Source: a virus
Reading direction: 5' to 3' (one strand)
DNA: 46,377 nt
Virus genome (UHGV): UHGV-1361494
In this document: positions 1-46,377 of the stretch, in pieces
How the letters are laid out: each line of letters opens with the position of its first letter
How positions within the stretch are numbered: position 1 is the first letter of the stretch
Made by a program: the position numbers and the translations under genes
The notes under the pieces: model-generated
Told to the model about the DNA's origin: nothing
Database searches by the model: none
What the model saw: only the letters and a program-made list of their open reading frames with translations

Positions 1-295
1 ATTTTTTTTGGATTTTGATCGAGAATCTTTCGGTTTTTAGGCTTTCGGATTTTTTATTCTTAAAAATCAACAATTAATGATTGTTTCGAAAGTCGTTTTG
101 AAAGTCTTCTCTTCTTTCATGGATGGTTATTGCTGCTTACGTAGAAAATGATACCACACAAAAAAATCCACGCAAGCCGCATGATTAAAGGATTCTTCAT
201 TATGCTGTTTTTTTTCATAAGAAATGCTCTAAAGGTCACATTTACTTTAAGATGATTTTAGGTTAGATTGTTAGCCTAAACCAGTGGAGGTGACT

Positions 296-856
296 ATGAA
301 GAAAGATGCAGTTGTTTTTATGTTGATGCAGGCTACCTATGAAAAAGACATTGGTAACATGAGATCAAGAATACTTTCTGTCGTTGAGATGTTATCAACC
401 ACAAGGACTGATAAAGACTCTGCGGTAAGGGAAAGAATCATCTCTCTTGTCAGAGACTCTGGTGGGATGACAAAGAAAAAATTGATTTCAACAGCGGCTA
501 GTATAGAGAGCGCCAGCAAAACAAAAGTTTCAGAAATGCTAAACCTTATGGTTACTGATGGTTCCATAAAGATTGATAGCAATAGAAAGATAGGCAGCAA
601 CAGAGCAATAGTCTACGTACTTGGTTCGGTTGAGGATAGCTCTAAGCCAGAAATCAAGAAAGACTCAAAGCTCCCGCCTGATGAGCATCTGGCTCGTGCA
701 AGGATGGTTAGGGGTATCATTATTGAAATAATGAAAAACACAACCGATAAAAAAACAATAATCGACGCAGCCATAAAAGAAAGCGGCGCTCCGCATGACG
801 TCGTACTGAAACAGTACATAAACGTCACAGAATACAACCTGACGCAGTTTGACTAA
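296..856 (+). CDS. hypothetical protein, AT-rich moron-like gene, possible winged-helix fold
   Basis: ORF 284..856; the likely start is ATG 296, preceded by SD GGAGG (286-290). The gene and its upstream region are markedly more AT-rich than the rest of the window, with many AGA/AAA/ATA codons. No recognisable catalytic motif. Confidence 0.5.
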   Translation: MKKDAVVFMLMQATYEKDIGNMRSRILSVVEMLSTTRTDKDSAVRERIISLVRDSGGMTKKKLISTAASIESASKTKVSEMLNLMVTDGSIKIDSNRKIGSNRAIVYVLGSVEDSSKPEIKKDSKLPPDEHLARARMVRGIIIEIMKNTTDKKTIIDAAIKESGAPHDVVLKQYINVTEYNLTQFD

Positions 857-858
857 CA

Positions 859-890
859 AAAAAGCCCACTTTCGTGGGCTTCTTCTTTTT
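859..890. terminator. bidirectional rho-independent terminator
   Basis: aaaaagcccacTTTCgtgggcttcttcttttt lies between convergent genes 296..856 (+) and 893..1276 (-). Confidence 0.6.
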
Positions 891-892
891 CA

Positions 893-1276
893 TCAAAATG
901 GACTAACCGCACTATCCCTGCTGCGCCTGGCATCCAGATATCGCTTCAGTTCCTCACGGTCGATGCTAAACACATCGCAGAAGTTTGCCACGGCATTGCC
1001 AGCGAAATGCTCATCGGGAGTCCACTTGCCGCATTTTTTCGCCACATCACGATAGGGCTGTGAAATGAATGCCGTGTTACCCTTGTAGTTTATGCGGCAG
1101 AAAAATACATCATCCTCTATGCTGTGCCCCATATTGCAACGAAACACCGGCACGCTGTGATAGTAGACTTCCATCAGGTTGCGTCCAGTCATCATGTTTA
1201 GCGCTGCTTCTGGCTCGCACTCAGCTTCATACTGGCTGTATGCAAAAATATCGCTTTGCTGAATTACGCGGATCAT
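893..1276 (-). CDS. hypothetical protein, last gene of the primase operon
   Basis: 127-aa ORF lying tightly behind the primase/helicase gene end (1273). Codon usage matches its neighbours. No recognised motif. Confidence 0.45.
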   Translation of the reverse strand: MIRVIQQSDIFAYSQYEAECEPEAALNMMTGRNLMEVYYHSVPVFRCNMGHSIEDDVFFCRINYKGNTAFISQPYRDVAKKCGKWTPDEHFAGNAVANFCDVFSIDREELKRYLDARRSRDSAVSPF

Positions 1277-3606
1277 ATGCTTACCTCATCATTAACTAAT
1301 TTATAGATGATGGCCCGGTTGCTTGTGCGCTTGGCCTCTTTATCCTCAATAACCTCACCGTCTTCAATGAGCTTGTCCAGCATGCGCTCAGAGTCAGCTC
1401 GTTTATAGTTTCCGTCCTTAGCCACGCCAATGATGATCGCTTTGCGGGCCATTCCACGCTTGACGTACTCACGGACAAGCGATTCAAGCCCTTCTACGCG
1501 CCTGTCGTTGCTCTTGGAGTTAGCCCCTGACAAACTATCAGCCCGCATCATTAAATCGCTTGTTGATTTGATGGTGAGCGCAACGGCGTACCGTAGATGC
1601 TCCATTGTAATAACGCCAGTATCGCAGGCAAGAATCCCGGCTATCTTCGCCACCTTTACAGCGCATCGGTTAATCAACGGTTGATAACCCGTGCCATTTT
1701 CTACGTGCTGACGGGCAATCATCTTGAGCCATGAAAAAAACTCTTTTGCCATCGCTGAAACCTCTGGCGTTGCCTTTATTGCTCGCCTTTCTTTGCTGCT
1801 TATGATTGATTCAGTCCAGTTTTTGTAACCAGCAGTAGTGCCATTTATTATTGTTTTTATAGTCATTTGCAGGGGCATTGGCAGGTCGCAGTATTCCACG
1901 TCTTCGTTTTCGTCTGCGATTTCCTGAAGCTCCTGCATAATCATGGCGCGACCCATGAGACCTGATTTGATGTTCTCTTCGGTAATGAGTTTTTTGAACT
2001 GGTCATCCGTAGATACACCAAACATGGAAAAGAAAGGATTTCGTATCGCACCATCTATACGACGAATCACATCTTCAAACTGACGCTTAATATCGACAGG
2101 ATCTGCTTGCAACTCGTTTTCTTCGATCATCATCATGAGAGTGCCAAGCCTTTTTTCAAACTGCTTGACGTATTCATCAGTGATGCGCTGGTCACAGTAC
2201 AGTATTTCTGCTGTGTATGACTCCATTAGTGCGCCAGCCGTGGCCATGTTGTACTCGCTGACCTTTTGTCCAACCACACTGCCTAGTTTGATGCCAATCT
2301 CATCCATAATGAGGTTAAACATCTGATTAGCTGCCAGCCCCTCATATATGGCTCTTTCAGAACGGATTTTACCGGCCACTGTCTTGCTGAGTCCTGAGCA
2401 GTCGATAATTTTTTGCAGGGCCGCAAGCACGTCACCCTTTCCTGAGCCAGACCCGGCGATGCCAATAGAAAAAAGATTTGGTACAGCCTTACGATTGGTA
2501 AGGTAAATATCTGAAGAGGCGCCGCAGATGATTGATGCCGCATGGATGGCTGCCAGAGCTGCAAGATATTCTCTTTTCTCAGCGCAGTTTCTGTTAATCC
2601 ACTCCGTCAACTTTCCCACGAACCCTGGCGGAAATCGCACATCAACAGATTTGTAATCGACGGGGCATTCTCCAACACCCATCGCCATTTTTTTCTCAAA
2701 CTTCTCAAGCAATGCAATTTCTTCTGGAGATGCCTGAAATGATACCGCACGAACCCATCCACCCTCTTCAGCCAGATGAACAAGAGTAGCGGCAGTGACA
2801 CGGTCTCCGCTTCCCTTACCGTATGAATGCCAGTGGTAATCCATGTCAGATGGGTCATACTTTGAGAAGCGTGATGACCATGAGTCCCACAGCTCAAATC
2901 CGTTACCATCTGTTGCCTCATGAATTGCCATGCCAACTCGAATCCAGTCATCATAATCTTCACCACAGTTAATGTGGTTCAGCATGTCCTGAAGTTCCTG
3001 CATGGAAAACGATTCGGCACCGAGTGAAAATTCCTCGCGCTCTGCTCGCTGCAATAGCCCAACAAGTGACGACGGAGGCTCTGTTATGGATGACGGAGAG
3101 CCATGCTCAGCTTCATAAAAGTTGCCTGATTTGTGGAATGAGCCACATCCTATAACGAAACCTGATGACTTGAAGTCAATTCCTTTGAATCTCTTGTCGT
3201 GAGAATTGAGCTTCACTCCATTTGGCAATTTATAATAAATATGCTTTCCGCCACCACCAGTGTTCACCACAAATCCTGATTCATCGGCAAGCTCCATATC
3301 AAGCGCCTCGCAAAGCGCCTCATACCCTTCATTGCCACCATTTCGCGGGTCAACATCCACGACAAGATAGCCATCGACCAGCACACCGAAGCTGTTTAGC
3401 TGGCCAAACTCGCGCATGTTTTCGAGTTGGTCATCTTCCCATATGATTCCACATTGCCAGTTTGACATTATGGGGTGCTTGCCTGCTGCGTCGCATTCAG
3501 GACGCTCGCAGGTGCATTTTCTGTCATGATCCATCGGGTAGATTCCTATAACAGGGAATCCGGCGGCGTGATAATCCTTGTATCCTGTCATTATTTCGCT
3601 CTCCAT
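1273..3606 (-). CDS. DNA primase/helicase: N-terminal bifunctional primase-polymerase (PrimPol-like) domain fused to a P-loop (D5/P4-type SF3) helicase domain
   Basis: 777 aa. N-terminal region VLVDGYLVVDVDPRNGG carries the acidic DxD signature of PrimPol-type primases. The central/C-terminal region has a P-loop (GIAGSGSGKGD) and later acidic Walker-B-like stretches. The gene is preceded by a Cro-like HTH gene, as in P4-like replication modules. Confidence 0.8.
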   Translation of the reverse strand: MESEIMTGYKDYHAAGFPVIGIYPMDHDRKCTCERPECDAAGKHPIMSNWQCGIIWEDDQLENMREFGQLNSFGVLVDGYLVVDVDPRNGGNEGYEALCEALDMELADESGFVVNTGGGGKHIYYKLPNGVKLNSHDKRFKGIDFKSSGFVIGCGSFHKSGNFYEAEHGSPSSITEPPSSLVGLLQRAEREEFSLGAESFSMQELQDMLNHINCGEDYDDWIRVGMAIHEATDGNGFELWDSWSSRFSKYDPSDMDYHWHSYGKGSGDRVTAATLVHLAEEGGWVRAVSFQASPEEIALLEKFEKKMAMGVGECPVDYKSVDVRFPPGFVGKLTEWINRNCAEKREYLAALAAIHAASIICGASSDIYLTNRKAVPNLFSIGIAGSGSGKGDVLAALQKIIDCSGLSKTVAGKIRSERAIYEGLAANQMFNLIMDEIGIKLGSVVGQKVSEYNMATAGALMESYTAEILYCDQRITDEYVKQFEKRLGTLMMMIEENELQADPVDIKRQFEDVIRRIDGAIRNPFFSMFGVSTDDQFKKLITEENIKSGLMGRAMIMQELQEIADENEDVEYCDLPMPLQMTIKTIINGTTAGYKNWTESIISSKERRAIKATPEVSAMAKEFFSWLKMIARQHVENGTGYQPLINRCAVKVAKIAGILACDTGVITMEHLRYAVALTIKSTSDLMMRADSLSGANSKSNDRRVEGLESLVREYVKRGMARKAIIIGVAKDGNYKRADSERMLDKLIEDGEVIEDKEAKRTSNRAIIYKLVNDEVSI

Positions 3607-3836
3607 TGAGTAACTGCTGGGCGCAAATCTTCCTTTTTAAAAAGTCCGTTGGTTAGCTTATCTACCTCTATGGCAGCCGTTGCGCTGATGCGCCCACGGG
3701 AAACCCATTCGTTTACTGATTGACGAGAAACGCCAAGGAATCGCGCCAGCGATGCCTGTCCTCCCATATGCTCAATAAGAGCATCAAGAGCCTTCTTTTC
3801 CATTTCTTTGATTTGTTCAGCGATGGTTTTCATCTT
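3591..3836 (-). CDS. Cro/Xre-family helix-turn-helix DNA-binding protein
   Basis: ORF 3591..3929; the probable start is internal Met (MKTIAEQIKEMEKKALDALIEHMGGQASLARFLGVSRQSVNEWVSRGRIS). It shows the classic Q-x-x-x-A-x-x-x-G-V-S-x-x-x-V HTH signature. It is divergent from the plus-strand Sak4 operon. Confidence 0.6.
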   Translation of the reverse strand, partial: KMKTIAEQIKEMEKKALDALIEHMGGQASLARFLGVSRQSVNEWVSRGRISATAAIEVDKLTNGLFKKEDLRPAVTQWRAK

Positions 3837-3964
3837 TCCTCCTTCTAATTTATAGAAGAATGATAAACGCAAAATATTTTTATGTAAAGCTATTGACCTG
3901 ACGAATGTCCTGTCGTATCTTTTACTCACACCAGCAACAACGCTGAGTGATTCGAGAGGACACT

Positions 3965-4807
3965 ATGAGCTTATCAATGATTCAAAAACCAAAACCAGTT
4001 TCACCTATCATTACTCTTGTTGGCACCCCTGGCGTTGGCAAGACTACTCTGGCAGCGCTTTTCCCTAAGCCTGTTTTCATTCAGGCGGAAGAGATTACCG
4101 GTGTATTCGACGACTGGGACGAAGAAAACAAGCCTGACTCATTCCCGGTGCTGAAACGAGCTGATGCAAAGCGCAAGACGAGCACCAAAGAAGACTTGTT
4201 GTCGCAGTTGCGCGCTCTTATCACAGAAGAGCATGACTATAAAACGCTGGTTATCGACTCCATCACCAGCCTACACGCCATGTTTGAGCATGAGGTTTGC
4301 GAAAACTATGGAGTAGATAACGTTGGCGCAGCAGCGGGTGGTTACAACAAGGGCTATCTGGTTGTGGCGGAGATGCATGCTGAAATTATTAACGCCTGCA
4401 AGTATCTTCGTTCCAACAAAGGTATGAGCATCATTTATCTTGCGCATGCTGGCATACGTAAGATGAAGAACCGACCAGATTCTGACGAATACACCGTTTA
4501 TACCCTCAATATGCACGAAGCCAGTATTGATGGTTACGTTGCGCTTAGCGATGCTGTTATCTATATCCGCAATGAGGAGTTTGTGAAGGGTGCTGAGACA
4601 GATAAAAAAGGCCAGGTAACTAAGTTCGGTAAAGTTGTGCAGACAGGGCAGCGTGTACTTGTCACCTCTGGTGATGGACGGGTTGGTTACGTTAATGCGA
4701 AAAATCGCTTCAACCTTGAGCCTGAGATTCAGTTTGATAAAGGAGAAAATCCACTTCTGACAGAGATTAAGTATTATGCGTCTTTACGAGATAACGAAAC
4801 AGCTTAA
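3965..4807 (+). CDS. Sak4-like RecA-fold ATPase (AAA_24 family) single-strand annealing/recombination protein
   Basis: ORF 3947..4807; the likely start is ATG 3965, after SD GAGAGG. Walker A is LVGTPGVGKTTLAA, and Walker B is the hydrophobic stretch + D (TLVIDSITS). The size and its context with Gp157-like and SSB genes are typical of Sak4 modules. Confidence 0.75.
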   Translation: MSLSMIQKPKPVSPIITLVGTPGVGKTTLAALFPKPVFIQAEEITGVFDDWDEENKPDSFPVLKRADAKRKTSTKEDLLSQLRALITEEHDYKTLVIDSITSLHAMFEHEVCENYGVDNVGAAAGGYNKGYLVVAEMHAEIINACKYLRSNKGMSIIYLAHAGIRKMKNRPDSDEYTVYTLNMHEASIDGYVALSDAVIYIRNEEFVKGAETDKKGQVTKFGKVVQTGQRVLVTSGDGRVGYVNAKNRFNLEPEIQFDKGENPLLTEIKYYASLRDNETA

Positions 4808-5255
4808 CGAACTGCTTGCGATGGAAGATATTCCGCGCGAGCAGATTGAAGATACCATTAACCTGATTGAGGAGGAGTTTGAAGGAAAGGCCGAGATGGT
4901 GGCCGCTTATATCAGCGAGCTTGAGGCGGATGAGGCTGGCATGAAGGCTGAGATTGTTCGCCTGTCAGAACGCAAACGTGTGCTGACTGCGAAGATAGAT
5001 AACCTTAAAGATTATCTTCGTCAGAACATGCTGGCATCTGGAAAAACGAATATCAAAGGCAAGCTTTTCAGCATCACGCTTGGCAAACCATCTCCTGTTT
5101 TGGATGTGCTTGTCCCGGTTGAGCAGTTGCCTGAGAAGTATCGCGTTGTAAATTTTTCGGCAGATAATGCAGCCATTAAAGCAGCACTGAAAGCCGGAAC
5201 TGAAATTAAAGGTTGTGCCATCACCGATGGAAAACCAAAGCTGATCATCAAATAA
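4776..5255 (+). CDS. Gp157-like protein (Siphovirus Gp157 family), recombination-module partner of Sak4
   Basis: 159 aa, coiled-coil-rich N-terminus. It overlaps the Sak4 3' end and lies between Sak4 and SSB, as in streptococcal/lactococcal phage Sak4 modules. Confidence 0.5.
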   Translation: MRLYEITKQLNELLAMEDIPREQIEDTINLIEEEFEGKAEMVAAYISELEADEAGMKAEIVRLSERKRVLTAKIDNLKDYLRQNMLASGKTNIKGKLFSITLGKPSPVLDVLVPVEQLPEKYRVVNFSADNAAIKAALKAGTEIKGCAITDGKPKLIIK

Positions 5256-5271
5256 TCGAGAGGACATAAAA

Positions 5272-5808
5272 ATGGGTTTCTGGAATCTTTCTGACGGTAA
5301 AGAAGTTGAGTCAAAGTCTGAATTTGAGACTGGTGGTGGTTTTGAAGTTATTCCTGACGGCACCCGCGTGCTGGCTGCTGTTGAAGAGTGCAAGGACGAT
5401 GAATGGGAAGGTGAGCGCTTCTTTAACCTTAAATGGCGCATCCTGGACGATGATTACAAAAATCGTATCATCTTCCAGAAGCTAAAGGTTTTCAGCCAGA
5501 AGGACAAGCAGCGCGATAACGCTATCAGCATGCTGGCAGCAATTGATGCAAACGCTGGAGGTAAATTGATGGCGTCAGGGAAAGAGCCTACTGATTTTGC
5601 AATCGCAAGTGCGCTGGCTAACCGCCCGATGATCCTCCTGCTTCGCGTCTGGCAGTCTGACGATAAGCAGAAATCAGGTAACTACGTCTCTGGCGTCTTT
5701 GGTCGCCAGCAAACTAAATCCGCTACAGCAGCAAAGCCACAAAAGCAAACGGCAAAGCCACAGGGTGAAGAGCCGCCGATGGATTTCGATGAAGATATTC
5801 CGTTTTGA
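5272..5808 (+). CDS. single-stranded DNA-binding protein (DUF669-like phage SSB core) carrying an E. coli SSB-type acidic C-terminal tail
   Basis: 178 aa. The C-terminus ...QGEEPPMDFDEDIPF* is the canonical SSB-Ct interaction tail, preceded by a Q/K/P-rich linker. Position is immediately after Sak4/Gp157. The gene is followed by a rho-independent terminator (5824-5846). Confidence 0.75.
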   Translation: MGFWNLSDGKEVESKSEFETGGGFEVIPDGTRVLAAVEECKDDEWEGERFFNLKWRILDDDYKNRIIFQKLKVFSQKDKQRDNAISMLAAIDANAGGKLMASGKEPTDFAIASALANRPMILLLRVWQSDDKQKSGNYVSGVFGRQQTKSATAAKPQKQTAKPQGEEPPMDFDEDIPF

Positions 5809-5862
5809 TTTTAATAAGTAACCAAGGGCCATTCGTGGCCCTTTTTCATTCGAGAGGACATT

Positions 5863-8769
5863 ATGAAAGTACAGCTTAGAACATACCAACAAGAAGCTGT
5901 TGATTCTGTTATAGGTCATATTCGTTCAAGCGTTTCATCGTGCATGATCATCTTGCCTACGGGCTGCCACGCGAAAGGGACTGAGGTTCTTATGTTTGAT
6001 GGCAGCATAAAAAAAGTAGAGGATGTTGTTGTCGGTGATAAGCTGATGGGGCCGGACAGCAAGCCGCGCAATGTTTTGTTTCTGTGTCGTGGCAGAGAGT
6101 CAATGAGAAAGATAACGCCAACAAAAGGTGAACCTTTTGTTGTTAACGCAAGTCACGTATTGCACCTCAAGAAGGTTGCGAGCGGAAGCAAATATCCATC
6201 TCAAAAGCATGGTTACATTGATGAGAAAGTATCAGAGTTTGAATCGTCTTCCCAATGGCATAAGCACACGCATAAGTTATGTCGTGCTGGGGTTCAGTTC
6301 CCGGAAGCAAAACAAAATCTGCCCGCGAGATTTATTGGAATGATGTTGGGTGATGGCTCAACCACCAGAGGAACTGTAACTTTTTCAGGTAGCGAAGATG
6401 TTCTTATTGATTATTTTTGCAAGGTGGCTGCAGATTTTGGTTGCTATGCAAACGTAACAATGAAGAAATCAACATCGACCAAACACATTCACGCATCCGA
6501 AGGAAAGCGCGGAGGCAAAAAGAATGGTTTACAAGTAGAGATGGAATCGCTTGGTTTGCTGAACAAAAATTCTTATAGCGTTTTTATTCCTTATTGCTAT
6601 AAGGTTGCATCCAGAGAGCAAAGAATTGAATTGCTTTCTGGCCTTATTGATACGGACGGTTATCTTGGTAACAATTACTATGAGTTAACTACTGTATCAA
6701 AACATCTGGCTAATGATGTTGCTTTTGTGGCTCGTTCTCTTGGGTTGGCTGCGTACGTTAATACCGGAGCAGCTACATTGAATGGTGAGTTCATTTCTGA
6801 TAAATACAGAGTCACGATAAGTGGTGATATTGATATTTTGAAACCAATGATTGGTTATAAAAAGGCATCAGCAAGAAAGCAGAAGAAAGACGTATTGTGC
6901 ACTGGTTTTACGGTTGAAGAATTGCCAGAGGATTATTTCTATGGTTTTACTTTGGATGGTGATCACCTCTATCTAACTAGTGACTTCACGATACACCATA
7001 ATAGCGGTAAAAGCGTTGTTGTTGCATCAATAGCCGATTGGGTTTTTAAAAATACTGGCAAGCGTGTTCTATGTGTTGCCCCAACAAGCGAGTTAGTTGT
7101 ACAAAACAGGCAGCGTTATCTTTCTCTCACCGGAGAACCAGCCAGCATGTTCAGCGCAAAGGCTGGGCCAAAAAACCTGCGGCATCCGGTTGTTTTTGGC
7201 TCACCAGTTACAATCAAGAACTCAATAGAGATGTTTGGTGATAAGTATGGTGCTGTCATTATTGATGAGTGTGATGGAATAACACCAACCATTAAATTTA
7301 TTATTAATGAGATGAAGCGCCGCAATCCAAAGCTGCGTGTTATTGGGATGACCGCTACACCTTATCGCCTTGGAACTGGATACATCTACAAAGAGCACTA
7401 CCTCGACGGTCCTACAGATGAAGAAACAGCCATAGACCCATATTACGACAAAGTCGTTTATGAGCTTGAAGCTAAATTTCTCATCGAAAATGGATATCTT
7501 ACGCCACCAGTTACAGAGCCTGTTTTTGACGAGTATGATACGTCTTGTCTTGAAAAGGATAAGTTGGGTCGGTACACAACAGCTTCAGTTGAAAAGGCGA
7601 TGGTTGGCAAGGGAAGGAAAACATCACGTATTGTTGAAGATATTATCCGTCGCTCTGTTAATCGGCGCGGAACTATGATTTTTGCCAGCACCAAGAAACA
7701 CGCTATGGAGATAATGGAGTCACTTCCTCCCGGGTCTTATAGTTATGTTTTTGGTGATATGCCAACAGCAGATCGCAACAAGGCAATATCAGAGTTCAAG
7801 GAACAAAAAGTTAAATACATCGTTAACCAGAATATCCTTACTGTAGGGGTTGATGTCCCTCATTGTGATCACATAGCAGTAATGAGAGCAACAGAATCAC
7901 CAAGACTGTACCAGCAAATAATTGGCAGGGGCACGCGTCTTTATGAAGGAAAGGAAGACTTTCTTGTCAGTGATTACGCCGGAAATATTCAACGTCACTT
8001 TTCAGAAACTGGAGACTTGTTTACTCCAGAAATAAAAGCAACAAGGAAAAAACCATCCGTGCCAATGGATGTCAAATGCCCTCTTTGTGGCTTTATTAAT
8101 GAATTTGGTGTACGTCCAAATCCTGAAAATCTTGAAGTTGACAAGGAAGGTTACTGGCTTGATTTGGCTGGTGACAGGGTGATGATTGATATTTTTGATA
8201 AAACAGGTGAAAAAATTGGAAGCAAGCCTATGCCTGCTCATTTTGGGAGGAGGTGTAAAAACTACGTTATGCACGGGCCATTAAGGGAAATGCACAGGTG
8301 TACTTATAAGTGGTCGGTGAAAGATTGTCCTGATTGTGGATTTGAGAATGATATAGCGGCAAGAAACTGCACATCATGCGGTGCTGAAATAATTGACCCA
8401 AACCAAAAGCTAAAAGAAGAAGCTGACAGGCTTGATTCTTCTCCTTATGCAACAAAGCAATCAAGCGTAACCATGATGAACATTATGAAGCATTACGTTT
8501 CAAGTGGTGAAGATTTGGTGCACGTAAAATTTGCCATTGACCAGAAGCCATTTTTTGTTAGCAAGTTCTACAATCCAAACTCTGAGAAGGAATGGATGAA
8601 GAAGGAGTGGGAAGAGTTTTGCGGGAAGTGCTTTGGTGAATCTGACATGTCAATTGATGATGCAATAGCAAAAAGAGATGAGGCTGTCGCGCCATCAGTT
8701 ATTATGTTCAGAAGAGACAAGGGGAGTAAATATTTCAACGTTAAAGGCATGTATTGGGGGGTATTATGA
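5863..8769 (+). CDS. SF2 (DEAD/DEAH-box type) DNA helicase precursor interrupted by a LAGLIDADG intein; C-terminal zinc-ribbon repeats
   Basis: 968 aa. Walker A is split: ILPTG|C...HN|SGKSVV. Further motifs are motif II IIDECDG and motif VI QQIIGRGTR. C-terminal CxxC clusters (CPLCGF..., DCPDCGF..., CTSCG). The extein alone would be ~622 aa. Confidence 0.85.
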   Translation: MKVQLRTYQQEAVDSVIGHIRSSVSSCMIILPTGCHAKGTEVLMFDGSIKKVEDVVVGDKLMGPDSKPRNVLFLCRGRESMRKITPTKGEPFVVNASHVLHLKKVASGSKYPSQKHGYIDEKVSEFESSSQWHKHTHKLCRAGVQFPEAKQNLPARFIGMMLGDGSTTRGTVTFSGSEDVLIDYFCKVAADFGCYANVTMKKSTSTKHIHASEGKRGGKKNGLQVEMESLGLLNKNSYSVFIPYCYKVASREQRIELLSGLIDTDGYLGNNYYELTTVSKHLANDVAFVARSLGLAAYVNTGAATLNGEFISDKYRVTISGDIDILKPMIGYKKASARKQKKDVLCTGFTVEELPEDYFYGFTLDGDHLYLTSDFTIHHNSGKSVVVASIADWVFKNTGKRVLCVAPTSELVVQNRQRYLSLTGEPASMFSAKAGPKNLRHPVVFGSPVTIKNSIEMFGDKYGAVIIDECDGITPTIKFIINEMKRRNPKLRVIGMTATPYRLGTGYIYKEHYLDGPTDEETAIDPYYDKVVYELEAKFLIENGYLTPPVTEPVFDEYDTSCLEKDKLGRYTTASVEKAMVGKGRKTSRIVEDIIRRSVNRRGTMIFASTKKHAMEIMESLPPGSYSYVFGDMPTADRNKAISEFKEQKVKYIVNQNILTVGVDVPHCDHIAVMRATESPRLYQQIIGRGTRLYEGKEDFLVSDYAGNIQRHFSETGDLFTPEIKATRKKPSVPMDVKCPLCGFINEFGVRPNPENLEVDKEGYWLDLAGDRVMIDIFDKTGEKIGSKPMPAHFGRRCKNYVMHGPLREMHRCTYKWSVKDCPDCGFENDIAARNCTSCGAEIIDPNQKLKEEADRLDSSPYATKQSSVTMMNIMKHYVSSGEDLVHVKFAIDQKPFFVSKFYNPNSEKEWMKKEWEEFCGKCFGESDMSIDDAIAKRDEAVAPSVIMFRRDKGSKYFNVKGMYWGVL
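5965..7002 (+). mobile_element. intein (346 aa) with LAGLIDADG homing endonuclease domain, inserted in the helicase P-loop
   Basis: It begins with Cys (CHAKGTEVLMFDG...) immediately after ILPTG and ends ...FTIHHN, followed by +1 Ser (SGKS). Two LAGLIDADG motifs are present: FIGMMLGDGS and LLSGLIDTDGYL. Boundaries were computed from the codon frame (C codon at 5965-5967, terminal Asn codon at 7000-7002). Confidence 0.85.
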
Positions 8770-9221
8770 TTTTTCCAGAAGGCGTTAAGGTATATGGAGA
8801 TTTAGATTACAGAAACAAAAAGTGCCCGTCAGAAGATGCTGAACTGGAGACCTTTGTTAATCAGATAAGGAAGCTATATCCTGACTTTGCAAGAGTTATG
8901 ATTCATGTTCCAAATGAAGGAAAGCGTAAAGGGTATGAAGTTGAAAACCTGAAGAAAAAGGGCGCGTTAAACTTCGGTGCCTCGGACATCATTATCATCG
9001 GAAAGCAATCATTCGTTATGGAGATGAAAAGAATGGATCATACTTTATCAAAATGGCAGCCAGGGCAAATGGCATACCTCAAGGCTGCAAAAGAATTAGA
9101 ATCCTTCGCGTGCGTATGTCTCGGTTGGGAAGCGGCGATGATGGCATTTAACGACTGGAGAGCAAAGAATTACCCAAACTATAAAAAACCATCAGAGCCA
9201 TTGATATTTGATGGCTTTTAG
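8766..9221 (+). CDS. VRR-NUC domain nuclease (PD-(D/E)xK superfamily)
   Basis: ORF 8754..9221; the likely start is ATG 8766, overlapping the helicase stop (ATGA). Motif ...GASDIIIIGKQSFVMEMKR (D...E-x-K). The helicase + VRR-NUC pair is a common phage cassette. The gene ends with an amber TAG at 9219-9221. Confidence 0.75.
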   Translation: MIFPEGVKVYGDLDYRNKKCPSEDAELETFVNQIRKLYPDFARVMIHVPNEGKRKGYEVENLKKKGALNFGASDIIIIGKQSFVMEMKRMDHTLSKWQPGQMAYLKAAKELESFACVCLGWEAAMMAFNDWRAKNYPNYKKPSEPLIFDGF

Positions 9222-9338
9222 CAACCACGCCAGCAATCAGGCCAACAACCTCAGAGACAACAGCAGCCACCAAAACAACAAAGCCAACAAGGAGGTAATG
9301 AGCCGCCGATGGATTTTGATGATGATATTCCGTTTTGA
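9222..9338 (+). pseudogene. remnant 3' end of a canonical ssb gene (Q-rich linker + NEPPMDFDDDIPF*), in frame after the VRR-NUC amber stop
   Basis: In-frame translation after TAG 9219-9221: QPRQQSGQQPQRQQQPPKQQSQQGGNEPPMDFDDDIPF*. The last 39 nt (9300-9338) match 5770-5808 at 37/39. It is followed by terminator 9341-9365, like the one after the real ssb. Confidence 0.6.
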
Positions 9339-9366
9339 TGAAGAAAGGGCCGAATGGCCCTTTTTG

Positions 9367-11829
9367 TTATCTCATTGTCATTACACGATATATTGCATCT
9401 TTTATTAAATACCCTCCAGTTTCCGGGGCGGGGTGGATACCGTCAGAAGCAAACCAGGGGTGTATCGAACCATAGGCATAATCTGCAGGGTTTTCGCCGA
9501 AGATATATTGCAGGTTTATAAACGCGCAATTCAGATCTGAGGCTACAGTCCTGGCCCTGGCTGCCATTGATGCCATCGTTACCGGGTTGTCAGTCCGCTC
9601 ATTCTCGCATGGCATGACAAACAGGATATCAGCGCCGGGCAACGTCGCCCGGATACGAGCAATAAAAGCGCGCAGGTTAGCTTCAAATGCAGTAGCGCCA
9701 CCAGTGATCCGCTGGTCGTTTGTACCAGTAAGGATGATAACGGTGTCCAACGCCATCTCGGCGAGAGCCTTTCCGAAATCAGTGGCGTCCATTGACAGCC
9801 ATGAAGCAAGACTTGAACCAGATGCGCCAAGCTTATGAACGCGCACACCAGAGCCAGTGCCAATCGGCTTTATCCCACATAACGATACCGTGCCAGATAC
9901 AACCTCAACGTTAATCACATTAGAGGCATTTACAGTAGCCGGTGGGTTAATATCAACAAACAGCAGTCCGCTACCTTGCACGTTGAGCGCCGTCCATTCC
10001 CCTCCATCCCAGTTATATCGAATAACACCGTCACTTGTACCCACAAAGCCCAGCCTGCAGGTTGACCACCCGCCGTCCGAGGTGCCAGGGACCGTAGCCT
10101 TCAGTGCATCCCCTGGTGTAGAGGACGTAACAACAGCAGTATCTGGACTGGAGTTGGTTGGGTTTTTCTTGCCGCTATAACTAAACAACCATGATCCTGT
10201 CCATGTGAATTGCGTTGGCAGGTCTCTGCTGACTGAGAAAATGTTGCCGTTAATTATTGATGCGGATGTGCTGTGACGGCCGAATGATACCCAGCCAACA
10301 CCAGGGCCGGATCCATATTTAGCACGAATCGCTTTTGCTAAAGGTTTCGCGAATCTTTCGGTTAATGTTCCCCATGAATCGCCAAAAATACCAACATTAA
10401 GAATGGCCGATACACCGGCTTCTAGTTGCCCCAATTTCATCCGAGTAACGCGAAGCTGATAGGCTCTCTCTACATAATCGACGACTGGGGCTGCTGTAGT
10501 TGGTATTAAAGACGGGTCCAGCTGTAATGCATATGGCTGGTAACTTGTGGATTCATTACCTTTTTCGAATTGCATTGTATCGAGTGCGGTATTTGCGACT
10601 GACATTCGTACATAAGCTGCCCCAGCAGGAATAGTTAAAGTCCTCGCTGTTGATGGAGATACAAGAGCAGCAACGCCAGAAATATAAGTTTTATTTGCAT
10701 CGTAGAAGGCTGTTTGATGCGAAAAACTTTGCGTGTAATTCTGACCCGCTGTTACAGGGATATAATCAGATGCAGAATACGAAGCGTTAGTGAGTAAATT
10801 ACCGGTCTTATAGTTAACATAATACCCCGATGTGACGGCAGCTTTATCAAAAAGGTTAACTCCTGGAATGAAAAATGATGCTTTATCCACTGTGACGGCG
10901 GCCTTTTGAATTGAAGAAGTAGTCACAACGTTGTTTTGCAGAGGCACTGCATAGGGGGCCACGGGTCTACCAGGCACAGTTGGATGTGCTTCGGATGTAG
11001 CAGACATCAAAAACACTGCGTCCAGCTCTACCGTACCAGCATTAGCGGTGTTTTCGACCCGCACATCCAGCATAACCGCACCAGATGGGACTGTTAGAGT
11101 GCGCAAATACCGATTGAACCCTGTTCCGGTGGCGGATAATAAATACTGTGTCCCTATAGCAGTACCAGACGCATTACGAAAAACAAAAGCAACGCGCCCA
11201 CCAGCATTGGCGTACCATGCGATAACATTTAAAGATATGGTATCCCCGACATCCACGGCACAATCGGCGAGCCATAATCTGCGAGCGGCAATTGCGCCCG
11301 CATCGGGTCCGGCCACAATAGCCGGGAAGCCTAATTTAGCATTGGTCGACAAAGCCGCGGTTAACGTTCCGCTAACAATGTGTGTTTTGCTTCCCACGGT
11401 AGGATTGGATAGCAATACCTCAAATAGCGGATCAAACAAAACATTCAAACCTGAATCAACGGCTTTTGATGCTTTGTCTACTGATTGTTGTGACGGCATT
11501 GCACGATCAGTTGCTGTTAGAGTACCAGCTACATTTTGATATTCCAGCGCCAGAGATGTACCCGAAGCATCGCGCACGTATGTGTAAGAGTTGACCGGTA
11601 TATTAGCAATATCAGCCCGTGCATCAGAAAGTGTCATATATTGCTTACCAAGAGGAATAAGATTTTTTCTTACCCCATCAATGGTATATCTTTCCACGCC
11701 GAATCTATCAGTGTACGTCTCACTACCTGAGTTTACAATCTCGTCAACTTTTTCACAGTTGTATCTAAAATCATTCAGGTCGTTAGACGGGACTGGCTTG
11801 TTAGTTGGGGTGGTAGCCATTGGCTGCAA
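9367..11829 (-). CDS. tail fibre/tailspike protein with C-terminal SGNH (GDSL) esterase domain
   Basis: 820 aa; last gene of the tail module. SGNH block I is NVGIFGDSWGTL, a GxND-like block is ILTGTNDQ, and block V is ASDGIHPAPETGGY (DxxH) near the C-terminus. The N-terminal ~450 aa are fibre-like, Thr/Ser/Ala/Gly-rich. Confidence 0.7.
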   Translation of the reverse strand: MQPMATTPTNKPVPSNDLNDFRYNCEKVDEIVNSGSETYTDRFGVERYTIDGVRKNLIPLGKQYMTLSDARADIANIPVNSYTYVRDASGTSLALEYQNVAGTLTATDRAMPSQQSVDKASKAVDSGLNVLFDPLFEVLLSNPTVGSKTHIVSGTLTAALSTNAKLGFPAIVAGPDAGAIAARRLWLADCAVDVGDTISLNVIAWYANAGGRVAFVFRNASGTAIGTQYLLSATGTGFNRYLRTLTVPSGAVMLDVRVENTANAGTVELDAVFLMSATSEAHPTVPGRPVAPYAVPLQNNVVTTSSIQKAAVTVDKASFFIPGVNLFDKAAVTSGYYVNYKTGNLLTNASYSASDYIPVTAGQNYTQSFSHQTAFYDANKTYISGVAALVSPSTARTLTIPAGAAYVRMSVANTALDTMQFEKGNESTSYQPYALQLDPSLIPTTAAPVVDYVERAYQLRVTRMKLGQLEAGVSAILNVGIFGDSWGTLTERFAKPLAKAIRAKYGSGPGVGWVSFGRHSTSASIINGNIFSVSRDLPTQFTWTGSWLFSYSGKKNPTNSSPDTAVVTSSTPGDALKATVPGTSDGGWSTCRLGFVGTSDGVIRYNWDGGEWTALNVQGSGLLFVDINPPATVNASNVINVEVVSGTVSLCGIKPIGTGSGVRVHKLGASGSSLASWLSMDATDFGKALAEMALDTVIILTGTNDQRITGGATAFEANLRAFIARIRATLPGADILFVMPCENERTDNPVTMASMAARARTVASDLNCAFINLQYIFGENPADYAYGSIHPWFASDGIHPAPETGGYLIKDAIYRVMTMR

Positions 11830-11858
11830 TCTCCGTAATCATTGATTGCCCTATTGTA

Positions 11859-14339
11859 TCATGCAACAGGGTTGGTGTAGGCGTACATGGCGTCATTGTA
11901 CTCAGTTACTGTAAGAGACACTGTGCCATCTGTACCTGGAGTTTTCTGGCTGACTGTCCATAAAGTTGAGTCAAGCTCAACCTCTGTTGAGATGGCATAT
12001 CTTGATTCTGACTGAACGTTAACACCGTCAAAAATGTTTAACTCGAAGTCAGATGGTAATGCGCACTCGAATGTATTCAATCCAGTAACGGTACAAGCCA
12101 ATCGATCTGACACATTTCCATTGGCGCCAGTTATAACTACAAACAGGCCACTTCCTGCCGTGATCTGTTCACTGGTGGTAAATACGTTTCCAGACCTTGA
12201 TCGGATAACGCCCGTCTGCTGCACTGAATCATAAATGTCGACAACAGAAATCATATCGCCAACGTTCACCCACTCACCATCAGCAAGCGCTTTTATCTCC
12301 ATTCCACGGCGTGAGTACATGAGACGGTTGCACTCAAGCATGGCCCGGTCTGTTGCCTGATATAGGTTTCGAACATATAGCATGTCGAATTTTTTCGGCT
12401 TAGTCGGCTCTCCCGGTTCGATACCAGATGTTCCAACTTTATAATAAACGTAAGCCTGTTTGTTGGTGTTTGGGTCGCGGTATTGAACACTTACGCCATC
12501 ATATGACCCTGGCAAAGTCATATCATAAGACATTTTATAGCCATCGGCCTGCGTATTTCTGGTATTGAACACGGTTTCAGGAGTTGATTTTTGCTCATCC
12601 CTTGAGAAAGACAAGACGCCATCATCCCAAAACACGGTTACACGCGCTGCATCACATATGGTCTGAATTCGTTCACCGATCGATTTATCCTCATCGTCAA
12701 ATGTGTAATCAAAATACCCAAGACGCTCATCAGGCAGTGCGTCAGCTATTTCATAGAGTCTTACCACGTCAATAGTGCTTTCAGGTTGACCAGCAGTAAT
12801 AATCCAGTTATGCAGCACTGAATCCGCAAAACTTCTCGATGGTCTTAACGCATAGTCGACTGCCCCCGTTGTTCTGTTATATCCAATAGTCCAGCGGGTA
12901 ATCAGCGCATTATATTTGCGCTCAGTGACTGATGTGGGCTGAAGCGTGGCCTTTACCGTCACTTTAACAAGGGTGTCATCAGGATAAACCACATTCTCGC
13001 GGATGTTGATGGCGTGCGCTGCCTGCAACGTTACGCGGTTGCCAGAGTTTGAGTTATTTGTCCTTTCAATGCTGATGGCGTACTTCGCCACCCCATAAGT
13101 GGGAGTAAACTTATACGTGCGATAGTAGGTTTTTGTTGTCTGAGTAAATGGGTTGTCAATGCTGTCTGCGAGCTGCTCCTCAGTTCCTGGAATGGCATCC
13201 CCATTATCATCAACCGCCCATACCTTGATCAGATAATCTGCCGTGCCACTGGTAGGGCCAAGCTCAGACTGAACGTGAACCCAAACCTGCGTAGACTCCA
13301 CGGCTCCAACATATGGGCCAACAACAAGCGCCTCATTATCCACAATCTGGAAATAAGTATTATTGATGGTTGCGCCGCTCAGGTTTCCAAGATTTGCGCC
13401 AGTCAGGTTATTGAAGGTGAAATTATAAAAATACTGAATATCAGGCGCAGTTCCTGTCTCAGTTTCCTCGGCGGAAATGATGTTGCCGCTAAGCTCAATG
13501 TTTTTGGTTACAGTACCTGACGTTGTGCTGTAAGTTATATTTATTGTTAATGTTACTGAATGAGGAAGAGACAGCCCCATAAAGTAATCGAAATCGGTGT
13601 TTTTTGGTATGACCATCAACAGCTGACCGCCAGCGTAATTTCCGCTGGTAACAGATGTCGTGGTTGCTGTCTCTGTCGGGGTGTCTTCCGATTCATTAAG
13701 CCCTGGAACCTCCTGACCATCAAGTCCGTCGAACTGGTAAGGCTCAATGATTTGTCCGATAGCATCGCCTGGATTGTAGATGACGTGACTTGCCCCCGGC
13801 AGGGAGCCAAGATTAGTTTCCGCATAGCGAACCGAAGAAATGGTGTATTTACCAAGGCCAAAGTTCATGAACTCAGTGACATACTTCAGGTCGTCAATGT
13901 ATTCGAATAATGACTCCTGAATCAGATCAGGGAATGCCCTTACCTGCCCGAAGTTGTCAGGCCTTGCCTCTCCGTTTCGCGCGATATTGGTCTGCGATTT
14001 CAGGCTGTTATTGGGTGATTCAACGGTTGTACCAGTGCTGGTTGATGGCGTTGATGCTTTAGGCAGCAGGAAAGAAAGCACCTTAGTTACAGGTTTTAGT
14101 ATCGTACTGATAAGGTCGCCAATGGCGCCGCGAGGCTGACAGTAAATGTTAACAATATCGTTTTGCTTTAACGATATCGACAATTCATCATCAGGGCCAA
14201 AAATGCGGCCATTCAGCGCAATCCTGATATCAGATGGAAGGCCGGAATTCTCCAGCCATCGCCACAGATTAGTGCCAGCAGGAACATTACCCGTCTCTTT
14301 TGGAACACCTGGCATCTTCTGAATGTGAATAACCGGCAT
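11859..14339 (-). CDS. tail tip/host specificity protein (lambda J-like) with N-terminal gpI-like region
   Basis: 826 aa, directly downstream of the NlpC/P60 K-like gene in lambda order (M-L-K-I-J). Large beta-rich protein. Confidence 0.6.
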
Positions 14340-14766
14340 AAGTCAGGAACCTTAATTTTGTTGATAATTTTTCGAGTGTTTTAAGGCGGTCTGTCTTGAC
14401 TGCCGTTTTCTCTCGCGCATGCAGTATTTTATCACGCCCCCACCATAGCGCGACATGTACCGGATGACTCCCTCTATAGGCGACCACCACATCACCGACT
14501 TTTGGTATCGTGGTTTCTCGCCAGAACTCAACCTCATTATCAAAGCAGGTGACAAAGTCGCCACCTGTTGAATATGAATCATCATGGTGAACATTGACAT
14601 TCATGCACAGGCGATAGAACAGCACTACCAGCCCCCAGCAGTCCACTGCATCAACGTGACAACACCTGTCGACGTATGGCTTACCAGTCATCATTCTTTC
14701 AAAATCGTCAAACGGTACGCAGCCCTGGGAATTCTGTGATGTCATAAAGTTTTGCCACGTTGCCAT
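14287..14766 (-). CDS. tail assembly protein K-like, NlpC/P60 (JAB/MPN-adjacent) cysteine peptidase domain
   Basis: 159 aa. Motif [15 protein letters not shown] (catalytic Cys) and a downstream His ([12 protein letters not shown]) match the NlpC/P60 of lambda gpK-like proteins. Its ends overlap the neighbouring genes. Confidence 0.6.
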
Positions 14767-15178
14767 TAATTGGGTTTTTTATGGAGATGGAGACAGTTAC
14801 ATCAGACTGATCAAGCGTCACATCGTTCACATAAAGCGTATATGGTTTTAATGGTGTGTCTTTGTCGGTCTCGTCAAAACGCTGGTATAACGCAGTGATA
14901 GGCTCAATGCGTCCAGAACCTGACCATAACTTTAAATATTGCTTAAAGTCATTAGCCAGTCGCGCAAACTTCAACGTGGCATTGATTACCGGTGTGTTCG
15001 ATTGCTGGCTTCTGGTTACATCCATGCGCACTGGCTGGTAAGACTGACCGCCAAGTACAATATCAGAAAACTCATTGCCAACTAACCGGACGTAACCAAA
15101 TGAAGAATGATAAAAGGTTATGGTGTCATACAGTTTCCAGTTTGGCCTTTTCGACTGGTATTCACGTAATGTTGGCAT
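14708..15178 (-). CDS. minor tail protein (gpL-like position)
   Basis: 156 aa; synteny between the M-like and K-like genes. Confidence 0.45.
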
Positions 15179-15648
15179 TATGGATACTCCGGCCAGTCTC
15201 TGTTAACAATTTCATCGAGCCACAATCTTTGGCTTGGTGGATATTCAACGATAATATCATCAGAGCCATCATCACTATTATTTAACGTTTTTGCTATCAC
15301 GTTTCCTGTCCATGTTACGACGCCACCATTGATGCTGGTTTGAACGGGATAGTCAGTAAAATGCAATGTCTGGTTTTGTCTTCCACTACCCCCAAGATCA
15401 ACATCCATTGTAAACCATTCGTTGCATTTATTGAGATACTTGGGACTCCTTAACCACTGCATGAAAGCCCGGTCTTGCTCCAGAGTAAAAACCCACGTCA
15501 AACTCCATGTTACTGCAACATCGGTAGTTAACTTTTGAAATATTGGCGCCCCAACCGCAGGCTGATCGCTGCGGAATGGGGTTTGAGTCGTCATGTTCTT
15601 GCTGGCCCGCTGCGCCAGCGGAAGCCATGATGGGTAAGCTATAGCCAT
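15178..15648 (-). CDS. minor tail protein (gpM-like distal tail protein position)
   Basis: 156 aa, immediately downstream of the tape measure gene, with a start/stop overlap at 15648. Confidence 0.45.
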
Positions 15649-18600
15649 TATTCTGTCGCCCTTCTGGTTGCAGTGGTGTGACTGGTAATCGCGTTTGAGA
15701 TCGGGCCTCCAGCCTCGATATCTGCCACAATCGTCTCAATTGTAACAGACCCGTCACCATTATCTCTCGCTGTTGATGATGCTGTTGCTCCGCTGCTGTT
15801 ATTGATGACATTATTATTAATCACAATACCACCGCCGCTGCCGGTAAGGTCTTTGTTGCTGATAACCCTCCCTGAATCTCCAGGAATCATGTATTGATGT
15901 CCATTTGAAGCCTGGAATATCTCAGGTAGGTTGTTCTCGCCAACTCTGTACATTGATCCAGCCTGCGCAGGGCCACCATTCTTTAATGCCCCGGCAACAG
16001 ACATTGCTTTAGCCACACCAACCGTAGAAGCAATACCAGCCTGAGCTGGGATTGCGTTAGCTCCAGATGTAGCAAGCGAGGTCATCGCTGCTGCTGGCGC
16101 CATAGCCGCTGCTATTCCTGCCGCCTGAGCGGCGGTTGCGGCAGATGCTGCTGCCATTCCTGCCTGTCCCATGATTACTGATTTAAGCCACTCCACGCCC
16201 ATCTGAACGAATGAGTTAATCACGGCGTTTAACACAGTGCTGCCAATTGACTGTAGCGCCTCGCTAACAGACATTGAACCAGTCAGGATGCCAGTTAAGG
16301 CATTACTTGCAGTTTGTCCAAAAGCATCAAATGCAGCAGCAGCCGCCTGCGTAGCCGCATTCTGCTGACTCCACTCCTGCCACATGGCATCAAGGCGCTG
16401 CTGGCGGTATTGCTCCTCAATTGCTGCTCTGGCCTGCTCAACCTCCGCTATCTTTTGCGGGTAAGCTACTGCGTAAGCATTAAGCGCTGCTAAATCCTTC
16501 TGATAGTTTGTTTCAACGGCAAACATTGGTGATGTCTGCGATTTTAATGCAGCGAATCCTTTTACAGCTTCGACCCTTTGTTTCTCCGCCTCTGCCTGAG
16601 CCTTTATCGCGTTGGCATTATCCCATGCCTTAGCCTTGTACTCTCCAGCGAGCCTTATTTGCTCCTCTGTGGCGCCTTTTCCTAATGATTGTTGTGCCTG
16701 TAGTATTGCTTGCTCTCGACTTAGCTCTCTTGTGCTATCTGCTGTTAGCAATGATTCTTGCCGCAGTTGCTCAAGTTTGTTGGCGATATTCTCCTGCTCT
16801 GTGGCGGCTTTTTGGGCCGCTGATTGAGAATCATTTTGCGCTTTTTCTCTTGCTTTCTCAGCCTCAGTTAAATCATATATCTGACCTGCAAGCTCAGCAG
16901 CTCTGGCTATCTGATTGGGGTTATCAGTTACCTTAGCTGCCTCCATTCTCGCCTTTGTTACTGCCCTTTGTCTTTCATCCTGTATTTTTAAAAGTTGGTT
17001 TTGCTCCTCAAGATTGAGGATTATCTTGTCAGCTTCTTCTGTTGGGGGCGACACTTGCAAGGATTTTGGGTTGAAGTTTTGGCCTGCCTGATTTGCTCGG
17101 TTTATCTCATCGGCAGTCAGGCCAAATGCTCTTGCTACAGCGCCCTGCACCCTTTCAAGCGTTGATCCCTTCTCAATCAGGCTGTCATGCACACCCATAG
17201 ACGTGAGCATGTTGTTTGTAAGGGTTCTGCGTGCTTCAGATGCGGCTTCCTGAGTTCTTGCTAGTTTTTCCTTGGCGTTCGCAAGGTCGCGCGATTTTTG
17301 ATTCAGTTCATCAGTTTTATCTGATGCGATTTTTAGTAACCCGTTTCCTTGCTCTATTGTTGTTCCGAACAGCTTTCCTCTTGCGGTATAGTCATCAATC
17401 TCACCTTTAAGTTTATCAATGCTGTCTTCAAGATCCCTTACATATTCCTCTTGTGCCTGAATAGACTTATTAGCGTCGGCAATTACCCCCCTTAGCTGGG
17501 TGTTATTCATCGCCTTCATTGACTCGTTAACTTGATCCAAGCTATCAGCAAAGCGAATGGATTCTTCTCTGGCCTGCTGCGCTTTTTGCCAGAAGTAGAA
17601 AATTGCCCCCGCCGCTAACGTCGCCGCTCCTGCTGGGCCGCCTATCAATGAAAGCGCCCCTCTGGCAAGGCCAACCCCTACCGAAGCTGCTCTGGCCGCA
17701 GATGCCGCTCTCGCTGATGCCGCGGCCTGTGCGTTTTCAGCTTGCGCCAAAGACAATGATGCGGCGCTCGCTCTGGACTTTGCAGCTATAAGAGCATCAA
17801 GAGCCAGCGCCTCGGCTGCACTGCCTTTTGCTACGTTATATTCAGCCTGGGCAAGTGCGACAGATGATAGTGCCGCCTCTTTATCAGCGAAAGCTTTTCT
17901 CTGGGTGGCATTGGCGGCAAAGAGTGCAGATTGTGCCTGCTGATTCTCAGCTATTAATTGCTGTCTTGATGCCGCTATATCTGATATTTTCGCGGCAGTG
18001 GACATTGCCAGCGCGCCAACATACCGACTTCCCATTATGCCAGCTACAATGATAAGGGCGCCGCTCAGCGTCTCAAGGTTCTCACTTATTGTGATGACAG
18101 AGTCTCGGAACCCTGCTGCAAATGATTTAACCGTCGAGTTTTCGCCAAAGAACTTCGTTACGTTGTTGCCGGCTACCTGCAATCCCTTGGCGATTGAGAC
18201 GGTGGTGTTGGCAAATTCTTTGCCGATGGCATCCCCTTGTGACAGAAGCCCCTTAACTACAACGTCTGTTGTTAGCTGCCCCTGAGCGGCCATAGCCCTC
18301 AACTGACCGATAGAAACACCCATCGAATCAGCCAGAGCTACCATGAGGCGGCTGCCTTGCTCTGACACTGAGTTAAACTCCTCGCCGCGCAGAACGCCGG
18401 AAGCGATACCCTGTGATAGCTGAATGATTGCGTTCTCAGCTTCCTGAGCTGTTGCACCGGATACTGCAAACCCCTGATTGATAATAGTGGTCAGGCGGAC
18501 TAAATCTTCCGCGCTGGTGTTGTACGCCCTGGTTCCTCGCTCAAGTCTGGCGTAAAGAGTCGCCGTGCCGTTAAGGGATGACTGGGTTGCTTGTGAAACA

Positions 18601-18929
18601 TCAAAGATCCGCTGCATAACTTCGGTCTGCGTCTCTCCAGTACGAACCGAGTTAGCTACCTTGTTATTTAGTTCAGTCCAGGCATCGGCGTAACTCGCAA
18701 CCTGTTGCACAGAAAGCGCCGCGAACAATCCCTTGGCAACGCCAGAAAGGCTGGACATTGTTCGTTCCATCGATCCAATAGAGCGCTCTGTCCTGTTTAC
18801 ACTGGCCTCAAGTCGCCCCATGTTCCCGCTAAGGCCATTTAGCATTGACTGCAATTCACGACTACCAGCTGCTAACTGAGATGTGTCAATGCCAACCTCA
18901 TAGATAATGCCGCCAACTGTTTCTGCCAT
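15648..18929 (-). CDS. tail tape measure protein
   Basis: 1093 aa, highly Ala/Gln/Glu-rich with long predicted coiled coils, hydrophobic Gly/Ala-rich segments (AAGAIFYFW; C-terminal MAAASAATAAQAAGIAAAMAPAAAMT). Its position between the chaperone and minor tail genes is canonical. Confidence 0.85.
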   Translation of the reverse strand: MAETVGGIIYEVGIDTSQLAAGSRELQSMLNGLSGNMGRLEASVNRTERSIGSMERTMSSLSGVAKGLFAALSVQQVASYADAWTELNNKVANSVRTGETQTEVMQRIFDVSQATQSSLNGTATLYARLERGTRAYNTSAEDLVRLTTIINQGFAVSGATAQEAENAIIQLSQGIASGVLRGEEFNSVSEQGSRLMVALADSMGVSIGQLRAMAAQGQLTTDVVVKGLLSQGDAIGKEFANTTVSIAKGLQVAGNNVTKFFGENSTVKSFAAGFRDSVITISENLETLSGALIIVAGIMGSRYVGALAMSTAAKISDIAASRQQLIAENQQAQSALFAANATQRKAFADKEAALSSVALAQAEYNVAKGSAAEALALDALIAAKSRASAASLSLAQAENAQAAASARAASAARAASVGVGLARGALSLIGGPAGAATLAAGAIFYFWQKAQQAREESIRFADSLDQVNESMKAMNNTQLRGVIADANKSIQAQEEYVRDLEDSIDKLKGEIDDYTARGKLFGTTIEQGNGLLKIASDKTDELNQKSRDLANAKEKLARTQEAASEARRTLTNNMLTSMGVHDSLIEKGSTLERVQGAVARAFGLTADEINRANQAGQNFNPKSLQVSPPTEEADKIILNLEEQNQLLKIQDERQRAVTKARMEAAKVTDNPNQIARAAELAGQIYDLTEAEKAREKAQNDSQSAAQKAATEQENIANKLEQLRQESLLTADSTRELSREQAILQAQQSLGKGATEEQIRLAGEYKAKAWDNANAIKAQAEAEKQRVEAVKGFAALKSQTSPMFAVETNYQKDLAALNAYAVAYPQKIAEVEQARAAIEEQYRQQRLDAMWQEWSQQNAATQAAAAAFDAFGQTASNALTGILTGSMSVSEALQSIGSTVLNAVINSFVQMGVEWLKSVIMGQAGMAAASAATAAQAAGIAAAMAPAAAMTSLATSGANAIPAQAGIASTVGVAKAMSVAGALKNGGPAQAGSMYRVGENNLPEIFQASNGHQYMIPGDSGRVISNKDLTGSGGGIVINNNVINNSSGATASSTARDNGDGSVTIETIVADIEAGGPISNAITSHTTATRRATE

Positions 18930-19636
18930 TATTTTGCTCCTTTGCTTTTAGCGGCCTTTCTGGCGGCTTTCTCTTTCATTTTCTGTTTATTCAGCTTAGC
19001 CCGCTCATAAGACGCATCATACTGCTCGCGCGTCATGCCTTCCGGTTCCGGGTATTTTGATTTTATCATCTGCTGATACTCGGTCATGGTCAGGTCTTCG
19101 GCTTCCTCGCGGGTGATTCCGAAATGAGTGCGAGCAGAGATGATGTAATCCGACATTCTCAACTCACTGGTTGTGCGCTTTTGGTTTTCCGAGCGCTGAG
19201 GAACCTTGAGCGGAGACTTGCCGATGATGCCATGCTCCATCAGGTTTCGAGCAATAATAATAATGTCATTTACTGGCATTCGTCCGGTGACGTACTTAAC
19301 ACCGCGCGGAGTCGGCTTCCATGATCCAATGAGCACCGAGATATCATCATCACAACAGGACTGCATGATGAGGCAGGCGGCGCTGAGCACCTTCTTACCA
19401 TAGGCAGGACGTGACAGGATTTTTGCCACCTGAATCTGCGCGCCATATGGCATTGATTGAATGGCGCCGAGTATGGCCGCGTATTCATAGCCATTAAGCG
19501 TAGCGTACAACTCGACAATCTCTTTTGGTGAGCCAAGCTCATTCATCGCCGCAAATGATGGTTTGAAGAAAAAAGACTTGTCATCCAGGGAGATGCGCAT
19601 TTCTCCGATTTCTGTTAGCGGTGTGCGTTGTCTCAT
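18929..19636 (-). CDS. putative tail assembly chaperone (gpG/GT-like position), single ORF without obvious frameshift
   Basis: 235 aa, between the major tail gene region and the tape measure gene (stop overlaps the TMP start). The C-terminus is lysine-rich. No convincing slippery heptamer was found at a sensible position. Confidence 0.4.
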   Translation of the reverse strand: MRQRTPLTEIGEMRISLDDKSFFFKPSFAAMNELGSPKEIVELYATLNGYEYAAILGAIQSMPYGAQIQVAKILSRPAYGKKVLSAACLIMQSCCDDDISVLIGSWKPTPRGVKYVTGRMPVNDIIIIARNLMEHGIIGKSPLKVPQRSENQKRTTSELRMSDYIISARTHFGITREEAEDLTMTEYQQMIKSKYPEPEGMTREQYDASYERAKLNKQKMKEKAARKAAKSKGAK

Positions 19637-19691
19637 GTCTAAATCCTGTTTTCATAATGACGTAATTATACCATTGACAGGGCGTGCAAAG

Positions 19692-19705
19692 CTGACGTAG
19701 ATTGA
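19692..19705 (+). promoter_or_regulatory. copy 1 of conserved promoter motif (C)TGACGTAGATTGA
   Basis: ctgacgtagattga, upstream of the plus-strand sORF (19734..19868) and the HNH gene. Confidence 0.5.
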
Positions 19706-19854
19706 AAGCATAAGGTGATTGAGGGTTTGACATATGAACGAGACTGATGCTGATTTGAGATTTTACATCGACCTGTACGTTGATTGCGGGTTTACCTATG
19801 ATGAGGCCGAGTTGATGGCGAAAAAATTACTTGCAATGGTAGGGGTGACATTCG

Positions 19855-20340
19855 ATGAAAATAACTGATTGGTCAGATATTTTTTATTATTGTGATGGGG
19901 CTATTTACTGGAAGATAAGAACCTCAAACAGAGTGAAAATCGGAAGCGAGGTGAAGGCGGTAGGAGGCAATGGATATAAGATTGTTGGAATCTATGGCGT
20001 CAAGTATCTTGTTCATCGCATCATCTGGGAAATGCATAATGGGAAAATTCCTGACGGAATGCAGATTGATCATATAGACCACAATAAAACAAACAATAAG
20101 ATAGATAACCTCAGGCTTGTCACTCCAAAAGAGAATAATCACAACATGAAGTTCAGGGTGACAAACAAATCAGGTGTTACTGGTGTTTCATGGGGTAAAC
20201 AACATAAAAAATGGGCCTCAAACATAAAAGTTGATGGCGTAAAGATTCATCTTGGATTGTTTTCTGACTTAAATATGGCCGCTGAAGCAAGGAGAAAGGC
20301 GGAGGTTAAGTATGATTTTCATGAGAACCATGGTAAATGA
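19855..20340 (+). CDS. free-standing HNH homing endonuclease (HNH_3 + AP2-like DNA-binding domain)
   Basis: 161 aa. Motifs YLVHRIIWEMHNGKIPDGMQIDHIDHNKTNNKIDNLRLVTPKENNHN (HNH), GVTGVSWGKQHKKWASNIKVDGVKIHLGLFSD (AP2-type), and a C-terminal YDFHENHG. It lies on the opposite strand between the tail chaperone and major tail genes. Confidence 0.85.
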   Translation: MKITDWSDIFYYCDGAIYWKIRTSNRVKIGSEVKAVGGNGYKIVGIYGVKYLVHRIIWEMHNGKIPDGMQIDHIDHNKTNNKIDNLRLVTPKENNHNMKFRVTNKSGVTGVSWGKQHKKWASNIKVDGVKIHLGLFSDLNMAAEARRKAEVKYDFHENHGK

Positions 20341-20588
20341 TGATGGATAACGAAAATCGCTATGCCTGCGAGCAATACCTTGATGCACTGGTGACGCTGG
20401 AACTATCTGCAAAGTTCGCCATGCTCGAGCGCCGACCGGTAAATGGCAGCATTAAGGCGTGCTGGCAGGCTATCAGGCAGCGAGTGACCAATGACCTCAA
20501 CCGGAAGATTTTCGACGGCGTGAGTAGCCAGGCAATGCCACACGGTGCGCTATGCATGTTGCGCCGTCAGCTTGATGAGTGTGTATGA
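20337..20588 (+). CDS. hypothetical protein
   Basis: 83-aa ORF overlapping the HNH stop (ATGA); same operon as the HNH gene. Confidence 0.35.
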   Translation: MMMDNENRYACEQYLDALVTLELSAKFAMLERRPVNGSIKACWQAIRQRVTNDLNRKIFDGVSSQAMPHGALCMLRRQLDECV

Positions 20589-20755
20589 TGTTGCGGGAGA
20601 AAACCAATGGTGGTTGACCAAACAGATGCTGATGTCATATCCGCCTATGCCGGACAGTGCATTGACATTAATTACGCGATTGCCATTCACTTAAAGCGAT
20701 CTGAGTTTATGGCTAATCTGATTTTGTGGGCGATTAAAAATAAGACGAGGAAGGC

Positions 20756-20956
20756 GTGATAATGAGAGCCATTCATAAAATAAAAAAAGAAAGCCATGTG
20801 AACGAAATGATTGAATATTACGGCTGGATTTATGTCCATAAATTTAAATCTTCGCATAGTAACATGCGGAGGATAGCAAGAAGAATGGAGCGAGATGGCA
20901 AATTAAAGATGATATCTCAAGATAAGTTGTTTTTTAGATATGTAAGAACAGAATAA
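20756..20956 (+). CDS. hypothetical protein (AT-rich)
   Basis: 66-aa ORF, followed by a strong terminator (aacccccTTTCgggggtttt, 20955-20975). Confidence 0.3.
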   Translation: MIMRAIHKIKKESHVNEMIEYYGWIYVHKFKSSHSNMRRIARRMERDGKLKMISQDKLFFRYVRTE

Positions 20957-20977
20957 ACCCCCTTTCGGGGGTTTTCT

Positions 20978-21733
20978 TTATCGCTCAACGGTAACAACAC
21001 ACTTGGTTGAGTCAACGTAATCAGGGCTGGTTGCCGAGTCCATCACGCGGCAGAAGTACGTACCAGCATCGTCATTGACGGCGTCCGCCTTGGTATACGT
21101 GGCAGAAGTTGCGCTGCTAATCGGCGAAGTGCCTTTATACCATTGGTAGGTATAAGGCTTGACACCGCCATCCGCAACTACCGGGCCGAGCGTCAGAGCG
21201 TCGCCAGTAGCAACGTTTTTGGTTTCGCTGATATCAGTAGTCAGCGTTAAATCTTCGATGCTGGACACATCAACGGTAGAGCCATCATAAGGCTTGAATT
21301 CAACCGATCCGGTGATAATGTCGTTGGTGCCGCCATCGTAGCTCAGAGCGGTAATGTTGCAGTAGGCAACAACAACGGTATTACCGGTGGTCTGACGCAC
21401 CCACAGCGAAGGCTGACGACGCGCTTTTACTTCGGTGACAAAGTATTTGATGAGATTATGCACGCCATACTCATCAGCCTTGTCAGCCTTACGAACTTCA
21501 AAATCACCGGAAATGGTGAGGTCTGCGGTAGTGACCAGCGTCGCGACAAAGCCATCGCCATCATCAGCCTCTGAGGTAGTGGTGCTTGGGCTGAAGTCGA
21601 CGCCTTTTGAGGTCATGGGAGCAAAAAACTTCCAATCTTCCTCTACTGGCACAGCATCCCAGCAGCCATCAGCCAGCTCGATGAGCGACTGGCGACCTGT
21701 GATGATGCCGTTATCATTTGCACAAATAGCCAT
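20978..21733 (-). CDS. major tail protein with C-terminal Ig-like (Big_2-type) domain
   Basis: 251 aa. Syntenic position upstream of chaperone/TMP. The C-terminal ~80 aa, DALTLGPVVADGGVKPYTYQWYKG...AGTYFCRV..., is a typical Ig-like decoration as in lambda gpV. Confidence 0.7.
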   Translation of the reverse strand: MAICANDNGIITGRQSLIELADGCWDAVPVEEDWKFFAPMTSKGVDFSPSTTTSEADDGDGFVATLVTTADLTISGDFEVRKADKADEYGVHNLIKYFVTEVKARRQPSLWVRQTTGNTVVVAYCNITALSYDGGTNDIITGSVEFKPYDGSTVDVSSIEDLTLTTDISETKNVATGDALTLGPVVADGGVKPYTYQWYKGTSPISSATSATYTKADAVNDDAGTYFCRVMDSATSPDYVDSTKCVVTVER

Positions 21734-21778
21734 GTTTAGAATCCTCTCTGTTTAGCTAAACAATCGCATTATATCATG

Positions 21779-21807
21779 TTGACAGGTTTTGATTGGTGGT
21801 GTAGATT
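21779..21807 (+). promoter_or_regulatory. sigma70-type promoter driving the noncoding leader + tRNA cluster
   Basis: TTGACA (21779-21784), 17-nt spacer, TAGATT (21802-21807). Confidence 0.5.
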
Positions 21808-22218
21808 TAATGGCAGATAGTTTTCGGTGAGACTTTGCGGGTTTTTAGAAACTGACCACAAAGATAAATGCAAACGAAGAAATGTATCTGGCAGTAGCCT
21901 AACGGCTAAACACCAGCAAGGTCTTCCGACTCCTTGTCAATGAATTCGGCGCACTGGCCCGGTGTGATTAATGATGGGCACACAACAGGTAAGAGCATTG
22001 TCAGGTAGCTTCAGGGGACACGCCCGCACTGGTGACGACCTATGCGCAAAAGTACGTGTGGTAAGTCCTGGAGTGCTCTTTCCGTTGTGGTCAATGCGCA
22101 GGCTGATGCGCAGTGGGACGTGGCTGACTCACGAGGATGGCTCAAGCGAATAAGCAAGCTCGACGCCGCCGAATAAGCGCCTTATGCCGGATGCCAGCAC
22201 CGGACACCACAACACCAC

Positions 22219-22306
22219 GGATAGTTGGCTGAGAGGCCGAAAGCAGTCGGTTGCTAACCGATAAACCGGAAACGGTTCACAGGTTCGAATCCTGTACTAT
22301 CCGCCA
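22219..22306 (+). tRNA. tRNA-Ser (anticodon GCU), type II with long variable arm
   Basis: Acceptor ggatagt/actatcc, discriminator G, CCA. D-arm gct-gagaggccgaa-agc. Anticodon arm gtcgg-ttGCTaa-ccgat. Variable hairpin accgg-aaa-cggt. T-arm acagg-ttcgaat-cctgt. Confidence 0.85.
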
Positions 22307-22312
22307 CATTCA

Positions 22313-22389
22313 GCACCATTAGCTCATCAGGATAGAGCAATTGCCTTCTAAGCAATCGGTAACTGGTTCGAATCCAGTATGGTGCGCCA
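22313..22389 (+). tRNA. tRNA-Arg (anticodon UCU)
   Basis: Acceptor gcaccat/atggtgc + G + CCA. D-arm gctc-atcaggata-gagc. Anticodon arm attgc-ctTCTaa-gcaat (perfect). T-arm actgg-ttcgaat-ccagt. Confidence 0.85.
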
Positions 22390-22392
22390 AAT

Positions 22393-22469
22393 TCCCGTTT
22401 AGCTTAACTGGTTAAAGCACCCTACTCATAATCGGATGAGTACAGGTTCGAATCCTGTCGCGGGAACCA
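22393..22469 (+). tRNA. tRNA-like gene with Met/Ile-type CAU anticodon loop (CTCATAA) but a poorly paired anticodon stem
   Basis: Acceptor tcccgtt/cgcggga (6/7 pairs incl. G-U), discriminator A, CCA. D-arm gctt-aactggtta-aagc and T-arm acagg-ttcgaat-cctgt are canonical. The anticodon stem cccta/tcgga has only 3 pairs. An alternative perfect 6-bp hairpin actcat-aatcgg-atgagt exists. Confidence 0.5.
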
Positions 22470-22484
22470 TCTTCGGGGAGCGCA

Positions 22485-22670
22485 ATGATACAAATCCAAA
22501 AAATCCACGATGATTACTGGCGCATAGCTGACCAAAATAATAGCAGGGTTGCTGGTATATCAAAGGTCGGGAAGTGGTATGTTGTCGCAAATGCTAATGG
22601 GCGATATGATGCCAGATTCGAATATCTTGGCGATGCCATTGATTATTTATTATGTAGTAATGACTACTAA
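22485..22670 (+). CDS. hypothetical protein downstream of tRNA cluster
   Basis: 61-aa ORF with SD (GGGGAG) and a strong terminator (aaagccgctcatcagcggcttttttt) right after it. Confidence 0.35.
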   Translation: MIQIQKIHDDYWRIADQNNSRVAGISKVGKWYVVANANGRYDARFEYLGDAIDYLLCSNDY

Positions 22671-22694
22671 AAGCCGCTCATCAGCGGCCTTTTT

Positions 22695-23078
22695 TTATTC
22701 ACCAAAAACAACCCTCAGCAACAATTCATAAACCGGTCTCTGCTCCGTTGTGAGCGTCGGGCGTCCAAGCGGAGCCTGCAACTGAATCATGCCAATGCAA
22801 CTATCAACGGGATGCTCCTTGATGTATGCGATGACATCAAGCGCTTTTGCTTTTGTCTCCTCGATGTTGTACTGACCCTGCTGGCCGACAACATAGAGCG
22901 AAAAATAATAATCATTGCTGAGGTCTTTGCTTACGTTCGTACCACCATTGGATTGCAGCACCATAAACCGGTCTGTGCCAACTTCGGTATCGTTCCAGAA
23001 CTCAAGCTGAGAAGTCCACCCATCATAAAGACCGGCATCGCTAAGGTACTGGTCAACAAGCTCAAGCATATCTCTCAT
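22695..23078 (-). CDS. putative tail terminator / head-tail joining protein (gpU-like position)
   Basis: 127 aa; synteny only (between the Z-like gene and the major tail gene region). Confidence 0.35.
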   Translation of the reverse strand: MRDMLELVDQYLSDAGLYDGWTSQLEFWNDTEVGTDRFMVLQSNGGTNVSKDLSNDYYFSLYVVGQQGQYNIEETKAKALDVIAYIKEHPVDSCIGMIQLQAPLGRPTLTTEQRPVYELLLRVVFGE

Positions 23079-23491
23079 TTTAGCGTCATCTCTTTTTTGA
23101 TTACCTGATCGACAAGCTCGCGTGTGTTTTCGCCAGCCTTGAGAAGGAATTTAGGCTCGCCGCTCTTATCCCATACATTTCCCTTTCCTTTAAGTCTCCC
23201 TGTGCGCGGAGTATTCGTGCCAAGCAATTTACCTGGTGCATTATGGACATACAGGGCGTAATTAGCGGAATACCCAATCTTGCCAGTTATGCGAGTGCCA
23301 TTAACCTCAACGGTGTCATACTGGCTATTTATCAGCGTTGACGTGGCTACTGGCGTCATGGAGGCCGATTCAGTCCTGATGATGTGGTTGGCGGCTTTTA
23401 TTGCTGATACCGCCTTCTCACCAGTAATCTCACCGACTATCTGCTGGGTACGCTTAATCGCCTGCTGGATACCTCTCATTTTGGCGGCCAT
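23075..23491 (-). CDS. putative tail completion / head-tail joining protein (gpZ / HK97 gp10-like position)
   Basis: 138 aa; synteny and overlap-coupled with its neighbours. Confidence 0.35.
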   Translation of the reverse strand: MAAKMRGIQQAIKRTQQIVGEITGEKAVSAIKAANHIIRTESASMTPVATSTLINSQYDTVEVNGTRITGKIGYSANYALYVHNAPGKLLGTNTPRTGRLKGKGNVWDKSGEPKFLLKAGENTRELVDQVIKKEMTLK

Positions 23492-23494
23492 ACA

Positions 23495-23839
23495 TTACCC
23501 CGTTACCAGCGCAAAATCAGGAAGGTCGTTGCGATTTAGTGTATTGCCGTAATTCACGACGCTTCTAATCTGGTCAGCTCCGGCAGCCAAAGGGTCAGCA
23601 CTGGTAATGGTGCCAAGCATGATGAAGTCGCCAACAGACGCATCCTGGTATTCCGTCCAGAATGTGTTTTTCTGTGCAATCTCATTGCCAGCTGTGCCGG
23701 TGGTCAGATTCTTATCGAAGCCATAATCACACATGATGGGCTCTGGCGCGGCGAATGTTGGCTTGCCATACTTATCCTTGCCAGTAAGCCGCCAGATTGT
23801 GCATGGCTGCGTATAGCTCCATCTCGCTATCGCTGACAT
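23495..23839 (-). CDS. putative head-tail connector protein
   Basis: 114 aa; synteny only. Confidence 0.3.
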   Translation of the reverse strand: MSAIARWSYTQPCTIWRLTGKDKYGKPTFAAPEPIMCDYGFDKNLTTGTAGNEIAQKNTFWTEYQDASVGDFIMLGTITSADPLAAGADQIRSVVNYGNTLNRNDLPDFALVTG

Positions 23840-23957
23840 GGTGCGGCCTCAAGAGTATAAATCCAGCGCGGAACAGGAAGGCGCAGCAATACCAGAATAA
23901 CCAGCAGCGGCATGCACCATTTACGGATTGCGATATTTACAGTTAATGTTGACGTTT

Positions 23958-24350
23958 TCATCTGCACTTACTCCCGGTGACAACACGAAACCACGGCTTT
24001 GCTGCCCCATCAGGCTCTTCCACAAGGTCGCCTGTGCAGTCTGCCGTATCGAGTAGCTTCATCTGATTGTAAAGGGCCATCCACGGCTTACTGCCATAGC
24101 CAAATGACTGCGACGCACCAGATGGCGCCCGGTGGCTGGTTATGTATCTTCCGGCTGTATTTGAGGCGATAAGGATTGAGGCCCATAGCAGAATTGCATC
24201 CTGCCTACATGTGTCTTCAGGGTAATTAAGCTCAAGACACTCTGTGATGCTCGCCACCAGACACAGGATTCCCGTTGCGTCTGCTGTGGTGATAGTCACG
24301 CCTCTTGACGCCATGGCGGCGACAAGTTCACTTGCTGTCGGTGCTGCCAT
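23958..24350 (-). CDS. hypothetical structural-module protein (start uncertain)
   Basis: ORF 23958..24419. The probable start is an internal Met (MAAPTASELVAAMASRG...) that overlaps the end of the upstream gene. Confidence 0.3.
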   Translation of the reverse strand: MAAPTASELVAAMASRGVTITTADATGILCLVASITECLELNYPEDTCRQDAILLWASILIASNTAGRYITSHRAPSGASQSFGYGSKPWMALYNQMKLLDTADCTGDLVEEPDGAAKPWFRVVTGSKCR

Positions 24351-24615
24351 TCTTTTTGCTCTCCCGAATCTTCCACCACATCTCAAAAAGGTTTTTTGCC
24401 ACCAGTGACAGCGCGCCAAGTATAGAGGCTACCGCTGCCCACTCGGTAATCGAATGGGGGATCATTGAGGCAATGTATGATTGTGCGACCGGCGTCTGCT
24501 CTGCCACCTTCAGGCCAAGACCCGTGCCGATGGAGGTATAACCGGCTTTGTCGATTACCTGGCCGACAGTGCCACTAATTATCTGGTTTGCGGCGTGCTG
24601 AAGCGCGTCTCTCAT
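24328..24615 (-). CDS. hypothetical protein with one predicted transmembrane segment
   Basis: 95 aa; hydrophobic stretch WAAVASILGALSLVA; first gene after the minus-strand restart downstream of the plus-strand island. Confidence 0.3.
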   Translation of the reverse strand: MRDALQHAANQIISGTVGQVIDKAGYTSIGTGLGLKVAEQTPVAQSYIASMIPHSITEWAAVASILGALSLVAKNLFEMWWKIRESKKNGSTDSK

Positions 24616-24776
24616 TAATTATTCTCCGAATGATGAACTTCCAGCATCTGTACACCTGAACCAGCGAAAGCGCCATGACGATAACGCCGATTGCTATATC
24701 CAATTTCGCCGCCTTACGATTTTCAGGACGGAACAGCGCGGGTTGAGTGTTGTTGGTTTAATTTTATCATAAAGTG

Positions 24777-24805
24777 TTGACGTAGATTGAGGGTGTCGCT
24801 ATAGT
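24777..24805 (+). promoter_or_regulatory. copy 2 of TTGACGTAGATTGA promoter (-35 TTGACG, 17 nt, -10 TATAGT)
   Basis: ttgacg 24777-24782; tatagt 24800-24805; a second partial motif gacgtagaaaca follows at 24808. Confidence 0.6.
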
Positions 24806-24845
24806 GATGACGTAGAAACAACAATAAATGTTAGAGGTGATGAGG

Positions 24846-25139
24846 ATGAATGAATTCAAAGGTACGCCGGGGCCGTGGTTTGGAGATAACAGCAGGGCAA
24901 TAGGGCCAAAATCAACAGATGACGACCAGTCTTATGGAGTGATTATTCCTGTCGGCTGGGTTGAGTTTGACCCTGAAGTTGAGGTTCAAGTTGCCAACCA
25001 ACGAATGATGGCCGCTGCGCCGGAATTGCTGGAGGCTCTGGAGATGCTTGTAGTCTTCACTACGCCAACAAAAAGGAATGCCACTGCCTTGAGCAAGGCC
25101 TATGCCGCAATCGCAAAAGCACTCGGAGAACCCCAATGA
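24846..25139 (+). CDS. hypothetical protein, first gene of the plus-strand DNA-metabolism island
   Basis: ORF 24828..25139; the best start is ATG 24846, after SD AGAGGTGA. Confidence 0.4.
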   Translation: MNEFKGTPGPWFGDNSRAIGPKSTDDDQSYGVIIPVGWVEFDPEVEVQVANQRMMAAAPELLEALEMLVVFTTPTKRNATALSKAYAAIAKALGEPQ

Positions 25140-25259
25140 TCCGCCACGAAATACGAAAAGAAGACCTGAAGGCGTGGGATAAGTTCAAAATCAAGCTGGC
25201 GTTAATCGTTATCGGATTCGCCATTGCCAGTGCAATCTGTTTATCAAAGTGAGGGAAAG

Positions 25260-26075
25260 ATGACATCTCTCGGAAAAATTTACTCAGACAAAGAAACTCG
25301 CGGCGGAATCGTGGTCAACAAAGGTTATCAGGTCCCTGTCGACCAGCTTTACCTTGAGCCGGGGTACAACATCCGCGAAGCCGATGAGCAGCACGTTGAA
25401 TACTTCGCGCAGTGTTGGGAATCAGGACAGCCAATCCCGGCGTTAACTGTTATTCCTGATGCCGACGGAAAGCGCATCAAGATTCTTGACGGCCAGCATC
25501 GTTACCTTGGAGCACTGCGTGCCATTGAGCGCGGCGTGCCAATTGCGCGAATTGAGTGCAAAGACTTCACCGGCGATGAGGCGGATAAAATCGCCTTCAT
25601 GGTGTCTTCAAGTCAGGGCAAGCAACTCGAGCCGCTTGAGCGTGCAAAGGCTTATGTGCGCCTCAAAGGGTTCGGGTGGACGAATGAAGAAATCGCCAAG
25701 AAGGTCGGGCGCTCTGTGTCTGATGTGCAAATGCACCTGTCACTTGGTGATGTACCTGATGCCATCAAGCAGCGTATCAATGCAGGCCAAATCAGCTATG
25801 CCAACGCCGTTGCGGTCGCACGTGAGCATGGCGATGATGCCGTTAACGTTATTGATGCCGCCGTTGAGGAAGCGAAAGCGCAGGGCAAAGATAAGGTGAC
25901 GGCTAAAACGCTCAAGGCCAAAAAAGTTAAGCCGATTGACCGCCTGATTCAGTTGCTGAAAGAAGCAGACCATATGGTTGTCGCTGAGGGTCATGTGGCA
26001 CAGGAGACAGAAGAATTTTTGCGCCCTCCTTCCGCTGAGTTGAGTGAAGTTCTGGCTATTCTGGAGAAGCTGTGA
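25260..26075 (+). CDS. ParB-like nuclease domain (ParB/Srx fold) protein
   Basis: ORF 25224..26075; start ATG 25260 after SD GAGGGA. N-terminal ParB box: LEPGYNIRE...KILDGQHRYLGAL (DGQHR motif); C-terminal helical DNA-binding region. Confidence 0.65.
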   Translation: MTSLGKIYSDKETRGGIVVNKGYQVPVDQLYLEPGYNIREADEQHVEYFAQCWESGQPIPALTVIPDADGKRIKILDGQHRYLGALRAIERGVPIARIECKDFTGDEADKIAFMVSSSQGKQLEPLERAKAYVRLKGFGWTNEEIAKKVGRSVSDVQMHLSLGDVPDAIKQRINAGQISYANAVAVAREHGDDAVNVIDAAVEEAKAQGKDKVTAKTLKAKKVKPIDRLIQLLKEADHMVVAEGHVAQETEEFLRPPSAELSEVLAILEKL

Positions 26076-27070
26076 TGACAGCCAGCTACTACAACGAATG
26101 GGACGCAAGTGCAGCGGCGTGGCTGCGAGAGTTAATTAACAATAAACTAATTCCTTACGGATATGTCGATGAACGATCAATCACCGAAGTCACCCCTTCA
26201 GACCTGGAAGGATTTACACAGTGTCACTTCTTTGCCGGAATCGGAGGGTGGCCCCTTGCACTCCAGTTGGCTGGAATACCAGCAAGCACTCAGCTCTGGA
26301 CAGGATCACCACCTTGCCAGCCGTTTAGCGTTGCCGGTAAGTCTCTCGGATTTGACGACGAGCGGCACCTTGCCCCAGCATTTCTCAGGCTCATCAGAGA
26401 GTGCAAGCCTCAATTGCTGTTTGGAGAGCAGGTTGCGGCAGCAATTGGAAAGCACTGGCTCGATTTTGTATTCCTTAACTTGGAAGACAAAGGCTACGCC
26501 TGCGGGTCGGCAGTATTGCCAGCGTGCAGCGTCGGTGCCCCGCACAAAAGAGACAGGCTGTTCTTTGGAGCGCGGCAACTGGGCGACACCAATAGTAAAC
26601 GACACAACCGGCAGCACGCATTGCTACAGCGGGAAGGACAGAAAGATATGCCTGAAGCTACCCGGACAGGCGAAGCTGGCCGCGTGGCCGACGCCAACGA
26701 CACGCGACCACAAGGATGGGAAGGAATGCTTGAACGTGCCTACAAGCAGCCTGCTGGGGCGGGAAGTGTGGAAGGTTGGACCAATCCGCATCACGGCTTC
26801 TGGTCAGATGCTGACTGGATCGGATGCCGGGATGGAAAGTTCAGGCCAGTTGAGGCCTGGACACAGCAGATGGTTGATGGGGTTCCCGGTGGAATGGGAC
26901 ATAGCGGCGATCCGTGCGTTGCAGCAGCCTTTGAAGAAATCGGATTCCCGCTTGGAAAAGACATCCCGGCGCGCGTTGCCCGCCTCAGAGGATACGGCAA
27001 TGCAATCGTACCCCAGTGCGCTGCCGAATTCATCGCCGCTTTCAGAGGGGCTATTGAAGACTTGTTCTGA
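26072..27070 (+). CDS. DNA (cytosine-5)-methyltransferase
   Basis: 332 aa. Motif I is FFAGIGGW (AdoMet binding), motif IV is GSPPCQPFSVAGK (catalytic PC), and a LFGEQV ENV-like motif follows. It overlaps the ParB-like stop by ATGA. Confidence 0.85.
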   Translation: MMTASYYNEWDASAAAWLRELINNKLIPYGYVDERSITEVTPSDLEGFTQCHFFAGIGGWPLALQLAGIPASTQLWTGSPPCQPFSVAGKSLGFDDERHLAPAFLRLIRECKPQLLFGEQVAAAIGKHWLDFVFLNLEDKGYACGSAVLPACSVGAPHKRDRLFFGARQLGDTNSKRHNRQHALLQREGQKDMPEATRTGEAGRVADANDTRPQGWEGMLERAYKQPAGAGSVEGWTNPHHGFWSDADWIGCRDGKFRPVEAWTQQMVDGVPGGMGHSGDPCVAAAFEEIGFPLGKDIPARVARLRGYGNAIVPQCAAEFIAAFRGAIEDLF

Positions 27071-27512
27071 GTGCGCCGAAGAAAAACCTATTTCCGAGTT
27101 TACGTTTGATAAGCGCAGGGGAAGTTACACCTCAAAATGTACTAAGTGCAGAACGAAGAAAACAAAGGAATGGCGAGATAAAAATCCGAATTACGAAAAG
27201 GAGAGGTACGGCGTTAATGAAGATAGAGATAGGTGGAGACACATAAAAAGAAAGTACGGGATTAGCAAAGAAGAATATGTCGAGATGCTGGATTCTCAAG
27301 GAGGCAGATGCGCCATATGCGGAGATGAACCTGGTGAAAGATATTCTCATCAACTGCACGTTGACCACTGTCACGCTTCAGGTAAGGTCAGGGGGTTACT
27401 GTGTCGGGGATGCAACCATATGCTTGGAGTAATCAAGGACGATGAAGTGTTGCTTTTTAAAGCAGTGGAATATCTACGCAAGTCGCAGCGGAATTCATTA
27501 AAGCATTCATGA
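27000..27512 (+). CDS. recombination endonuclease VII-like (T4 gp49 family) zinc-binding HNH-type nuclease; start uncertain (ATG 27000 or TTG 27054 after SD GAGGGG)
   Basis: It is the C-terminal part of frame-3 ORF 26163..27512. Motifs are CSEC...C(T)KCR (N-terminal zinc cluster) and CAICGDEP...HVDHCHASGKVRGLLCRGCNHMLG (EndoVII H-N-H core). The 5' 800 nt of the listed 449-aa ORF overlaps the methyltransferase and is not coding. Confidence 0.7.
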   Translation: MQSYPSALPNSSPLSEGLLKTCSECAEEKPISEFTFDKRRGSYTSKCTKCRTKKTKEWRDKNPNYEKERYGVNEDRDRWRHIKRKYGISKEEYVEMLDSQGGRCAICGDEPGERYSHQLHVDHCHASGKVRGLLCRGCNHMLGVIKDDEVLLFKAVEYLRKSQRNSLKHS

Positions 27513-27695
27513 GGTCAGTTTAATGAACCCCGAGCAATTCATAGAGAAAAACCTGCGCGAAAAACTGCCAGGCATCGACAACGCGGCTATAGAGGCCGCA
27601 ATTACCCACTACAGGAGCAACCAGAGTGAAAAGAATGGCAAGATTTTCGATGAATGCCTGAAGGTTGCAAAACAACACATGATAAAGGTGAAGTG

Positions 27696-28232
27696 ATGAA
27701 ACTAAAAATCAACAAACCACTACTTGAATCAGCATTAATATTTCAGGCGCGCAACGATGTGCGCTACTACCTGAACGGAATCTGCTTCATGCCTGATGGT
27801 CGCATTGCGTCAACTGACGGTCATCGCGCATTCATTGGCGGCAATCATGAAAATAAGTTGACGGAAAATGTGATCATCAAGATTGGTAAACCTCCAACAA
27901 AACGCTATGACTACGCCATCATTGATACCAAGTCGAAAATTGCAACGTATCATGATGAAGCTGGCGTGATGGTTGGCGCTGGCATCTGCGAAGAGATTGG
28001 CGGCAGATTCCCTGACATTGACCGCGTGATACCAAAGGAAACGAAAGCAGCAGAGGAAATTTGCTTCAATGCTGGCTATCTGGTTGACGTTGAGAAAGTG
28101 GCCAGGCTGTTTAATCCTAAATTCTGTGGCGTTAAGTTTGAATTGAATGGGAATACAAATGCCGCAGTTTGCTGTCTTAGCGCGCCATCTGGCGAAACTG
28201 CGAAGATTGTTGTTATGCCTATGCGTCTGTAG
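27696..28232 (+). CDS. hypothetical protein, possible DNA polymerase III beta (sliding clamp)-like domain
   Basis: ORF 27654..28232; start ATG 27696 overlapping the upstream small ORF stop (ATGA). The N-terminal KLKINKPLLESALIFQARNDVRYYLNGICF pattern resembles DnaN domain beta-strands. This is a weak, motif-level impression only. It is followed by a terminator at 28237-28262. Confidence 0.35.
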   Translation: MKLKINKPLLESALIFQARNDVRYYLNGICFMPDGRIASTDGHRAFIGGNHENKLTENVIIKIGKPPTKRYDYAIIDTKSKIATYHDEAGVMVGAGICEEIGGRFPDIDRVIPKETKAAEEICFNAGYLVDVEKVARLFNPKFCGVKFELNGNTNAAVCCLSAPSGETAKIVVMPMRL

Positions 28233-28313
28233 AAATCAAAAGCCCCGCAACGGGGCTTTTCTTTTATCTTACAGCCATAGAAACCCCCAATAAAAAACCC
28301 GCATTATGCGGGT

Positions 28314-28523
28314 TTAGTTTACTCTGCTTTCTTTTTCTTTTTTCTTTGTCGTCTTTTCTTGCGGGGTTGCGACTTCGAAAGACTTTTCCAGTTCTGGCAT
28401 GACGCGCAGTTTTGACATCAGATGTTCAGCAGGTTCCGTGATAACCTCGCCAAGCTGCAATTCACGAATCTTGCCTTTCTCTTTAACAAAGATTCCGCGT
28501 GCGATGACTTCGTACTTAGCCAT
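28314..28523 (-). CDS. hypothetical small protein downstream of major capsid gene
   Basis: 69-aa ORF with a Lys-rich C-terminus, flanked by hairpins (28540-28565 upstream, 28291-28318 downstream). Confidence 0.35.
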   Translation of the reverse strand: MAKYEVIARGIFVKEKGKIRELQLGEVITEPAEHLMSKLRVMPELEKSFEVATPQEKTTKKKEKESRVN

Positions 28524-28564
28524 TATTCACCTCAAATTCACAAAGGGGCTTTCGCCCCTTTCTA

Positions 28565-29635
28565 TTACTGCGGAGTTTGCGTGCCGTAGCCGTTAAACAC
28601 TTTGGACTTGCCAGTGAAATCCTTACGGATTTGCAAACCGAAAGCTGACCACACCATAAAGTTAAAGTTATCGTGCGGGTTGGCGCGGGCCGCCGCATAG
28701 GTGGAAACAGGCTGAGCAACACGCGGACGGATGTACATGTCGTTGCGAACATAGCCAACGAAATGGTTGCCAGTCAGCAGGAAGTTGGTGCCAATCTTAC
28801 CGATGCGACCATTGCCGAACTGAGTGATGTACTGCTCAACGGTGCCACCTTTAAAGCCAGCAGCATCAGAATACGGACGCATGAAGCTGCGGCGCACTGC
28901 CGGGGAAACCCACAGAGTCACCTGTTCAAATACGTTCTGCGCATCGAGAATAGCCTGGAAATCCTGATTGAAGAAGGTCACGATTTCGTCTGGCGTTGCG
29001 GTTTGCAGGTCGATATTGATGCCACTGCTATCATCCAGCTTGACCTGAATGGTGTTCGGGTGGTTGGTGATACCGTAACCAGTATAAACTCCGTTCACGT
29101 TCAGAGTCTGGTCGCCAGTCAGCAGGTACTGCGCCATGTCGGAACGCAGGTTGAAGGTGACGTTAGCCTGGTCATCCAGCAGCGGGTCAAAACCTTCAGA
29201 TTGCATACCCAGCAGTTCACGCCATTCGCGGCTGTAGCCAGTTTTGAAGATTGGAATCACATCGCCAGTGTAATCGTAGCGAGTTTTATCCAAATCTTCC
29301 GGTTCCTGACCGGACAGAGTGCGGACAACCTTACCAGCACCGGAAGCAATGCGGCTGATTGCCACAGTCTTACCGATATTGATGCTTGCCGCGATACCCA
29401 TCAGGTCAGCCATCATATCCTGACCAGCTTCGTTGCGGAAAACGCGGGTGGTGACGTTGTCCACGTCGCGCCAGTAATCTTTCGTTACCAGTGCGGTGGC
29501 GTTCACACCGTAAGTTTTCGCCAGGTCAGCCTCTGCGTTGCAGAACATCTTGCGGTCGATGGTCAGATGTTTCCACTGGTCAGCCACTACTGCGGAGTTG
29601 GCTACCAAGTCTTTGGTAAAAATAATCTTTTCCAT
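28565..29635 (-). CDS. major capsid protein
   Basis: 356 aa, immediately downstream of the decoration-like and protease/scaffold genes and followed by a stem-loop. Position and size fit a major head protein. Assignment is by synteny, not by motif. Confidence 0.6.
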   Translation of the reverse strand: MEKIIFTKDLVANSAVVADQWKHLTIDRKMFCNAEADLAKTYGVNATALVTKDYWRDVDNVTTRVFRNEAGQDMMADLMGIAASINIGKTVAISRIASGAGKVVRTLSGQEPEDLDKTRYDYTGDVIPIFKTGYSREWRELLGMQSEGFDPLLDDQANVTFNLRSDMAQYLLTGDQTLNVNGVYTGYGITNHPNTIQVKLDDSSGINIDLQTATPDEIVTFFNQDFQAILDAQNVFEQVTLWVSPAVRRSFMRPYSDAAGFKGGTVEQYITQFGNGRIGKIGTNFLLTGNHFVGYVRNDMYIRPRVAQPVSTYAAARANPHDNFNFMVWSAFGLQIRKDFTGKSKVFNGYGTQTPQ

Positions 29636-30108
29636 TACATTCCTCCAGCAGGCATGGAAGCATTGCCAGCGCGACGAACTGCAACCAGCTCAGCGCCACC
29701 AGAGGCAACGGTATAAGTTTCATCGGAATAGAACAGGATGCTCTGACCCGCAACTGCAGGTTTCAGCGCACCAGCGCCATCGCTTGCCAGCGGAGTGCCT
29801 TTCTTCAGTTCGGAAGATTTAGCAACCAGTGCGTGATAGGTGACGCCAAATTCACACTGCACAGCCATGCCAGTAGCGCCAGCGGGAACATCTTCAGATA
29901 CATCACCACCACCGAGGTAGTTATGCTGGAGCACATAAGGGAAACCCTGACCACCAGCGGTAGCGTGTGCGATGATTTTGTCATCGGCAGTATCGAAGTC
30001 AACCAGTGCGCCCGGCTTCAACGCTGCCTTCATGATGCCTTCACGAATCTGCGGGTCATTTTTGCGGGCCGGGCCGCCGATGATGGTGCCATAACGGATA
30101 GTAGCCAT
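29635..30108 (-). CDS. putative head decoration protein
   Basis: 157 aa, Gly/Ala-rich, between the scaffold/protease gene and the capsid gene. Confidence 0.4.
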
Positions 30109-31508
30109 TATTCAGGTGCCTCCATATCAAAATCTTCTTCGGCGCGGTTCGGCTGGAACCCGCCGGAAATCGGAGCCGCTTTACTGGTGAGTGCATAGGT
30201 TTCACGCAGTGCTTCGCCAGTCAGCGCATTAACAGCAGATTCCGGCAACTTCAGCTCAGCCATAATGGCGGTGCGCATTGCGGTCTCTTCTTGCGCAGCA
30301 TTGGCTTGCAGCTGGTCGCGTAGAGTTTTGTTTTGCGCCTCCACATCGGCCAGTTTCTGGTTGACTGCGGTCAACGATTCCTGAACCGGTTTGAGGGCAT
30401 CGGCTAATACAGCCTGTAATTCCTCGTCAGTCATTGAGATTTCCCCTTTAGTTGTTTTTACCGGTTCAAGCTCTGTCTTATAAACAGCCTTAACCCGTTC
30501 ACCGACTAATTCTACCATATCCTCACGGACGATGTAGGACTGCATATAAATGGTGCCGTCAATCTCAACGCCGAAGTAATTATCATAAACGGCGACGATG
30601 TAAGGCCACGAGTCGGCTGGCATCTCGGCCTTGATGATATTGCGGAGCTGCTCGGTAATATCGGTGAATGACAGTTGATTGCCAGTCAGGCGATTGATGG
30701 CGCGCTGCCACCATTTGATTTTGTTTGCACTTTCGTCTGGAATAGCCGATTCCTCAAGGTTAACCACGACGCGCTCAATGTCTTCGCCATTGGTGGCAAA
30801 AATGCCAACACCATCTTCTGGTGTTCCAGCCCCTGGGACCCCTGGAGGAAGAATGGCGAGGTGGTCCCACTCCATATTTCGGGCAATCCAGGAATATTTT
30901 TTACCCTTAGAGGTTCCTGATGCCTGCTCGCGGTTGAGTAACAGACCGGTAGACACCTGAACAGGTTCAGCATCGGCGCTGTTAATTTTGAGGCCATCAA
31001 TACGCGATAGTAACTCCCTGCCTTTATCAGATCGCTCAGCTACCACCTTGTTAATATAAAGGTCTACCAGCGCCTTGCTGCCGTCATGAGATGAGTTCTC
31101 AATCCATGCACCAACACTGAACTGATTGGCCGCTCGCGTCATGTTGGCCGACACATATTTACCGTCAATCTTCGGGTGGTCATACGGCGCTGGTTTCCCG
31201 TCAAGCCCATGGAATGATTTTTTAATCTCATCGCCAGGGTACAGACCGCCATTCATGACAATATCATCTACCACCGGCACGACATTCTTGATGACGTAGT
31301 GCTGGTCGCCATCAATGATTTTTTCACTGATGTTGCTGGCCGAATTGATGGTATACAGGATGTTAACCTGTAATTTATTATTCATGTGCTTGAATGCCTC
31401 AACCTCAGCAAGGCGCTTTTTAGCCGCCTCTTCGGTATCGTACTCGCCAAACTGGTGCGAGCCATCCTTAGATTTAACAACCCACTTGTCGCCAATTTTG
31501 ACAATCAT
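30108..31508 (-). CDS. putative prohead protease / scaffolding fusion protein
   Basis: 466 aa; the C-terminal ~90 aa form a coiled coil ([46 protein letters not shown]). It lies directly upstream of the decoration/capsid genes. A strong extended -10 promoter lies upstream. Confidence 0.45.
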
Positions 31509-31538
31509 GACCTTTCTCCGCGCTTACTTTATGCCCGG

Positions 31539-31548
31539 ATTATAACAC
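31539..31548 (-). promoter_or_regulatory. extended -10 element (TGTGTTATAAT) upstream of protease/scaffold-capsid genes
   Basis: The minus-strand sequence ...catggtgtgttataatccgggcat... sits ~30 nt upstream of SD GGAGAAAGG and ATG 31508. Confidence 0.45.
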
Positions 31549-31690
31549 ACCATGAATATGCACCACGAAACGGACGCGAGAAGGTAAAGCGGAGATGCGG
31601 TAAAAGCGAAAAGAGTAGCAAAGAATGATATCAGTATGATTGGCATGGCTGCTACCTCCTGAATGCAAGGTAACAGCCAATGATGGAGAT

Positions 31691-32035
31691 TTATTGAGGA
31701 CTATTCTTATTTAGCATTCCGCAGTTAATTTTTGCGCGGTTTACTGCATCCATGAACTTGCCGATTGACATCGTTTTCTTCAGTTCCGCAATGATTGCGC
31801 CATGTAACATCCTCTCCTCGCCATAGTACAGTTTATCGAGTCGCTGCTTCACCAGATTGCGGGTGCGCTGCATGTGGTCGCGTGCTTTGATGGCCTTCTC
31901 TTTCCATACTCTGCCTGCATCATGGTTGCCAGAAAGCTGACGCTCGATAGCCTCAATCTCAAAGGCAAGCGTCATATCAATGTCATCCAGTTCGCTGATT
32001 GTTGCTTCCATGATTTCGTTAAGTTGTAGTTTCAT
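31691..32035 (-). CDS. hypothetical protein
   Basis: 114-aa ORF in a tightly overlap-coupled minus-strand gene string (31691-33699). Confidence 0.35.
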   Translation of the reverse strand: MKLQLNEIMEATISELDDIDMTLAFEIEAIERQLSGNHDAGRVWKEKAIKARDHMQRTRNLVKQRLDKLYYGEERMLHGAIIAELKKTMSIGKFMDAVNRAKINCGMLNKNSPQ

Positions 32036-32307
32036 TTGTTAATATTCTCCTCTAAAGCTCTAATAACAGCGCGGGTCAGGAGACCCTCACCATTCATGGC
32101 TACGTGCGCTTTTATCTCGCTAAGCGCTGCCTTTAAAACGCCAACACTTACCGTAACAACTCGCTTATTATCTTCATTTATTTTCTTCAATCTCTCTATT
32201 GCTGTTAGCTCTTCCACTATCCACCCCATCTCTCTACGATTATTGGCCGTGCGTTCACAGTTGGTGACAAACAGCACGGTTCCTGATTTATGCTTTACCG
32301 CCCACAT
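32032..32307 (-). CDS. hypothetical protein
   Basis: 91 aa; ATGA-type coupling with its neighbours. Confidence 0.35.
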   Translation of the reverse strand: MWAVKHKSGTVLFVTNCERTANNRREMGWIVEELTAIERLKKINEDNKRVVTVSVGVLKAALSEIKAHVAMNGEGLLTRAVIRALEENINK

Positions 32308-32765
32308 GACTGACGCGCCCCGGCAAGCAGCTTTTCAAACATCATCCTGTCACGACTCATTCCAAACGGGATGATTTCCTGCCAGTAATATTTCCATGCG
32401 CCGCCGGGAAGCATTTCGCGGTCAACCTGACCAATGCTTGCCAGATAGCGCATGCGTGCCTTGAGGATGGTGTAATTGACGCCTACAGCCTCTGCTATCT
32501 GCTTGCTCTTGCGTCCCGGGTTCGCCTCAAGATAGGTCTGAATTGCCAGGTCAAGCGCAGTATTATCGGGATTGAGGAAATACTTAAAGCAGCGCCTGCC
32601 ATGGCTTACGCTTTCCTCTTTAATAATAAATCCCATGCCCTCAAGCTCAATCAGATAACCAGTAACGCTGGCTCGGTTTGTCATGCCAGTCTGCTTGCGT
32701 ATCATGGCATTGGTTGCGCCGCCGCAGCGCTCTATCACCGTGAGTATTTGCGTTTTAAAGTCCAT
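32295..32765 (-). CDS. putative winged-helix DNA-binding protein (two wHTH-like repeats)
   Basis: ORF 32295..32819; probable start at MDFKTQILTV (SD GGAG). Repeats LTVIERCGGATNAMIRKQTGMT...GYLIELEGMGFI and KSKQIAEAVGVNYTILKARMRYLASIGQV resemble MarR/PadR-like wHTH. Confidence 0.4.
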   Translation of the reverse strand: MDFKTQILTVIERCGGATNAMIRKQTGMTNRASVTGYLIELEGMGFIIKEESVSHGRRCFKYFLNPDNTALDLAIQTYLEANPGRKSKQIAEAVGVNYTILKARMRYLASIGQVDREMLPGGAWKYYWQEIIPFGMSRDRMMFEKLLAGARQSCGR

Positions 32766-32991
32766 TTGCGCGCTCCATTGCATCCCGTTTGTAGTCGTCG
32801 GCGGTGTAGAGATGGCCATTTCTGGTATTCCATCTCCTGCGCATCAATTCGTCATTTCGATATTCTGCCGTTCGCATTTCACATTCGCCGCATTCAATGT
32901 ATCGCCACCCATCATCAGTTTCAATTCCGACATCCATCGAGCCGCAGTGGGCGCACTCAAGCAGCCCATCATCATTCATCATTGGGTTCAT
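32755..32991 (-). CDS. Lar-family-like zinc-ribbon protein (putative restriction alleviation)
   Basis: 78 aa with CAHCGS...(17 aa)...IECGECE, two CxxC pairs. Its size and acidic character are as in Lar-family proteins. Confidence 0.4.
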   Translation of the reverse strand: MNPMMNDDGLLECAHCGSMDVGIETDDGWRYIECGECEMRTAEYRNDELMRRRWNTRNGHLYTADDYKRDAMERANGL

Positions 32992-33224
32992 TTCTCCACC
33001 TTTTCCATCATGTATTTAACCTGAATGTTGCATGGCTTTCTCAGCACCCTATCCCTGCGATAATCGCGCTTTATGCCAGGTCGCCCGAAACTGGCGCGTA
33101 GCATCTGTTTCAATGTTCGGCGGTCAGGCTGGTTTTTCTGCCACTCATGCCTTGCATTATCCTCCCTGACATCAGCCATTATTAACTGAAGCAACGTGCT
33201 GGCCCTGCTCATTTCGCCACCCAT
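32988..33224 (-). CDS. hypothetical basic protein
   Basis: 78-aa ORF, Arg/Lys-rich. Confidence 0.3.
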   Translation of the reverse strand: MGGEMSRASTLLQLIMADVREDNARHEWQKNQPDRRTLKQMLRASFGRPGIKRDYRRDRVLRKPCNIQVKYMMEKVEK

Positions 33225-33400
33225 TCACCAATATTGCTGAAATGCGGGCGCCCTTCGCGCCATTCGATAATTTCGCGGTTAACCTGCCGCTGCATGCGGT
33301 TGCGAACTTCGCGCAATTCGCTTTCAACCCAGGCGCGAGTACGGTCGAGTTCATCCAGCTTGTTCAACAACTCTTTTTCGTACACCTGATCAGTATTCAT
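33209..33400 (-). CDS. hypothetical protein
   Basis: 63-aa ORF. Confidence 0.3.
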   Translation of the reverse strand: MNTDQVYEKELLNKLDELDRTRAWVESELREVRNRMQRQVNREIIEWREGRPHFSNIGEWVAK

Positions 33401-33483
33401 TTTTTCTCTCCATCAGCACTTTGTAGTGAACGCCATAATATTTGAGCACCTGACTATGGTTGTGCAGATACCCGTCATCATCT

Positions 33484-33699
33484 TCAATCGGTAGTCTTAC
33501 CACGATGTAAAACGCCCGGTAGAGTTCTGTCCATCCATGACAACATTTGCGCTTCCTCGGCTTCATGGGCGGCCTCCATAGCAGCCAGATCAATGCGCTG
33601 CTCGATAGATTTAATGATTGACTCTGGCACATTAAGCATTTGCAGAGTCTCCCTGCAATCGCGCTTATGAACTTCTGTCACCTCCTGCCACTTTTTCAT
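33484..33699 (-). CDS. hypothetical protein
   Basis: 71-aa ORF immediately downstream of the HNH gene (ATGA overlap). Confidence 0.3.
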   Translation of the reverse strand: MKKWQEVTEVHKRDCRETLQMLNVPESIIKSIEQRIDLAAMEAAHEAEEAQMLSWMDRTLPGVLHRGKTTD

Positions 33700-34217
33700 T
33701 CCACACCACCTTTTATCATTCTTTTTGGCCTATTGATTCCATGGTTTTCATGGAAACCATATTTCATTTCAGCTTCAAGTCTGGCCTTTATTGCTTCGCT
33801 CTTTTCTGAAAAGCGACCTAAGTGCAGCCTTGTTCCGTTTAAGACTATTTGCGCGTACCACTTGCCGCGCTTTTTATCAAAACAAACACCAACAACACCA
33901 CTGGTGTTGTCGCTCCTGATTGAACTGTTTCTCGTGTTTTCTCTCCTGTTAACAAGCCTGAGATTCTCTATTCGGTTGTCATCTCTGATGTGGTTGATGT
34001 GATCAATTTCCATGTCTTCCGGTATTGGTCCGTTAAATAGCTCCCAAACAATCCTGTGCTCATATGTCTGGGTGTATTTTACTTTTACCTTTCGATAACC
34101 TGTCGTTGGCTCCAGGCTCCCAATCCTTGCGCCAGCCTTTACGTTGTTTGACGGCTTAACCTTCCAGTAAAGCTTGCCGTTTTCGTAAACAAACAAGTCA
34201 ATAAAGTTCATATCCAC
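33696..34217 (-). CDS. free-standing HNH homing endonuclease (paralog of 19855..20340)
   Basis: 173 aa. Same architecture and many identical residues as the other HNH gene: LYWKVKPSNNVKAGARIG, HRIVWELFNGPIPEDMEIDHINH, IENLRLVNRRENTRN, SGVVGV, GTRLHLGRFS, KYGFHENHG. Confidence 0.85.
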   Translation of the reverse strand: MDMNFIDLFVYENGKLYWKVKPSNNVKAGARIGSLEPTTGYRKVKVKYTQTYEHRIVWELFNGPIPEDMEIDHINHIRDDNRIENLRLVNRRENTRNSSIRSDNTSGVVGVCFDKKRGKWYAQIVLNGTRLHLGRFSEKSEAIKARLEAEMKYGFHENHGINRPKRMIKGGVE

Positions 34218-34265
34218 ATCACTCGCATTAAGATGTTATAATCTACAACACCTAGTATTGACTAA

Positions 34266-34277
34266 TTGACGTAGATT
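34266..34277 (+). promoter_or_regulatory. copy 3 of TTGACGTAGATT promoter motif
   Basis: ttgacgtagatt 34266-34277, upstream of plus-strand genes 34307-35189. Confidence 0.5.
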
Positions 34278-34306
34278 AGTCAAGATGATTTCACAGGAGA
34301 GCGACA

Positions 34307-34507
34307 ATGGCGAGACAACGCAAAGAACCACTGGAAGTACTGACTGATATTATCGCTAAGCGCCAGCCGTTAAGCCTGCGAGATGTCAGATATTACGCGC
34401 ACTGCTATGTAGCAATGCGTGAATGGAGTGCTGAAGAAATGTATGCGTTTGTGCGTGAGCACTTCAGCGTGGATGAGAAAAACAAAGTTACGTTGAGGGT
34501 GGAGTGA
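34307..34507 (+). CDS. hypothetical protein
   Basis: 66 aa; SD AGGAGAG before ATG 34307. Confidence 0.4.
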   Translation: MARQRKEPLEVLTDIIAKRQPLSLRDVRYYAHCYVAMREWSAEEMYAFVREHFSVDEKNKVTLRVE

Positions 34508-34977
34508 TGAAATACAAATACCTGAAAGGAAGTGCTGATTATTTTAATGGTCATGAAGATGCCGTTCTTGCTGTGAAGTCAGCAACCAGTGGCAAAATCC
34601 ACTACCTCAGCGCGGATTATGCAGGGCGAGATAAGGATATCGAAAAGGCTGGCGATATTGTTATCGCCCATCGCGAGCCAGTAACTGATGATGACTTGAA
34701 TTGGCGCATCATCTCAACAGAAGCCCTCGTCACCGAGCGCGGCAGCCGTTATGGCAAATTCAAAGACGGCGCAGAAATCATGCGATCTCTGAAACGAGTT
34801 ATGCATGACGCGGAGGGCTGGAATAACCTGACGGCGAGCCAGAAGGAAGCGCTCGACATGATTCAGCATAAAATTGGTCGCATCCTGAATGGCGACCCGA
34901 CATACGACGATAGCTGGAAAGACATCGCTGGCTATGCAACATTAATTGTTAATGAACTGAATGGGGAGGTGAAGTGA
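34504..34977 (+). CDS. hypothetical protein
   Basis: 157 aa, overlap-coupled (ATGA). Confidence 0.4.
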   Translation: MMKYKYLKGSADYFNGHEDAVLAVKSATSGKIHYLSADYAGRDKDIEKAGDIVIAHREPVTDDDLNWRIISTEALVTERGSRYGKFKDGAEIMRSLKRVMHDAEGWNNLTASQKEALDMIQHKIGRILNGDPTYDDSWKDIAGYATLIVNELNGEVK

Positions 34978-35189
34978 TGCCAATACAAGACCCCGTGCCA
35001 CGCATTGAAATCGACATGGTGGAGTTACACGAACCTGCCCGGCGCGATTATCATGTCCCGAGGCTTGGAGAACCAGCAGCCTACATCATCACCAGCAACC
35101 GTGGTCGCCGCTATCTGGCGTTTGCTGGTAGTGTTGAGCATCAGAATGCGACCATGTTTGGGTACAAAATGGAGGCGCTTTATGCGTGA
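34974..35189 (+). CDS. hypothetical protein
   Basis: 71 aa, overlap-coupled; followed by bidirectional terminator 35214-35236. Confidence 0.35.
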   Translation: MMPIQDPVPRIEIDMVELHEPARRDYHVPRLGEPAAYIITSNRGRRYLAFAGSVEHQNATMFGYKMEALYA

Positions 35190-35211
35190 GATTGACCTTG
35201 GCATTTTCTAA

Positions 35212-35240
35212 AACAAAGCCCCTTACGGGGCTTTTTTGTT
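35212..35240. terminator. bidirectional terminator between plus-strand island and Rz/Rz1
   Basis: aaagccccTTACggggcttttttg with A-tract on the other side. Confidence 0.6.
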
Positions 35241-35717
35241 GCGCAGGGAATTGTATTGTGCCTGACAAGTCAATCCTGCTTCTCTTGCTGAGTCAGCATA
35301 TTCTGCCAGTTGTCGATTTCTTTCGACAGATTCGCTGAGCAGTTGGGAGAGCAAAACTCCGGTACTGGCGGCTGGATTGCCAATGGACTCAGTTCTGGAA
35401 TAATCGAGGAGCTGCTTTCTGATTGTGGCGAGCTGTTGCTGCAACCTGCCAGACTTAACAGCAGCAGCGGAAGCATCAGCACGCGCGGCATCAATGCGGT
35501 TTTGCGCTTCCTGCTCGATGGTCTTTTTGTCTTGCTCATGTTGTTCGCTTGCCTCTTTGTCTTTGACCTTCTGCGCCTCTACGGCGGCCAGATATCCAGA
35601 GTGATATTTCTCCTTCCCGTAATTGACCCACTTTCCGTAGACAATCAGAGCCAGAAGTGCGACGCCAATGATAGCGGCAACAACTTTCCATTTAGCCTTG
35701 AGGATTTGCAGAATCAT
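35223..35717 (-). CDS. Rz: Rz-like i-spanin
   Basis: 164 aa. N-terminal TM segment (VVAAIIGVALLALIVY) followed by a coiled-coil periplasmic domain. It contains an embedded +1-frame lipoprotein gene. Confidence 0.7.
   Translation of the reverse strand: MILQILKAKWKVVAAIIGVALLALIVYGKWVNYGKEKYHSGYLAAVEAQKVKDKEASEQHEQDKKTIEQEAQNRIDAARADASAAAVKSGRLQQQLATIRKQLLDYSRTESIGNPAASTGVLLSQLLSESVERNRQLAEYADSAREAGLTCQAQYNSLRNKKAP
35270..35491 (-). CDS. Rz1: Rz1-like o-spanin lipoprotein, embedded within Rz in the +1 frame
   Basis: ORF 35270..35539; the probable start is the Met of MPRVLMLPLLLLSLAGCSN (lipobox LAGC). The mature part is Pro/Ser-rich with Cys residues. Confidence 0.65.
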   Translation of the reverse strand: MPRVLMLPLLLLSLAGCSNSSPQSESSSSIIPELSPLAIQPPVPEFCSPNCSANLSKEIDNWQNMLTQQEKQD

Positions 35718-35937
35718 TTTTCAGCGCCTTATTCTCTTTCTTCATGCCGCGCATCTTCGCAAGCATGGAGATGACCAGCACGGAGTAGCTGATTGCCTTA
35801 ACCGTAAATGGTGGCAATGCGCTCTTGAGGTCGTCAGGCATCATCATCCAGACCTGCATCGCCACATCAGGGAATACCTGGAGGGCAGAGCATATTGCCA
35901 TCCAGATACCGATAAGCCAGTTACTGATGCGCTTCAT
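35692..35937 (-). CDS. putative holin (two predicted TM helices), translationally coupled to the endolysin stop (ATGA)
   Basis: ORF 35692..36012; start at MKRISNWLIGIWMAICSALQ... (ATG 35937-35935 overlaps lysozyme stop TGA 35936-35934). It has two hydrophobic segments and a charged C-terminus (MKKENKALKND). Confidence 0.5.
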   Translation of the reverse strand: MKRISNWLIGIWMAICSALQVFPDVAMQVWMMMPDDLKSALPPFTVKAISYSVLVISMLAKMRGMKKENKALKNDSANPQG

Positions 35938-36368
35938 GACATGTAGACCTGACGTTCTGCCGCCCTGCGCTTGGTCAGTCCGTTCATGACTTTGCCATTG
36001 GCGCGATTCCATACCCGGAACTGGTCGGCGGCGCAGGTGTAGCAGCGGGCATTATGCTTTTTCAGCAGAGTTGATTTACCAAAGTTACCAAGGCCAATGT
36101 TGTAGGCCAGCGACACCATTGCATCAAACTGGCCCTGAGTGGTTGGGGCAGTGACGAGTGACGAGACGCCGCTTTCAAACTTTGCCACGTCGTCACGCAG
36201 CATCTTTTCAGCTTTCTCTGCGGTGATAACCATGCCTGGCTTAACGCCATTGGTTGTGCCATATCCGATAGTCCACGGCGCTCCGCCAGTTGCCGGGTCT
36301 GGATATGCCTTCGAGCTGTAACCCTCGAATTGTTTAATTAAATCAATGCCACGCTGCGATAGTTTCAT
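35934..36368 (-). CDS. endolysin, GH24 (T4 lysozyme-like) muramidase
   Basis: 144 aa. Motif LIKQFEGYSSKAYPDPATGGAPWTIGYGTT is the catalytic Glu-8x-Asp-5x-Thr-type GH24 signature. No signal peptide. Confidence 0.85.
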   Translation of the reverse strand: MKLSQRGIDLIKQFEGYSSKAYPDPATGGAPWTIGYGTTNGVKPGMVITAEKAEKMLRDDVAKFESGVSSLVTAPTTQGQFDAMVSLAYNIGLGNFGKSTLLKKHNARCYTCAADQFRVWNRANGKVMNGLTKRRAAERQVYMS

Positions 36369-36408
36369 TTTTACCTCCGGTGATGCAGATTATTTTATCA
36401 CAATAGTC

Positions 36409-36422
36409 TTGACGTAGATTGA
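36409..36422 (+). promoter_or_regulatory. copy 4 of TTGACGTAGATTGA promoter motif
   Basis: ttgacgtagattga 36409-36422, divergent from the endolysin start, upstream of plus gene 36467. Confidence 0.55.
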
Positions 36423-36466
36423 ATCGTAAGCGATGATGTAGATACACAAACACAGGAGAGTAAAAA

Positions 36467-36757
36467 ATGAAAAAATTAATCGCAGCAGCAGTATTCGCAA
36501 TGGCTTCATTTGGTGCGTCGGCTGGCGAGTTTTGCAATGCAGTTGGTGAGTTCGGTGAAGCGGCAGCAGAAGCCCGTGATGCTGGCGTATCAAAGCAGCT
36601 CGCGCTGATTGTTTCTTTTGGAGGCCAGTATAGCGCTGAATTTAACCAACTCAGCAAGGCCATCGTTGATGGGGCATACAAAATGACAGACAAGACACCG
36701 AAAGAAGTGGCTGCTGTCGCCCGTGAAGTCTGCCTGTCAACGGTGGGCGACAAATAA
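36467..36757 (+). CDS. secreted (Sec signal peptide) small protein, function unknown
   Basis: 96 aa; MKKLIAAAVFAMASFGASAGE signal peptide (AXA site); strong SD AGGAGAG; two Cys in the mature part. Confidence 0.5.
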   Translation: MKKLIAAAVFAMASFGASAGEFCNAVGEFGEAAAEARDAGVSKQLALIVSFGGQYSAEFNQLSKAIVDGAYKMTDKTPKEVAAVAREVCLSTVGDK

Positions 36758-37113
36758 TGTGCCCGCTACTGATGTTTAAGGCTCGCAATCGCTACGTTAA
36801 GCTGGTGATGCGCGGCATGGATGAGCATGCAGCATGGCTGAGTGTGATGGGTGAGCTTAGAGAGGTTTATTTAAATGAACAAAATAGAATGACTTGAGTC
36901 TATGCACACCCTTCACGGTAAAGTTGAAATACTGTACGTTGTTGATGGATACCAGATTCAACGCACCTACGATGATGCTGAGGTGGGCAACCCAATCAAG
37001 GCATCGACTCTTTCTGAGTGCATTGATATGGCAATCAAAGAAGGTTGGGTGCCGCTAACTATGAACGCCGGATGATTAAAGCAATATGATGCTTAGATGA
37101 AATTAAGCCGCCA

Positions 37114-38058
37114 TCAGGCGGCTTTCTTGTGTGTATCCTGCCACGCCTCACGCTGCTTATCGAGTCTTTCCTGCGTTTTTTCAAGTATCACAGGCTTGCC
37201 ATCCATCACCAGTGCTGGGGTTTGCGCACAGTGGCAGTTACGGCGGTTTGCGCCTTCGCTGTAGAACTCATCAATCTCTTCCGGGGTGTAATATTTCCCA
37301 TGACGCGCGGCATGAGTAACGCGAGTTGTCTTCATCAGCGCCGACTGCCAGAGCATAATGGTATCCATCCCCAGCGTGACTTGCGCCTCTTTCACTTCGC
37401 GCCTGTTAGCCTCGCGCAGGGTGTTGGTAATTTCAGTCTGAGCGATTGACCGCGCATAACTCCTTGACACGTCCATGCGGTTAACGATGTTTTGCTCAAC
37501 CACTCCAGGAGCGTCGCCATTTGCAATGCCAGCAGTGATGACCTCTGCCACCTGTTGCCGCGTGTAATCTGAAAGGCCACCCCAATCGTTATACGTGCGC
37601 GTGTACGCTAACTGAAGCCTGTCGAGATACGGCTGAGAGTACAGGATTTCAGCAAGCGGCCTGCTGTCTTTATATGCCGACGACAGGTCGCCAAGGTCTG
37701 AGTTTGCCTTCTGCGTACCGGCATACATGGCATCGCTGACATAAGATGATGCCCACATTCTTCCGTGCGTGAAATCATCACCTTCCAGCAGATGACTATC
37801 AAGAATGCGCTGAAGTTCATCAAAGAATGTCGATGCGCGGTAGGCGGAGAAATCATAATAATAATTTCCAGCCTCAGCATTGCCGGTCGCCACAGGAATG
37901 GTGCGGAACAGCTCGGCAACCTGCGATTTTAGCGTCATATATCTGGCGTCAACGTCGCGCACCATCTTATTGACGCGACCCACTGCGCCGAGTGGGTCTG
38001 TTAGGCTCATGCTTAATTTTGGCTGCGGAAGCCGGGCATTAATTTTGAGGAGGCGCAT
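37114..38058 (-). CDS. head morphogenesis protein (phage Mu gpF / SPP1 gp7-like), start uncertain (38058 or 38010)
   Basis: ORF 37114..38163 lies directly downstream of the portal gene and overlaps its end, the canonical portal-MuF pairing. Bidirectional terminator at 37099-37118. Confidence 0.5.
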
Positions 38059-39475
38059 CGGTCTGGCCCTGCTGTTGGTCTTGCTGTTGCTGCTGACCTT
38101 CCTGTAATCCGTCAGGAAGCTGCTCCTCCAGAGGCTCCATGCCAACAATGCCGCGCATTTCATCTGCGGTCATCAGGGCCATCTGTCCTGCATCGAATAC
38201 AGATTTGTTTGCAGTGGCAAGCTTGACCAGCAGGTCTGCTTTGTTCAGCTCGGAAGGTGCAAGCAGGTCATCCCATTTGCAGTAATAACCGCTCTCTGGC
38301 GCTTTATCCAGAATGCCAAAGGAAATCATCCGGTCGATGAACACCGAAATGATGTAGTCCAGCCAGTCCTCGCGGCGCTGTTTGGCGCTCATGGCGTCGT
38401 CGGTTTTATCCTCATCGGATGCAAGGCGGCCAGTCTGCTGACCAAACAGGATGGTGAATGGCTTCTTGATGGATGCCGCAAACTGGTTGGCCGCAATTGT
38501 CCATGTTGGCCCTGGGTCTGCTGGCGTCACCGAGAGCACTTTGACATCAGCGCCCATCGTGAACATCGCCGCGTCAATTGCCTCATTCAGACGCGCTACA
38601 TCCTCATTGAGCACATCAGCCAGTTCTTCCAGCGGCACGCCCATTTGCTGAGCCAGAGACTGAGCGGAAACGCTGTCTTTATTATAATTAACGTTGAGCT
38701 GCCGACTGGCATTCTTCAGGAAGCCCTCAGCGCTTGAGCCGGTGACTTTCGCCATGTCGATGAGGTGGTTATACCCAGCACGAAGAAGTGGGACGCCAGA
38801 GTAAATGGAGCCATCCATCGCACCCTCGGCAAATACGATAATGCGATCGGGATGAATGCTCAGGGAGCGCGTTGGTTTTCCGTCGCTGTTGCAGGCGCCG
38901 ACTACCGACTCCTGATATTCGTACATCTTCGGCTGACCATAGTCTTCGCTGGATTCGTCATTTTCCCATTCACTGACGCGGAGCTGCTCTTCCCACGCCG
39001 GAATGTAGCGGACAATGGCAGCATCCTTGATGCGTTTTGTTTTCGTGGTGTCTACCGGCTCATTCCACTGCCTTCCATCACGGATTTGCAGGATAAGGCC
39101 GGAGTAGCGGTTGATGAGGTTGCGGCGGTCTGCATCCTTGATGAACGGCGCAGCGCGCTTAAACAGCTTGTTGGCTGCTTTCTCCCACGGGGTGCTTGCT
39201 TTGTCATCGGCGCCTTCTTCGAGGATTTGCGGCGGAGTCTGCCAGCACTTATCGAGTACGCGATTGACGCCAGCGGTTGCCGGTGCATAGCGCTCATAGG
39301 CATAGCGGAACATCTCGGCGGTGATTTCTTCAGGGTAGCCACATTCGACATACAGTCTGGTGTGCTTTTGGTCTATGTTTACACCGCTAAACTCCCGACG
39401 CTGCCGCTCGATGAGCCTGTTATTGTTCGCCACTCGCTGCTGAATATAGGCGTTTACCGCCTCTAACTTTGACAT
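38039..39475 (-). CDS. portal protein
   Basis: 478 aa, between the TerL side and the MuF-like gene. Acidic Gln-rich C-terminal tail ([21 protein letters not shown]). Confidence 0.7.
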
Positions 39476-39524
39476 TTCGTCACCATAAAAAATCCCATCG
39501 CATGGATGGGATTATAGCATGGTA

Positions 39525-39725
39525 TCAGTCACCAAAGGCTCTCTCTTGAAGGGCCTGGTCATTGTTATGGAATATAGCAAGCTCCATTCTATCCCCAAGA
39601 ACCAAACCGCGACATTTGGCGTACAATTTATAGCGCTTTCCACTGAATCCAGGCTTAAACCATATCTCCTCAATCCACTTCCTGCAACCAACCGCAACAT
39701 CATGAATCTGTTTTCTTGTCATCAC
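39525..39725 (-). CDS. hypothetical protein
   Basis: 66-aa ORF; one of five small minus-strand ORFs between the plus-strand island and the portal gene. Confidence 0.3.
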   Translation of the reverse strand: MMTRKQIHDVAVGCRKWIEEIWFKPGFSGKRYKLYAKCRGLVLGDRMELAIFHNNDQALQERAFGD

Positions 39726-39903
39726 TTCACCTCAACGCATTGCAAATTGTCAACATTTGGACTTACATCATTCCACGTCCGCTTTTCCTCAGCGATTTTC
39801 ATTGCCGTAATGGCCGCCCTGCACTGCTCCATGCTTTGCATCGGCACCACCTGCATATTGGACGTGTTGCTTGTGATTACGAATATCAGGAAGAAATACG
39901 ACA

Positions 39904-40125
39904 TCACTTCGCCTCATCATCAACCAGCGATCTGAACCATGCTGGCTGCGACTTCGCAGCGAGTTTATAGTCAACACTCTGAATGTAACGTGCAGCATCA
40001 TTCAGCTTGTCGGAAAGATAATAAAGTGACTTCCTTGCTCCAAGAAGCATGGCAGCGAATACCAGCATCACAATCAGGTGCGGATTGATGATGCAGAACA
40101 GGATTGTTTTGACGGCTTTCATCAC
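39904..40125 (-). CDS. hypothetical membrane protein (one TM)
   Basis: 73 aa; hydrophobic segment ILFCIINPHLIVMLVFAAMLLGA. Confidence 0.3.
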   Translation of the reverse strand: MMKAVKTILFCIINPHLIVMLVFAAMLLGARKSLYYLSDKLNDAARYIQSVDYKLAAKSQPAWFRSLVDDEAK

Positions 40126-40297
40126 TCAATCTCCTCGCCATCAATCCAGCGTTGCAGGACTTCGATAAGCTGCGCGGCCTGGTGTTTGTCGATGATTACA
40201 GTGTCGTGGAATTGACACAACATCAAATCATGCTCATCTGACAGCCTTCCATTAATTATTAGATTGCACTCATCTAATTTTGTATGACCTTCAATAA

Positions 40298-40537
40298 TCA
40301 TAAATCACCACCCTCATCGTTATTTAGCTCAACATTCCGAAAGAAATCATTAATCGTCTTCAGGCCACTGTAACCACGACGCCGCTGCAACTCACACAGC
40401 ACTTCATCATACATGCGCAGAAGAATAGCCTCATCAACATCGTACCTTTCGCACAGTGCTTCATCAGACACGCCAGCTCTTGCGAGTGAGTATATTTTTT
40501 CCTTCTGCTCCCACGAAAAAGATGAGTATGCCTTCAT
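40298..40537 (-). CDS. hypothetical protein
   Basis: 79-aa ORF. Confidence 0.3.
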   Translation of the reverse strand: MKAYSSFSWEQKEKIYSLARAGVSDEALCERYDVDEAILLRMYDEVLCELQRRRGYSGLKTINDFFRNVELNNDEGGDL

Positions 40538-40571
40538 GATGCCCCCGGTGATGTAGTTATGTCAATGCGCC

Positions 40572-40600
40572 TTGACGTAGATTCTAGCATGGCGTAGATT
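40572..40600 (+). promoter_or_regulatory. copy 5 of TTGACGTAGATT promoter (-35 TTGACG, 17 nt, -10 TAGATT)
   Basis: ttgacg 40572-40577; tagatt 40595-40600; upstream of plus gene 40627. Confidence 0.55.
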
Positions 40601-40626
40601 AAAATGAAACCTCTCGGAGAAATCTT

Positions 40627-40917
40627 ATGAAATGTGTCATTTTCGAGCTTGATGGCGTGCTGCGCGATGCGGAGGGAAATGCTATTGCTGGCAACGTTGC
40701 GCTGGCTAAGTCGCTCTACTCTGCCGGGCATGACGTGCTTATCATGAGGGCAAAGCATGCGTATGAATGGCTGCATGCTAACGATGTATTCTATGATGAC
40801 ATCATGGCTTCGCACCAGCAGATTGATGCAGAAAGGGTGGCGATTGCGGTCGTGTCTAATGACGTGATTTATGCCGCCATGCGCAACGCGGGGATTCATT
40901 GCTGGCTTTATAAATAG
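40627..40917 (+). CDS. hypothetical protein with degenerate HAD-like motif I (IFELDGVL)
   Basis: 96 aa; SD GGAGA before ATG 40627. Single-gene plus-strand island between the TerL and portal regions. Confidence 0.35.
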   Translation: MKCVIFELDGVLRDAEGNAIAGNVALAKSLYSAGHDVLIMRAKHAYEWLHANDVFYDDIMASHQQIDAERVAIAVVSNDVIYAAMRNAGIHCWLYK

Positions 40918-40937
40918 ACCCCTGCTGGGGTCTCATC

Positions 40938-43472
40938 TCATCTCCTGCTCCTTCTAATCCATCCAGAGCCACGCTGTACGATGTGATCGTTGCATGCATA
41001 TCTGATTGCGTCAATGAAGTGGTTCCACGCATCCACAATATTTGTGAGCACGTTACCCGTCAGCTTGTCCACCTTGTAACTGTACATAGTGAACTCTTCC
41101 TGAGTCTGTGTGCAGCGGTCATGAATGATGATGCTGTCGCAACCCCTGAGCCAGGTTACACCCTCCTCCACGCTCCCGGGCCACTTATTGCATGGATGGA
41201 TATCAAATCCTGCGCGTTTGATGTGACTGATTGTTTCTGGCCGAGAGCAGTCCCCATACCATCTTGCCTTCCTGGAGAGTGGGAATGATTGCTCCATCGC
41301 TGTAGGTGTGTCGGTAATCTCAAGGCCTACACGGCCGTATTCGCGCGCGACGTAAAGGTTGCGGCGGTCATCAGGAAGTTTCTCAATGTAAACCTCAACC
41401 ATCGCCGTTGCGTCCTGCGAGAATCCAAAGTCGATGCCAAAGTAAGGCCCATGCCATTCCGGCTTAACCTCGAAATCAGCAACGCGCCACTTACCGCCAA
41501 ATACCTGCTCATCATTACGCTTATTAAAGCGCCCACCCCACACCCATTGATAGCGGTCGAAGTCGGTCTCTTTCATGCGTTGCATTTGGCTTGGGAGCGG
41601 AGTATCCCAGAACCACGGATTGTCTGAGTAATTACACTCCATAATCAGGTTTTCATCATCCTCATAGATGCCGCCATTTTCGCGCAATTTATTATAAAAA
41701 GGCTCAACCCATATTTTCCACGTCGGGTCATGCTCTTTATTTGGGTTGAAAGTCACCCATATCTCTGACCCTTCAGCGCGGACTGTTGGGGTGAGGATTT
41801 CCCAGCTTGTCTGGCTGACGTTTTCCGCCTCCTCGACCCAAGCTACTGTAATGCCAGCGAAGCCTTTTACGGTCGTCTGGTTGCGATACAGGCCTTTAAA
41901 GCGGAACTTTGCTTTCGTTACCTTGTGTGTTATTTCGTTGTTGATGACGCGAAACTCTTTTGTCTCGCCCTTGCGATCAATTTCGTCCTTCAGTTCCTGA
42001 TATGAGCTATCTTCAATGGACTGCTGAATCTCACGAAAGCAAGCTATCCTGTCAGGCTTAAAGCGTGCACGCTCCGTAAGTATTGTTGTTACTGTCCTTG
42101 TTTTTCCGCTGTTGTGTGTAACCGTGCCATCAGCAAGCAGGAAAAGATGATCGCCATCAATAGTGAACCCAGCGTATTCACCATGCCCGACATAAGACAA
42201 TGACACCTCAGTCATCTTTCCACGGGTTGACTTGGTTTTCTCTGCTATCTTCCTTTTTACTCGGCATGGGATTGTATGAAGGTCACCACTAACGAACACC
42301 TCCCATACGTCCTTTTCGTATATTCTTTTCTCACCTTTATATTCAAAGGTGACATCAGTCTTTTTGATTATGCTTGACTTGAAGCCAAGCGATCTTGCCA
42401 CATCCATCAAAGAGAAGGCCATTTCTTTATTTATTGATGTGAAAGAATAGCTTTTCTTTTTCTGGTCATAATGCGAATCAGTATCCAATAGCCCAGCCAG
42501 AATCTGAAGTCTTACCTCTCTGCTGTTTTTGATATAGCAGTCAGGTATGTGTTTATTATTAATCACCCCAAGCTGCTGCATTTTAGTTAGTAACGGGTTG
42601 GTGTTCTTCCCCATGCCAGCAGCTCGACCATTAGTTATCGCATAGACAGGGCATCTATCATCGTCGCGAACCTTTACCTGCATCCCGTATTGGCTTGCCA
42701 CGTTGTGAATGTAGTCAACTATCTCTGGATCAGGCGTGCACACTTCAACACCACGAGATGAACCATCACCTAACCATAAACCAAGAAAGTACGGGTCAAC
42801 TGGGACGCTTTGGTCATTAAAATCCCATCCTGTTCGCCACCCTTTAAAGACATGGCGGAACTTTTTGGAAGTTGCGCGCGACAAATATTCTGAAACACCA
42901 ATATTCAGTATTTCAGGTTCATTCGGGTAATAACGATAAATTCTTTTACCATCCGGTGTTTTTGTCTCGTCACTGATAGCAGATGGAATCTTTCGTAATG
43001 ACAGTATGTGACTTGAGTTGACAGTGTAGTCATCAGCATATTTTTGATGAACCGTATACATGTCATCAAACCCCCGACAGATGTTTAAAACATTTCGTGG
43101 TTTACTGTCTGGACCCATAACCTTATCGCCAACAACGATATCCTCTACGCGTTTTAGGCTACCATCAAACATCCTCACCATCGTGCCGATGGCTAAGCAT
43201 CCGCGCCCGCCAAACACAATCTTATTACGCTTGGGGTAAAGTAGCTTTTCCAGCTTTTCTGGTATCAGGTGATCAACGCCAATATCAGAGTCGCTAACGT
43301 CATCAACTCCGCTTTGCGTCATTTTTAGTTTGCGAACAATCTGCTTATCTGTATTAACAACACCGAACACCGCAGATTCAGGCGCATCAATCACGCCATC
43401 GCCAATAATCTCTTCGAGTTTTTCAATTGCTGGTGCTGAGAGTCTTTTGCGTGCCATATATAGATTCCTCAT
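40938..43472 (-). CDS. terminase large subunit precursor interrupted by a LAGLIDADG intein
   Basis: 844 aa. Walker A is split: IVFGGRG|C...HN|SGKTRTVTTI. The downstream ATPase and C-terminal RNaseH-like nuclease domain have size and motifs typical of TerL. It lies next to the TerS-like gene. Confidence 0.85.
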   Translation of the reverse strand: MRNLYMARKRLSAPAIEKLEEIIGDGVIDAPESAVFGVVNTDKQIVRKLKMTQSGVDDVSDSDIGVDHLIPEKLEKLLYPKRNKIVFGGRGCLAIGTMVRMFDGSLKRVEDIVVGDKVMGPDSKPRNVLNICRGFDDMYTVHQKYADDYTVNSSHILSLRKIPSAISDETKTPDGKRIYRYYPNEPEILNIGVSEYLSRATSKKFRHVFKGWRTGWDFNDQSVPVDPYFLGLWLGDGSSRGVEVCTPDPEIVDYIHNVASQYGMQVKVRDDDRCPVYAITNGRAAGMGKNTNPLLTKMQQLGVINNKHIPDCYIKNSREVRLQILAGLLDTDSHYDQKKKSYSFTSINKEMAFSLMDVARSLGFKSSIIKKTDVTFEYKGEKRIYEKDVWEVFVSGDLHTIPCRVKRKIAEKTKSTRGKMTEVSLSYVGHGEYAGFTIDGDHLFLLADGTVTHNSGKTRTVTTILTERARFKPDRIACFREIQQSIEDSSYQELKDEIDRKGETKEFRVINNEITHKVTKAKFRFKGLYRNQTTVKGFAGITVAWVEEAENVSQTSWEILTPTVRAEGSEIWVTFNPNKEHDPTWKIWVEPFYNKLRENGGIYEDDENLIMECNYSDNPWFWDTPLPSQMQRMKETDFDRYQWVWGGRFNKRNDEQVFGGKWRVADFEVKPEWHGPYFGIDFGFSQDATAMVEVYIEKLPDDRRNLYVAREYGRVGLEITDTPTAMEQSFPLSRKARWYGDCSRPETISHIKRAGFDIHPCNKWPGSVEEGVTWLRGCDSIIIHDRCTQTQEEFTMYSYKVDKLTGNVLTNIVDAWNHFIDAIRYACNDHIVQRGSGWIRRSRR
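42111..43199 (-). mobile_element. intein (363 aa) with LAGLIDADG homing endonuclease domain in the TerL P-loop
   Basis: Starts CLAIGTMVRMFDGSLKRVEDIVVGDKVMGPDSKPRNVL..., ends ...LLADGTVTHN, +1 Ser. LAGLIDADG motifs YFLGLWLGDGSS and ILAGLLDTDSHY. Boundaries were derived by codon counting on the reverse strand (Cys codon 43199-43197; Asn codon 42113-42111). Confidence 0.85.
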
Positions 43473-43556
43473 CAGGGCATCATTGAAGTGAATGCGGCAG
43501 GCGGTGATGAGTCGCTTTTCGGGTGCCCCCTAGCCGCATTGATTATTATAAATCAG

Positions 43557-43973
43557 TTACTGTTGCTGCTCCAGTAATTTCTCCAGTCGCTCAAGGCGTG
43601 CGGCGAGCTCTGTTACTTCTTCGATATCAAGCCCAGTCCTGATAACCTCAGCAAATGTCTTGCCAATGTCCACAGGTATAACGCCAGCGGCTATGCCACG
43701 AATAACGGCGTCAATCTTCTGAACAGGGGTTCCGTCATCAGGGAAGTCCACCTCAAACACTGGGGCGACTGGTTTCGGCAACGGACTGAACCGAACGATA
43801 AGCTCCTTCATCATTGCAGTGTCACGTTCAATCATCGCCATCTCAACGATGGTGTCATAGAGCTTTTCCTCACTAAATCCCTTTCTCTCAAGAGCTTCAA
43901 CGAGCAACTTACGCTTGTCTTTCCCGCGTTTGTTTTGTGGTTGATTTTCTTTACTGAATAGCTTTTTAGCCAT
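43557..43973 (-). CDS. putative terminase small subunit
   Basis: 138 aa, basic N-terminus (KENQPQNKRGKDKRKLLVEALERKG), C-terminal coiled coil; immediately upstream of TerL. Confidence 0.5.
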   Translation of the reverse strand: MAKKLFSKENQPQNKRGKDKRKLLVEALERKGFSEEKLYDTIVEMAMIERDTAMMKELIVRFSPLPKPVAPVFEVDFPDDGTPVQKIDAVIRGIAAGVIPVDIGKTFAEVIRTGLDIEEVTELAARLERLEKLLEQQQ

Positions 43974-44052
43974 AGATAAAACCTATCAATATTCCGCTTT
44001 TTTTCCGTTATTTGATATTGTAACAGATTCTACACCATGACGTTAATGGCAA

Positions 44053-44080
44053 AAAAAGAACCCGCCGAAGCGGGTTAAAG
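44053..44080 (-). terminator. rho-independent terminator upstream of the packaging/late operon
   Basis: The minus-strand sequence aacccgcTTCGgcgggtt is followed by a T-tract. Confidence 0.5.
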
Positions 44081-44272
44081 GGTGGTGGGTGATGATTGAT
44101 GAGATGATTGTACATCAGTTTTCGCATAACACCAAACATTACAGTTATTGCTTTGAACGTGAACCACCTCAATCGCATCAGGAAAGGCTTTGGCGATTGC
44201 TGCTATGAAGTGGTCGACACCCTCAAGCTGAGCCATCTGCCACACCTCCTGCTTTGATTTTTGTGGCATCAC
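44075..44272 (-). CDS. hypothetical protein
   Basis: 65-aa ORF. Confidence 0.3.
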   Translation of the reverse strand: MMPQKSKQEVWQMAQLEGVDHFIAAIAKAFPDAIEVVHVQSNNCNVWCYAKTDVQSSHQSSPTTL

Positions 44273-44519
44273 TGATACCTCGTAGTTGAGTACATATGCC
44301 GAAGCATGCTGTTATGCTCAACCACCATCATCATGCTGCCAACCTGAATGACTGCATGATGCTTACCAGTCTCCTCATAAAGAAAATCAGCCTCTTCGCA
44401 CGCCGCCTGAATGTCGCTCCACAACATGATTCACCTCACGATAAAGTATATAGCCAGTGCAACGGCAATTCAGAATGCCAGCAGTGATACTGCAATTAGC
44501 CTGCGGATGATGTATGGTT

Positions 44520-45572
44520 TCATGGTTTATCCTCCTGCGGAGCTGATGGCAGAGGTTGCCAGTGGGTTATCTTTGCGTATGTATCTACCCAGTAACCCCA
44601 AGGGTGAGGCTGCGAACCAGTTGCGTAGTGAGCAGTGAATACGCGTTCTCCATCAAATACATTCACTTCAATGTCGCTGTATTCGCAATCAGCAGAAGGG
44701 GTCAATGGCATCCGCTCGCTTACCGGAATCCATTTGCCCGGCACGGTGGCCGGCTCGATGACGGGTGACTGCTGGCCAGCTGCTAACGTGGAGTCGATGA
44801 TATACTGGCGCATCCAGTTAGCTCCACGTGCAAACACGTCTACCGGGTCTCCGTGGTAATCACCTATTTCATATGCCTGCTCTGGTGTCATTTCCTCCGG
44901 AGATACCGGTGCTGGCTGCGCGTGACGATATAGCTTCGTACCGTATGGCATTTGCTGAATGCCTACAAGCGGTCTAATCTCTCGCTCCCCAAAATCTTCG
45001 TGGTCACCATAAATTGAAACCACTTCTGCCACCGGCTCGCTGTCCATTGCGGACAGCGCCAGTTCAGCAGGCTGCAGGTCAGCCAATATTTCTTCGCGCG
45101 CGCTTTCGAATGCTGTCTGTCGTGATGCCATTTTCAGAGCTTTGGCGATGCTGTGGTTTGCCTTGCTCATTTGGCCCCCCTCGCGCAGCTGCTTGGCGAA
45201 CTTAAGCGCCTCTTCGGTCGTGCCATTCCAGCGGCCGCCCCTACTGGAAACCCACTCCTCCACCCCATCAGCCTTGATACCGGCTACGATGCGATCTGAG
45301 GCTGGGGTCGTTTCTTGCGGAGATACAGCAATACGAATGGTTTCTAGTGCCGGGTCAGTTTCAACTGTTGGCACCTTGATATAACCTAACTGCACCCCGT
45401 TCATGATGAACATGCGGCGATCATCGCTCGTCGCCTTCAGCGCTATATTCTCCACAGCCAGCTGAACGCACAGCTTTGCAACCTTGAGGTATTTTTCCTC
45501 TTTGATTGAGAGCTCACCACCGCCCTCAAGGTTTTTAATAATTTCATGAACTTCGTTAATTTCGATATCCAT
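44520..45572 (-). CDS. hypothetical protein with C-terminal DUF551-like region
   Basis: 350 aa; the C-terminal ...GKWIPVSERMP...W..LPSAPQ pattern resembles DUF551, which is found at the C-terminus of many phage early proteins. Confidence 0.4.
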   Translation of the reverse strand: MDIEINEVHEIIKNLEGGGELSIKEEKYLKVAKLCVQLAVENIALKATSDDRRMFIMNGVQLGYIKVPTVETDPALETIRIAVSPQETTPASDRIVAGIKADGVEEWVSSRGGRWNGTTEEALKFAKQLREGGQMSKANHSIAKALKMASRQTAFESAREEILADLQPAELALSAMDSEPVAEVVSIYGDHEDFGEREIRPLVGIQQMPYGTKLYRHAQPAPVSPEEMTPEQAYEIGDYHGDPVDVFARGANWMRQYIIDSTLAAGQQSPVIEPATVPGKWIPVSERMPLTPSADCEYSDIEVNVFDGERVFTAHYATGSQPHPWGYWVDTYAKITHWQPLPSAPQEDKP

Positions 45573-45578
45573 AAATCC

Positions 45579-45857
45579 TCACTTAACCGCCTGTAAACGC
45601 TCAAGCTCACGCATCAGCGCAGATACCCGGCGTTGCCGCAAAGTTTCTGCATGCTCTTTTGCCTGTTGCTCATCAAGCCAGTACTCACCACGTTTAAAGT
45701 AAACATCGCCAACTACAGCCACCTGCCCATCTGCGAATAGCTGTGCGCTTTCGTACTTCTGAATGCCACGGGTTAGCGCATACTTCGTGACCCATATAGT
45801 CTCAGCGCTTGCTGCGTTAGCGATAATCAGTAAAACCACTGCCAGTAATTTATTCAT
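45579..45857 (-). CDS. secreted small protein (signal peptide), function unknown
   Basis: 92 aa; MNKLLAVVLLIIANAASAETI signal peptide. Confidence 0.4.
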   Translation of the reverse strand: MNKLLAVVLLIIANAASAETIWVTKYALTRGIQKYESAQLFADGQVAVVGDVYFKRGEYWLDEQQAKEHAETLRQRRVSALMRELERLQAVK

Positions 45858-45872
45858 CGTTGCTAAACCGGT

Positions 45873-46067
45873 TTAGTTTCCACCAGATGACACGATAACC
45901 TGTTCAAGCACTCTCTGCTTGCCTTCGCCACTAAAAACGCGACAGACGCGCTTACCGTTGCTGTATGCTTGCATCGCCTGTGCCATCATAAAGTTCTGCG
46001 CCTTAACTGCGCCCATTTCTGGTTCCAGTTGAGTGCGCGTGTAGATTGCTTTGGTCATTTTCACCAC
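45873..46067 (-). CDS. hypothetical protein
   Basis: 64-aa ORF, first gene downstream of the minus-strand copy of the conserved promoter. Confidence 0.35.
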   Translation of the reverse strand: MVKMTKAIYTRTQLEPEMGAVKAQNFMMAQAMQAYSNGKRVCRVFSGEGKQRVLEQVIVSSGGN

Positions 46068-46088
46068 CTCGTTGTTGTTGGTGTGGTA

Positions 46089-46117
46089 ACTATACGATGG
46101 CGCTCAATCTACGTCAA
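46089..46117 (-). promoter_or_regulatory. copy 6 of TTGACGTAGATTGA promoter on the minus strand (-35 TTGACG, 17 nt, -10 TATAGT)
   Basis: Plus-strand tcaatctacgtcaa 46104-46117 = RC of the motif; RC of actata 46089-46094 = tatagt. Confidence 0.55.
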
Positions 46118-46377
46118 TATGGTGGTGAAAATAAATAAACAATAGCAAGCTAATATTTTTGTAACGTGAGTTACTATCTCTCTAAGAGGTTTTAAAGTCT
46201 ATTGTTTATATATAAATAATTAGTAAGTACTGAAGGAGAAAAAAGGTCTTATATGGAGCTCTATCGTCCCGAACGTTTTTGCGTCACGACGATAGAAAGC
46301 GAGGATTGATGCGGGTTGTAGGCCTAAATCCCGAAAATCCTAAAAACTGGGTGGGATTTATTTTCTAAAGTTAGATG

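Follow-up and report, generated by a model that had tools for sequence, protein, structure and literature searches.

The window analysed here is a 46,377-nt stretch of viral DNA (UHGV virus genome UHGV-1361494), and its first ~9.3 kb (about positions 1-9260) hold a module encoding a prim-pol, Sak4, gp157, a DUF669-SSB, a helicase and a VRR-NUC nuclease. The first recombination gene of this module (3947..4807, + strand) encodes a Sak4-like annealase (Pfam AAA_24, E 1.7e-27), and the RefSeq relatives of its product carry the annotation 'Sak4-like ssDNA annealing protein'. It is followed by a gene for a Siphovirus gp157-like protein (4776..5255, +; Pfam Sipho_Gp157, E 3.9e-37) and, two genes downstream of Sak4, by a live DUF669-type SSB gene (5272..5808, +), the Sak4 partner, which has an acidic SSB-Ct-like tail of its own. 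The SSB ORF scores 21.5 bits against Pfam DUF669 (cut-off 21) and matches phrog_9002 'single strand DNA binding protein' with an E value of 6e-67. Its product ends in GEEPPMDFDEDIPF, and the first copy of a direct repeat forms the true 3' end of the gene, as a previous sequence-only reading had proposed. A tail of the form [DE]x[DE][IV]PF ends all of the DUF669 orthologues examined (17/17). The DUF669 protein of HK620 is a true SSB whose last six residues are needed to stimulate Sak4 (Hutinet 2018, PMC5928155). The window resembles HK620 in its Sak4-then-DUF669 neighbourhood and in an acidic C-terminus that finishes in PF, although the tails themselves differ: NDYPPF in HK620 and, in the window, MDFDEDIPF, which reproduces the E. 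coli-type tip almost perfectly. By analogy, the DUF669 SSB of the window may require its acidic tail for its Sak4 partner.

The next gene (5863..8769, +) encodes an SF2 helicase (Pfam ResIII/DEAD/Helicase_C) with an intein (Hint and LAGLIDADG) at residues 35-380 (about 5965-7002), placed between PTG and SGKS of the Walker A motif; intein-less helicase orthologues cover residues 1-34 and 381-968 only. It is followed by a gene for a 151-aa VRR-NUC-type nuclease (8766..9221, +), assigned by family profile. A Pfam search with this nuclease as a single sequence returned no match, VRR_NUC included. A profile of 31 nuclease homologues matched PDB 4QBL_A 'VRR-NUC' (E 4.3e-4, positions 47-133), which supports the VRR-NUC label given earlier, and the PD-(D/E)xK core of the family, D...ExK...Q, is invariant (D74, E86, K88, Q101). 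Since all 16 close homologues (16/16) are 151-152 aa long and share the C-terminal motif x[IF][DNE]xF, the nuclease ends at its own natural stop, the TAG at 9219..9221 (+), an ordinary stop codon that is TAA or TGA in relatives.

Translation of 8769-9338 reads ...LIFDGF, stop, QPRQQSGQQPQRQQQPPKQQSQQGGNEPPMDFDDDIPF, stop. The TAG and the Q-rich stretch behind it (QPRQQ...DIPF and stop) therefore share one frame, and our retranslation agreed with the frame reported earlier. The segment at 9222-9338 corresponds to the last 38 codons of an OB-fold ssb of the Akira type, which specify the disordered linker and the acidic tip, with 88-98% DNA identity to the 3' ends of the intact annotated ssb genes of HC6, Akira, Skate, C1 and ZX4. 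Its first part (9222..9293, +) comprises the Q-rich disordered-linker codons and corresponds to ...QPRQQSGQQPQRQQQPPKQQSPQGG in the C-terminal region of the Akira SSB; the remnant peptide is the Akira SSB C-terminus, in keeping with the earlier view that a canonical SSB linker precedes the second repeat copy. Its second part (9294..9338, +) comprises the SSB-Ct tail codons GNEPPMDFDDDIPF and stop, contains repeat copy 2 (9300-9338) and is identical to ZX4 ssb over its final 33 nt. Like canonical enterobacterial and phage OB-fold SSBs (PF00436), the remnant has a linker rich in Gln and Pro and a NEPPMDFDDDIPF tip, but unlike them it has no OB-fold domain (about 120 codons), start codon or ribosome-binding site. 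It opens with CAA right after the TAG, no in-frame ATG, GTG or TTG occurs until the Met codon within the tail, and a Pfam search of its 38 aa gave no match. The intact ssb genes of ZX4, Akira, HC6, Skate and C1 adjoin the tail-fibre gene at the same spot as the remnant; in ZX4 and Akira this neighbour is a convergent tail-fibre/spike gene and the position is exact. The segment is the end of an intact ssb in ZX4, Akira and dozens more genomes, a situation that the sequence-only reading had itself named as counting against it.

The previously described repeat was confirmed: copy 1 (5770..5808, +; gagccgccgatggatttcgatgaagatattccgttttga) and 9300-9338 agree at 37/39 positions, with two mismatches, and both encode tails ending in DIPF and stop. 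Copy 1 consists of the EPPMDFDEDIPF codons plus the stop and, by analogy, is the probable functional tail of the DUF669 SSB. A repeat search of the window widened the pair to 46 nt (5764-5809 versus 9294-9339, 91%, 3530 nt apart), for which we estimate a chance expectation of ~1e-11 in 46 kb. In a comparison covering 15 related genomes, DUF669 tails and remnant tails, paired in every combination, agreed at a mean of 31/39 positions. Since such pairs taken from different genomes reach 38/39, the value of 37/39 is not special to the window genome, and within-genome gene conversion between the tails was not convincing in these 15 genomes (31.8 versus 31.1 of 39, p 0.04). The repeat reflects one conserved peptide in preferred codons and not a duplication private to the window genome. 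Two SSB families without homology to each other, OB-fold (PF00436) and DUF669, both depend on the SSB-Ct peptide, which accounts for its conservation.

A GGGCC/GGCCC hairpin terminator after each repeat copy had also been reported, and both hairpins fold strongly. The first (5824..5843, +; AAGGGCC-ATTC-GTGGCCCTT and a T run), a predicted terminator 3' of the DUF669 gene, has a folding energy of -13.0 kcal/mol (z -3.2). Behind the DUF669 gene, GGGCCATTCGTGGCCC is kept in YX3973, Sf11, Sa179lw and RSU-F4K5, and another hairpin takes its place in gmqsjt-1. The second (9342..9365) separates the remnant (+) from the tail-fibre gene (-) and folds at -15.6 kcal/mol (z -4.3) on the + strand, followed by a T run; because the minus strand folds too (-13.3 kcal/mol), it is predicted to be a bidirectional terminator. 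The two hairpins match the intrinsic-terminator form (GC-rich stem, U tract) and are the only GGGCC-N(3-8)-GGCCC sites in the window, versus 0.18 expected. The 60 nt 3' of the remnant, second hairpin included, are identical to the DNA behind the intact ZX4 ssb.

A whole-genome comparison placed a boundary at the remnant. Positions 9261-46136 of the window are collinear with Klebsiella phage ZX4, in blocks mostly 93-98% identical, and positions 1-9260 have no homology to ZX4 in the same comparison. Homology to ZX4 and BUCT541, which have an intact ssb, begins at 9294 (98% and 96.8%), that to KpV2811 at 9297 and that to many other Klebsiella phages at 9300; in all, about 20 Klebsiella-phage records besides ZX4 and BUCT541 start at 9297-9300. 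The first gene of the ZX4-like backbone is the tail-fibre gene (9367..11829, -; phrog_38670), whose product has 96% amino-acid identity to that of ZX4. Our alignments suggest that the first part of the remnant (9222-9293) was inherited with an Sf11-like replication module and that the second part (9294-9338) belongs to the ZX4-like Klebsiella-phage backbone. In Salmonella phages SB28 and Vi II-E1, the tail of an intact canonical ssb is fused to DUF669-downstream DNA, which is followed by a 3' fragment of VRR-NUC. Natural recombinants are observed at both repeat copies, and the SSB-tail coding sequence acts as a crossover site.

The genes of the module travel together. Sak4, gp157, DUF669, helicase and VRR-NUC stay linked in 26/26 DUF669 loci and in all VRR-NUC relatives long enough to judge, and none of these genomes has DUF669 without the helicase/VRR-NUC segment. 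The exchanged unit was the whole left replication/recombination module, joined to the right tail-fibre/structural backbone from 9294. Of the insertion or exchange proposed in the sequence-only reading, the ssb 3' fossil and the tail as a recombination site are retained; the unit is not the helicase/VRR-NUC cassette but the entire module. The cassette-free relatives and precise 3.5-kb excision that it envisaged have no natural example among the genomes compared.

Related genomes fall into three junction classes. Group A, to which the window belongs, has remnants of 38-39 codons in frame 0, and the window junction recurs in Sf11, Sa179lw, YX3973, L009-L012 and L145; group B has an ATG and 21-23 codons in frame 0; and group C (L111 and L141) has 15 codons in frame +1. 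The remnant is absent from at least seven relatives (L007, L108, L112, L113 and L142-L144). The nuclease stop is TAG in the window, YX3973, L009-L012 and L145, TAA in Sf11, Sa179lw and RSU-F4K5, and TGA in 14/15 group B sequences. L012 has a second in-frame stop within the remnant, and L020, of group B, has ATT where the others have ATG. The internal stop, the +1 frame, the shortened versions, the absences and the lost ATG are best read as decay or loss of the remnant among relatives. Private changes were 3 synonymous and 12 non-synonymous plus 1 nonsense in remnants versus 14 and 27 in intact ssb (Fisher p 0.34), a test without the power to rule out weak selection, as constraint on the linker is already poor in intact SSB. 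Remnant tails differ from intact ssb genes that share their downstream cassette at 0-2 of 33 nt and from other intact alleles at 5-7, and most of the sequences closest to remnants are intact ssb genes; the apparent conservation of the tail is due to its import with the downstream cassette. In 3/3 junction classes the remnant begins 0-1 nt behind the nuclease stop, in frame in two, which is somewhat tidier than random illegitimate joints would predict. The 24 group A and B remnants have no frameshifting indel, every indel being a multiple of 3, and this too speaks against a simple scar.

Taken on sequence evidence, 9222-9338 is very probably a non-coding pseudogene remnant of a canonical OB-fold ssb at a mosaic junction, an ordinary recombination scar, and its in-frame position behind the TAG is incidental. 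The ancestral order, still present in ZX4, Akira and many others, would have been helicase, distant VRR-NUC, RecE, Erf, SSB and convergent tail-fibre gene. In the Sf11/Sa179lw/YX3973 lineage the prim-pol/Sak4/gp157/DUF669-SSB/helicase/VRR-NUC module would have displaced the ancestral one, with the right joint inside ssb, straight after the nuclease stop, so that the ssb 3' end was stranded. The remnant could then have served as a short island of homology with the intact ssb of co-circulating phages, and a second, later crossover in the tail codons, at about 9294-9300, would have placed the module onto a ZX4-like Klebsiella-phage backbone in the window lineage. The 39-nt repeat would owe its existence to the DUF669 SSB that came with the new module, a live gene whose product bears the same type of acidic SSB-Ct tail.

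The junction resembles those of mosaic tailed phages (Botstein's modular theory), in which unrelated modules are likewise joined at a short shared sequence, and those formed by relaxed homologous recombination, since here too many pairwise breakpoints converge on the same 40-120 nt. As in annealase-driven mosaicism, the phages encode Sak4 or Erf, which use short, diverged homology (PMC5928155). Unlike the intergenic linkers at the usual mosaic joints, the island here is the coding sequence of a 13-residue SSB-Ct interaction peptide, and it survives as a dead gene end in one partner.

Several alternatives to a recombination scar give the remnant or the repeats a function. We see a slender chance that the stranded linker-plus-tip is expressed at a low level, through reinitiation at TGA-ATG in group B and leaky read-through in group A, the window included. 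The product, either an SSB-Ct peptide on its own or a nuclease with the tail, would compete with host SSB for its partners or recruit the nuclease to SSB-coated DNA, and such expression would explain the stop-abutting remnants in three classes and the lack of frameshifting indels in the 24 sequences.

It is highly unlikely that the remnant represents an independent small gene, started by TGA-ATG termination-reinitiation in group B, whose free linker and SSB-Ct would act as a decoy competing with host SSB for its partners or would prime Sak4. An ATG follows the nuclease stop directly in 14/15 group B sequences, every group B sequence has an open ORF of 22-24 codons and the tail, PPMDFDDDIPF, is almost invariant. 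However, a start codon is missing from the window and from all of group A, the group B ATG lacks a Shine-Dalgarno sequence ahead of it, L020 has lost that ATG, import with the downstream cassette accounts for the tail conservation, and many relatives dispense with the remnant.

Similarly improbable is a mobile helicase/VRR-NUC cassette, inserted or excisable by recombination between the bracketing repeats. Phage annealases do use homologies of the length of the 46-nt pair, and Sak4 recombineering copes with 12% divergence (PMC5928155). SB28 and Vi II-E1 show that crossovers between DUF669 and ssb tails occur, and the window and YX3973 diverge at 5863-5964, near copy 1. That breakpoint, however, lies in the helicase N-extein, outside the repeat, and the right breakpoints part the module from the tail genes, not the cassette from ssb. 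Against mobility as well, no DUF669 genome has lost the helicase/VRR-NUC pair, the two genes are adjacent in the unrelated Akira-type module too, and the tails show no convincing gene conversion.

Least probable, and extremely unlikely, is amber read-through, which the sequence-only reading had suggested: leaky or programmed read-through of the TAG would give part of the VRR-NUC protein a linker and SSB-Ct for docking on replisome or repair proteins that interact with SSB. The shared frame does exist and persists throughout groups A and B (24 sequences), and a C follows the nuclease stop in group A; a stop codon followed by C terminates weakly in E. coli. Programmed read-through also produces the Qbeta A1 protein, and the window likewise has an open in-frame extension behind a stop. 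Here, unlike in such systems, neither the type of stop nor its context is conserved, and the extension is interrupted, frame-shifted or absent in relatives. No fused nuclease-tail homologue, and no homologue longer than 152 aa, was found among 5.8e9 predicted proteins. The window encodes no suppressor tRNA (its tRNAs are Ser-GCT, Arg-TCT and Met-CAT only), and no stimulatory RNA structure was found downstream of the TAG, where 9200-9300 gives a fold no stronger than shuffled sequence does (z +0.52). Read-through is therefore unsupported, and all close homologues, with or without a remnant, keep the native C-terminus of the nuclease (F-COOH).

The 38 codons that directly follow the TAG stop (9219-9221) of the VRR-NUC gene were identified as the 3' end of an ssb gene. 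Positions 9222-9341 are 88-98% identical to the 3' end of annotated, intact single-stranded DNA-binding protein genes (ZX4, BUCT541, KpV2811, HC6, Akira, Skate and C1). The Akira SSB ends in ...GQQQPRQQSGQQPQRQQQPPKQQSPQGGNEPPMDFDDSIPF, which identifies these 38 codons (9222-9338, hereafter the remnant) as the C-terminal end of an Akira-type SSB. The gene order in both ZX4 and Akira is helicase, hypothetical protein, exonuclease VIII, Erf and ssb, then a convergent tail-fibre/tail-spike gene, and the remnant occupies exactly the position of the intact ssb in these sister phages. Homology and position thus bear out the ssb 3' fossil that was the core of the recombination scenario in the sequence-only reading. 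The Klebsiella phage YX3973 is approximately 95% identical to the window in the remnant region. A host origin of the tail allele was rejected, since none of 5,426 E. coli genomes was matched by 9285-9345 in megablast (no exact 28-mer in common). Annotators should beware of a +1-frame gene call over the remnant: an ORF at 9208-9408 spans the remnant and the terminator behind it, and in Sf11 its counterpart (gp12, L004 5458-5640) is listed as a hypothetical protein, most likely a false call over a pseudogene.

Upstream of the remnant, the gene labels first assigned from sequence held in Pfam, PHROG and profile searches. The DUF669-type SSB ORF (5272-5808, plus strand) meets the Pfam cut-off for DUF669, and its PHROG match is a family of phage SSBs; it is followed on the same strand by a helicase (5863-8769), interrupted by a Hint/LAGLIDADG intein, and by a VRR-NUC-type nuclease of 151 aa (8766-9221). 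The nuclease alone had no Pfam match; a profile from 31 homologues matched the solved VRR-NUC 4QBL over the D...ExK...Q core. Akira gp07 (L003 3236-3676), a 'hypothetical protein' after the helicase, is a distant VRR-NUC with 36% identity to the window protein and a sub-threshold match to Pfam VRR_NUC (E 0.023), so both module types have a helicase/VRR-NUC pair.

Whole-genome comparison showed 9261-46136 to be collinear with ZX4, in blocks mostly 93-98% identical, while no counterpart of 1-9260 was found in ZX4. The two genome types therefore have approximately 80% of their DNA in common, the difference being a replication/recombination module of about 9 kb whose right-hand joint lies inside ssb. 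The window is a three-part mosaic. Positions 3000-5964, with the minus-strand prim-pol, Sak4, gp157 and DUF669 genes, are 98.7% identical to L115, a Klebsiella phage of group B. Beyond about 5870 (compared over 5870-12000) identity to YX3973 is approximately 100%, apart from divergent stretches in the helicase at 7387-7486 (81%) and 7887-8386 (90-95%); the crossover between the L115-like and YX3973-like parts lies within the first 34 helicase codons, just ahead of the intein. The homology with ZX4 and BUCT541 starts at position 9294, and that with some 20 further intact-ssb Klebsiella-phage records at 9297-9300, where 9300 is the first base of the second repeat copy (9300-9338). These starting points make the remnant itself chimeric: the linker (9222-9293) arrived with the Sf11-like module, and the tip, terminator and tail fibre are part of a Klebsiella-phage backbone.

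Recombination at the SSB-tail coding sequence, as originally proposed, is therefore well supported, though the exchanged units differ from those envisaged. A helicase/VRR-NUC cassette as the unit was not supported, and relatives without it were not found: DUF669 stood directly before the tail fibre in none of 26 IMG/VR loci and in none of the GenBank matches. Nor was there support for excision through the repeats. The Salmonella phages SB28 and Vi II-E1 carry an intact Akira-type ssb that switches at the tail codons to the sequence downstream of DUF669 in gmqsjt-1, namely its terminator plus the 5' portion of a small ORF, then a 70-130 nt VRR-NUC 3' fragment. This arrangement is the reciprocal scar, and copy 1 (5770-5808) too is thus used in nature. 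These module fossils (L042 3439-3833 in SB28; L046 for Vi II-E1), with the small ORF truncated, separate ssb from the tail-fibre gene, and the records of SB28 and its close relatives annotate hypothetical proteins over them. The phages taking part in these exchanges carry annealase genes. The Sak4/DUF669-SSB pair of HK620 recombines with short homology, tolerates 12% divergence and requires the six C-terminal residues of its SSB (PMC5928155); this dependence accounts for the conservation of copy 1 as protein in 17/17 orthologues.

The 39-nt repeat itself was correctly described, with mismatches at 2/39 positions between 5770-5808 and 9300-9338. Extended without gaps, the pair covers 46 nt at 91% identity (family D4), a higher value than for any other two-copy family in the window's list of direct repeats. 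Another family, D1, stems from three clustered tRNA genes (22219-22469; Ser-GCT, Arg-TCT, Met-CAT). The likeness of the terminators behind the two copies is also real, each being a stable hairpin with a T run: 5824-5843 (-13.0 kcal/mol) and 9342-9365, which folds on both strands (-15.6 kcal/mol on the plus strand). The whole window holds two GGGCC-N-GGCCC sites against 0.18 expected, and both are these hairpins. In relatives, the terminator at 5824-5843 is conserved alongside the DUF669 gene, and that at 9342-9365 alongside the ZX4-type backbone.

The likeness between the copies is not due to a duplication or conversion peculiar to this genome, as a comparison of tails from 15 genomes showed. 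DUF669 and remnant tails were identical at a mean of 31/39 positions whether or not they came from the same genome, and at up to 38/39 when from different genomes. Support for gene conversion between the two tails of one genome was too weak to claim it, with 31.8/39 identical positions within and 31.1/39 between genomes (permutation p 0.039). The window simply brings together alleles of DUF669 and of ZX4-type ssb that are both near the common codon choice for EPPMDFD-DIPF.

VRR-NUC relatives gathered from IMG/VR, GenBank and metagenome assemblies fell into three junction classes and one without a tail. In group A (the window, YX3973, Sf11, Sa179lw, L009-L012 and L145) a TAG or TAA stop is followed in frame 0 by an Akira-type linker and tip, together 38-39 codons; L011 and L012 have the one additional codon, and L012 an internal in-frame stop. 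In group B (RSU-F4K5, L015-L020, L026, L027 and L146-L151) the stop is TGA or TAA, then ATG and 21-23 codons of ZX4-type linker and tip, also in frame 0. L020 has ATT in place of ATG, and L015 and L016 lack six bases, a deletion allele (MDDDIPF) present also in the intact ssb of L069. Group C (L111 and L141) has TGA, 1 nt and 15 codons (QQ[TP]PNS[PQ]PMEDDIPF) in frame +1. The remaining genomes (gmqsjt-1, L108, L112, L113 and L142-L144; stop TAG, TAA or TGA) have no tail, only a short spacer (a few to about 20 nt) before the terminator; reading these spacers as further-deleted remnants was rejected, as alignment leaves about 10 nt, too short to assign.

The ssb-derived part begins 0-1 nt past the nuclease stop in groups A, B and C alike, and its first bases are CAAC(A/C)A, coding for Gln-Gln or Gln-Pro. 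These orderly joints may reflect a single ancient joint, the rest having been exchanged through homology with different ssb types; they could also reflect selection on deletions that had to spare the conserved C-terminus of the nuclease. An ancestor with a window-type VRR-NUC followed by an intact ssb was not found, and in the Akira-type module recE and erf separate the distant VRR-NUC from ssb.

Compared with each other, remnants differ in the tail mostly at synonymous positions, giving a first impression of purifying selection. Their nearest nucleotide neighbours, however, are for the most part intact ssb genes from other phages rather than other remnants; that of L019 matches the intact L065 gene at 73/74 positions. 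The last 33 nt differ at 0-2 positions from intact ssb genes with the same downstream cassette (0 between window and ZX4) and at 5-7 from other intact alleles, so the tail allele travels with the tail-fibre cassette and is re-imported repeatedly from genomes with a live gene. Substitutions private to single remnants (3 synonymous, 12 non-synonymous, 1 nonsense) show the pattern expected without constraint. Together these three observations explain the synonymous bias without translation. Private changes in remnants against intact genes (14 to 27) did not differ significantly in a test of low power, since the SSB linker is itself poorly constrained. Expression of the remnant peptide has a low probability; all that speaks for it is the orderly joints, the group B ATG and zero frameshifting indels in 24 group A/B remnants.

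The other explanation initially offered, amber read-through yielding a tailed nuclease, was right about the frame: the gene translates through 9338 as ...LIFDGF*QPRQQSGQQPQRQQQPPKQQSQQGGNEPPMDFDDDIPF*, with TAG 9219-9221 in frame with the Q-rich stretch. Beyond this it found no support. Relatives use any of the three stop codons, which counts against read-through, and the extension is broken, frame-shifted or missing in some lineages. Reassignment of TAG or a suppressor tRNA was rejected, the window's tRNAs being tRNA-Ser(GCT), tRNA-Arg(TCT) and tRNA-Met(CAT) only, and sequence 3' of the TAG folded no better than shuffled sequence. A search of 5.8e9 proteins with the read-through product gave no true VRR-NUC::SSB-Ct fusion (best coverage <=79%, nuclease part only), and all close homologues were 151-152 aa. 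We found nothing specific in the literature on this junction or on read-through onto an SSB tail. The C-termini of the homologues share a motif (EPLIFDGF, KSIQIDSF, PPVFINNF, PIDIESF, PVIIDNF, SINIIKEF), also in remnant-less genomes, and an extension would bury this conserved natural end. Common to close VRR-NUC homologues as P[VI]x[IF][DNE]xF-COOH, it looks like a putative docking peptide, short and with a loose resemblance to tails of the SSB-Ct or clamp-binding kind. The last 18 nuclease codons (9165-9218) encode a C-terminal extension missing from more distant VRR-NUCs.

The whole case is an ordinary but unusually well-documented mosaic scar, of small value as mechanism and a clear example of phage module exchange. 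A 13-residue protein-interaction motif, obligatory in two unrelated SSB families, supplies about 40 nt of near-identical DNA at which annealase-encoding phages cross over from a replication module to a host-range (tail-fibre) cassette; in this case a module of E. coli/Shigella-phage type came to lie on a Klebsiella-phage backbone. The remnant also marks a predictable site for engineered tail-fibre swaps in this phage group.

The helicase intein (5965-7002, plus strand) splits the Walker A motif (PTG|SGKS); of the relatives examined, YX3973 alone shares it with the window. A second Hint and LAGLIDADG intein sits in the terminase large subunit (40941-43472, minus strand), and the DNA of the N-terminal splicing blocks of the two is 76% identical (inverted repeat I1, 5992-6092 / 43072-43172). 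The intein-containing helicase of YX3973 (KGB52_gp10, L001 3229-6054) is labelled helicase in GenBank and 'terminase large subunit' in RefSeq, likely because its intein resembles that of the terminase.

Follow-up and report, generated by a model that had tools for sequence, protein, structure and literature searches.

The 46,377-nucleotide stretch of viral DNA analysed here (UHGV virus genome UHGV-1361494, a Klebsiella-type phage; hereafter the window) carries two inteins at the same position of Walker A (the P-loop), one in an SF2 helicase (i1) and the other in the large terminase TerL (i2). We consider it probable, at about 0.8, that these are distant relatives within a PI-SceI-like family of P-loop inteins, each acquired on its own and brought into one genome through phage mosaicism. 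Their common position in Walker A reflects the preference of this family for P-loop sites, not copying between the helicase and TerL genes.

The helicase precursor is encoded on the plus strand (5863..8769; 968 aa in the list of open reading frames), with Pfam ResIII, DEAD, and Helicase_C domains on its exteins. The N-extein (5863..5964, 34 aa) ends in MIILPTG and the C-extein with its stop codon (7003..8769) starts with SGKSVV, so that each holds one half of Walker A; between them lies i1 (5965..7002, 346 aa), consisting of a PI-SceI-like Hint domain and a double-motif LAGLIDADG endonuclease. The junctions read MIILPTG/CHAKGT and FTIHHN/SGKSVV (slashes mark insertion points), and the helicase after predicted splicing comprises 622 residues. 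The splicing residues of i1 are Cys1, His64 of block B (VNASHVL, with Ser in place of the usual Thr), His345-Asn346, and the Ser at +1, encoded by AGC. A conserved N-terminal patch, MFDGSIKKVEDVVVGDKLMGPDSKPRNVL (5992..6078), which represents a family-wide motif, is followed by LAGLIDADG motif 1, ARFIGMMLGDGST (6325..6363), and motif 2, IELLSGLIDTDGYL (6625..6666), whose Asp130 and Asp231 are aligned with Asp218 and Asp326 of PI-SceI, respectively. Cys1, His64, Asp130, Asp229, His345, and Asn346 are invariant in an alignment of 70 sequences.

The TerL precursor, of the Terminase_3 family (40938..43472, minus strand, as are all its parts; 844 aa; Pfam Terminase_3 and Terminase_3C), is organized likewise, and its translation may actually begin with the Met at 43457, since the annotation of the corresponding protein of phage KpV2811 begins with MARKRL. 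The N-extein (43200..43472) ends in KIVFGGRG and the C-extein with its stop codon (40938..42110) starts with SGKTRT, the +1 Ser codon again being AGC. The intervening i2, which the preliminary description had correctly placed at 42111..43199, is a 363-residue PI-SceI-like Hint domain and LAGLIDADG endonuclease by Pfam, running from Cys1 to His-Asn with the junctions IVFGGRG/CLAIGT and GTVTHN/SGKTRT. Its block B (VNSSHIL) also has Ser in place of the usual Thr; the N-terminal patch is MFDGSLKRVEDIVVGDKVMGPDSKPRNVL (43086..43172), and motif 1, YFLGLWLGDGSS (42756..42791), and motif 2, LQILAGLLDTDSHY (42468..42509), contain Asp145 and Asp241 aligned with PI-SceI Asp218 and Asp326, which are the catalytic acidic residues of the two LAGLIDADG motifs in that enzyme. 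On re-check, the coordinates and junctions originally proposed for the split of both ATPases between Gly and Ser of Walker A proved exact, and re-translation yielded, for each insert, Cys1 to His-Asn, Ser at +1, and two LAGLIDADG motifs.

Pfam searches detected Hom_end_hint (3.9e-23 for i1), Hom_end (35.8 and 41.2 bits for i1 and i2; cut-off, 21.1), and LAGLIDADG_3 (36.0 and 33.3 bits; cut-off, 22.5) in both inteins. Among solved structures, the Saccharomyces cerevisiae VMA1 intein PI-SceI (PF05203 and PF05204) comes closest to both by sequence (E values in the PDB search of 5e-25 for i1 and 1.8e-20 for i2) and also to i1 by fold, where the check was made on i1 only: its AlphaFold model (pLDDT 95.1) gave PI-SceI as the top Foldseek matches, with TM-scores of 0.81–0.84. 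PI-SceI shares with the phage inteins the N-terminal block, CFAKGTNVLMADGSIECIENIEVGNKVMGKDGRPREV, the two LAGLIDADG motifs with the aligned catalytic Asp, and the C-terminal His-Asn, but has Cys at +1 where they have Ser. The phage inteins also have a reduced segment between block B and LAGLIDADG motif 1, which makes them shorter than PI-SceI by about 100 residues. Judged by these sequence features, i1 and i2 are bona fide class-1 LAGLIDADG inteins, PI-SceI-like and bifunctional.

Natural alleles without the inteins are found in related phages. The helicase genes of Sf11 and ECO111 5-P are exactly 1869 nt long, i.e. 2907 minus 1038, their P-loop reads ILPTGSGKS, and they are 93.0% (Sf11) and 96.0% (ECO111 5-P) identical in nucleotides to the exteins of the window. 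KP591P1 has an intein-less TerL reading FGGRGSSKT, with which the spliced TerL of the window aligns end to end. Thus, the exteins re-join into an intact Walker A, and the spliced forms match natural intein-less alleles. That the hosts are essential genes and the catalytic residues intact suggests that both inteins splice, and the conserved endonuclease residues, together with the population patterns described below, suggest that they also cleave DNA. Each intein would be translated in frame inside its host ATPase, whose P-loop presumably could not form before splicing. From the conserved residues, a class-1 pathway is predicted, in which an N-S acyl shift at Cys1 would be followed by transesterification to Ser+1, cyclisation of Asn aided by the penultimate His, and an O-N shift restoring ILPTG-SGKS or FGGRG-SGKT.

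The family to which i1 and i2 belong was surveyed through 176 complete relatives, taken from the matches listed (at most 120 per search) in searches seeded with i1 and i2. These lie in two registers of Walker A three residues apart, 74 at G/[STC]GK[ST] and 97 at GK/[ST] (171 of the 176 in the two), and both i1 and i2 sit at G/SGK[ST]. The hosts of the listed relatives belong to at least 19 P-loop NTPase families, including ResIII/DEAD, PhoH, RecA, DnaB, TK, dTMP kinase, AAA, AAA_5, AAA_24, AAA_33, ABC, UvrD, SNF2, KaiC, RuvB, Zeta, Clp, and Terminase_3, and 21 phage records contain two family members. On the scale of the whole family, this distribution clearly indicates that the inteins do move among the P-loops of unrelated NTPases, for which no explicit statement was found in the literature searched. 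Within the family, i1 groups with inteins of the G/xGK register from helicases, PhoH, and AAA proteins, whereas i2 groups with those of the GK/[ST] register from DnaB, TK, UvrD, RuvB, and ABC proteins, although it is located at G/SGK. Scored against the two register HMMs, i1 gave a difference of +27 bits and i2 one of −35 bits (Mann-Whitney p = 7e-8), and 33 of the 40 nearest listed relatives of i2 are of the GK/[ST] register.

Inteins in comparable positions have been described in several systems. Siphophages, both Jersey-like and others, have helicase inteins (among them those of vB_SenS-Ent1 gp34, JD001, PJ16, and Vibrio 1.009.O) that are 38–44% identical to i1 and share its family, its SF2 helicase host, and its location in Walker A; most are inserted three residues downstream at GK/T, however, and only that of PJ16 is in the register of i1 (LPTG/SGKT). 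Salmonella phage vB_SenS-Ent1 gp34 is annotated as 'putative intein containing helicase precursor', LAGLIDADG endonuclease included. For the large terminase, the mycobacteriophage inteins TerL1-a and TerL1-b occupy Walker A in two close registers (Kelley et al. 2016, PMC5050341); they splice, and some cleave intein-less alleles (PMC5050341). Their hosts are Terminase_1 proteins of actinophages, whereas i2 resides in a Terminase_3 protein in the G/SGKT register. PI-SceI itself is found at the VMA-a site, distinct from the P-loop site VMA-b (PMC8966425), so that our initial placement of this intein in the V-ATPase P-loop was dropped; unlike PI-SceI, i1 and i2 are inside Walker A. The archaeal VMA-b inteins TliVMA and PhoVMA (PDB 7qss, 7qst, and 7qsu), which are endonuclease-associated inteins in an ATPase P-loop (PMC8966425), were the second-best structural matches to i1 (TM-scores of 0.63–0.66), but with only 14–16% identity in the structural alignment and with other accessory domains.

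The N-terminal patches of i1 and i2 are nearly identical, as noted at the outset, with 25 of 29 residues (86%) shared in protein and 69 of 87 nucleotides (79%) in DNA, somewhat above the three-quarters first estimated. The patch was originally read as a sign of recent transfer, against which stand the conservation of this motif throughout the family and the finding that 10 of the 25 identical residues are encoded by different codons. Compared with the listed family members, the patch of i1 averages 67% identity (maximum, 86%) and that of i2 63% (maximum, 83%), and the value between i1 and i2 lies at the upper edge of this distribution, being equalled by 2 of the 176 listed relatives for i1 and by none of the 176 for i2. 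Against an expectation of 62.4 ± 3.0 identical nucleotides (72%) calculated from the peptides and codon usage, to which the observed 69 (79%) is close, the one-sided P is about 0.02, with no correction for the stretch having been chosen post hoc; identical nucleotides and same-codon counts both slightly exceed expectation (P about 0.02–0.03). There may thus be a small extra affinity between the two patches, slightly above what family conservation would give. Taken as a whole, these comparisons indicate that the near-identical stretch is the conserved splicing block of the intein family.

The two inteins differ in their distribution among related phages. Megablast coverage of the window is 69% for KpV2811 and 74% for YX3973. 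Among public phage records and IMG/VR contigs of the close relatives examined, i1 is carried by YX3973 and the window only, and the copy in YX3973 has no intein annotation. Orthologues of i2 were found at 95–99% amino-acid identity in the TerL of pIS4-A, pYD38-A, KpV2811, Segz_1, and ST44/46/65, and at 93–100% in 12 IMG/VR contigs, again without i1; none of the close relatives in these records and contigs has both inteins. Their presence together in one genome is explained by the mosaic nature of the phage: a YX3973-like replication module would have brought i1, and a KpV2811/pIS4-A-like packaging module would have brought i2.

Several features of these alleles bear on mobility. At the helicase junction, synonymous differences from the intein-less alleles are clustered, with ACG GGC/AGC GGT in place of ACA GGG/TCT GGA, and the swap between the Ser codons AGC and TCT is unreachable by single synonymous steps. 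The nucleotide identity between the TerL genes of Segz_1 and the window is 98.5% in the N-extein, 95.2% in the intein, and 81.1% in the C-extein, and the TerL of KP591P1 shows high divergence over the N-extein and about 100 nt beyond the junction, then roughly 5–7%. The dN/dS values of i2 against its orthologues are 0.10–0.27, and those of the endonuclease domain, 0.16–0.26, represent purifying selection. The presence/absence polymorphism, the co-variation of the flanks, and the purifying selection on the endonuclease constitute indirect footprints of mobility. The polymorphism and the flank patterns suggest that, upon co-infection, each endonuclease would cleave intein-less copies of the gene in which it resides, and that repair of the break would copy in the intein along with part of the adjoining DNA. 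Between the window and YX3973, i1 differs at 1 of 1038 nt and the exteins at 58 of 1866 nt; this contrast looked like a very recent homing of i1 but was rejected as evidence for it, because all the extein differences fall within two patches of imported sequence (7374-7455 and 7950-8367) in otherwise near-identical DNA.

The preliminary description had called the two inteins closely related and attributed their common position to a recent jump of one of them between the helicase and TerL P-loops within this genome, an ectopic homing event for which the conserved G-SGK[ST] coding sequence would have served as guide. Besides the identical position, the Cys1/His-Asn/Ser+1 chemistry, and the similar patch, such a jump could draw on the AGC codon at +1 and the AGCGGnAAAA sequence that both 3′ flanks contain; yet we regard it as hardly tenable. 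The inteins are indeed homologous (BLASTP E 4e-60), but their closeness was overstated: full-length identity is 35%, and no nucleotide similarity between i1 and i2 is detectable outside an 86-nt patch, whose synonymous sites are heavily diverged. Among the complete relatives listed, 115 of 176 are no more distant from i1 than i2 is, and 124 of 176 no more distant from i2 than i1 is, more than 100 in other hosts being closer to each intein than its counterpart, and the mutual nearest-neighbour ranks of i1 and i2 are 102 and 144 of 177. Since a distance tree is weak at such divergence, the comparison was based instead on these ranks and their bootstraps, on differences in HMM score, and on rank tests; in 1000 bootstraps, i2 was among the ten nearest neighbours of i1 once and i1 among those of i2 never. 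The midpoint-rooted neighbour-joining tree, shallow in signal with all inter-subfamily distances about 0.9–1.3, has its root between i1 and i2, their smallest common clade being the whole tree. Moreover, the homing sites match at only 17 of 42 nt (6 of 21 on the 5′ side and 11 of 21 on the 3′ side), the nearest relatives carry each intein singly (that of the helicase in YX3973, that of TerL in KpV2811), and i2 clusters with inteins of the other register. Were the transfer instead ancient, having occurred in an ancestor of the phage group and been followed by long divergence, i1 and i2 would be old intragenomic paralogues; their homology, common register, and occurrence in module-exchanging phage groups would fit, but this is very unlikely in view of the opposite register affinities given above, the distance data, which suggest that each intein sits with relatives from other hosts, and the occurrence of i2 across many phages without i1 among the relatives examined.

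Separate origins followed by a short gene conversion that homogenised the N-terminal 29 codons of the co-resident copies would account for a patch identity at the high end of the family range and for the slight excess in identical nucleotides and codons, the same codon being used in 8 of the first 9 identical residues. We nevertheless find this highly improbable, because the patches are the same where the partner intein is absent and equally alike to each other there (i1 of YX3973 differs from that of the window by a single nucleotide at 6132, outside the patch, and i2 of KpV2811 by none across the whole N-terminal splicing domain), because ten synonymous codon differences persist, and because the P value is post hoc. 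The inteins might, finally, be retained for a benefit to the phage, such as conditional splicing that keeps the helicase or terminase inactive until needed. Compatible with independent acquisition and co-residence through mosaicism, this proposal accords with the argument that the concentration of ATPase inteins in P-loops reflects selective retention (PMC4760082; PMC5050341), and also with the fact that both inserts block Walker A, so that the precursor must be inactive. It seems rather unlikely, since polymorphism among phages with 93–96% identical exteins indicates that they manage without the inteins, and the conserved endonuclease residues and purifying selection fit the lifestyle of a mobile element. 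Independent acquisition of two distantly related family members, brought together by mosaicism, is therefore preferred.

The window offers a clean natural case of two members of a P-loop intein family in one small phage genome, for which matched intein-less alleles exist in Sf11 and ECO111 5-P (helicase) and in KP591P1 (TerL). A fresh intragenomic jump, if true, would be one of the few direct observations of ectopic homing, but the evidence is against it. In practical terms, P-loop inteins cause mis-annotation of their host genes, as in two RefSeq records where intein-containing helicases are named 'terminase large subunit'. The family survey reveals how extensively the inteins have switched hosts among P-loop NTPases, as well as two sharply preferred registers of Walker A. 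Tentatively, and with considerable doubt, we suggest that i2 is an intein of the GK/[ST] type that moved three codons upstream to G/SGKT and so converged on the position of i1, within a clade of P-loop specialists spanning at least 19 NTPase families in two registers; no explicit description of such a hopping clade was found in the papers searched. If true, this clade would provide a natural series for the re-aiming of LAGLIDADG targets, anchored solely by some 10 nucleotides conserved in the coding sequence of Walker A.

The helicase gene (5863..8769, + strand; 968 aa) and the large terminase (TerL) gene (40938..43472, − strand; 844 aa) both have intact reading frames, and re-translation gave exactly the splice junctions of the preliminary description (slashes mark insertion points): MIILPTG/CHAKGT...FTIHHN/SGKSVV for the helicase intein, i1 (5965..7002, + strand; 346 aa), and KIVFGGRG/CLAIGT...GTVTHN/SGKTRT for the TerL intein, i2 (42111..43199, − strand; 363 aa). 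Above the curated Pfam cut-offs, the helicase exteins matched ResIII/DEAD and Helicase_C, the TerL exteins Terminase_3 and Terminase_3C, and each intein Hom_end_hint, Hom_end, and LAGLIDADG_3. For both inteins, the top match among solved structures is PI-SceI, the VMA1 intein of yeast (E 5e-25 for i1 and 2e-20 for i2). A confident AlphaFold model of i1, obtained from a 70-sequence alignment (pLDDT 95.1; pTM 0.93), gave TM-scores of 0.81–0.84 against PI-SceI structures, followed by TliVMA and PhoVMA, P-loop inteins of archaea. Invariant in that alignment are Cys1, His64 (block B), Asp130, Asp229, His345, and Asn346, and nearly so Asp231; Asp130 and Asp229 lie within the two LAGLIDADG motifs. 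The catalytic Asp218 and Asp326 of PI-SceI align with Asp130 and Asp231 of i1 and with Asp145 and Asp241 of i2. Compared with PI-SceI, the phage inteins lack about 100 residues, most of them from the region separating block B from the first LAGLIDADG motif. The likeness to PI-SceI, together with the invariant and aligned catalytic residues, identifies i1 and i2 as class-1 inteins, each with a double-motif LAGLIDADG endonuclease that appears intact. The residues, the relationship to PI-SceI, and intein-less alleles agree that the two inserts are real inteins, precisely placed, and the mechanistic reading, in which two spliced, mobile inteins would reside inside essential ATPases, appears sound.

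Related phages without the inserts, for which the preliminary description had called, were found for the helicase (Escherichia phage ECO111 5-P and Shigella phage Sf11) and for TerL (Klebsiella phage KP591P1), and each intein is presence/absence polymorphic among closely related alleles. Both intein-less helicase genes are 1869 nt long, shorter than the window gene by precisely the 1038 nt of the intein, and the joined helicase exteins are 96.0% (ECO111 5-P) and 93.0% (Sf11) identical to them in DNA; the junction-spanning peptide MIILPTGSGKSVVVAS is the same in all three, and the intein-less site (Sf11/ECO111 5-P) reads ...CCTACAGGG/TCTGGAAAAAGC.... At this junction synonymous differences are clustered (ACG GGC/AGC GGT with the intein versus ACA GGG/TCT GGA without it), divergence being raised from ~50 nt upstream to ~200 nt downstream. 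Since Ser +1 is encoded by AGY in one type of allele and by TCN in the other, import of flanking sequence is a better explanation than drift in place. For TerL, phage Segz_1 is identical to the window at 98.5% of nucleotides in the N-extein, 95.2% in the intein, and 81.1% in the C-extein, and the 476-aa KP591P1 protein, whose alignment with the joined exteins spans the full length of both, is encoded by a strongly diverged N-extein and ~100 nt past the junction, followed by identity of roughly 93–95%. Moreover, dN/dS among i2 orthologues is 0.10–0.27 (0.16–0.26 in the endonuclease domain alone). We infer from the polymorphism, flank patterns, and dN/dS, which are standard footprints of homing with co-conversion, that each intein probably is, or until recently was, active in homing at its own site.

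The KP591P1 site reads FGGRGSSKT, with the conserved Walker A Gly replaced by Ser (equivalent window site, 42099–42110), and the four codons after the junction all differ (TCA TCG AAG ACC versus AGC GGA AAA ACA in the window); such a site might resist cleavage by the endonuclease, or might simply reflect old divergence. In all three phage inteins examined at register a, i.e., inserted at G/[STC]GK[ST], the +1 Ser codon is AGY followed by GGN AAA (AGC at 7003–7005 and 42108–42110 of the window; AGT in PJ16), the intein-less alleles having TCN codons at this position; with only three cases, AGY may reflect either target preference or hitch-hiking flank sequence. The rebuilt target sites of i1 and i2 have 6 of 21 nt in common on the 5' side and 11 of 21 nt on the 3' side, with the shared core AGCGGnAAAA. 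Because homing endonucleases of this kind usually recognize ~14–40 bp (PMC4760082), it seems unlikely that the two enzymes would cross-recognize the helicase and TerL sites.

The preliminary description had also proposed a recent ectopic transfer between the two P-loops within one genome, on the strength of a nearly identical N-terminal patch of 29 residues (5992..6078, + strand, in i1; 43086..43172, − strand, in i2). The patch itself was reproduced (25 of 29 residues; 69 of 87 nt). Full-length identity of the two inteins is 35% (BLASTP E 4e-60); the N-terminal splicing part (residues 1–68) reaches 59% and the C-terminal one 36%, against 30% in the endonuclease core and 26% in the linker/accessory part; in DNA, a single stretch of 86 nt at 80% is detectable. 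Among 176 complete inteins, extracted from the listed matches to i1 and i2 in a search of 5.8 billion proteins, conservation across the family peaks in the patch (consensus M-Y-D-G-x-x-K-x-V-E-D-I-x-V-G-D-x-L-M-G-P-D-S-x-P-R-x-V-L), with identities to family members averaging 67% for i1 (maximum 86%) and 63% for i2 (maximum 83%); the 86% between i1 and i2 is at the top of the family range, yet within it. Calculated from both peptides and the window codon usage, 62.4 ± 3.0 nt matches would be expected against the 69 observed (one-sided P ~0.02, post hoc), and 10 of the 25 identical residues have different codons, so that the synonymous sites are far from identical. The family-wide conservation and the differing codons thus deprive the patch of its value as a sign of recent transfer; its DNA identity, slightly above expectation, may reflect a small extra affinity.

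Comparison with the family also speaks against such a transfer. The helicase intein is at least as similar to 115 of the 176 members as to i2, and i2 to 124 of them as to i1; by Kimura distance the partners rank 102nd and 144th of 177, and in 1000 column bootstraps i2 fell within the ten nearest of i1 once and i1 within those of i2 never. Among cultured phages, i1 is closer (38–44%) to helicase inteins of Vibrio phage 1.009.O, PJ16, and JD001-like Klebsiella and Jersey-like Salmonella phages than to i2, which beyond its own orthologues is 37–43% identical to inteins of thymidine kinase, DnaB, UvrD, and helicases. The 35% identity, these ranks, and the bootstraps do not bear out a recent intragenomic jump.

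The likeliest reason that i1 and i2 share a genome is modular recombination among phages that had one intein each. At 100% protein identity, i1 was found only in Klebsiella phage YX3973 (phage collection and IMG/VR), whereas i2 occurs in TerL of pIS4-A, pYD38-A, KpV2811, Segz_1, and ST44/46/65 (95–99%) and in 12 IMG/VR contigs (93–100%); i1 is rare and is not annotated as an intein, and i2 is widespread. Whole-genome comparison revealed i2 alone in KpV2811, with a different, non-matching helicase module, and i1 alone in YX3973, with a different, intein-less TerL, the two genomes matching 69% and 74% of the window, respectively, by megablast. The i1 patch is the same in YX3973, the sole i1 difference lying outside it at 6132, and the N-terminal splicing domain of i2, patch included, is identical throughout in KpV2811; the patch was therefore not created by the meeting of i1 and i2 in the window genome. 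No other genome with both inteins was found in the collections searched.

The helicase genes of YX3973 and the window have 59 differences, all but one in 7374–7455 and 7950–8367, which resemble short stretches brought into the C-extein by recombination, surrounded by near-identical DNA. In YX3973, a free-standing 'homing endonuclease' CDS (24726–25238; window equivalent, about 43473–43560) overlaps the start of the intein-less TerL (25231–26655), so that the TerL locus of this phage group, with its intein, seems to be the target of two kinds of selfish endonuclease element. The RefSeq records NC_054652.1 (YX3973) and NC_020204.1 (JD001) name the intein-containing helicase, matching 5863–8769, 'terminase large subunit', whereas their GenBank versions have 'helicase'; the label likely arose through annotation transfer via the shared intein. 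The database record of Salmonella phage Ent1 already describes its helicase intein as such, with a LAGLIDADG endonuclease.

In the family at large, 171 of the 176 members lie inside Walker A, 74 at G/[STC]GK[ST] and 97 at GK/[ST] (register b), in at least 19 Pfam families of P-loop NTPases (ResIII/DEAD, PhoH, RecA, DnaB, thymidine kinase, dTMP kinase, AAA, AAA_24, AAA_25, AAA_33, AAA_5, ABC, UvrD, SNF2, KaiC, RuvB, Zeta, Clp, and Terminase_3). With separate models for the two registers, the HMM score difference was +27 bits for i1, a-type and typical for its class, and −35 bits for i2, b-type although it is seated in register a; two-fold cross-validation put no other intein of that register below −14. 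Register-b inteins are significantly nearer to i2 than register-a ones (Mann-Whitney p = 7e-8) and make up 33 of its 40 closest relatives, and family members in other Terminase_3 proteins (P0125) are at GRGSGK/S. These data, a deep signal with all distances ~0.9 or more in a set seeded by i1 and i2, are suggestive only of an i2 lineage derived from the GK/[ST] group by a shift of three codons, so that the position shared with i1 would be convergent.

Family members at ~30% identity occur in giant-virus metagenome assemblies (IMG/VR GVMAG contigs L034, L036–L039, and L045–L047). Two separate matching places are present in 21 of 683 phage-collection records matching i1, so that two family members co-reside elsewhere too; 49 'Stx2a-converting' phage records match i2 and none of them i1.

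Inteins are known to be concentrated in ATPase P-loops, including helicases, RecA, PhoH, UvrD, and phage terminases, GK/T being the 'classic' position (PMC4760082; PMC5050341). In mycobacteriophage TerL, inteins are inserted at two points of the P-loop, and some of them were shown experimentally to splice and to cleave (PMC5050341); these points are one residue apart, whereas the registers of the present family are three apart. Accessory DNA-binding domains have been considered as a means by which inteins reach new sites (PMC8966425), and our literature search, of incomplete coverage, found no statement that one related intein clade moves among unrelated P-loops. The nearest relative shares the register for 161 of 171 inteins and the host family for only 42 of the 70 that are labelled, so that host switching among unrelated P-loop proteins appears common on the family scale; the proposed movement between P-loops holds at this level, but not as a recent jump in the window genome. 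Collectively, i1 and i2 add members to an already documented class, the P-loop inteins.

Follow-up and report, generated by a model that had tools for sequence, protein, structure and literature searches.

In bacteriophage T4, the MotA box lies in the region from about -33 to -25. Proteins of the ParB family are poorly served by single half-sites. The window analysed here (the whole stretch of 46,377 nucleotides, UHGV-1361494) is a near-complete genome of a Roufvirus-like Klebsiella phage. The 14-base word that it carries is real; this phage and about 200 relatives have two types of promoter, and the word is the mark of one of them. The initial annotation had placed this word at the head of every strand-switch island; the repetition is genuine, but the claim was overstated.

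The GTAGAT box and its copies

All six proposed copies have the right coordinates and orientation, but the exact 14-mer, TTGACGTAGATTGA, is present at only three of them (plus strand, 24777 and 36409; minus strand, 46104-46117) and did not arise in 100 shuffles. The 19692 copy, CTGACGTAGATTGA, differs by one mismatch, and the copies at 34266 and 40572, ending in ...GATTAG and ...GATTCT, by two each. An 11-mer, TGACGTAGATT, is common to all six copies and occurs exactly six times in the window and never in 100 shuffled sequences, so the motif is over-represented. The 9-mer ACGTAGATT has no occurrence in the window beyond the six copies. Half copies of the ACGTAGA core are present at 139 and 24810, as had been noted.

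The 14-mer is the fullest version of the "GTAGAT box", a promoter element specific to the clade, with the consensus nTGRYGTAGATTga. No word is more strongly enriched between the genes of the window than GTAGATT/GACGTAGA (nine of 11 GTAGATT occurrences are intergenic, 1.3 expected), and the same is true of Bas80, a phage of a different genus. The box family also ranks first among words enriched between genes in the distant genus Skatevirus. Members of the wider family are found at the -10, at +1 and on the minus strand (34238-34251 and 44025-44038).

Six of the eight divergent junctions carry the motif. The other two are without the full motif: the tRNA-unit junction has only a degenerate member, GTGGTGTAGATTTA, serving as a -10, and no motif was found at the junction at 3834-3964, within an alternative replication module. 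The proposed distance of 40-60 nt to the first gene is roughly right, the interval from box start to start codon being 42, 69, 41, 58, 55 and 59 nt for the six copies in order; for the 24777 box, the 69 nt becomes 51 nt if an upstream in-frame ATG is counted. The box sites and their promoters are as follows.

19692..19705, plus strand: box CTGACGTAGATTGA, with TAGATT (19698-19703) as the -10 and TTGACA (19674-19679) as the -35, 18-nt spacer; promoter heading the HNH island (19734-20956)
21779..21809, plus strand: tRNA-unit promoter, TTGACA at 21779, 17 nt, TAGATT at 21802; the degenerate box (21796-21809) forms its -10 region
24777..24820, plus strand: promoter of the ParB/methylase/EndoVII/RusA island; exact 14-mer as the -35 and first part of the spacer, TATAGT at 24800-24805; second box ATGACGTAGAAACA (24807-24820) at about +1
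34238..34251, minus strand: box GTGTTGTAGATTAT, 40 nt ahead of the start codon at 34211
34266..34279, plus strand: box TTGACGTAGATTAG, ahead of the island at 34307-35189, without a canonical partner hexamer; extended -10 TGTTATAAT upstream on the same strand (34234-34242)
36409..36446, plus strand: promoter of the island at 36467-37075; exact 14-mer as the -35, GATGAT at 36432-36437 after a 17-nt spacer; further box ATGATGTAGATACA (36433-36446) at about +1
40572..40602, plus strand: tandem-box promoter of the gene at 40627-40917; -35 from TTGACGTAGATTCT, -10 from ATGGCGTAGATTAA (TAGATT, 40595-40600)
44025..44038, minus strand: internal box variant ATGGTGTAGAATCT, terminator-like hairpin just upstream (44059-44076), extended -10 TGTTACAAT next (44017-44025)
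46089..46117, minus strand: promoter of the leftward operon (46058 to 43557); exact 14-mer as the -35, TATAGT at 46089-46094

The minus-strand operon starting at 34211 comprises an HNH gene, small ORFs, a Lar-like gene and a MarR-like gene. Hairpin terminators close the islands (20955-20974, 28238-28315, 35215-35234 and 37105-37124).

Two promoter classes

The 5' part of the box, TTGACG, is a near-consensus -35, and its middle, TAGATT, is a usable -10. At 24777, 36409, 40572 and 46104 the box covers the -35 and the start of the spacer, and TTGACG is followed after 17 nt by TATAGT, TAGATT or GATGAT. At 19692 and in the tRNA promoter it supplies the -10 region, with TAGATT 17-18 nt past a consensus TTGACA. 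Two boxes 17 nt apart make up one whole promoter at 40572/40589, and this tandem design is also found in Bas80 and in IMG/VR relatives. Boxes serving as the -10 begin 34-46 nt ahead of the start codon, and those serving as the -35 begin 51-69 nt ahead of it.

The three -10 hexamers assigned initially, two TATAGT and one TAGATT, were correct, each with its 17-nt spacer. TAGATT is the -10 of the tRNA promoter, as suggested; before gene 296, it is present at 264 with a weak -35 (TTTACT). The proposed overlap of the 14-mer with a sigma-70 -35 applies to four of the six sites, but not to 19692 or 34266. At 19692 TTGACG is not the -35, because the start codon is too close, at 42 nt from the box start. 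At 34266 its use as a -35 would place the transcript start after the ribosome-binding site; this box, which sits within a 9-bp inverted repeat (TTGACTAAT/ATTAGTCAA), fits neither promoter register cleanly.

An unbiased scan of the window for TTGAC followed after 16-18 nt by a -10-like hexamer returned nine intergenic promoters, seven of which have a box directly after the -35 or as the -10. This geometry fits the earlier proposal that sigma-70-type promoters head one class of transcription units. This class, termed E, comprises the small accessory islands on the opposite strand, the leftward operon, which looks early, and the tRNAs; replication genes join it in relatives.

Each virion or lysis block has a promoter of a second class, termed L, which is a -35-less extended -10 (TGnTAnAAT). 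The two classes segregate by strand and by gene class: TGNTANAAT occurs 14 times in the window (6.9 +/- 2.6 expected), and 13 of these copies are on the structural strand. The interval to the start codon is 23-43 nt for the copies ahead of virion and lysis blocks, save that at 24761, which is 145 nt from the annotated start. The same split into E and L promoters is present in KpV2811 and Bas80. The L promoters, all extended -10 elements, are the following.

11853..11861, minus strand: TGATACAAT, 32 nt ahead of the tail fibre/spike gene
19665..19673, minus strand: TGGTATAAT, 28 nt ahead of the tail chaperone/tape-measure block; back-to-back with the box promoter at 19674-19703
21768..21776, minus strand: TGATATAAT, ahead of the major tail gene; back-to-back with the tRNA promoter
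24761..24769, minus strand: TGATAAAAT, ahead of the head-tail connector block; 7 nt from the 24777 box
31539..31547, minus strand: TGTTATAAT, 30 nt ahead of the capsid protease/scaffold, decoration and coat genes
36392..36400, minus strand: TGATAAAAT, 23 nt ahead of the endolysin-holin-spanin block; 8 nt from the 36409 box
39511..39519, minus strand: TGCTATAAT, 35 nt ahead of the portal gene
40581..40589, minus strand: TGCTAGAAT, on the opposite strand to the 40572 box and overlapping it

The CT at positions 13-14 of the 40572 box is attributed to this overlapping L element. An E and an L promoter commonly share a single intergenic stretch of about 100 nt, placed back-to-back, with predicted start sites some 52-59 bp apart, so that two polymerases could not occupy both at once. 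The term "late" for the L class would follow from gene content only, because perfect extended -10s should work on the host polymerase from the start.

Conservation of the box and how it may be read

A sample of 69 related loci was picked by means of the ParB-like protein and a 5' UTR anchor, independently of the motif. The 24777-type 14-mer is exact in 59 of these loci, with one mismatch in seven and two in three. Conservation amounts to 1.98 bits per position in TTGACG and 2.0 in TATAGT. It extends beyond the -35 hexamer, as had been claimed, at 1.85 bits per position in the next eight bases (TAGATTGA) versus 1.08 in the remainder of the spacer. The whole box is under purifying selection, and conservation past the -35 is what an overlapping operator would predict.

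The reading that we favour, with somewhat better than even confidence, is that these are sigma-70 early/accessory promoters whose box doubles as an operator for a phage protein. The box is probably also a landing site for a putative phage regulator: bases dispensable for sigma-70 would be kept because a phage-encoded DNA-binding protein recognises GTAGAT. Some observations run against an operator. The box is non-palindromic here, which is unusual for ParB/KorB or Cro-type dimers; the 17-nt tandem spacing is promoter geometry and not helical-repeat geometry; and dual use as -35 and -10 in overlapping promoters could explain much of the conservation.

That dual use underlies the strongest alternative, which is unlikely but deserves serious weight: the sites would be sigma-70 promoters only, and the 12-14 bases two juxtaposed hexamers, each for its own overlapping promoter (TAGATT the -10 of the upstream-reading register, TTGACG the -35 of the downstream one), with flanking bases tuned to RNA polymerase contacts and no dedicated factor. 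Both hexamers are indeed used as core elements, at different sites, and the 17-nt tandem spacing equals the -35/-10 distance. The asymmetric box always points in the direction of transcription, A+T-rich, UP-like stretches lie upstream of -35-type copies (among them that at 46104-46117), and no sigma, anti-sigma or MotA/AsiA-like domain was detected in the 30 proteins scanned. However, -35-type copies have no -35 for their own TAGATT (best upstream scores 1-3 of 6), and they tolerate TGGATT, which lacks the essential A and would destroy -10 function, yet retain T-R-GAT. The -10-type boxes with their own upstream TTGACA still keep TG-R-Y-G ahead of TAGATT, with the TG at -17/-16 and not at the extended -10 position. 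Extra boxes at about +1 (24807 and 36433) also argue against promoter hexamers alone, as does a sister lineage (loci L192, L193, L205 and L206) in which GTAGAT-N4/5-ATCTAC palindromes lie over the -10 ahead of ParB-like and exoVIII genes, the reverse half facing no gene; the box of the window phage, in contrast, is not palindromic.

A site of the T4 MotA-box type, at which a phage protein bound near -30 recruits or remodels the sigma-70 polymerase, is improbable; were it true, the box promoters would be middle promoters and not constitutive early ones. The box core, GACGTAGAT, falls at about -33 to -25 in copies of the -35 type, a position similar to that of the MotA box, partner hexamers are poor at several sites (for example 34266, and GATGAT at 36432), and the asymmetry of the box suits a monomeric activator. 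Nevertheless, the TTGAC of the -35 is intact, and the best sites are near-consensus, with 17-nt spacing and UP-like upstream DNA, and should therefore fire without an activator. The same box also occurs at two positions from which an activator cannot work, the -10 and +1, and no MotA/AsiA domain was detected in the 30 proteins scanned, a subset of the ORFs.

We consider it very unlikely that the boxes are parS-like loading sites for a phage ParB-type protein acting in DNA organisation, protection or segregation, their promoter location being secondary. The 25260-26075 product is a genuine ParB-family member (N-terminal domain and HTH), the roughly ten sites per genome are dispersed like parS or KorB operators, and those of the sister lineage are palindromic; but every box is in a promoter register, at a fixed start-codon distance and oriented with transcription, coding DNA and random intergenic positions are free of them, and single half-sites would suit ParB poorly. 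Equally improbable are conserved linkers, short shared homologies for cassette exchange between phages with mainly evolutionary significance, akin to the promoter-stem-loop cassettes of T4 or to boundary sequences in mosaic phages: the pIS4-A homology to the window ends right after the 19692-type box, with a superinfection-immunity gene next, the 46104-type promoter is kept while its first gene varies among genomes, and island contents are highly variable, but paralogous copies share only 11-14 nt without common flanks or a stem-loop, exchange at promoters is to be expected, as a by-product, wherever a regulatory site is conserved, and strict promoter geometry and fixed-distance -10 conservation are left unexplained.

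Candidate regulators and the E class

For the favoured sigma-70 promoter with an overlapping operator, one gene of the window encodes the best candidate for the putative box-binding factor.

25260..26075, plus strand: ParB/KorB-family DNA-binding protein

All three box-bearing lineages share an identical recognition helix, RSVSDVQMHLSL, in this protein, and box-less relatives depart from it at five of 12 positions. HTH conservation follows overall protein similarity. Between genera, the ParB/KorB-like protein is 81% identical, versus 40% for the MarR-like protein. The ParB-like gene is kept in every reduced seszw mutant among the matches listed, down to 36.7 kb. This retention may only reflect not being targeted; the authors of those mutants avoided "likely regulatory elements".

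Two regulators nominated initially, the Cro-like protein (3591-3833) and protein 296-856, are both absent from KpV2811, pIS4-A, KlebP_265 and Bas80, all of which bear boxes, and this excludes them as the common binder. A reduced Skatevirus mutant that is viable and retains boxes lacks the MarR-like protein.

No transcription start site or time-course data for members of the clade were found in the literature. L promoters away from divergent junctions (31539, 39511 and 11853) have no nearby box, so a switch between E and L promoters cannot be general. Where the two overlap, a protein bound to the -35/spacer, the -10 or +1 would silence E promoters in the course of infection and free the overlapping L promoters. 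On the sequence evidence, siphophages of the Roufvirus and Skatevirus types have a putative E class of host sigma-70 promoters, defined by the boxes.

Copies and conservation of the GTAGAT box

The window corresponds approximately to the entire genome of a Klebsiella siphophage, in which virion and lysis genes on the minus strand are broken up by short plus-strand gene units (islands). Klebsiella virus KpV2811 (46,391 bp) shares 95.9% identity with it across 84% of a 25-kb query. Other near relatives are pIS4-A (genus Roufvirus), ZX4, BUCT541 and KlebP_265, and the Skatevirus-type phages of Salmonella and E. coli (Bas80, seszw) are farther removed, at ~81% identity over one third of the query. 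Portal homologues with at least 60% identity were found in 207 records, and homologues of the ParB-like protein encoded at 25260-26075 (plus strand) in 192 records. The replication module of the window differs from that of these relatives:

296-9221: alternative replication/recombination module with a Cro/YdaS-like regulator (3591-3833), a 772-aa primase-helicase, and Sak4-like, SSB, Gam-like and helicase genes (the last four named from the relatives' records)

This module is the counterpart of the KpV2811-type module, as an alternative form, and is common to VLCpiS13c, 6991, YX3973 and Sf11.

The initial annotation had described six copies of a 14-nt motif, one at the head of every strand-switch island. 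The exact 14-mer was found at three of these sites (24777 and 36409 on the plus strand, 46104-46117 on the minus strand), and the other three are mismatched, with one mismatch at 19692 (CTGACG...) and two each at 34266 (...TTAG) and 40572 (...TTCT). Over-representation relative to composition was borne out, as the three exact copies compare with none in shuffled sequences. All six sites have TGACGTAGATT in common, which occurs exactly six times in the window and in none of 100 shuffles, and ACGTAGATT has no occurrence in the window outside them. Of the eight divergent junctions, six have the motif; a degenerate form is found at the tRNA unit, and none at the junction at 3834-3964.

The 14-mer is one face of a larger family of boxes with the consensus nTGRYGTAGATTga. 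In an unbiased word count, GTAGATT and GACGTAGA were the top intergenic-enriched words of the window, with 9 of 11 GTAGATT copies intergenic against 1.3 expected, and the same pair was the most intergenic-enriched in Bas80 when counted independently. An Rfam scan of the window found no RNA family at any box; its matches, three tRNAs and an int-alpA RNA, lie away from the boxes.

Additional members of the GTAGAT box family in the window
21796-21809, plus strand, GTAGAT box
24807-24820, plus strand, GTAGAT box
36433-36446, plus strand, GTAGAT box
40589-40602, plus strand, GTAGAT box
34238-34251, minus strand, GTAGAT box
44025-44038, minus strand, GTAGAT box

Conservation was measured on 79 loci drawn through the ParB-like protein, in which the site was located by its conserved 5'UTR, giving 69 loci from two genera. 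The 14-mer was exact in 59, with one mismatch in 7 and two mismatches in 3. Information content was 1.98 bits per position for TTGACG, 1.85 for TAGATTGA, 1.08 for the other nine spacer bases and 2.0 for TATAGT. The eight bases 3' of the -35 hexamer are therefore held nearly as tightly as the hexamers, which confirms the earlier observation that conservation runs 8 nt past the -35. A scan of IMG/VR for the exact 14-mer returned 119 loci, 50 of them in the clade and the remainder resembling chance matches; because these had been chosen by motif, they were left out of the conservation statistics and the protein-chosen sample was used instead. The 5' leader of the ParB island (24807-24846, GAYGTAGAAACAACAATAAATGTTAGAGGTGATG) is near-invariant in two genera, at ~2 bits per position, and translation may in fact start at an in-frame ATG at 24828, which has no ribosome-binding site.

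No GTAGAT box was found in the 296-9221 module, whose own promoter is TTGACC-17-TATCTT at 3893; relatives carry additional boxes 5' of the DEAD-box helicase and exonuclease VIII genes. Farther phages with the portal and ParB-like proteins lack both the island architecture and the box, as in Kp4856-1 (44% portal and 48% ParB-like identity), which is unidirectional and box-less. The box was also sought and not found at the compared loci L198-L202, where a GC-rich palindrome 5' of the ParB-like gene is probably just a terminator.

Core-promoter positions of the box

The 14-mer had been read in the initial annotation as overlapping a sigma-70 -35 element. This role holds at 24777, 36409, 40572 and 46104, where the box is followed after 17 nt by TATAGT, GATGAT, TAGATT and TATAGT, respectively, and the -10 elements that had been named are present. 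It fails at 19692, where the TAGATT of the box is itself a -10, 18 nt behind a consensus TTGACA, as it is in the tRNA promoter (17 nt), and at 34266, which has no canonical register. A -35 near TTGACA, a spacer of 16-18 nt and a -10 with A at position 2 and T at position 6 were found together at 19674-19703, 21779-21807, 24777-24805, 40572-40600 and 46117-46089; the GATGAT promoter at 36409-36437 is a weaker fit, and the combination is absent at 34266. When the window was scanned without reference to the box (TTGAC, 16-18 nt, -10-like hexamer), nine intergenic promoters were returned, seven of which contain one. Two boxes 17 nt apart form a single promoter at 40572/40589, an arrangement that recurs at many sites in relatives.

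Every box copy is intergenic, co-oriented with the next gene and far enough from it to accommodate a 5'UTR that includes a ribosome-binding site. From box start to start codon, the distance is 34-46 nt for boxes used as a -10 and 51-69 nt for those used as a -35, the nearer and farther positions being consistent with the assigned roles. A -35 role at 19692 and 34266 would put the start site at or past the ribosome-binding site. The 34266 box sits inside a 9-bp inverted repeat, TTGACTAAT/ATTAGTCAA, and is preceded on its own strand by an extended -10.

The early and MotA-box middle promoters of T4 likewise depend on host polymerase, have conserved bases beyond the hexamers, serve one gene class and occur in many copies per genome, and the extra element around -30 in the -35-type boxes recalls MotA. 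However, the box keeps the TTGAC of the -35 intact rather than replacing it and is also found at -10 and +1, and in this respect it does not qualify as a MotA-box promoter. The boxes also differ from a T4 PeSL cassette, since the paralogous copies have only 11-14 nt in common and no common stem-loop.

Back-to-back promoters and accessory islands

A second promoter class, the extended -10 element TGnTAnAAT, lies on the minus strand 5' of the portal, capsid, head-tail, major tail, tail chaperone, tail fibre and lysis blocks. The form TGNTANAAT occurs 14 times in the window against 6.9 +/- 2.6 expected, 13 of them on the structural (minus) strand. Nine of the minus-strand copies are intergenic, and eight of these are 23-43 nt upstream of a start codon (the exception, at 24761, is 145 nt away). 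Inspection by eye of one region, that of the portal, revealed no TTGACA-like hexamer upstream of the element. KpV2811 and Bas80 are divided alike, with boxes 5' of islands, replication genes and small early-type genes, and extended -10 elements 5' of every virion and lysis block.

The two classes stand back-to-back at 19665/19692, 21768/21796, 24761/24777 and 36392/36409 (extended -10/box), with predicted start sites ~52-59 bp apart. At 40572 the box itself is overlapped by an opposite-strand extended -10 (40581-40589), which accounts for the CT at its positions 13-14.

Several features were noted around the extended -10 elements. The 145 nt between the element at 24761 and the annotated start at 24615 (24616-24760, minus strand) contain a possible small hydrophobic ORF (TTG start, ~33 aa), unannotated in relatives. 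The portal promoter TGCTATAAT (39491-39519, minus strand) overlaps the left arm of a terminator-like hairpin, AATCCCATC...GATGGGATT plus a T run; this hairpin would stop transcripts that read through from upstream, and those from the local promoter would be without the full stem. Between TATAAT and the terminase start codon, 43477-43540 (minus strand) matches the Rfam int-alpA RNA (RF02996; 42.6 bits, gathering threshold 35.8). Leaders of the form TGnTATAAT-N6-TGCrGCTAG...CGAAAAG also follow extended -10 elements in Bas80 (L123, ~28162-28209) and a seszw mutant (L203, 34667 and 37709), and the int-alpA type may give late transcripts a structured leader. The large non-coding region across the window ends (1-120, 46300-46377) is enriched in the words AAAATCC/GGATTTT (eight intergenic copies), which may be iterons or part of an origin or packaging region.

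Such a division resembles that of Thermus phage P23-45, in which gp39 and gp76 switch transcription between -35/-10 promoters and -35-independent extended -10 promoters; extended -10 promoters are also insensitive to T4 AsiA. In both phages the virion genes rely on TGn-extended -10 promoters that have no -35, another gene set uses -35/-10 promoters, and host polymerase apparently reads all of them. Here, however, no homologue of the polymerase-binding proteins was found, and the classes are interleaved back-to-back on opposite strands.

Islands begin with a box promoter and finish at hairpin terminators, and each is therefore a self-contained unit. Their content varies among KpV2811, pIS4-A, KlebP_265 and Bas80. 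With their own promoter, ORF(s), terminator and variable presence they fit the definition of a moron, and lambdoid morons (promoter, gene and terminator between late genes) are likewise self-contained, end in a hairpin terminator and have variable accessory content. In contrast to morons, the islands are antisense to the late genes of a virulent phage, contain as many as seven genes and use a single promoter type, which implies co-regulation over independent acquisition.

Cassette exchange appears to occur at or beside boxes, breakpoints there being anecdotal only. In pIS4-A (L121), homology to the 19692 region ends right after the box at 28387 (minus strand), and the small ORF and HNH gene give way to a superinfection-immunity gene. 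Genomes compared at the 46104-type site keep the promoter and differ in the first gene.

A putative box-binding protein

The box could be a sigma-70 promoter read by polymerase with no further factor, and the use of its hexamers as a -35 at some sites and as a -10 at others agrees with this. Pfam scans of 30 proteins, a subset of the ORFs in which small proteins may escape profiles, found no sigma, anti-sigma or MotA/AsiA-like domain. Several features of the box go beyond the hexamers. Boxes of the -10 type that have their own TTGACA still retain TG-R-Y-G 5' of TAGATT, with the TG at -17/-16, off the extended -10 position; boxes of the -35 type accept TGGATT, which would abolish -10 function, while T-R-GAT stays; and more boxes lie at ~+1. 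The same TTGACGTAGAT and GTAGATT elements recur in an uncultured sister lineage (ParB-like protein 62-68% identical), where 5' of the ParB-like and exoVIII genes they form GTAGAT-N4/5-ATCTAC palindromes, with 10-11 bp between half-site centres and no gene in front of the reverse half. These palindromes resemble a dimer operator, so that a putative protein binding the box besides sigma-70 polymerase is favoured on circumstantial grounds, and the polymerase-only reading seems rather unlikely. At a sister-lineage locus (L193, 3945-4003), the ribosome-binding site of the ParB-like gene is paired with the -35 region through a 12-nt inverted repeat free of mismatches, GACCTCCTGTGT / ACACAGGAGGTC; the site is expected to be sequestered in read-through transcripts and free in those from the local promoter.

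The window's boxes have neither dyad symmetry nor an inverted half-site beside them. Lambda operators (Cro/CI at PR/PL) likewise place a conserved, protein-sized sequence over the -35, -10 or +1 of strong early promoters, but such symmetry is missing from this phage and its genus-level relatives and was seen only in the sister lineage. To our knowledge, no host factor site (FNR, IHF, MetJ, NarL, response-regulator repeats) fits the box. Q-type antitermination, with a factor site in the spacer and a -10-like pause at +1, was dropped, the units being short accessory operons with no Q-like protein evident.

Among the regulators suggested by the initial annotation, the Cro-like protein, which belongs to the box-less module, and the protein encoded at 296-856 were rejected, both being absent from four box-bearing relatives. 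The MarR-like protein (32295-32819) was downgraded; it is only 40% identical in Bas80, and a viable 38-kb seszw mutant does without it and still has the boxes. This reduced Skatevirus genome (mutant 230S, 37,966 bp) has lost the MarR-like, methyltransferase and RusA genes and retains the ParB-like gene and the box promoters.

The protein encoded at 25260-26075 matches HTH_ParB (43 bits) and the KorB domain (27.8 bits), with PDB matches to Spo0J, ParB, Noc and KorB, and is 81-99% identical across both genera. Its gene belongs to the operon whose box is the best conserved. All three box-bearing lineages have one and the same recognition helix, which is changed at 5 of 12 positions in box-less relatives, a circumstantial pattern that makes the ParB-like protein a candidate for binding the box. 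The gene is kept in every seszw mutant among the matches listed. Most seszw genes proved removable, and the authors steered clear of likely regulatory elements (PMC9825161), so its retention proves little.

The KorB regulon of RK2 comprises 12 operators of a ParB-family protein at or near promoters; here too, an element encodes a ParB/KorB-type HTH protein and carries about ten dispersed copies of a single short sequence at promoters, that of its own operon included. The KorB operators are 13-bp palindromes, however, whereas the phage boxes are asymmetric single sites without the 13-16 bp palindrome of a parS/OB site, the element here is a virulent phage rather than a plasmid, and binding is putative. 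In a scheme modelled on KorB, the ParB/KorB-type protein would sit on asymmetric GTAGAT boxes over core elements of strong early promoters. Its occupancy would silence the antisense accessory islands, and silencing would free the overlapping -35-less late promoters. Some eight compact bidirectional nodes would carry the programme of a virulent enterobacterial siphophage clade. As a whole, this re-use of a KorB-like global silencer as the early-to-late switch of a lytic phage must be judged improbable.

Class-specific phage promoters under host polymerase, with moron-like units, are of a known kind. New are the use of one box as -35, as -10 and at +1, the building of complete promoters from tandem boxes, and the back-to-back pairing of box promoters with -35-less virion-gene promoters. 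In the literature searched, we found no published account of these promoters, and no description of transcription, transcriptomics or 5'-end data for any member of the clade. The clade includes more than 200 sequenced phages of Klebsiella, Salmonella, E. coli and Shigella, and several have been put forward for therapy or serve as engineering chassis (seszw, BASEL phages). For these, the two-class promoter map with coordinates predicts co-regulated genes, accounts for the coexistence of antisense islands with virion operons, and gives engineers the short sequences to retain in gene deletion or insertion. Even if it is no operator, the box is a well-defined, portable, strong promoter family for enterobacteria. 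Should it prove to be an operator, its ~10 sites would make up a small regulon open to direct testing, and the widespread ParB-like proteins of phages would gain a function.

What the first reader, a model, noticed from the sequence alone, without database searches (positions are those of the whole stretch)
24777..28262. Plus-strand DNA-modification/nuclease island (ParB-like nuclease, C5-methyltransferase, endonuclease VII, clamp-like protein) splits the head and tail structural modules
The late operon runs on the minus strand from TerS (43.97 kb) to the tail fibre (9.37 kb). Between the capsid-side genes (ending 28314) and the head-tail joining genes (starting 24615) sits a 3.4 kb opposite-strand operon with its own promoter (24777-24805) and terminator (28237-28262), facing a minus-strand terminator (28291-28318). 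Its genes are a ParB/Srx-fold nuclease domain protein, a cytosine-5 DNA methyltransferase translationally coupled to it (ATGA), a T4 endonuclease VII-like resolvase overlapping the methyltransferase 3' end, and a possible beta-clamp-like protein. Together the ParB-like nuclease and the methyltransferase look like an anti-restriction / DNA-marking module. The island breaks co-transcription of head and tail genes, so a separate late promoter must exist near 24620-24770.
Basis: partly seen in the sequence, partly recalled or inferred. Interest (0 to 1): 0.65.

Follow-up and report, generated by a model that had tools for sequence, protein, structure and literature searches.

The report
Two-frame split methyltransferase in phage island
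The opposite-strand gene island is real but is an ordinary, already-annotated feature of this Klebsiella phage group; its cytosine methyltransferase gene, however, encodes two selected proteins in two overlapping reading frames, an arrangement known from one E. coli enzyme and shown here to be widespread in phages.

Summary
The plus-strand island (24846-28232) exists as described. It sits at the same place in near-identical phages (ZX4, KpV2811, YX3973, BUCT541) and in more distant relatives, so it is neither a mis-assembly nor new.

Gene calls mostly hold:
- The cytosine-5 methyltransferase, the endonuclease VII domain and the clamp-like protein (a truncated DnaN) are supported.
- The "ParB-like nuclease" is a ParB/Spo0J-type DNA-binding protein. 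Nothing supports nuclease activity.

- Its first ~250 codons belong to a large protein family (PHROG 1008; 21,803 clusters).
- The family overlaps this methyltransferase family in every locus examined: 84/84 found through the +1 frame and 12/12 sampled through frame 0.
- It is under purifying selection exactly where the methyltransferase frame evolves neutrally.

Frame 0 carries motifs I-VIII and X. The +1 frame carries repeat modules and a motif-IX-like segment. This matches M.EcoHK31I, whose beta chain is encoded inside the alpha gene.

Whether beta and endonuclease VII are made as one fusion protein is open. No function was tested.

The parts
24777..24805 (+). Sigma-70-like promoter candidate (TTGACG-17-TATAGT), 41 nt upstream of the first island start codon
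   Evidence: Consensus scan, 10/12 matches. The number of such sites is not above shuffles, and activity is untested.
24846..25139 (+). 97-aa protein of unknown function (PHROG 1273)
   Evidence: phrog_1273, E 1.5e-21. Annotated as hypothetical in ZX4 and KpV2811. No Pfam, NCBIfam or PADLOC hit.
25136..25252 (+). 38-codon ORF with a hydrophobic stretch; its ATG overlaps the previous stop codon (ATGA)
   Evidence: Read from the sequence. Annotated as a hypothetical protein in ZX4, KpV2811, BUCT541 and VLCpiS13c. No family hit.
25260..26075 (+). ParB/Spo0J/Noc-type DNA-binding protein (N-terminal ParB domain plus HTH); the GERR box reads GQHR
   Evidence: HTH_ParB 5.6e-11 and KorB 2.6e-6. TIGR00180 2.5e-11. 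phrog_1033 3e-87. Spo0J 1vz0, E 1.6e-11, over residues 41-193.
26075..27070 (+). Alpha chain of the cytosine-5 DNA methyltransferase: motif I FAGIGG, IV PPCQ, VI GEQV, VIII KRDR, X GNAIVPQ. Residues ~166-240 form an unconstrained linker.
   Evidence: PF00145 1.8e-21. phrog_363 7.8e-80 over the full length. M.HhaI alignment of motifs IV-VIII. Motif positions. Selection analysis.
26163..27512 (+). 449-codon ORF in the +1 frame: beta chain (Mte8-like, PHROG 1008) continuing without a stop codon into an endonuclease VII domain
   Evidence: ORF listing. phrog_1008 2.5e-32 for residues 37-253. 2,899 homologues and 21,803 representative clusters. No +1-frame stop codons, against 5.6 expected from synonymous shuffles, P = 0.0004.
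26391..26921 (+). Conserved core of beta (residues 77-253): helix, LTWK..TPAGR hairpin, WATP/WPTP repeat modules and the motif-IX-like GQLRPGHSRWLMGFPVEWD
   Evidence: Alignments A1 and A2. Beta dNN/dNS 0.45, 0.70/0.20 and 0.34 in successive sub-regions. hhalign to the segment after motif VIII of single-chain ShiLan gp70, Prob 88.8%, E 2.5e-6.
26571..26795 (+). Repeat-module cassette: selected in the beta frame, neutral in the alpha frame, and swapped between this phage and BUCT541
   Evidence: Ungapped pairs: alpha dNN/dSN 0.93 [0.71-1.22], beta dNN/dNS 0.20 [0.11-0.31]. BUCT541 is 100% identical across the gene except ~26525-26797.
27054..27512 (+). Endonuclease VII module as annotated in relatives (TTG 27054). 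ATG 27000, with an AGGA/GAGGA Shine-Dalgarno-like sequence 7 nt upstream, is an alternative own start.
   Evidence: PF02945 6.2e-24. phrog_2633 5e-40. T4 endonuclease VII 1e7d, E 1e-5, with the H-x-D-H...N finger aligned; Hpy99I 9e-5. Start-codon candidates. Annotation in ZX4, KpV2811 and BUCT541.
27523..27696 (+). 57-aa protein of unknown function (PHROG 4439); part of the conserved island core
   Evidence: phrog_4439 1.2e-21. Present in ZX4, KpV2811, BUCT541 and Bas78.
27696..28232 (+). Truncated DnaN (beta sliding clamp) homologue, 178 aa: domain II plus the C-terminal VVMPMRL strand
   Evidence: phmmer against PDB DnaN, E ~1e-9, query 7-154 aligned to DnaN 136-289, with the C-terminus also aligned. 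TIGR00663 8.6e-8, below its cutoff. phrog_947 5.8e-10. The phrog_3007 label 'RusA-like' has no other support.
28238..28260 (+). Intrinsic-terminator-like hairpin (10-bp stem, 6 G-C pairs) plus T-run, closing the island
28295..28315 (-). Terminator-like hairpin for the converging minus-strand head genes; it also scores on the + strand

Best explanation
**The island.** It is a conserved accessory DNA-handling operon, transcribed against the surrounding late genes. The core shared by relatives is a PHROG-1273 protein, a ParB/Spo0J-like protein, a 57-aa protein and a truncated DnaN homologue, with a 38-codon hydrophobic ORF after the first gene in the closer relatives. Between ParB and the 57-aa gene lies a variable slot. 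In this phage the slot holds an orphan cytosine-5 methyltransferase cassette followed by an endonuclease VII module.

**The methyltransferase.** The cassette is a dual-coding gene of the M.EcoHK31I type.
- The +1 frame, starting near alpha codon 30 (ATG 26163/26169), encodes beta. Its N-terminal ~75 residues are unconstrained. Its core carries PTP-repeat modules and a motif-IX-like LxPxHSRWLMGFPxEW segment.
- Those segments correspond to the variable target-recognition region plus motif IX, which single-chain relatives carry in frame between motifs VIII and X.

**Inferred mechanism.** Alpha and beta assemble into the active enzyme. It methylates phage DNA at sites set by the swappable repeat cassette and so protects the DNA from host restriction.

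**The endonuclease VII end.** In this phage beta's frame has no stop codon before the endonuclease VII module. That module may be made as a beta-endonuclease VII fusion, as a separate 152-170-aa protein from TTG 27054 or ATG 27000, or both.

**Shown versus inferred.**
- Shown: both frames are open, conserved and under selection in a complementary mosaic.
- Inferred: that alpha and beta work together, the enzyme's activity and specificity, the anti-restriction role, the expression timing, and the fusion.
For: **Both frames are open and homologous across the family.**
- All 84 loci examined (80 viral contigs found through +1-frame patterns, plus four loci fetched earlier) carry both ORFs, always offset by +1.
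- So do 12/12 phage methyltransferases sampled through frame 0, at 58% down to 30% identity. They include phages of Paenibacillus, Rhodobacter, Xanthomonas, Pseudomonas and Vibrio.

**The +1 frame is open far beyond chance.**
- Its interior has no stop codon in 83 of 92 unique genes, against 4.2 stops per gene expected from synonymous shuffles. The +2 frame has 4-29 stops per gene, typically 10-24.

**Selection forms a complementary mosaic.**
- Alpha motifs I-IV: alpha 0.20, beta 0.87-0.91 (not significant).
- Motifs VI-VIII: alpha 0.27, beta 0.45.
- Middle region: alpha 0.93-1.05 (neutral), beta 0.20-0.70.
- Motif-IX-like region: alpha 0.43, beta 0.34.
- Motif X: alpha 0.38, beta 0.85 (not significant).
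- Values are dNN/dSN for alpha and dNN/dNS for beta.

**Other support.**
- The first beta-frame ATG after the last upstream stop clusters at alpha codons 28-38 in 75 of 92 genes.
- The beta profile matches, in frame, the segment between motifs VIII and X of the single-chain methyltransferase ShiLan gp70 (hhalign E 2.5e-6).
- Against BUCT541 the gene is 100% identical apart from a swap of the beta repeat cassette.
- Precedent: M.EcoHK31I beta lies entirely in another frame inside alpha. Alpha holds motifs I-VIII and X, beta holds motif IX, and both are needed. Beta's N-terminal ~40 residues are dispensable, and C-terminal fusions to beta remain active (PMC2836561).
- GenBank annotates the nested ORF in K1ind1 and fKuEco01 as 'Mte8-like'.
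- The island's position and core are conserved in relatives.
Against: - No expression, protein or methylation data exist for this phage or its close relatives.
- The window's beta ATGs (26163, 26169) have no Shine-Dalgarno sequence. The only start with a good one (GGAGG) is TTG 26256.
- Beta has no Pfam, NCBIfam or PDB sequence match, so 'motif IX' rests on a short motif and on its position.
- AlphaFold models of beta alone (pLDDT 59) and alpha alone (pLDDT 45) were too poor to test the domain model.
- Sequence homology to M.EcoHK31I itself could not be tested.
- Published work assigns the target-recognition domain of M.EcoHK31I to alpha, not beta, which differs from the division proposed here.
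- Alpha's segment FWSDADWIGCRDGKFRPVE is itself under selection (alpha ratio 0.28-0.43), so alpha is more than motifs I-VIII, a linker and motif X.
Confidence: 0.7

Rival explanations
1. Beta is a real, selected protein, but it does not work as a methyltransferase subunit. It could be an independent DNA-binding, regulatory or anti-defence protein overprinted on the methyltransferase gene.
For: - Beta has no hit to any curated methyltransferase model.
- Beta alone is not predicted to fold compactly.
- Its frame runs into diverse downstream enzymes, as an adaptor domain would.
Against: - Beta co-occurred with this methyltransferase family in every locus examined.
- Its repeats and motif-IX-like segment are homologous to the in-frame variable region of a single-chain methyltransferase.
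- Alpha shows no clear motif IX of its own.
- The M.EcoHK31I precedent applies.
Confidence: 0.15
2. One methyltransferase chain is made by programmed ribosomal frameshifting from alpha into the +1 frame after motif VIII. There would then be no separate beta polypeptide.
For: - Motifs I-VIII lie in frame 0, and the repeats plus the motif-IX-like segment lie in +1, in canonical order along the DNA.
- Single-chain relatives exist.
Against: - Beta residues ~77-127 overlap alpha motifs VI-VIII and are under purifying selection in the +1 frame (0.45). A frameshift product would not translate them.
- The first beta-frame ATG clusters at alpha codons 28-38.
- Motif X lies back in frame 0 and overlaps the motif-IX-like DNA, so a second shift would be needed.
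- No conserved slippery site was looked for or noticed.
Confidence: 0.07
3. The +1 ORF is a non-functional by-product of constraints on the methyltransferase sequence.
For: The N-terminal ~75 and C-terminal ~45 codons of the +1 ORF show no selection of their own.
Against: - Stop codons are absent far beyond the synonymous-shuffle expectation.
- Beta is under strong purifying selection exactly where alpha is neutral: 194 against 40.5 differences on equal numbers of sites.
- The arrangement is conserved from Proteobacteria phages to a Paenibacillus phage.
Confidence: 0.03
4. Endonuclease VII is made only as its own 152-170-aa protein. The open frame joining it to beta is incidental, because a downstream gene happens to lie in beta's frame.
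For: - Stand-alone endonuclease VII families of ~140 aa match from the annotated start (phrog_2633).
- ATG 27000 and TTG 27054 both have Shine-Dalgarno-like sequences.
- The linker (beta residues ~255-300) shows no selection in the beta frame (0.85).
- Most beta ORFs stop near alpha's stop codon.
- Relatives with the methyltransferase but no endonuclease VII exist (Bas78).
Against: - Read-through recurs with at least six partner types, all DNA enzymes: endonuclease VII, Dam in two lineages, an apparently MT-A70-like methylase (DPPW motif, read by eye), an N6/N4 methylase, and a PD-(D/E)XK nuclease.
- BUCT541, with a different beta cassette, keeps the open junction.
- Engineered C-terminal fusions to M.EcoHK31I beta are functional.
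Confidence: 0.55

Closest known systems
M.EcoHK31I (E. coli type II cytosine-5 methyltransferase made of alpha and beta polypeptides)
   Same: - A second polypeptide is encoded in another reading frame inside the methyltransferase gene.
[quoted passage not shown]
- The N-terminus of the small chain is dispensable or unconstrained (PMC2836561).
   Different: - The phage enzyme is an orphan, with no cognate restriction enzyme.
- Here beta also appears to carry the variable repeat region, whereas the literature places the target-recognition domain of M.EcoHK31I in alpha.
- Beta's ORF runs past alpha's stop codon into an endonuclease VII domain.
'Mte8-like protein' / PHROG 1008 nested ORFs (for example K1ind1 ORF28 inside ORF29; fKuEco01 KE1_033)
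   Same: - Same protein family, with the same +1 offset and the same +88-nt start position.
   Different: - In those phages the pair sits in the replication module between the polymerase and helicase genes, and beta ends inside alpha.
- The records only name the ORF. I found no published analysis of it.
Single-chain phage C5-methyltransferases such as Mycobacterium phage ShiLan gp70
   Same: - Same catalytic motifs.
- LPTP repeats, FSEWMMGWPAGW and GNGVVPQ follow motif VIII and are homologous to beta's repeats and to alpha's motif X.
   Different: - In ShiLan gp70 all of these lie in one reading frame.
- In the window the repeat and motif-IX-like segment is read in +1 as a separate ORF and overlaps motif X on the DNA.
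M.AquI (naturally split C5-methyltransferase; recalled from my own knowledge, not checked here)
   Same: It is a two-subunit C5-methyltransferase.
   Different: Its subunits are consecutive pieces of the canonical order, not a nested ORF spanning almost the whole gene.
T4 endonuclease VII (gp49), and the related His-Me restriction enzyme Hpy99I
   Same: - The PF02945 domain is present.
- H-x-D-H ... GKVRGLLC..CN aligns with T4 endonuclease VII residues 8-70.
   Different: - It carries an extra N-terminal CxxC...CxxC segment.
- It lies in frame with beta.
- Resolvase activity is untested.
DnaN beta sliding clamp
   Same: Clear sequence homology to domain II and to the C-terminal strand.
   Different: - It is 178 aa against ~366 aa and cannot form the three-domain protomer.
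- It scores below the NCBIfam cutoff.
- Its function is unknown.
ParB/Spo0J/Noc/KorB
   Same: It has the N-terminal ParB domain plus the HTH.
   Different: - The GERR box reads GQHR.
- Neither ParA nor parS was identified.
- It sits in a lytic phage's accessory operon.

Membership tests
M.EcoHK31I-type two-polypeptide C5-methyltransferase | The large chain carries motifs I-VIII and X | tested here: met
   FAGIGG, PPCQ, GEQV, KRDR and GNAIVPQ are located in frame 0. PF00145 scores above its cutoff. Motifs IV-VIII align to M.HhaI. Motif X residues are invariant in alignment A3.
M.EcoHK31I-type two-polypeptide C5-methyltransferase | The second chain is encoded in another reading frame within the large-chain gene | tested here: met
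   A +1 ORF from 26163 overlaps 908 nt of the gene. It is conserved in 84/84 and 12/12 loci and selected. In this phage the ORF also extends beyond alpha's stop codon.
M.EcoHK31I-type two-polypeptide C5-methyltransferase | The small chain supplies motif IX | tested here: inconclusive
   Beta has GQLRPGHSRWLMGFPVEWD. The beta profile hits the in-frame motif-IX position of ShiLan gp70 (i-Evalue 3e-4). No curated model recognises it.
M.EcoHK31I-type two-polypeptide C5-methyltransferase | Both chains are required for methylation | not testable with these tools
   This needs expression of alpha, beta, and alpha plus beta, with a methylation read-out.
M.EcoHK31I-type two-polypeptide C5-methyltransferase | Sequence homology to M.EcoHK31I alpha and beta | not tested
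The 1995 paper and the supplements are not held.
M.EcoHK31I-type two-polypeptide C5-methyltransferase | Part of a restriction-modification pair with a cognate endonuclease | tested here: not met
   No restriction enzyme gene lies in the island. The only nuclease is an endonuclease VII-type domain.
Cytosine-5 DNA methyltransferase (PF00145) | Curated model above the gathering score, with the catalytic PCQ cysteine and the FxGxG AdoMet motif | tested here: met
   77.3 bits against a cutoff of 22. The motifs are located.
Recombination endonuclease VII (PF02945) | Curated model above the gathering score, with the His-Me finger residues aligned to T4 gp49 | tested here: met
   84.1 bits against a cutoff of 23.6. 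Alignment to 1e7d.
ParB/Spo0J partition protein | N-terminal ParB domain plus HTH | tested here: met
   Residues 41-193 align to Spo0J 1vz0. HTH_ParB scores above its cutoff.
ParB/Spo0J partition protein | Conserved GERR arginine box | tested here: not met
   The aligned box reads GQHRY.
   Only weak sub-threshold hits were found: GmrSD_N at 0.029 and DGQHR at 0.0022. The strong hits are ParB, Noc and KorB.
DnaN beta sliding clamp | Three-domain protomer scoring above the equivalog cutoff | tested here: not met
   178 aa covering DnaN 136-289 plus the C-terminus. 31.5 bits against a cutoff of 137.65. It is a homologue, not a full clamp.

The most novel reading that the evidence does not exclude
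Beta acts as a portable target-recognition and docking module, and its in-frame C-terminal extensions are real fusions. In this phage a ~50-kDa beta-endonuclease VII protein would place a His-Me nuclease under the same sequence-recognition module that directs the methyltransferase. That would make a compact restriction-modification-like pair: phage DNA is methylated and spared, unmethylated host DNA is cut. Alternatively it would tether the resolvase to methylating complexes. In other phages the same module would recruit Dam, MT-A70-like or N6/N4 methylases, or PD-(D/E)XK nucleases.
Probability: 0.15. Interest if true: 0.85.

Novelty: new member of a known kind. Interest (0 to 1): 0.55.

Why it matters
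**The island.** It is routine. Near-identical phages carry and annotate it, so it needs no further attention as a structural oddity.

**The nested gene.** It matters for three reasons.
1. A ~0.7-0.9 kb same-strand overlap, conserved from enterobacterial phages to a Paenibacillus phage, has both frames under selection in a complementary mosaic. I am not aware of a longer or more widespread overlap of this kind in phages. It is a natural test bed for how overlapping genes evolve.
2. Most genome annotations call only one of the two frames, or label the second as an independent 'DNA methyltransferase' or 'hypothetical protein'. Thousands of phage methyltransferases may therefore be mis-described, and heterologous expression of alpha alone may fail.
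3. The repeat cassette is swapped between otherwise identical phages (this phage and BUCT541). That gives a direct handle on how these enzymes change specificity, which bears on phage host range against restriction systems.

Tried and rejected
**Structure.**
- The AlphaFold model of beta (101-sequence alignment) had mean pLDDT 59 and pTM 0.27.
- The model of alpha (87 sequences) had pLDDT 45 and pTM 0.46.
- Both were too poor, so no fold searches were run.

**Sequence searches for beta.**
- A profile search of beta against PDB sequences found nothing at E up to 10.
- Pfam and NCBIfam gave nothing for beta even at loose thresholds.
- Pfam does not align motifs IX-X even in single-chain ShiLan gp70. 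It therefore cannot settle the motif-IX assignment.

**Literature.**
- Searches for phage methyltransferase overlapping genes, overprinting or embedded frames found nothing relevant.
- 'Mte8' appears in one paper, only as an annotation label.
- The original M.EcoHK31I paper and the supplements of PMC2836561 are not held. I therefore could not test homology to M.EcoHK31I.

**Other checks.**
- PADLOC gave no defence or anti-defence hit for ParB, the clamp-like protein or the small proteins.
- A sigma-70 scan for the proposed tail-gene restart promoter found nothing on the minus strand.
- I considered a simple origin by two compensating frameshifts in a single-chain gene and rejected it. Beta's conserved N-terminal part overlaps alpha motifs VI-VIII, and the motif-IX-like DNA overlaps motif X, so the two layouts are not collinear.

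Full report
**What the window is.** The 46,377-bp window matches complete Klebsiella siphophage genomes. Over the region of the finding it is 97.7% identical to ZX4. Over the aligned parts it is 98.6-99.2% identical to KpV2811, YX3973 and BUCT541. Weaker matches reach about 250 further Salmonella, Escherichia and Klebsiella phages.

**The observation.**
- Between minus-strand head genes and minus-strand head-tail joining and tail genes lies a run of + strand ORFs from 24846 to 28232.
  - Head side: virion structural/major capsid protein 28565-29635 and head decoration protein 29635-30108.
  - Tail side: DUF7370 protein, tail completion/Neck1 23075-23491 and major tail protein 20978-21733.
- The counts of such sites do not exceed shuffles, so only their positions at the operon edges argue for them.
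- The same island, gene for gene, is annotated in ZX4, KpV2811 and BUCT541.
- VLCpiS13c has the same flanks and core but no methyltransferase or endonuclease VII.
- E. coli phage Bas78 has the methyltransferase but no endonuclease VII.
- The island is therefore not a mis-assembly. It has a conserved core: the PHROG-1273 protein, ParB-like protein, 57-aa protein and clamp-like protein, with the 38-codon ORF in the closer relatives. Between ParB and the 57-aa gene lies a variable slot.
- It is one of several opposite-strand insertions in the late region. A + strand tRNA cluster (Ser, Arg, Met) lies at 22219-22469 and a + strand ORF at 19855-20340.

**Gene identities.**
- *ParB-like protein (25260-26075).* It hits HTH_ParB, KorB and TIGR00180. 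It aligns to Spo0J, ParB, Noc and KorB structures over both the N-terminal domain and the HTH, with GQHR in place of the GERR box. Nothing supports calling it a nuclease.
- *Methyltransferase (26075-27070).* It is a bona fide C5 enzyme (PF00145, 77 bits; phrog_363 over the full length). It has motifs I (FAGIGG), IV (PPCQ), VI (GEQV), VIII (KRDR) and X (GNAIVPQ). Its ATG overlaps the ParB stop codon as TGATG.
- *Endonuclease VII domain.* It scores 84 bits on PF02945 and aligns to T4 gp49 through the His-Me finger. It also aligns weakly to the restriction enzyme Hpy99I.
- *Last gene (27696-28232).* It is a truncated DnaN homologue: phmmer E ~1e-9 against many clamp structures, covering domain II and the C-terminal VVMPMRL. 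The RefSeq/PHROG label 'RusA-like resolvase' has no other support.

**The unexpected part.**
- The ORF containing endonuclease VII does not begin near 27054. It is open from ATG 26163 to 27512, 449 codons. It lies in the +1 frame relative to the methyltransferase and overlaps about 900 nt of it.
- Its first 297 residues hit PHROG 1008 ('DNA methyltransferase', E 2.5e-32).
- They have 2,899 homologues in the large protein collection and 21,803 representative clusters in the exhaustive search.
- Most homologues are ~260-430-aa proteins with no Pfam domain.
- I call frame 0 alpha and the +1 product beta.

**Is beta real?**
- *Conservation.* In all 84 loci examined at that stage, both frames are open and homologous and beta is always at +1. 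Eighty of these were viral contigs retrieved through beta-frame patterns and four were fetched earlier. Retrieval through beta could bias this result, so I also sampled phage methyltransferases through frame 0, from 58% down to 30% identity. The sample was K1ind1, fKuEco01, KPN N137, Delraymugoa, phiXaf18, eiAU, SEN5, RcPacific, Baybae, Haboob, SJM3 and Paenibacillus phage Newport. All 12 carry the beta ORF at +1.
- *Stop codons.* The interior of the +1 frame has no stop in 83 of 92 unique genes. Synonymous-codon shuffles expect 4.2 per gene. For the window gene the figures are 0 observed against 5.6 ± 1.45, P = 0.0004. The +2 frame has 4-29 stops per gene, typically 10-24.
- *Selection.* I ran an OLGenie-style count on 32 independent sequence pairs. 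The ratios are dNN/dSN for alpha and dNN/dNS for beta.

| Region | Alpha | Beta |
|---|---|---|
| Alpha motifs I-IV | 0.20 | 0.87-0.91 (not significant) |
| Alpha motifs VI-VIII | 0.27 | 0.45 |
| Middle | 1.05 (neutral) | 0.70 |
| Beta motif-IX-like region | 0.43 | 0.34 |
| Alpha motif X | 0.38 | 0.85 (not significant) |

- *Control for alignment bias.* The middle region had been aligned on beta, so I repeated it on 8 independent ungapped pairs. There were 194 differences that change alpha but not beta, against 40.5 that change beta but not alpha, on equal numbers of sites. That gives alpha 0.93 [0.71-1.22] and beta 0.20 [0.11-0.31].
- *Start position.* The first beta-frame ATG after the last upstream stop clusters at alpha codons 28-38 in 75 of 92 genes, often behind AAGGAG.
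- Beta is therefore a selected protein. Its conserved parts sit where alpha is variable, and the reverse also holds.

**What beta is.**
- Beta's conserved core has four parts:
  - a helix;
  - a hairpin (LYSLTWKTKATPAGR);
  - a variable number of W/LPTP repeat modules;
  - GQL(N/R)PxHSRWLMGFPxEWD, which looks like C5 motif IX.
- Alpha has motifs I-VIII and X but no clear motif IX.
- Mycobacterium phage ShiLan gp70 carries, in a single frame, motifs I-VIII, then LPTP repeats, then FSEWMMGWPAGW, then GNGVVPQ. The beta profile matches those in-frame segments (hhalign Prob 88.8%, E 2.5e-6).
- Beta thus corresponds to the variable region plus motif IX of single-chain relatives.
- The published precedent is M.EcoHK31I. 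Its beta chain is encoded entirely in another frame inside alpha. Alpha holds motifs I-VIII and X, beta holds motif IX, and both are required. Beta's first ~40 residues are dispensable, and C-terminal fusions to beta still work (PMC2836561).
- GenBank annotators of K1ind1 and fKuEco01 recorded the nested ORF as 'Mte8-like'.
- I found no paper analysing it in phages. Papers on this phage group list only a 'putative C-specific methylase'.

**Specificity cassette.** The window and BUCT541 are 100% identical across the whole gene except ~26525-26797. There beta's WPTPTTRDHKDG...LLGREVW module is replaced by an unrelated module. The beta-Dam prophage proteins likewise differ mainly in these modules. 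This is the behaviour expected of a swappable target-recognition element.

**The endonuclease VII junction.**
- Beta usually stops within a few codons of alpha's stop.
- In this phage group it runs on into endonuclease VII. Elsewhere it runs on into other DNA enzymes:
  - Dam, in enterobacterial prophages and in Edwardsiella phage eiAU;
  - an apparently MT-A70-like methylase (DPPW motif, read by eye, not confirmed by a domain search);
  - an N6/N4 methylase;
  - a PD-(D/E)XK nuclease.
- The linker shows no selection in beta's frame.
- Endonuclease VII has plausible starts of its own: ATG 27000, behind an AGGA/GAGGA Shine-Dalgarno-like sequence created by alpha's RGYGNA codons, and TTG 27054.
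- I cannot decide between fusion and separate translation. I put separate translation slightly ahead.

**What failed.** Structure prediction of alpha and of beta alone gave low-confidence models, so the domain-sharing model has no structural test.

**Verdict.**
- The island itself is already annotated in sister phages.
- The one item of real interest is the dual-coding alpha/beta methyltransferase. It is a new, very large set of members of a kind known from M.EcoHK31I, with a possible new twist in the beta-enzyme read-through fusions.

Noticed in passing
window 22219-22469 (+): Three tRNA genes (Ser-GCT, Arg-TCT, Met-CAT) lie on the + strand between the major tail gene and the tail-completion genes. 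This is a second opposite-strand interruption of the minus-strand late genes.
   Followed up: no
window 19855-20340 (+): A 161-codon + strand ORF is embedded among minus-strand tail genes. It is a further moron-like insertion.
   Followed up: no
window 26525-26797 vs L103 (BUCT541): The methyltransferase genes of the two phages are 100% identical except for one cassette. It replaces beta's WPTPTTRDHKDG module with an unrelated module, which looks like a recombinational swap of specificity.
   Followed up: partly
window 26236-26258 and 26985-27002: Conserved alpha motifs create translation signals in the beta frame. Motif I (GIGG) gives GGAGG 8 nt before TTG 26256. Motif X (RGYGNA) gives an AGGA/GAGGA Shine-Dalgarno-like sequence 7 nt before ATG 27000.
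   Followed up: partly
window 24761-24769 (-): TGATAAAAT on the minus strand (an extended -10-like element with no -35) lies back-to-back with the + strand promoter. It is the only candidate I saw for restarting the tail genes. I read it by eye in the sequence printed.
   Followed up: no
L099 1481-1939 (Mycobacterium phage ShiLan, +1 frame of gp70): This 'single-chain' methyltransferase gene also has an open +1 segment over motifs IV-VIII. The segment matches beta's N-terminal conserved part (profile positions 74-187, 1e-4) and contains LPTP repeats. It may be a relic of, or an intermediate between, the nested and single-chain layouts.
   Followed up: no
window 27696-28232; RefSeq records NC_054654, NC_071157: The PHROG 3007 label 'RusA-like Holliday junction resolvase' has propagated into RefSeq for a protein that is clearly a truncated DnaN homologue.
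   Followed up: yes
L003 2058-3905 (Klebsiella phage VLCpiM12a): A phage with a different set of neighbouring structural genes (E217-type families) also carries the alpha/beta methyltransferase. There too it sits in a small + strand block wedged between minus-strand tail-terminator and head genes.
   Followed up: no
P0096, P0094, P0062 (homologues): P0096 has an HNH/zinc-ribbon-like domain inserted in beta's unconstrained N-terminus. P0094 and P0062 begin in the alpha frame and continue in the beta frame. These are either natural frame-switch variants or assembly errors.
   Followed up: no
L102 1504-2694 (Burkholderia phage vB_E264): Alpha (397 aa) and beta (394 aa) are open over virtually the same 1.19 kb. 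This is the longest overlap seen here. GenBank annotates it as a single 'putative metabolic enzyme'.
   Followed up: no
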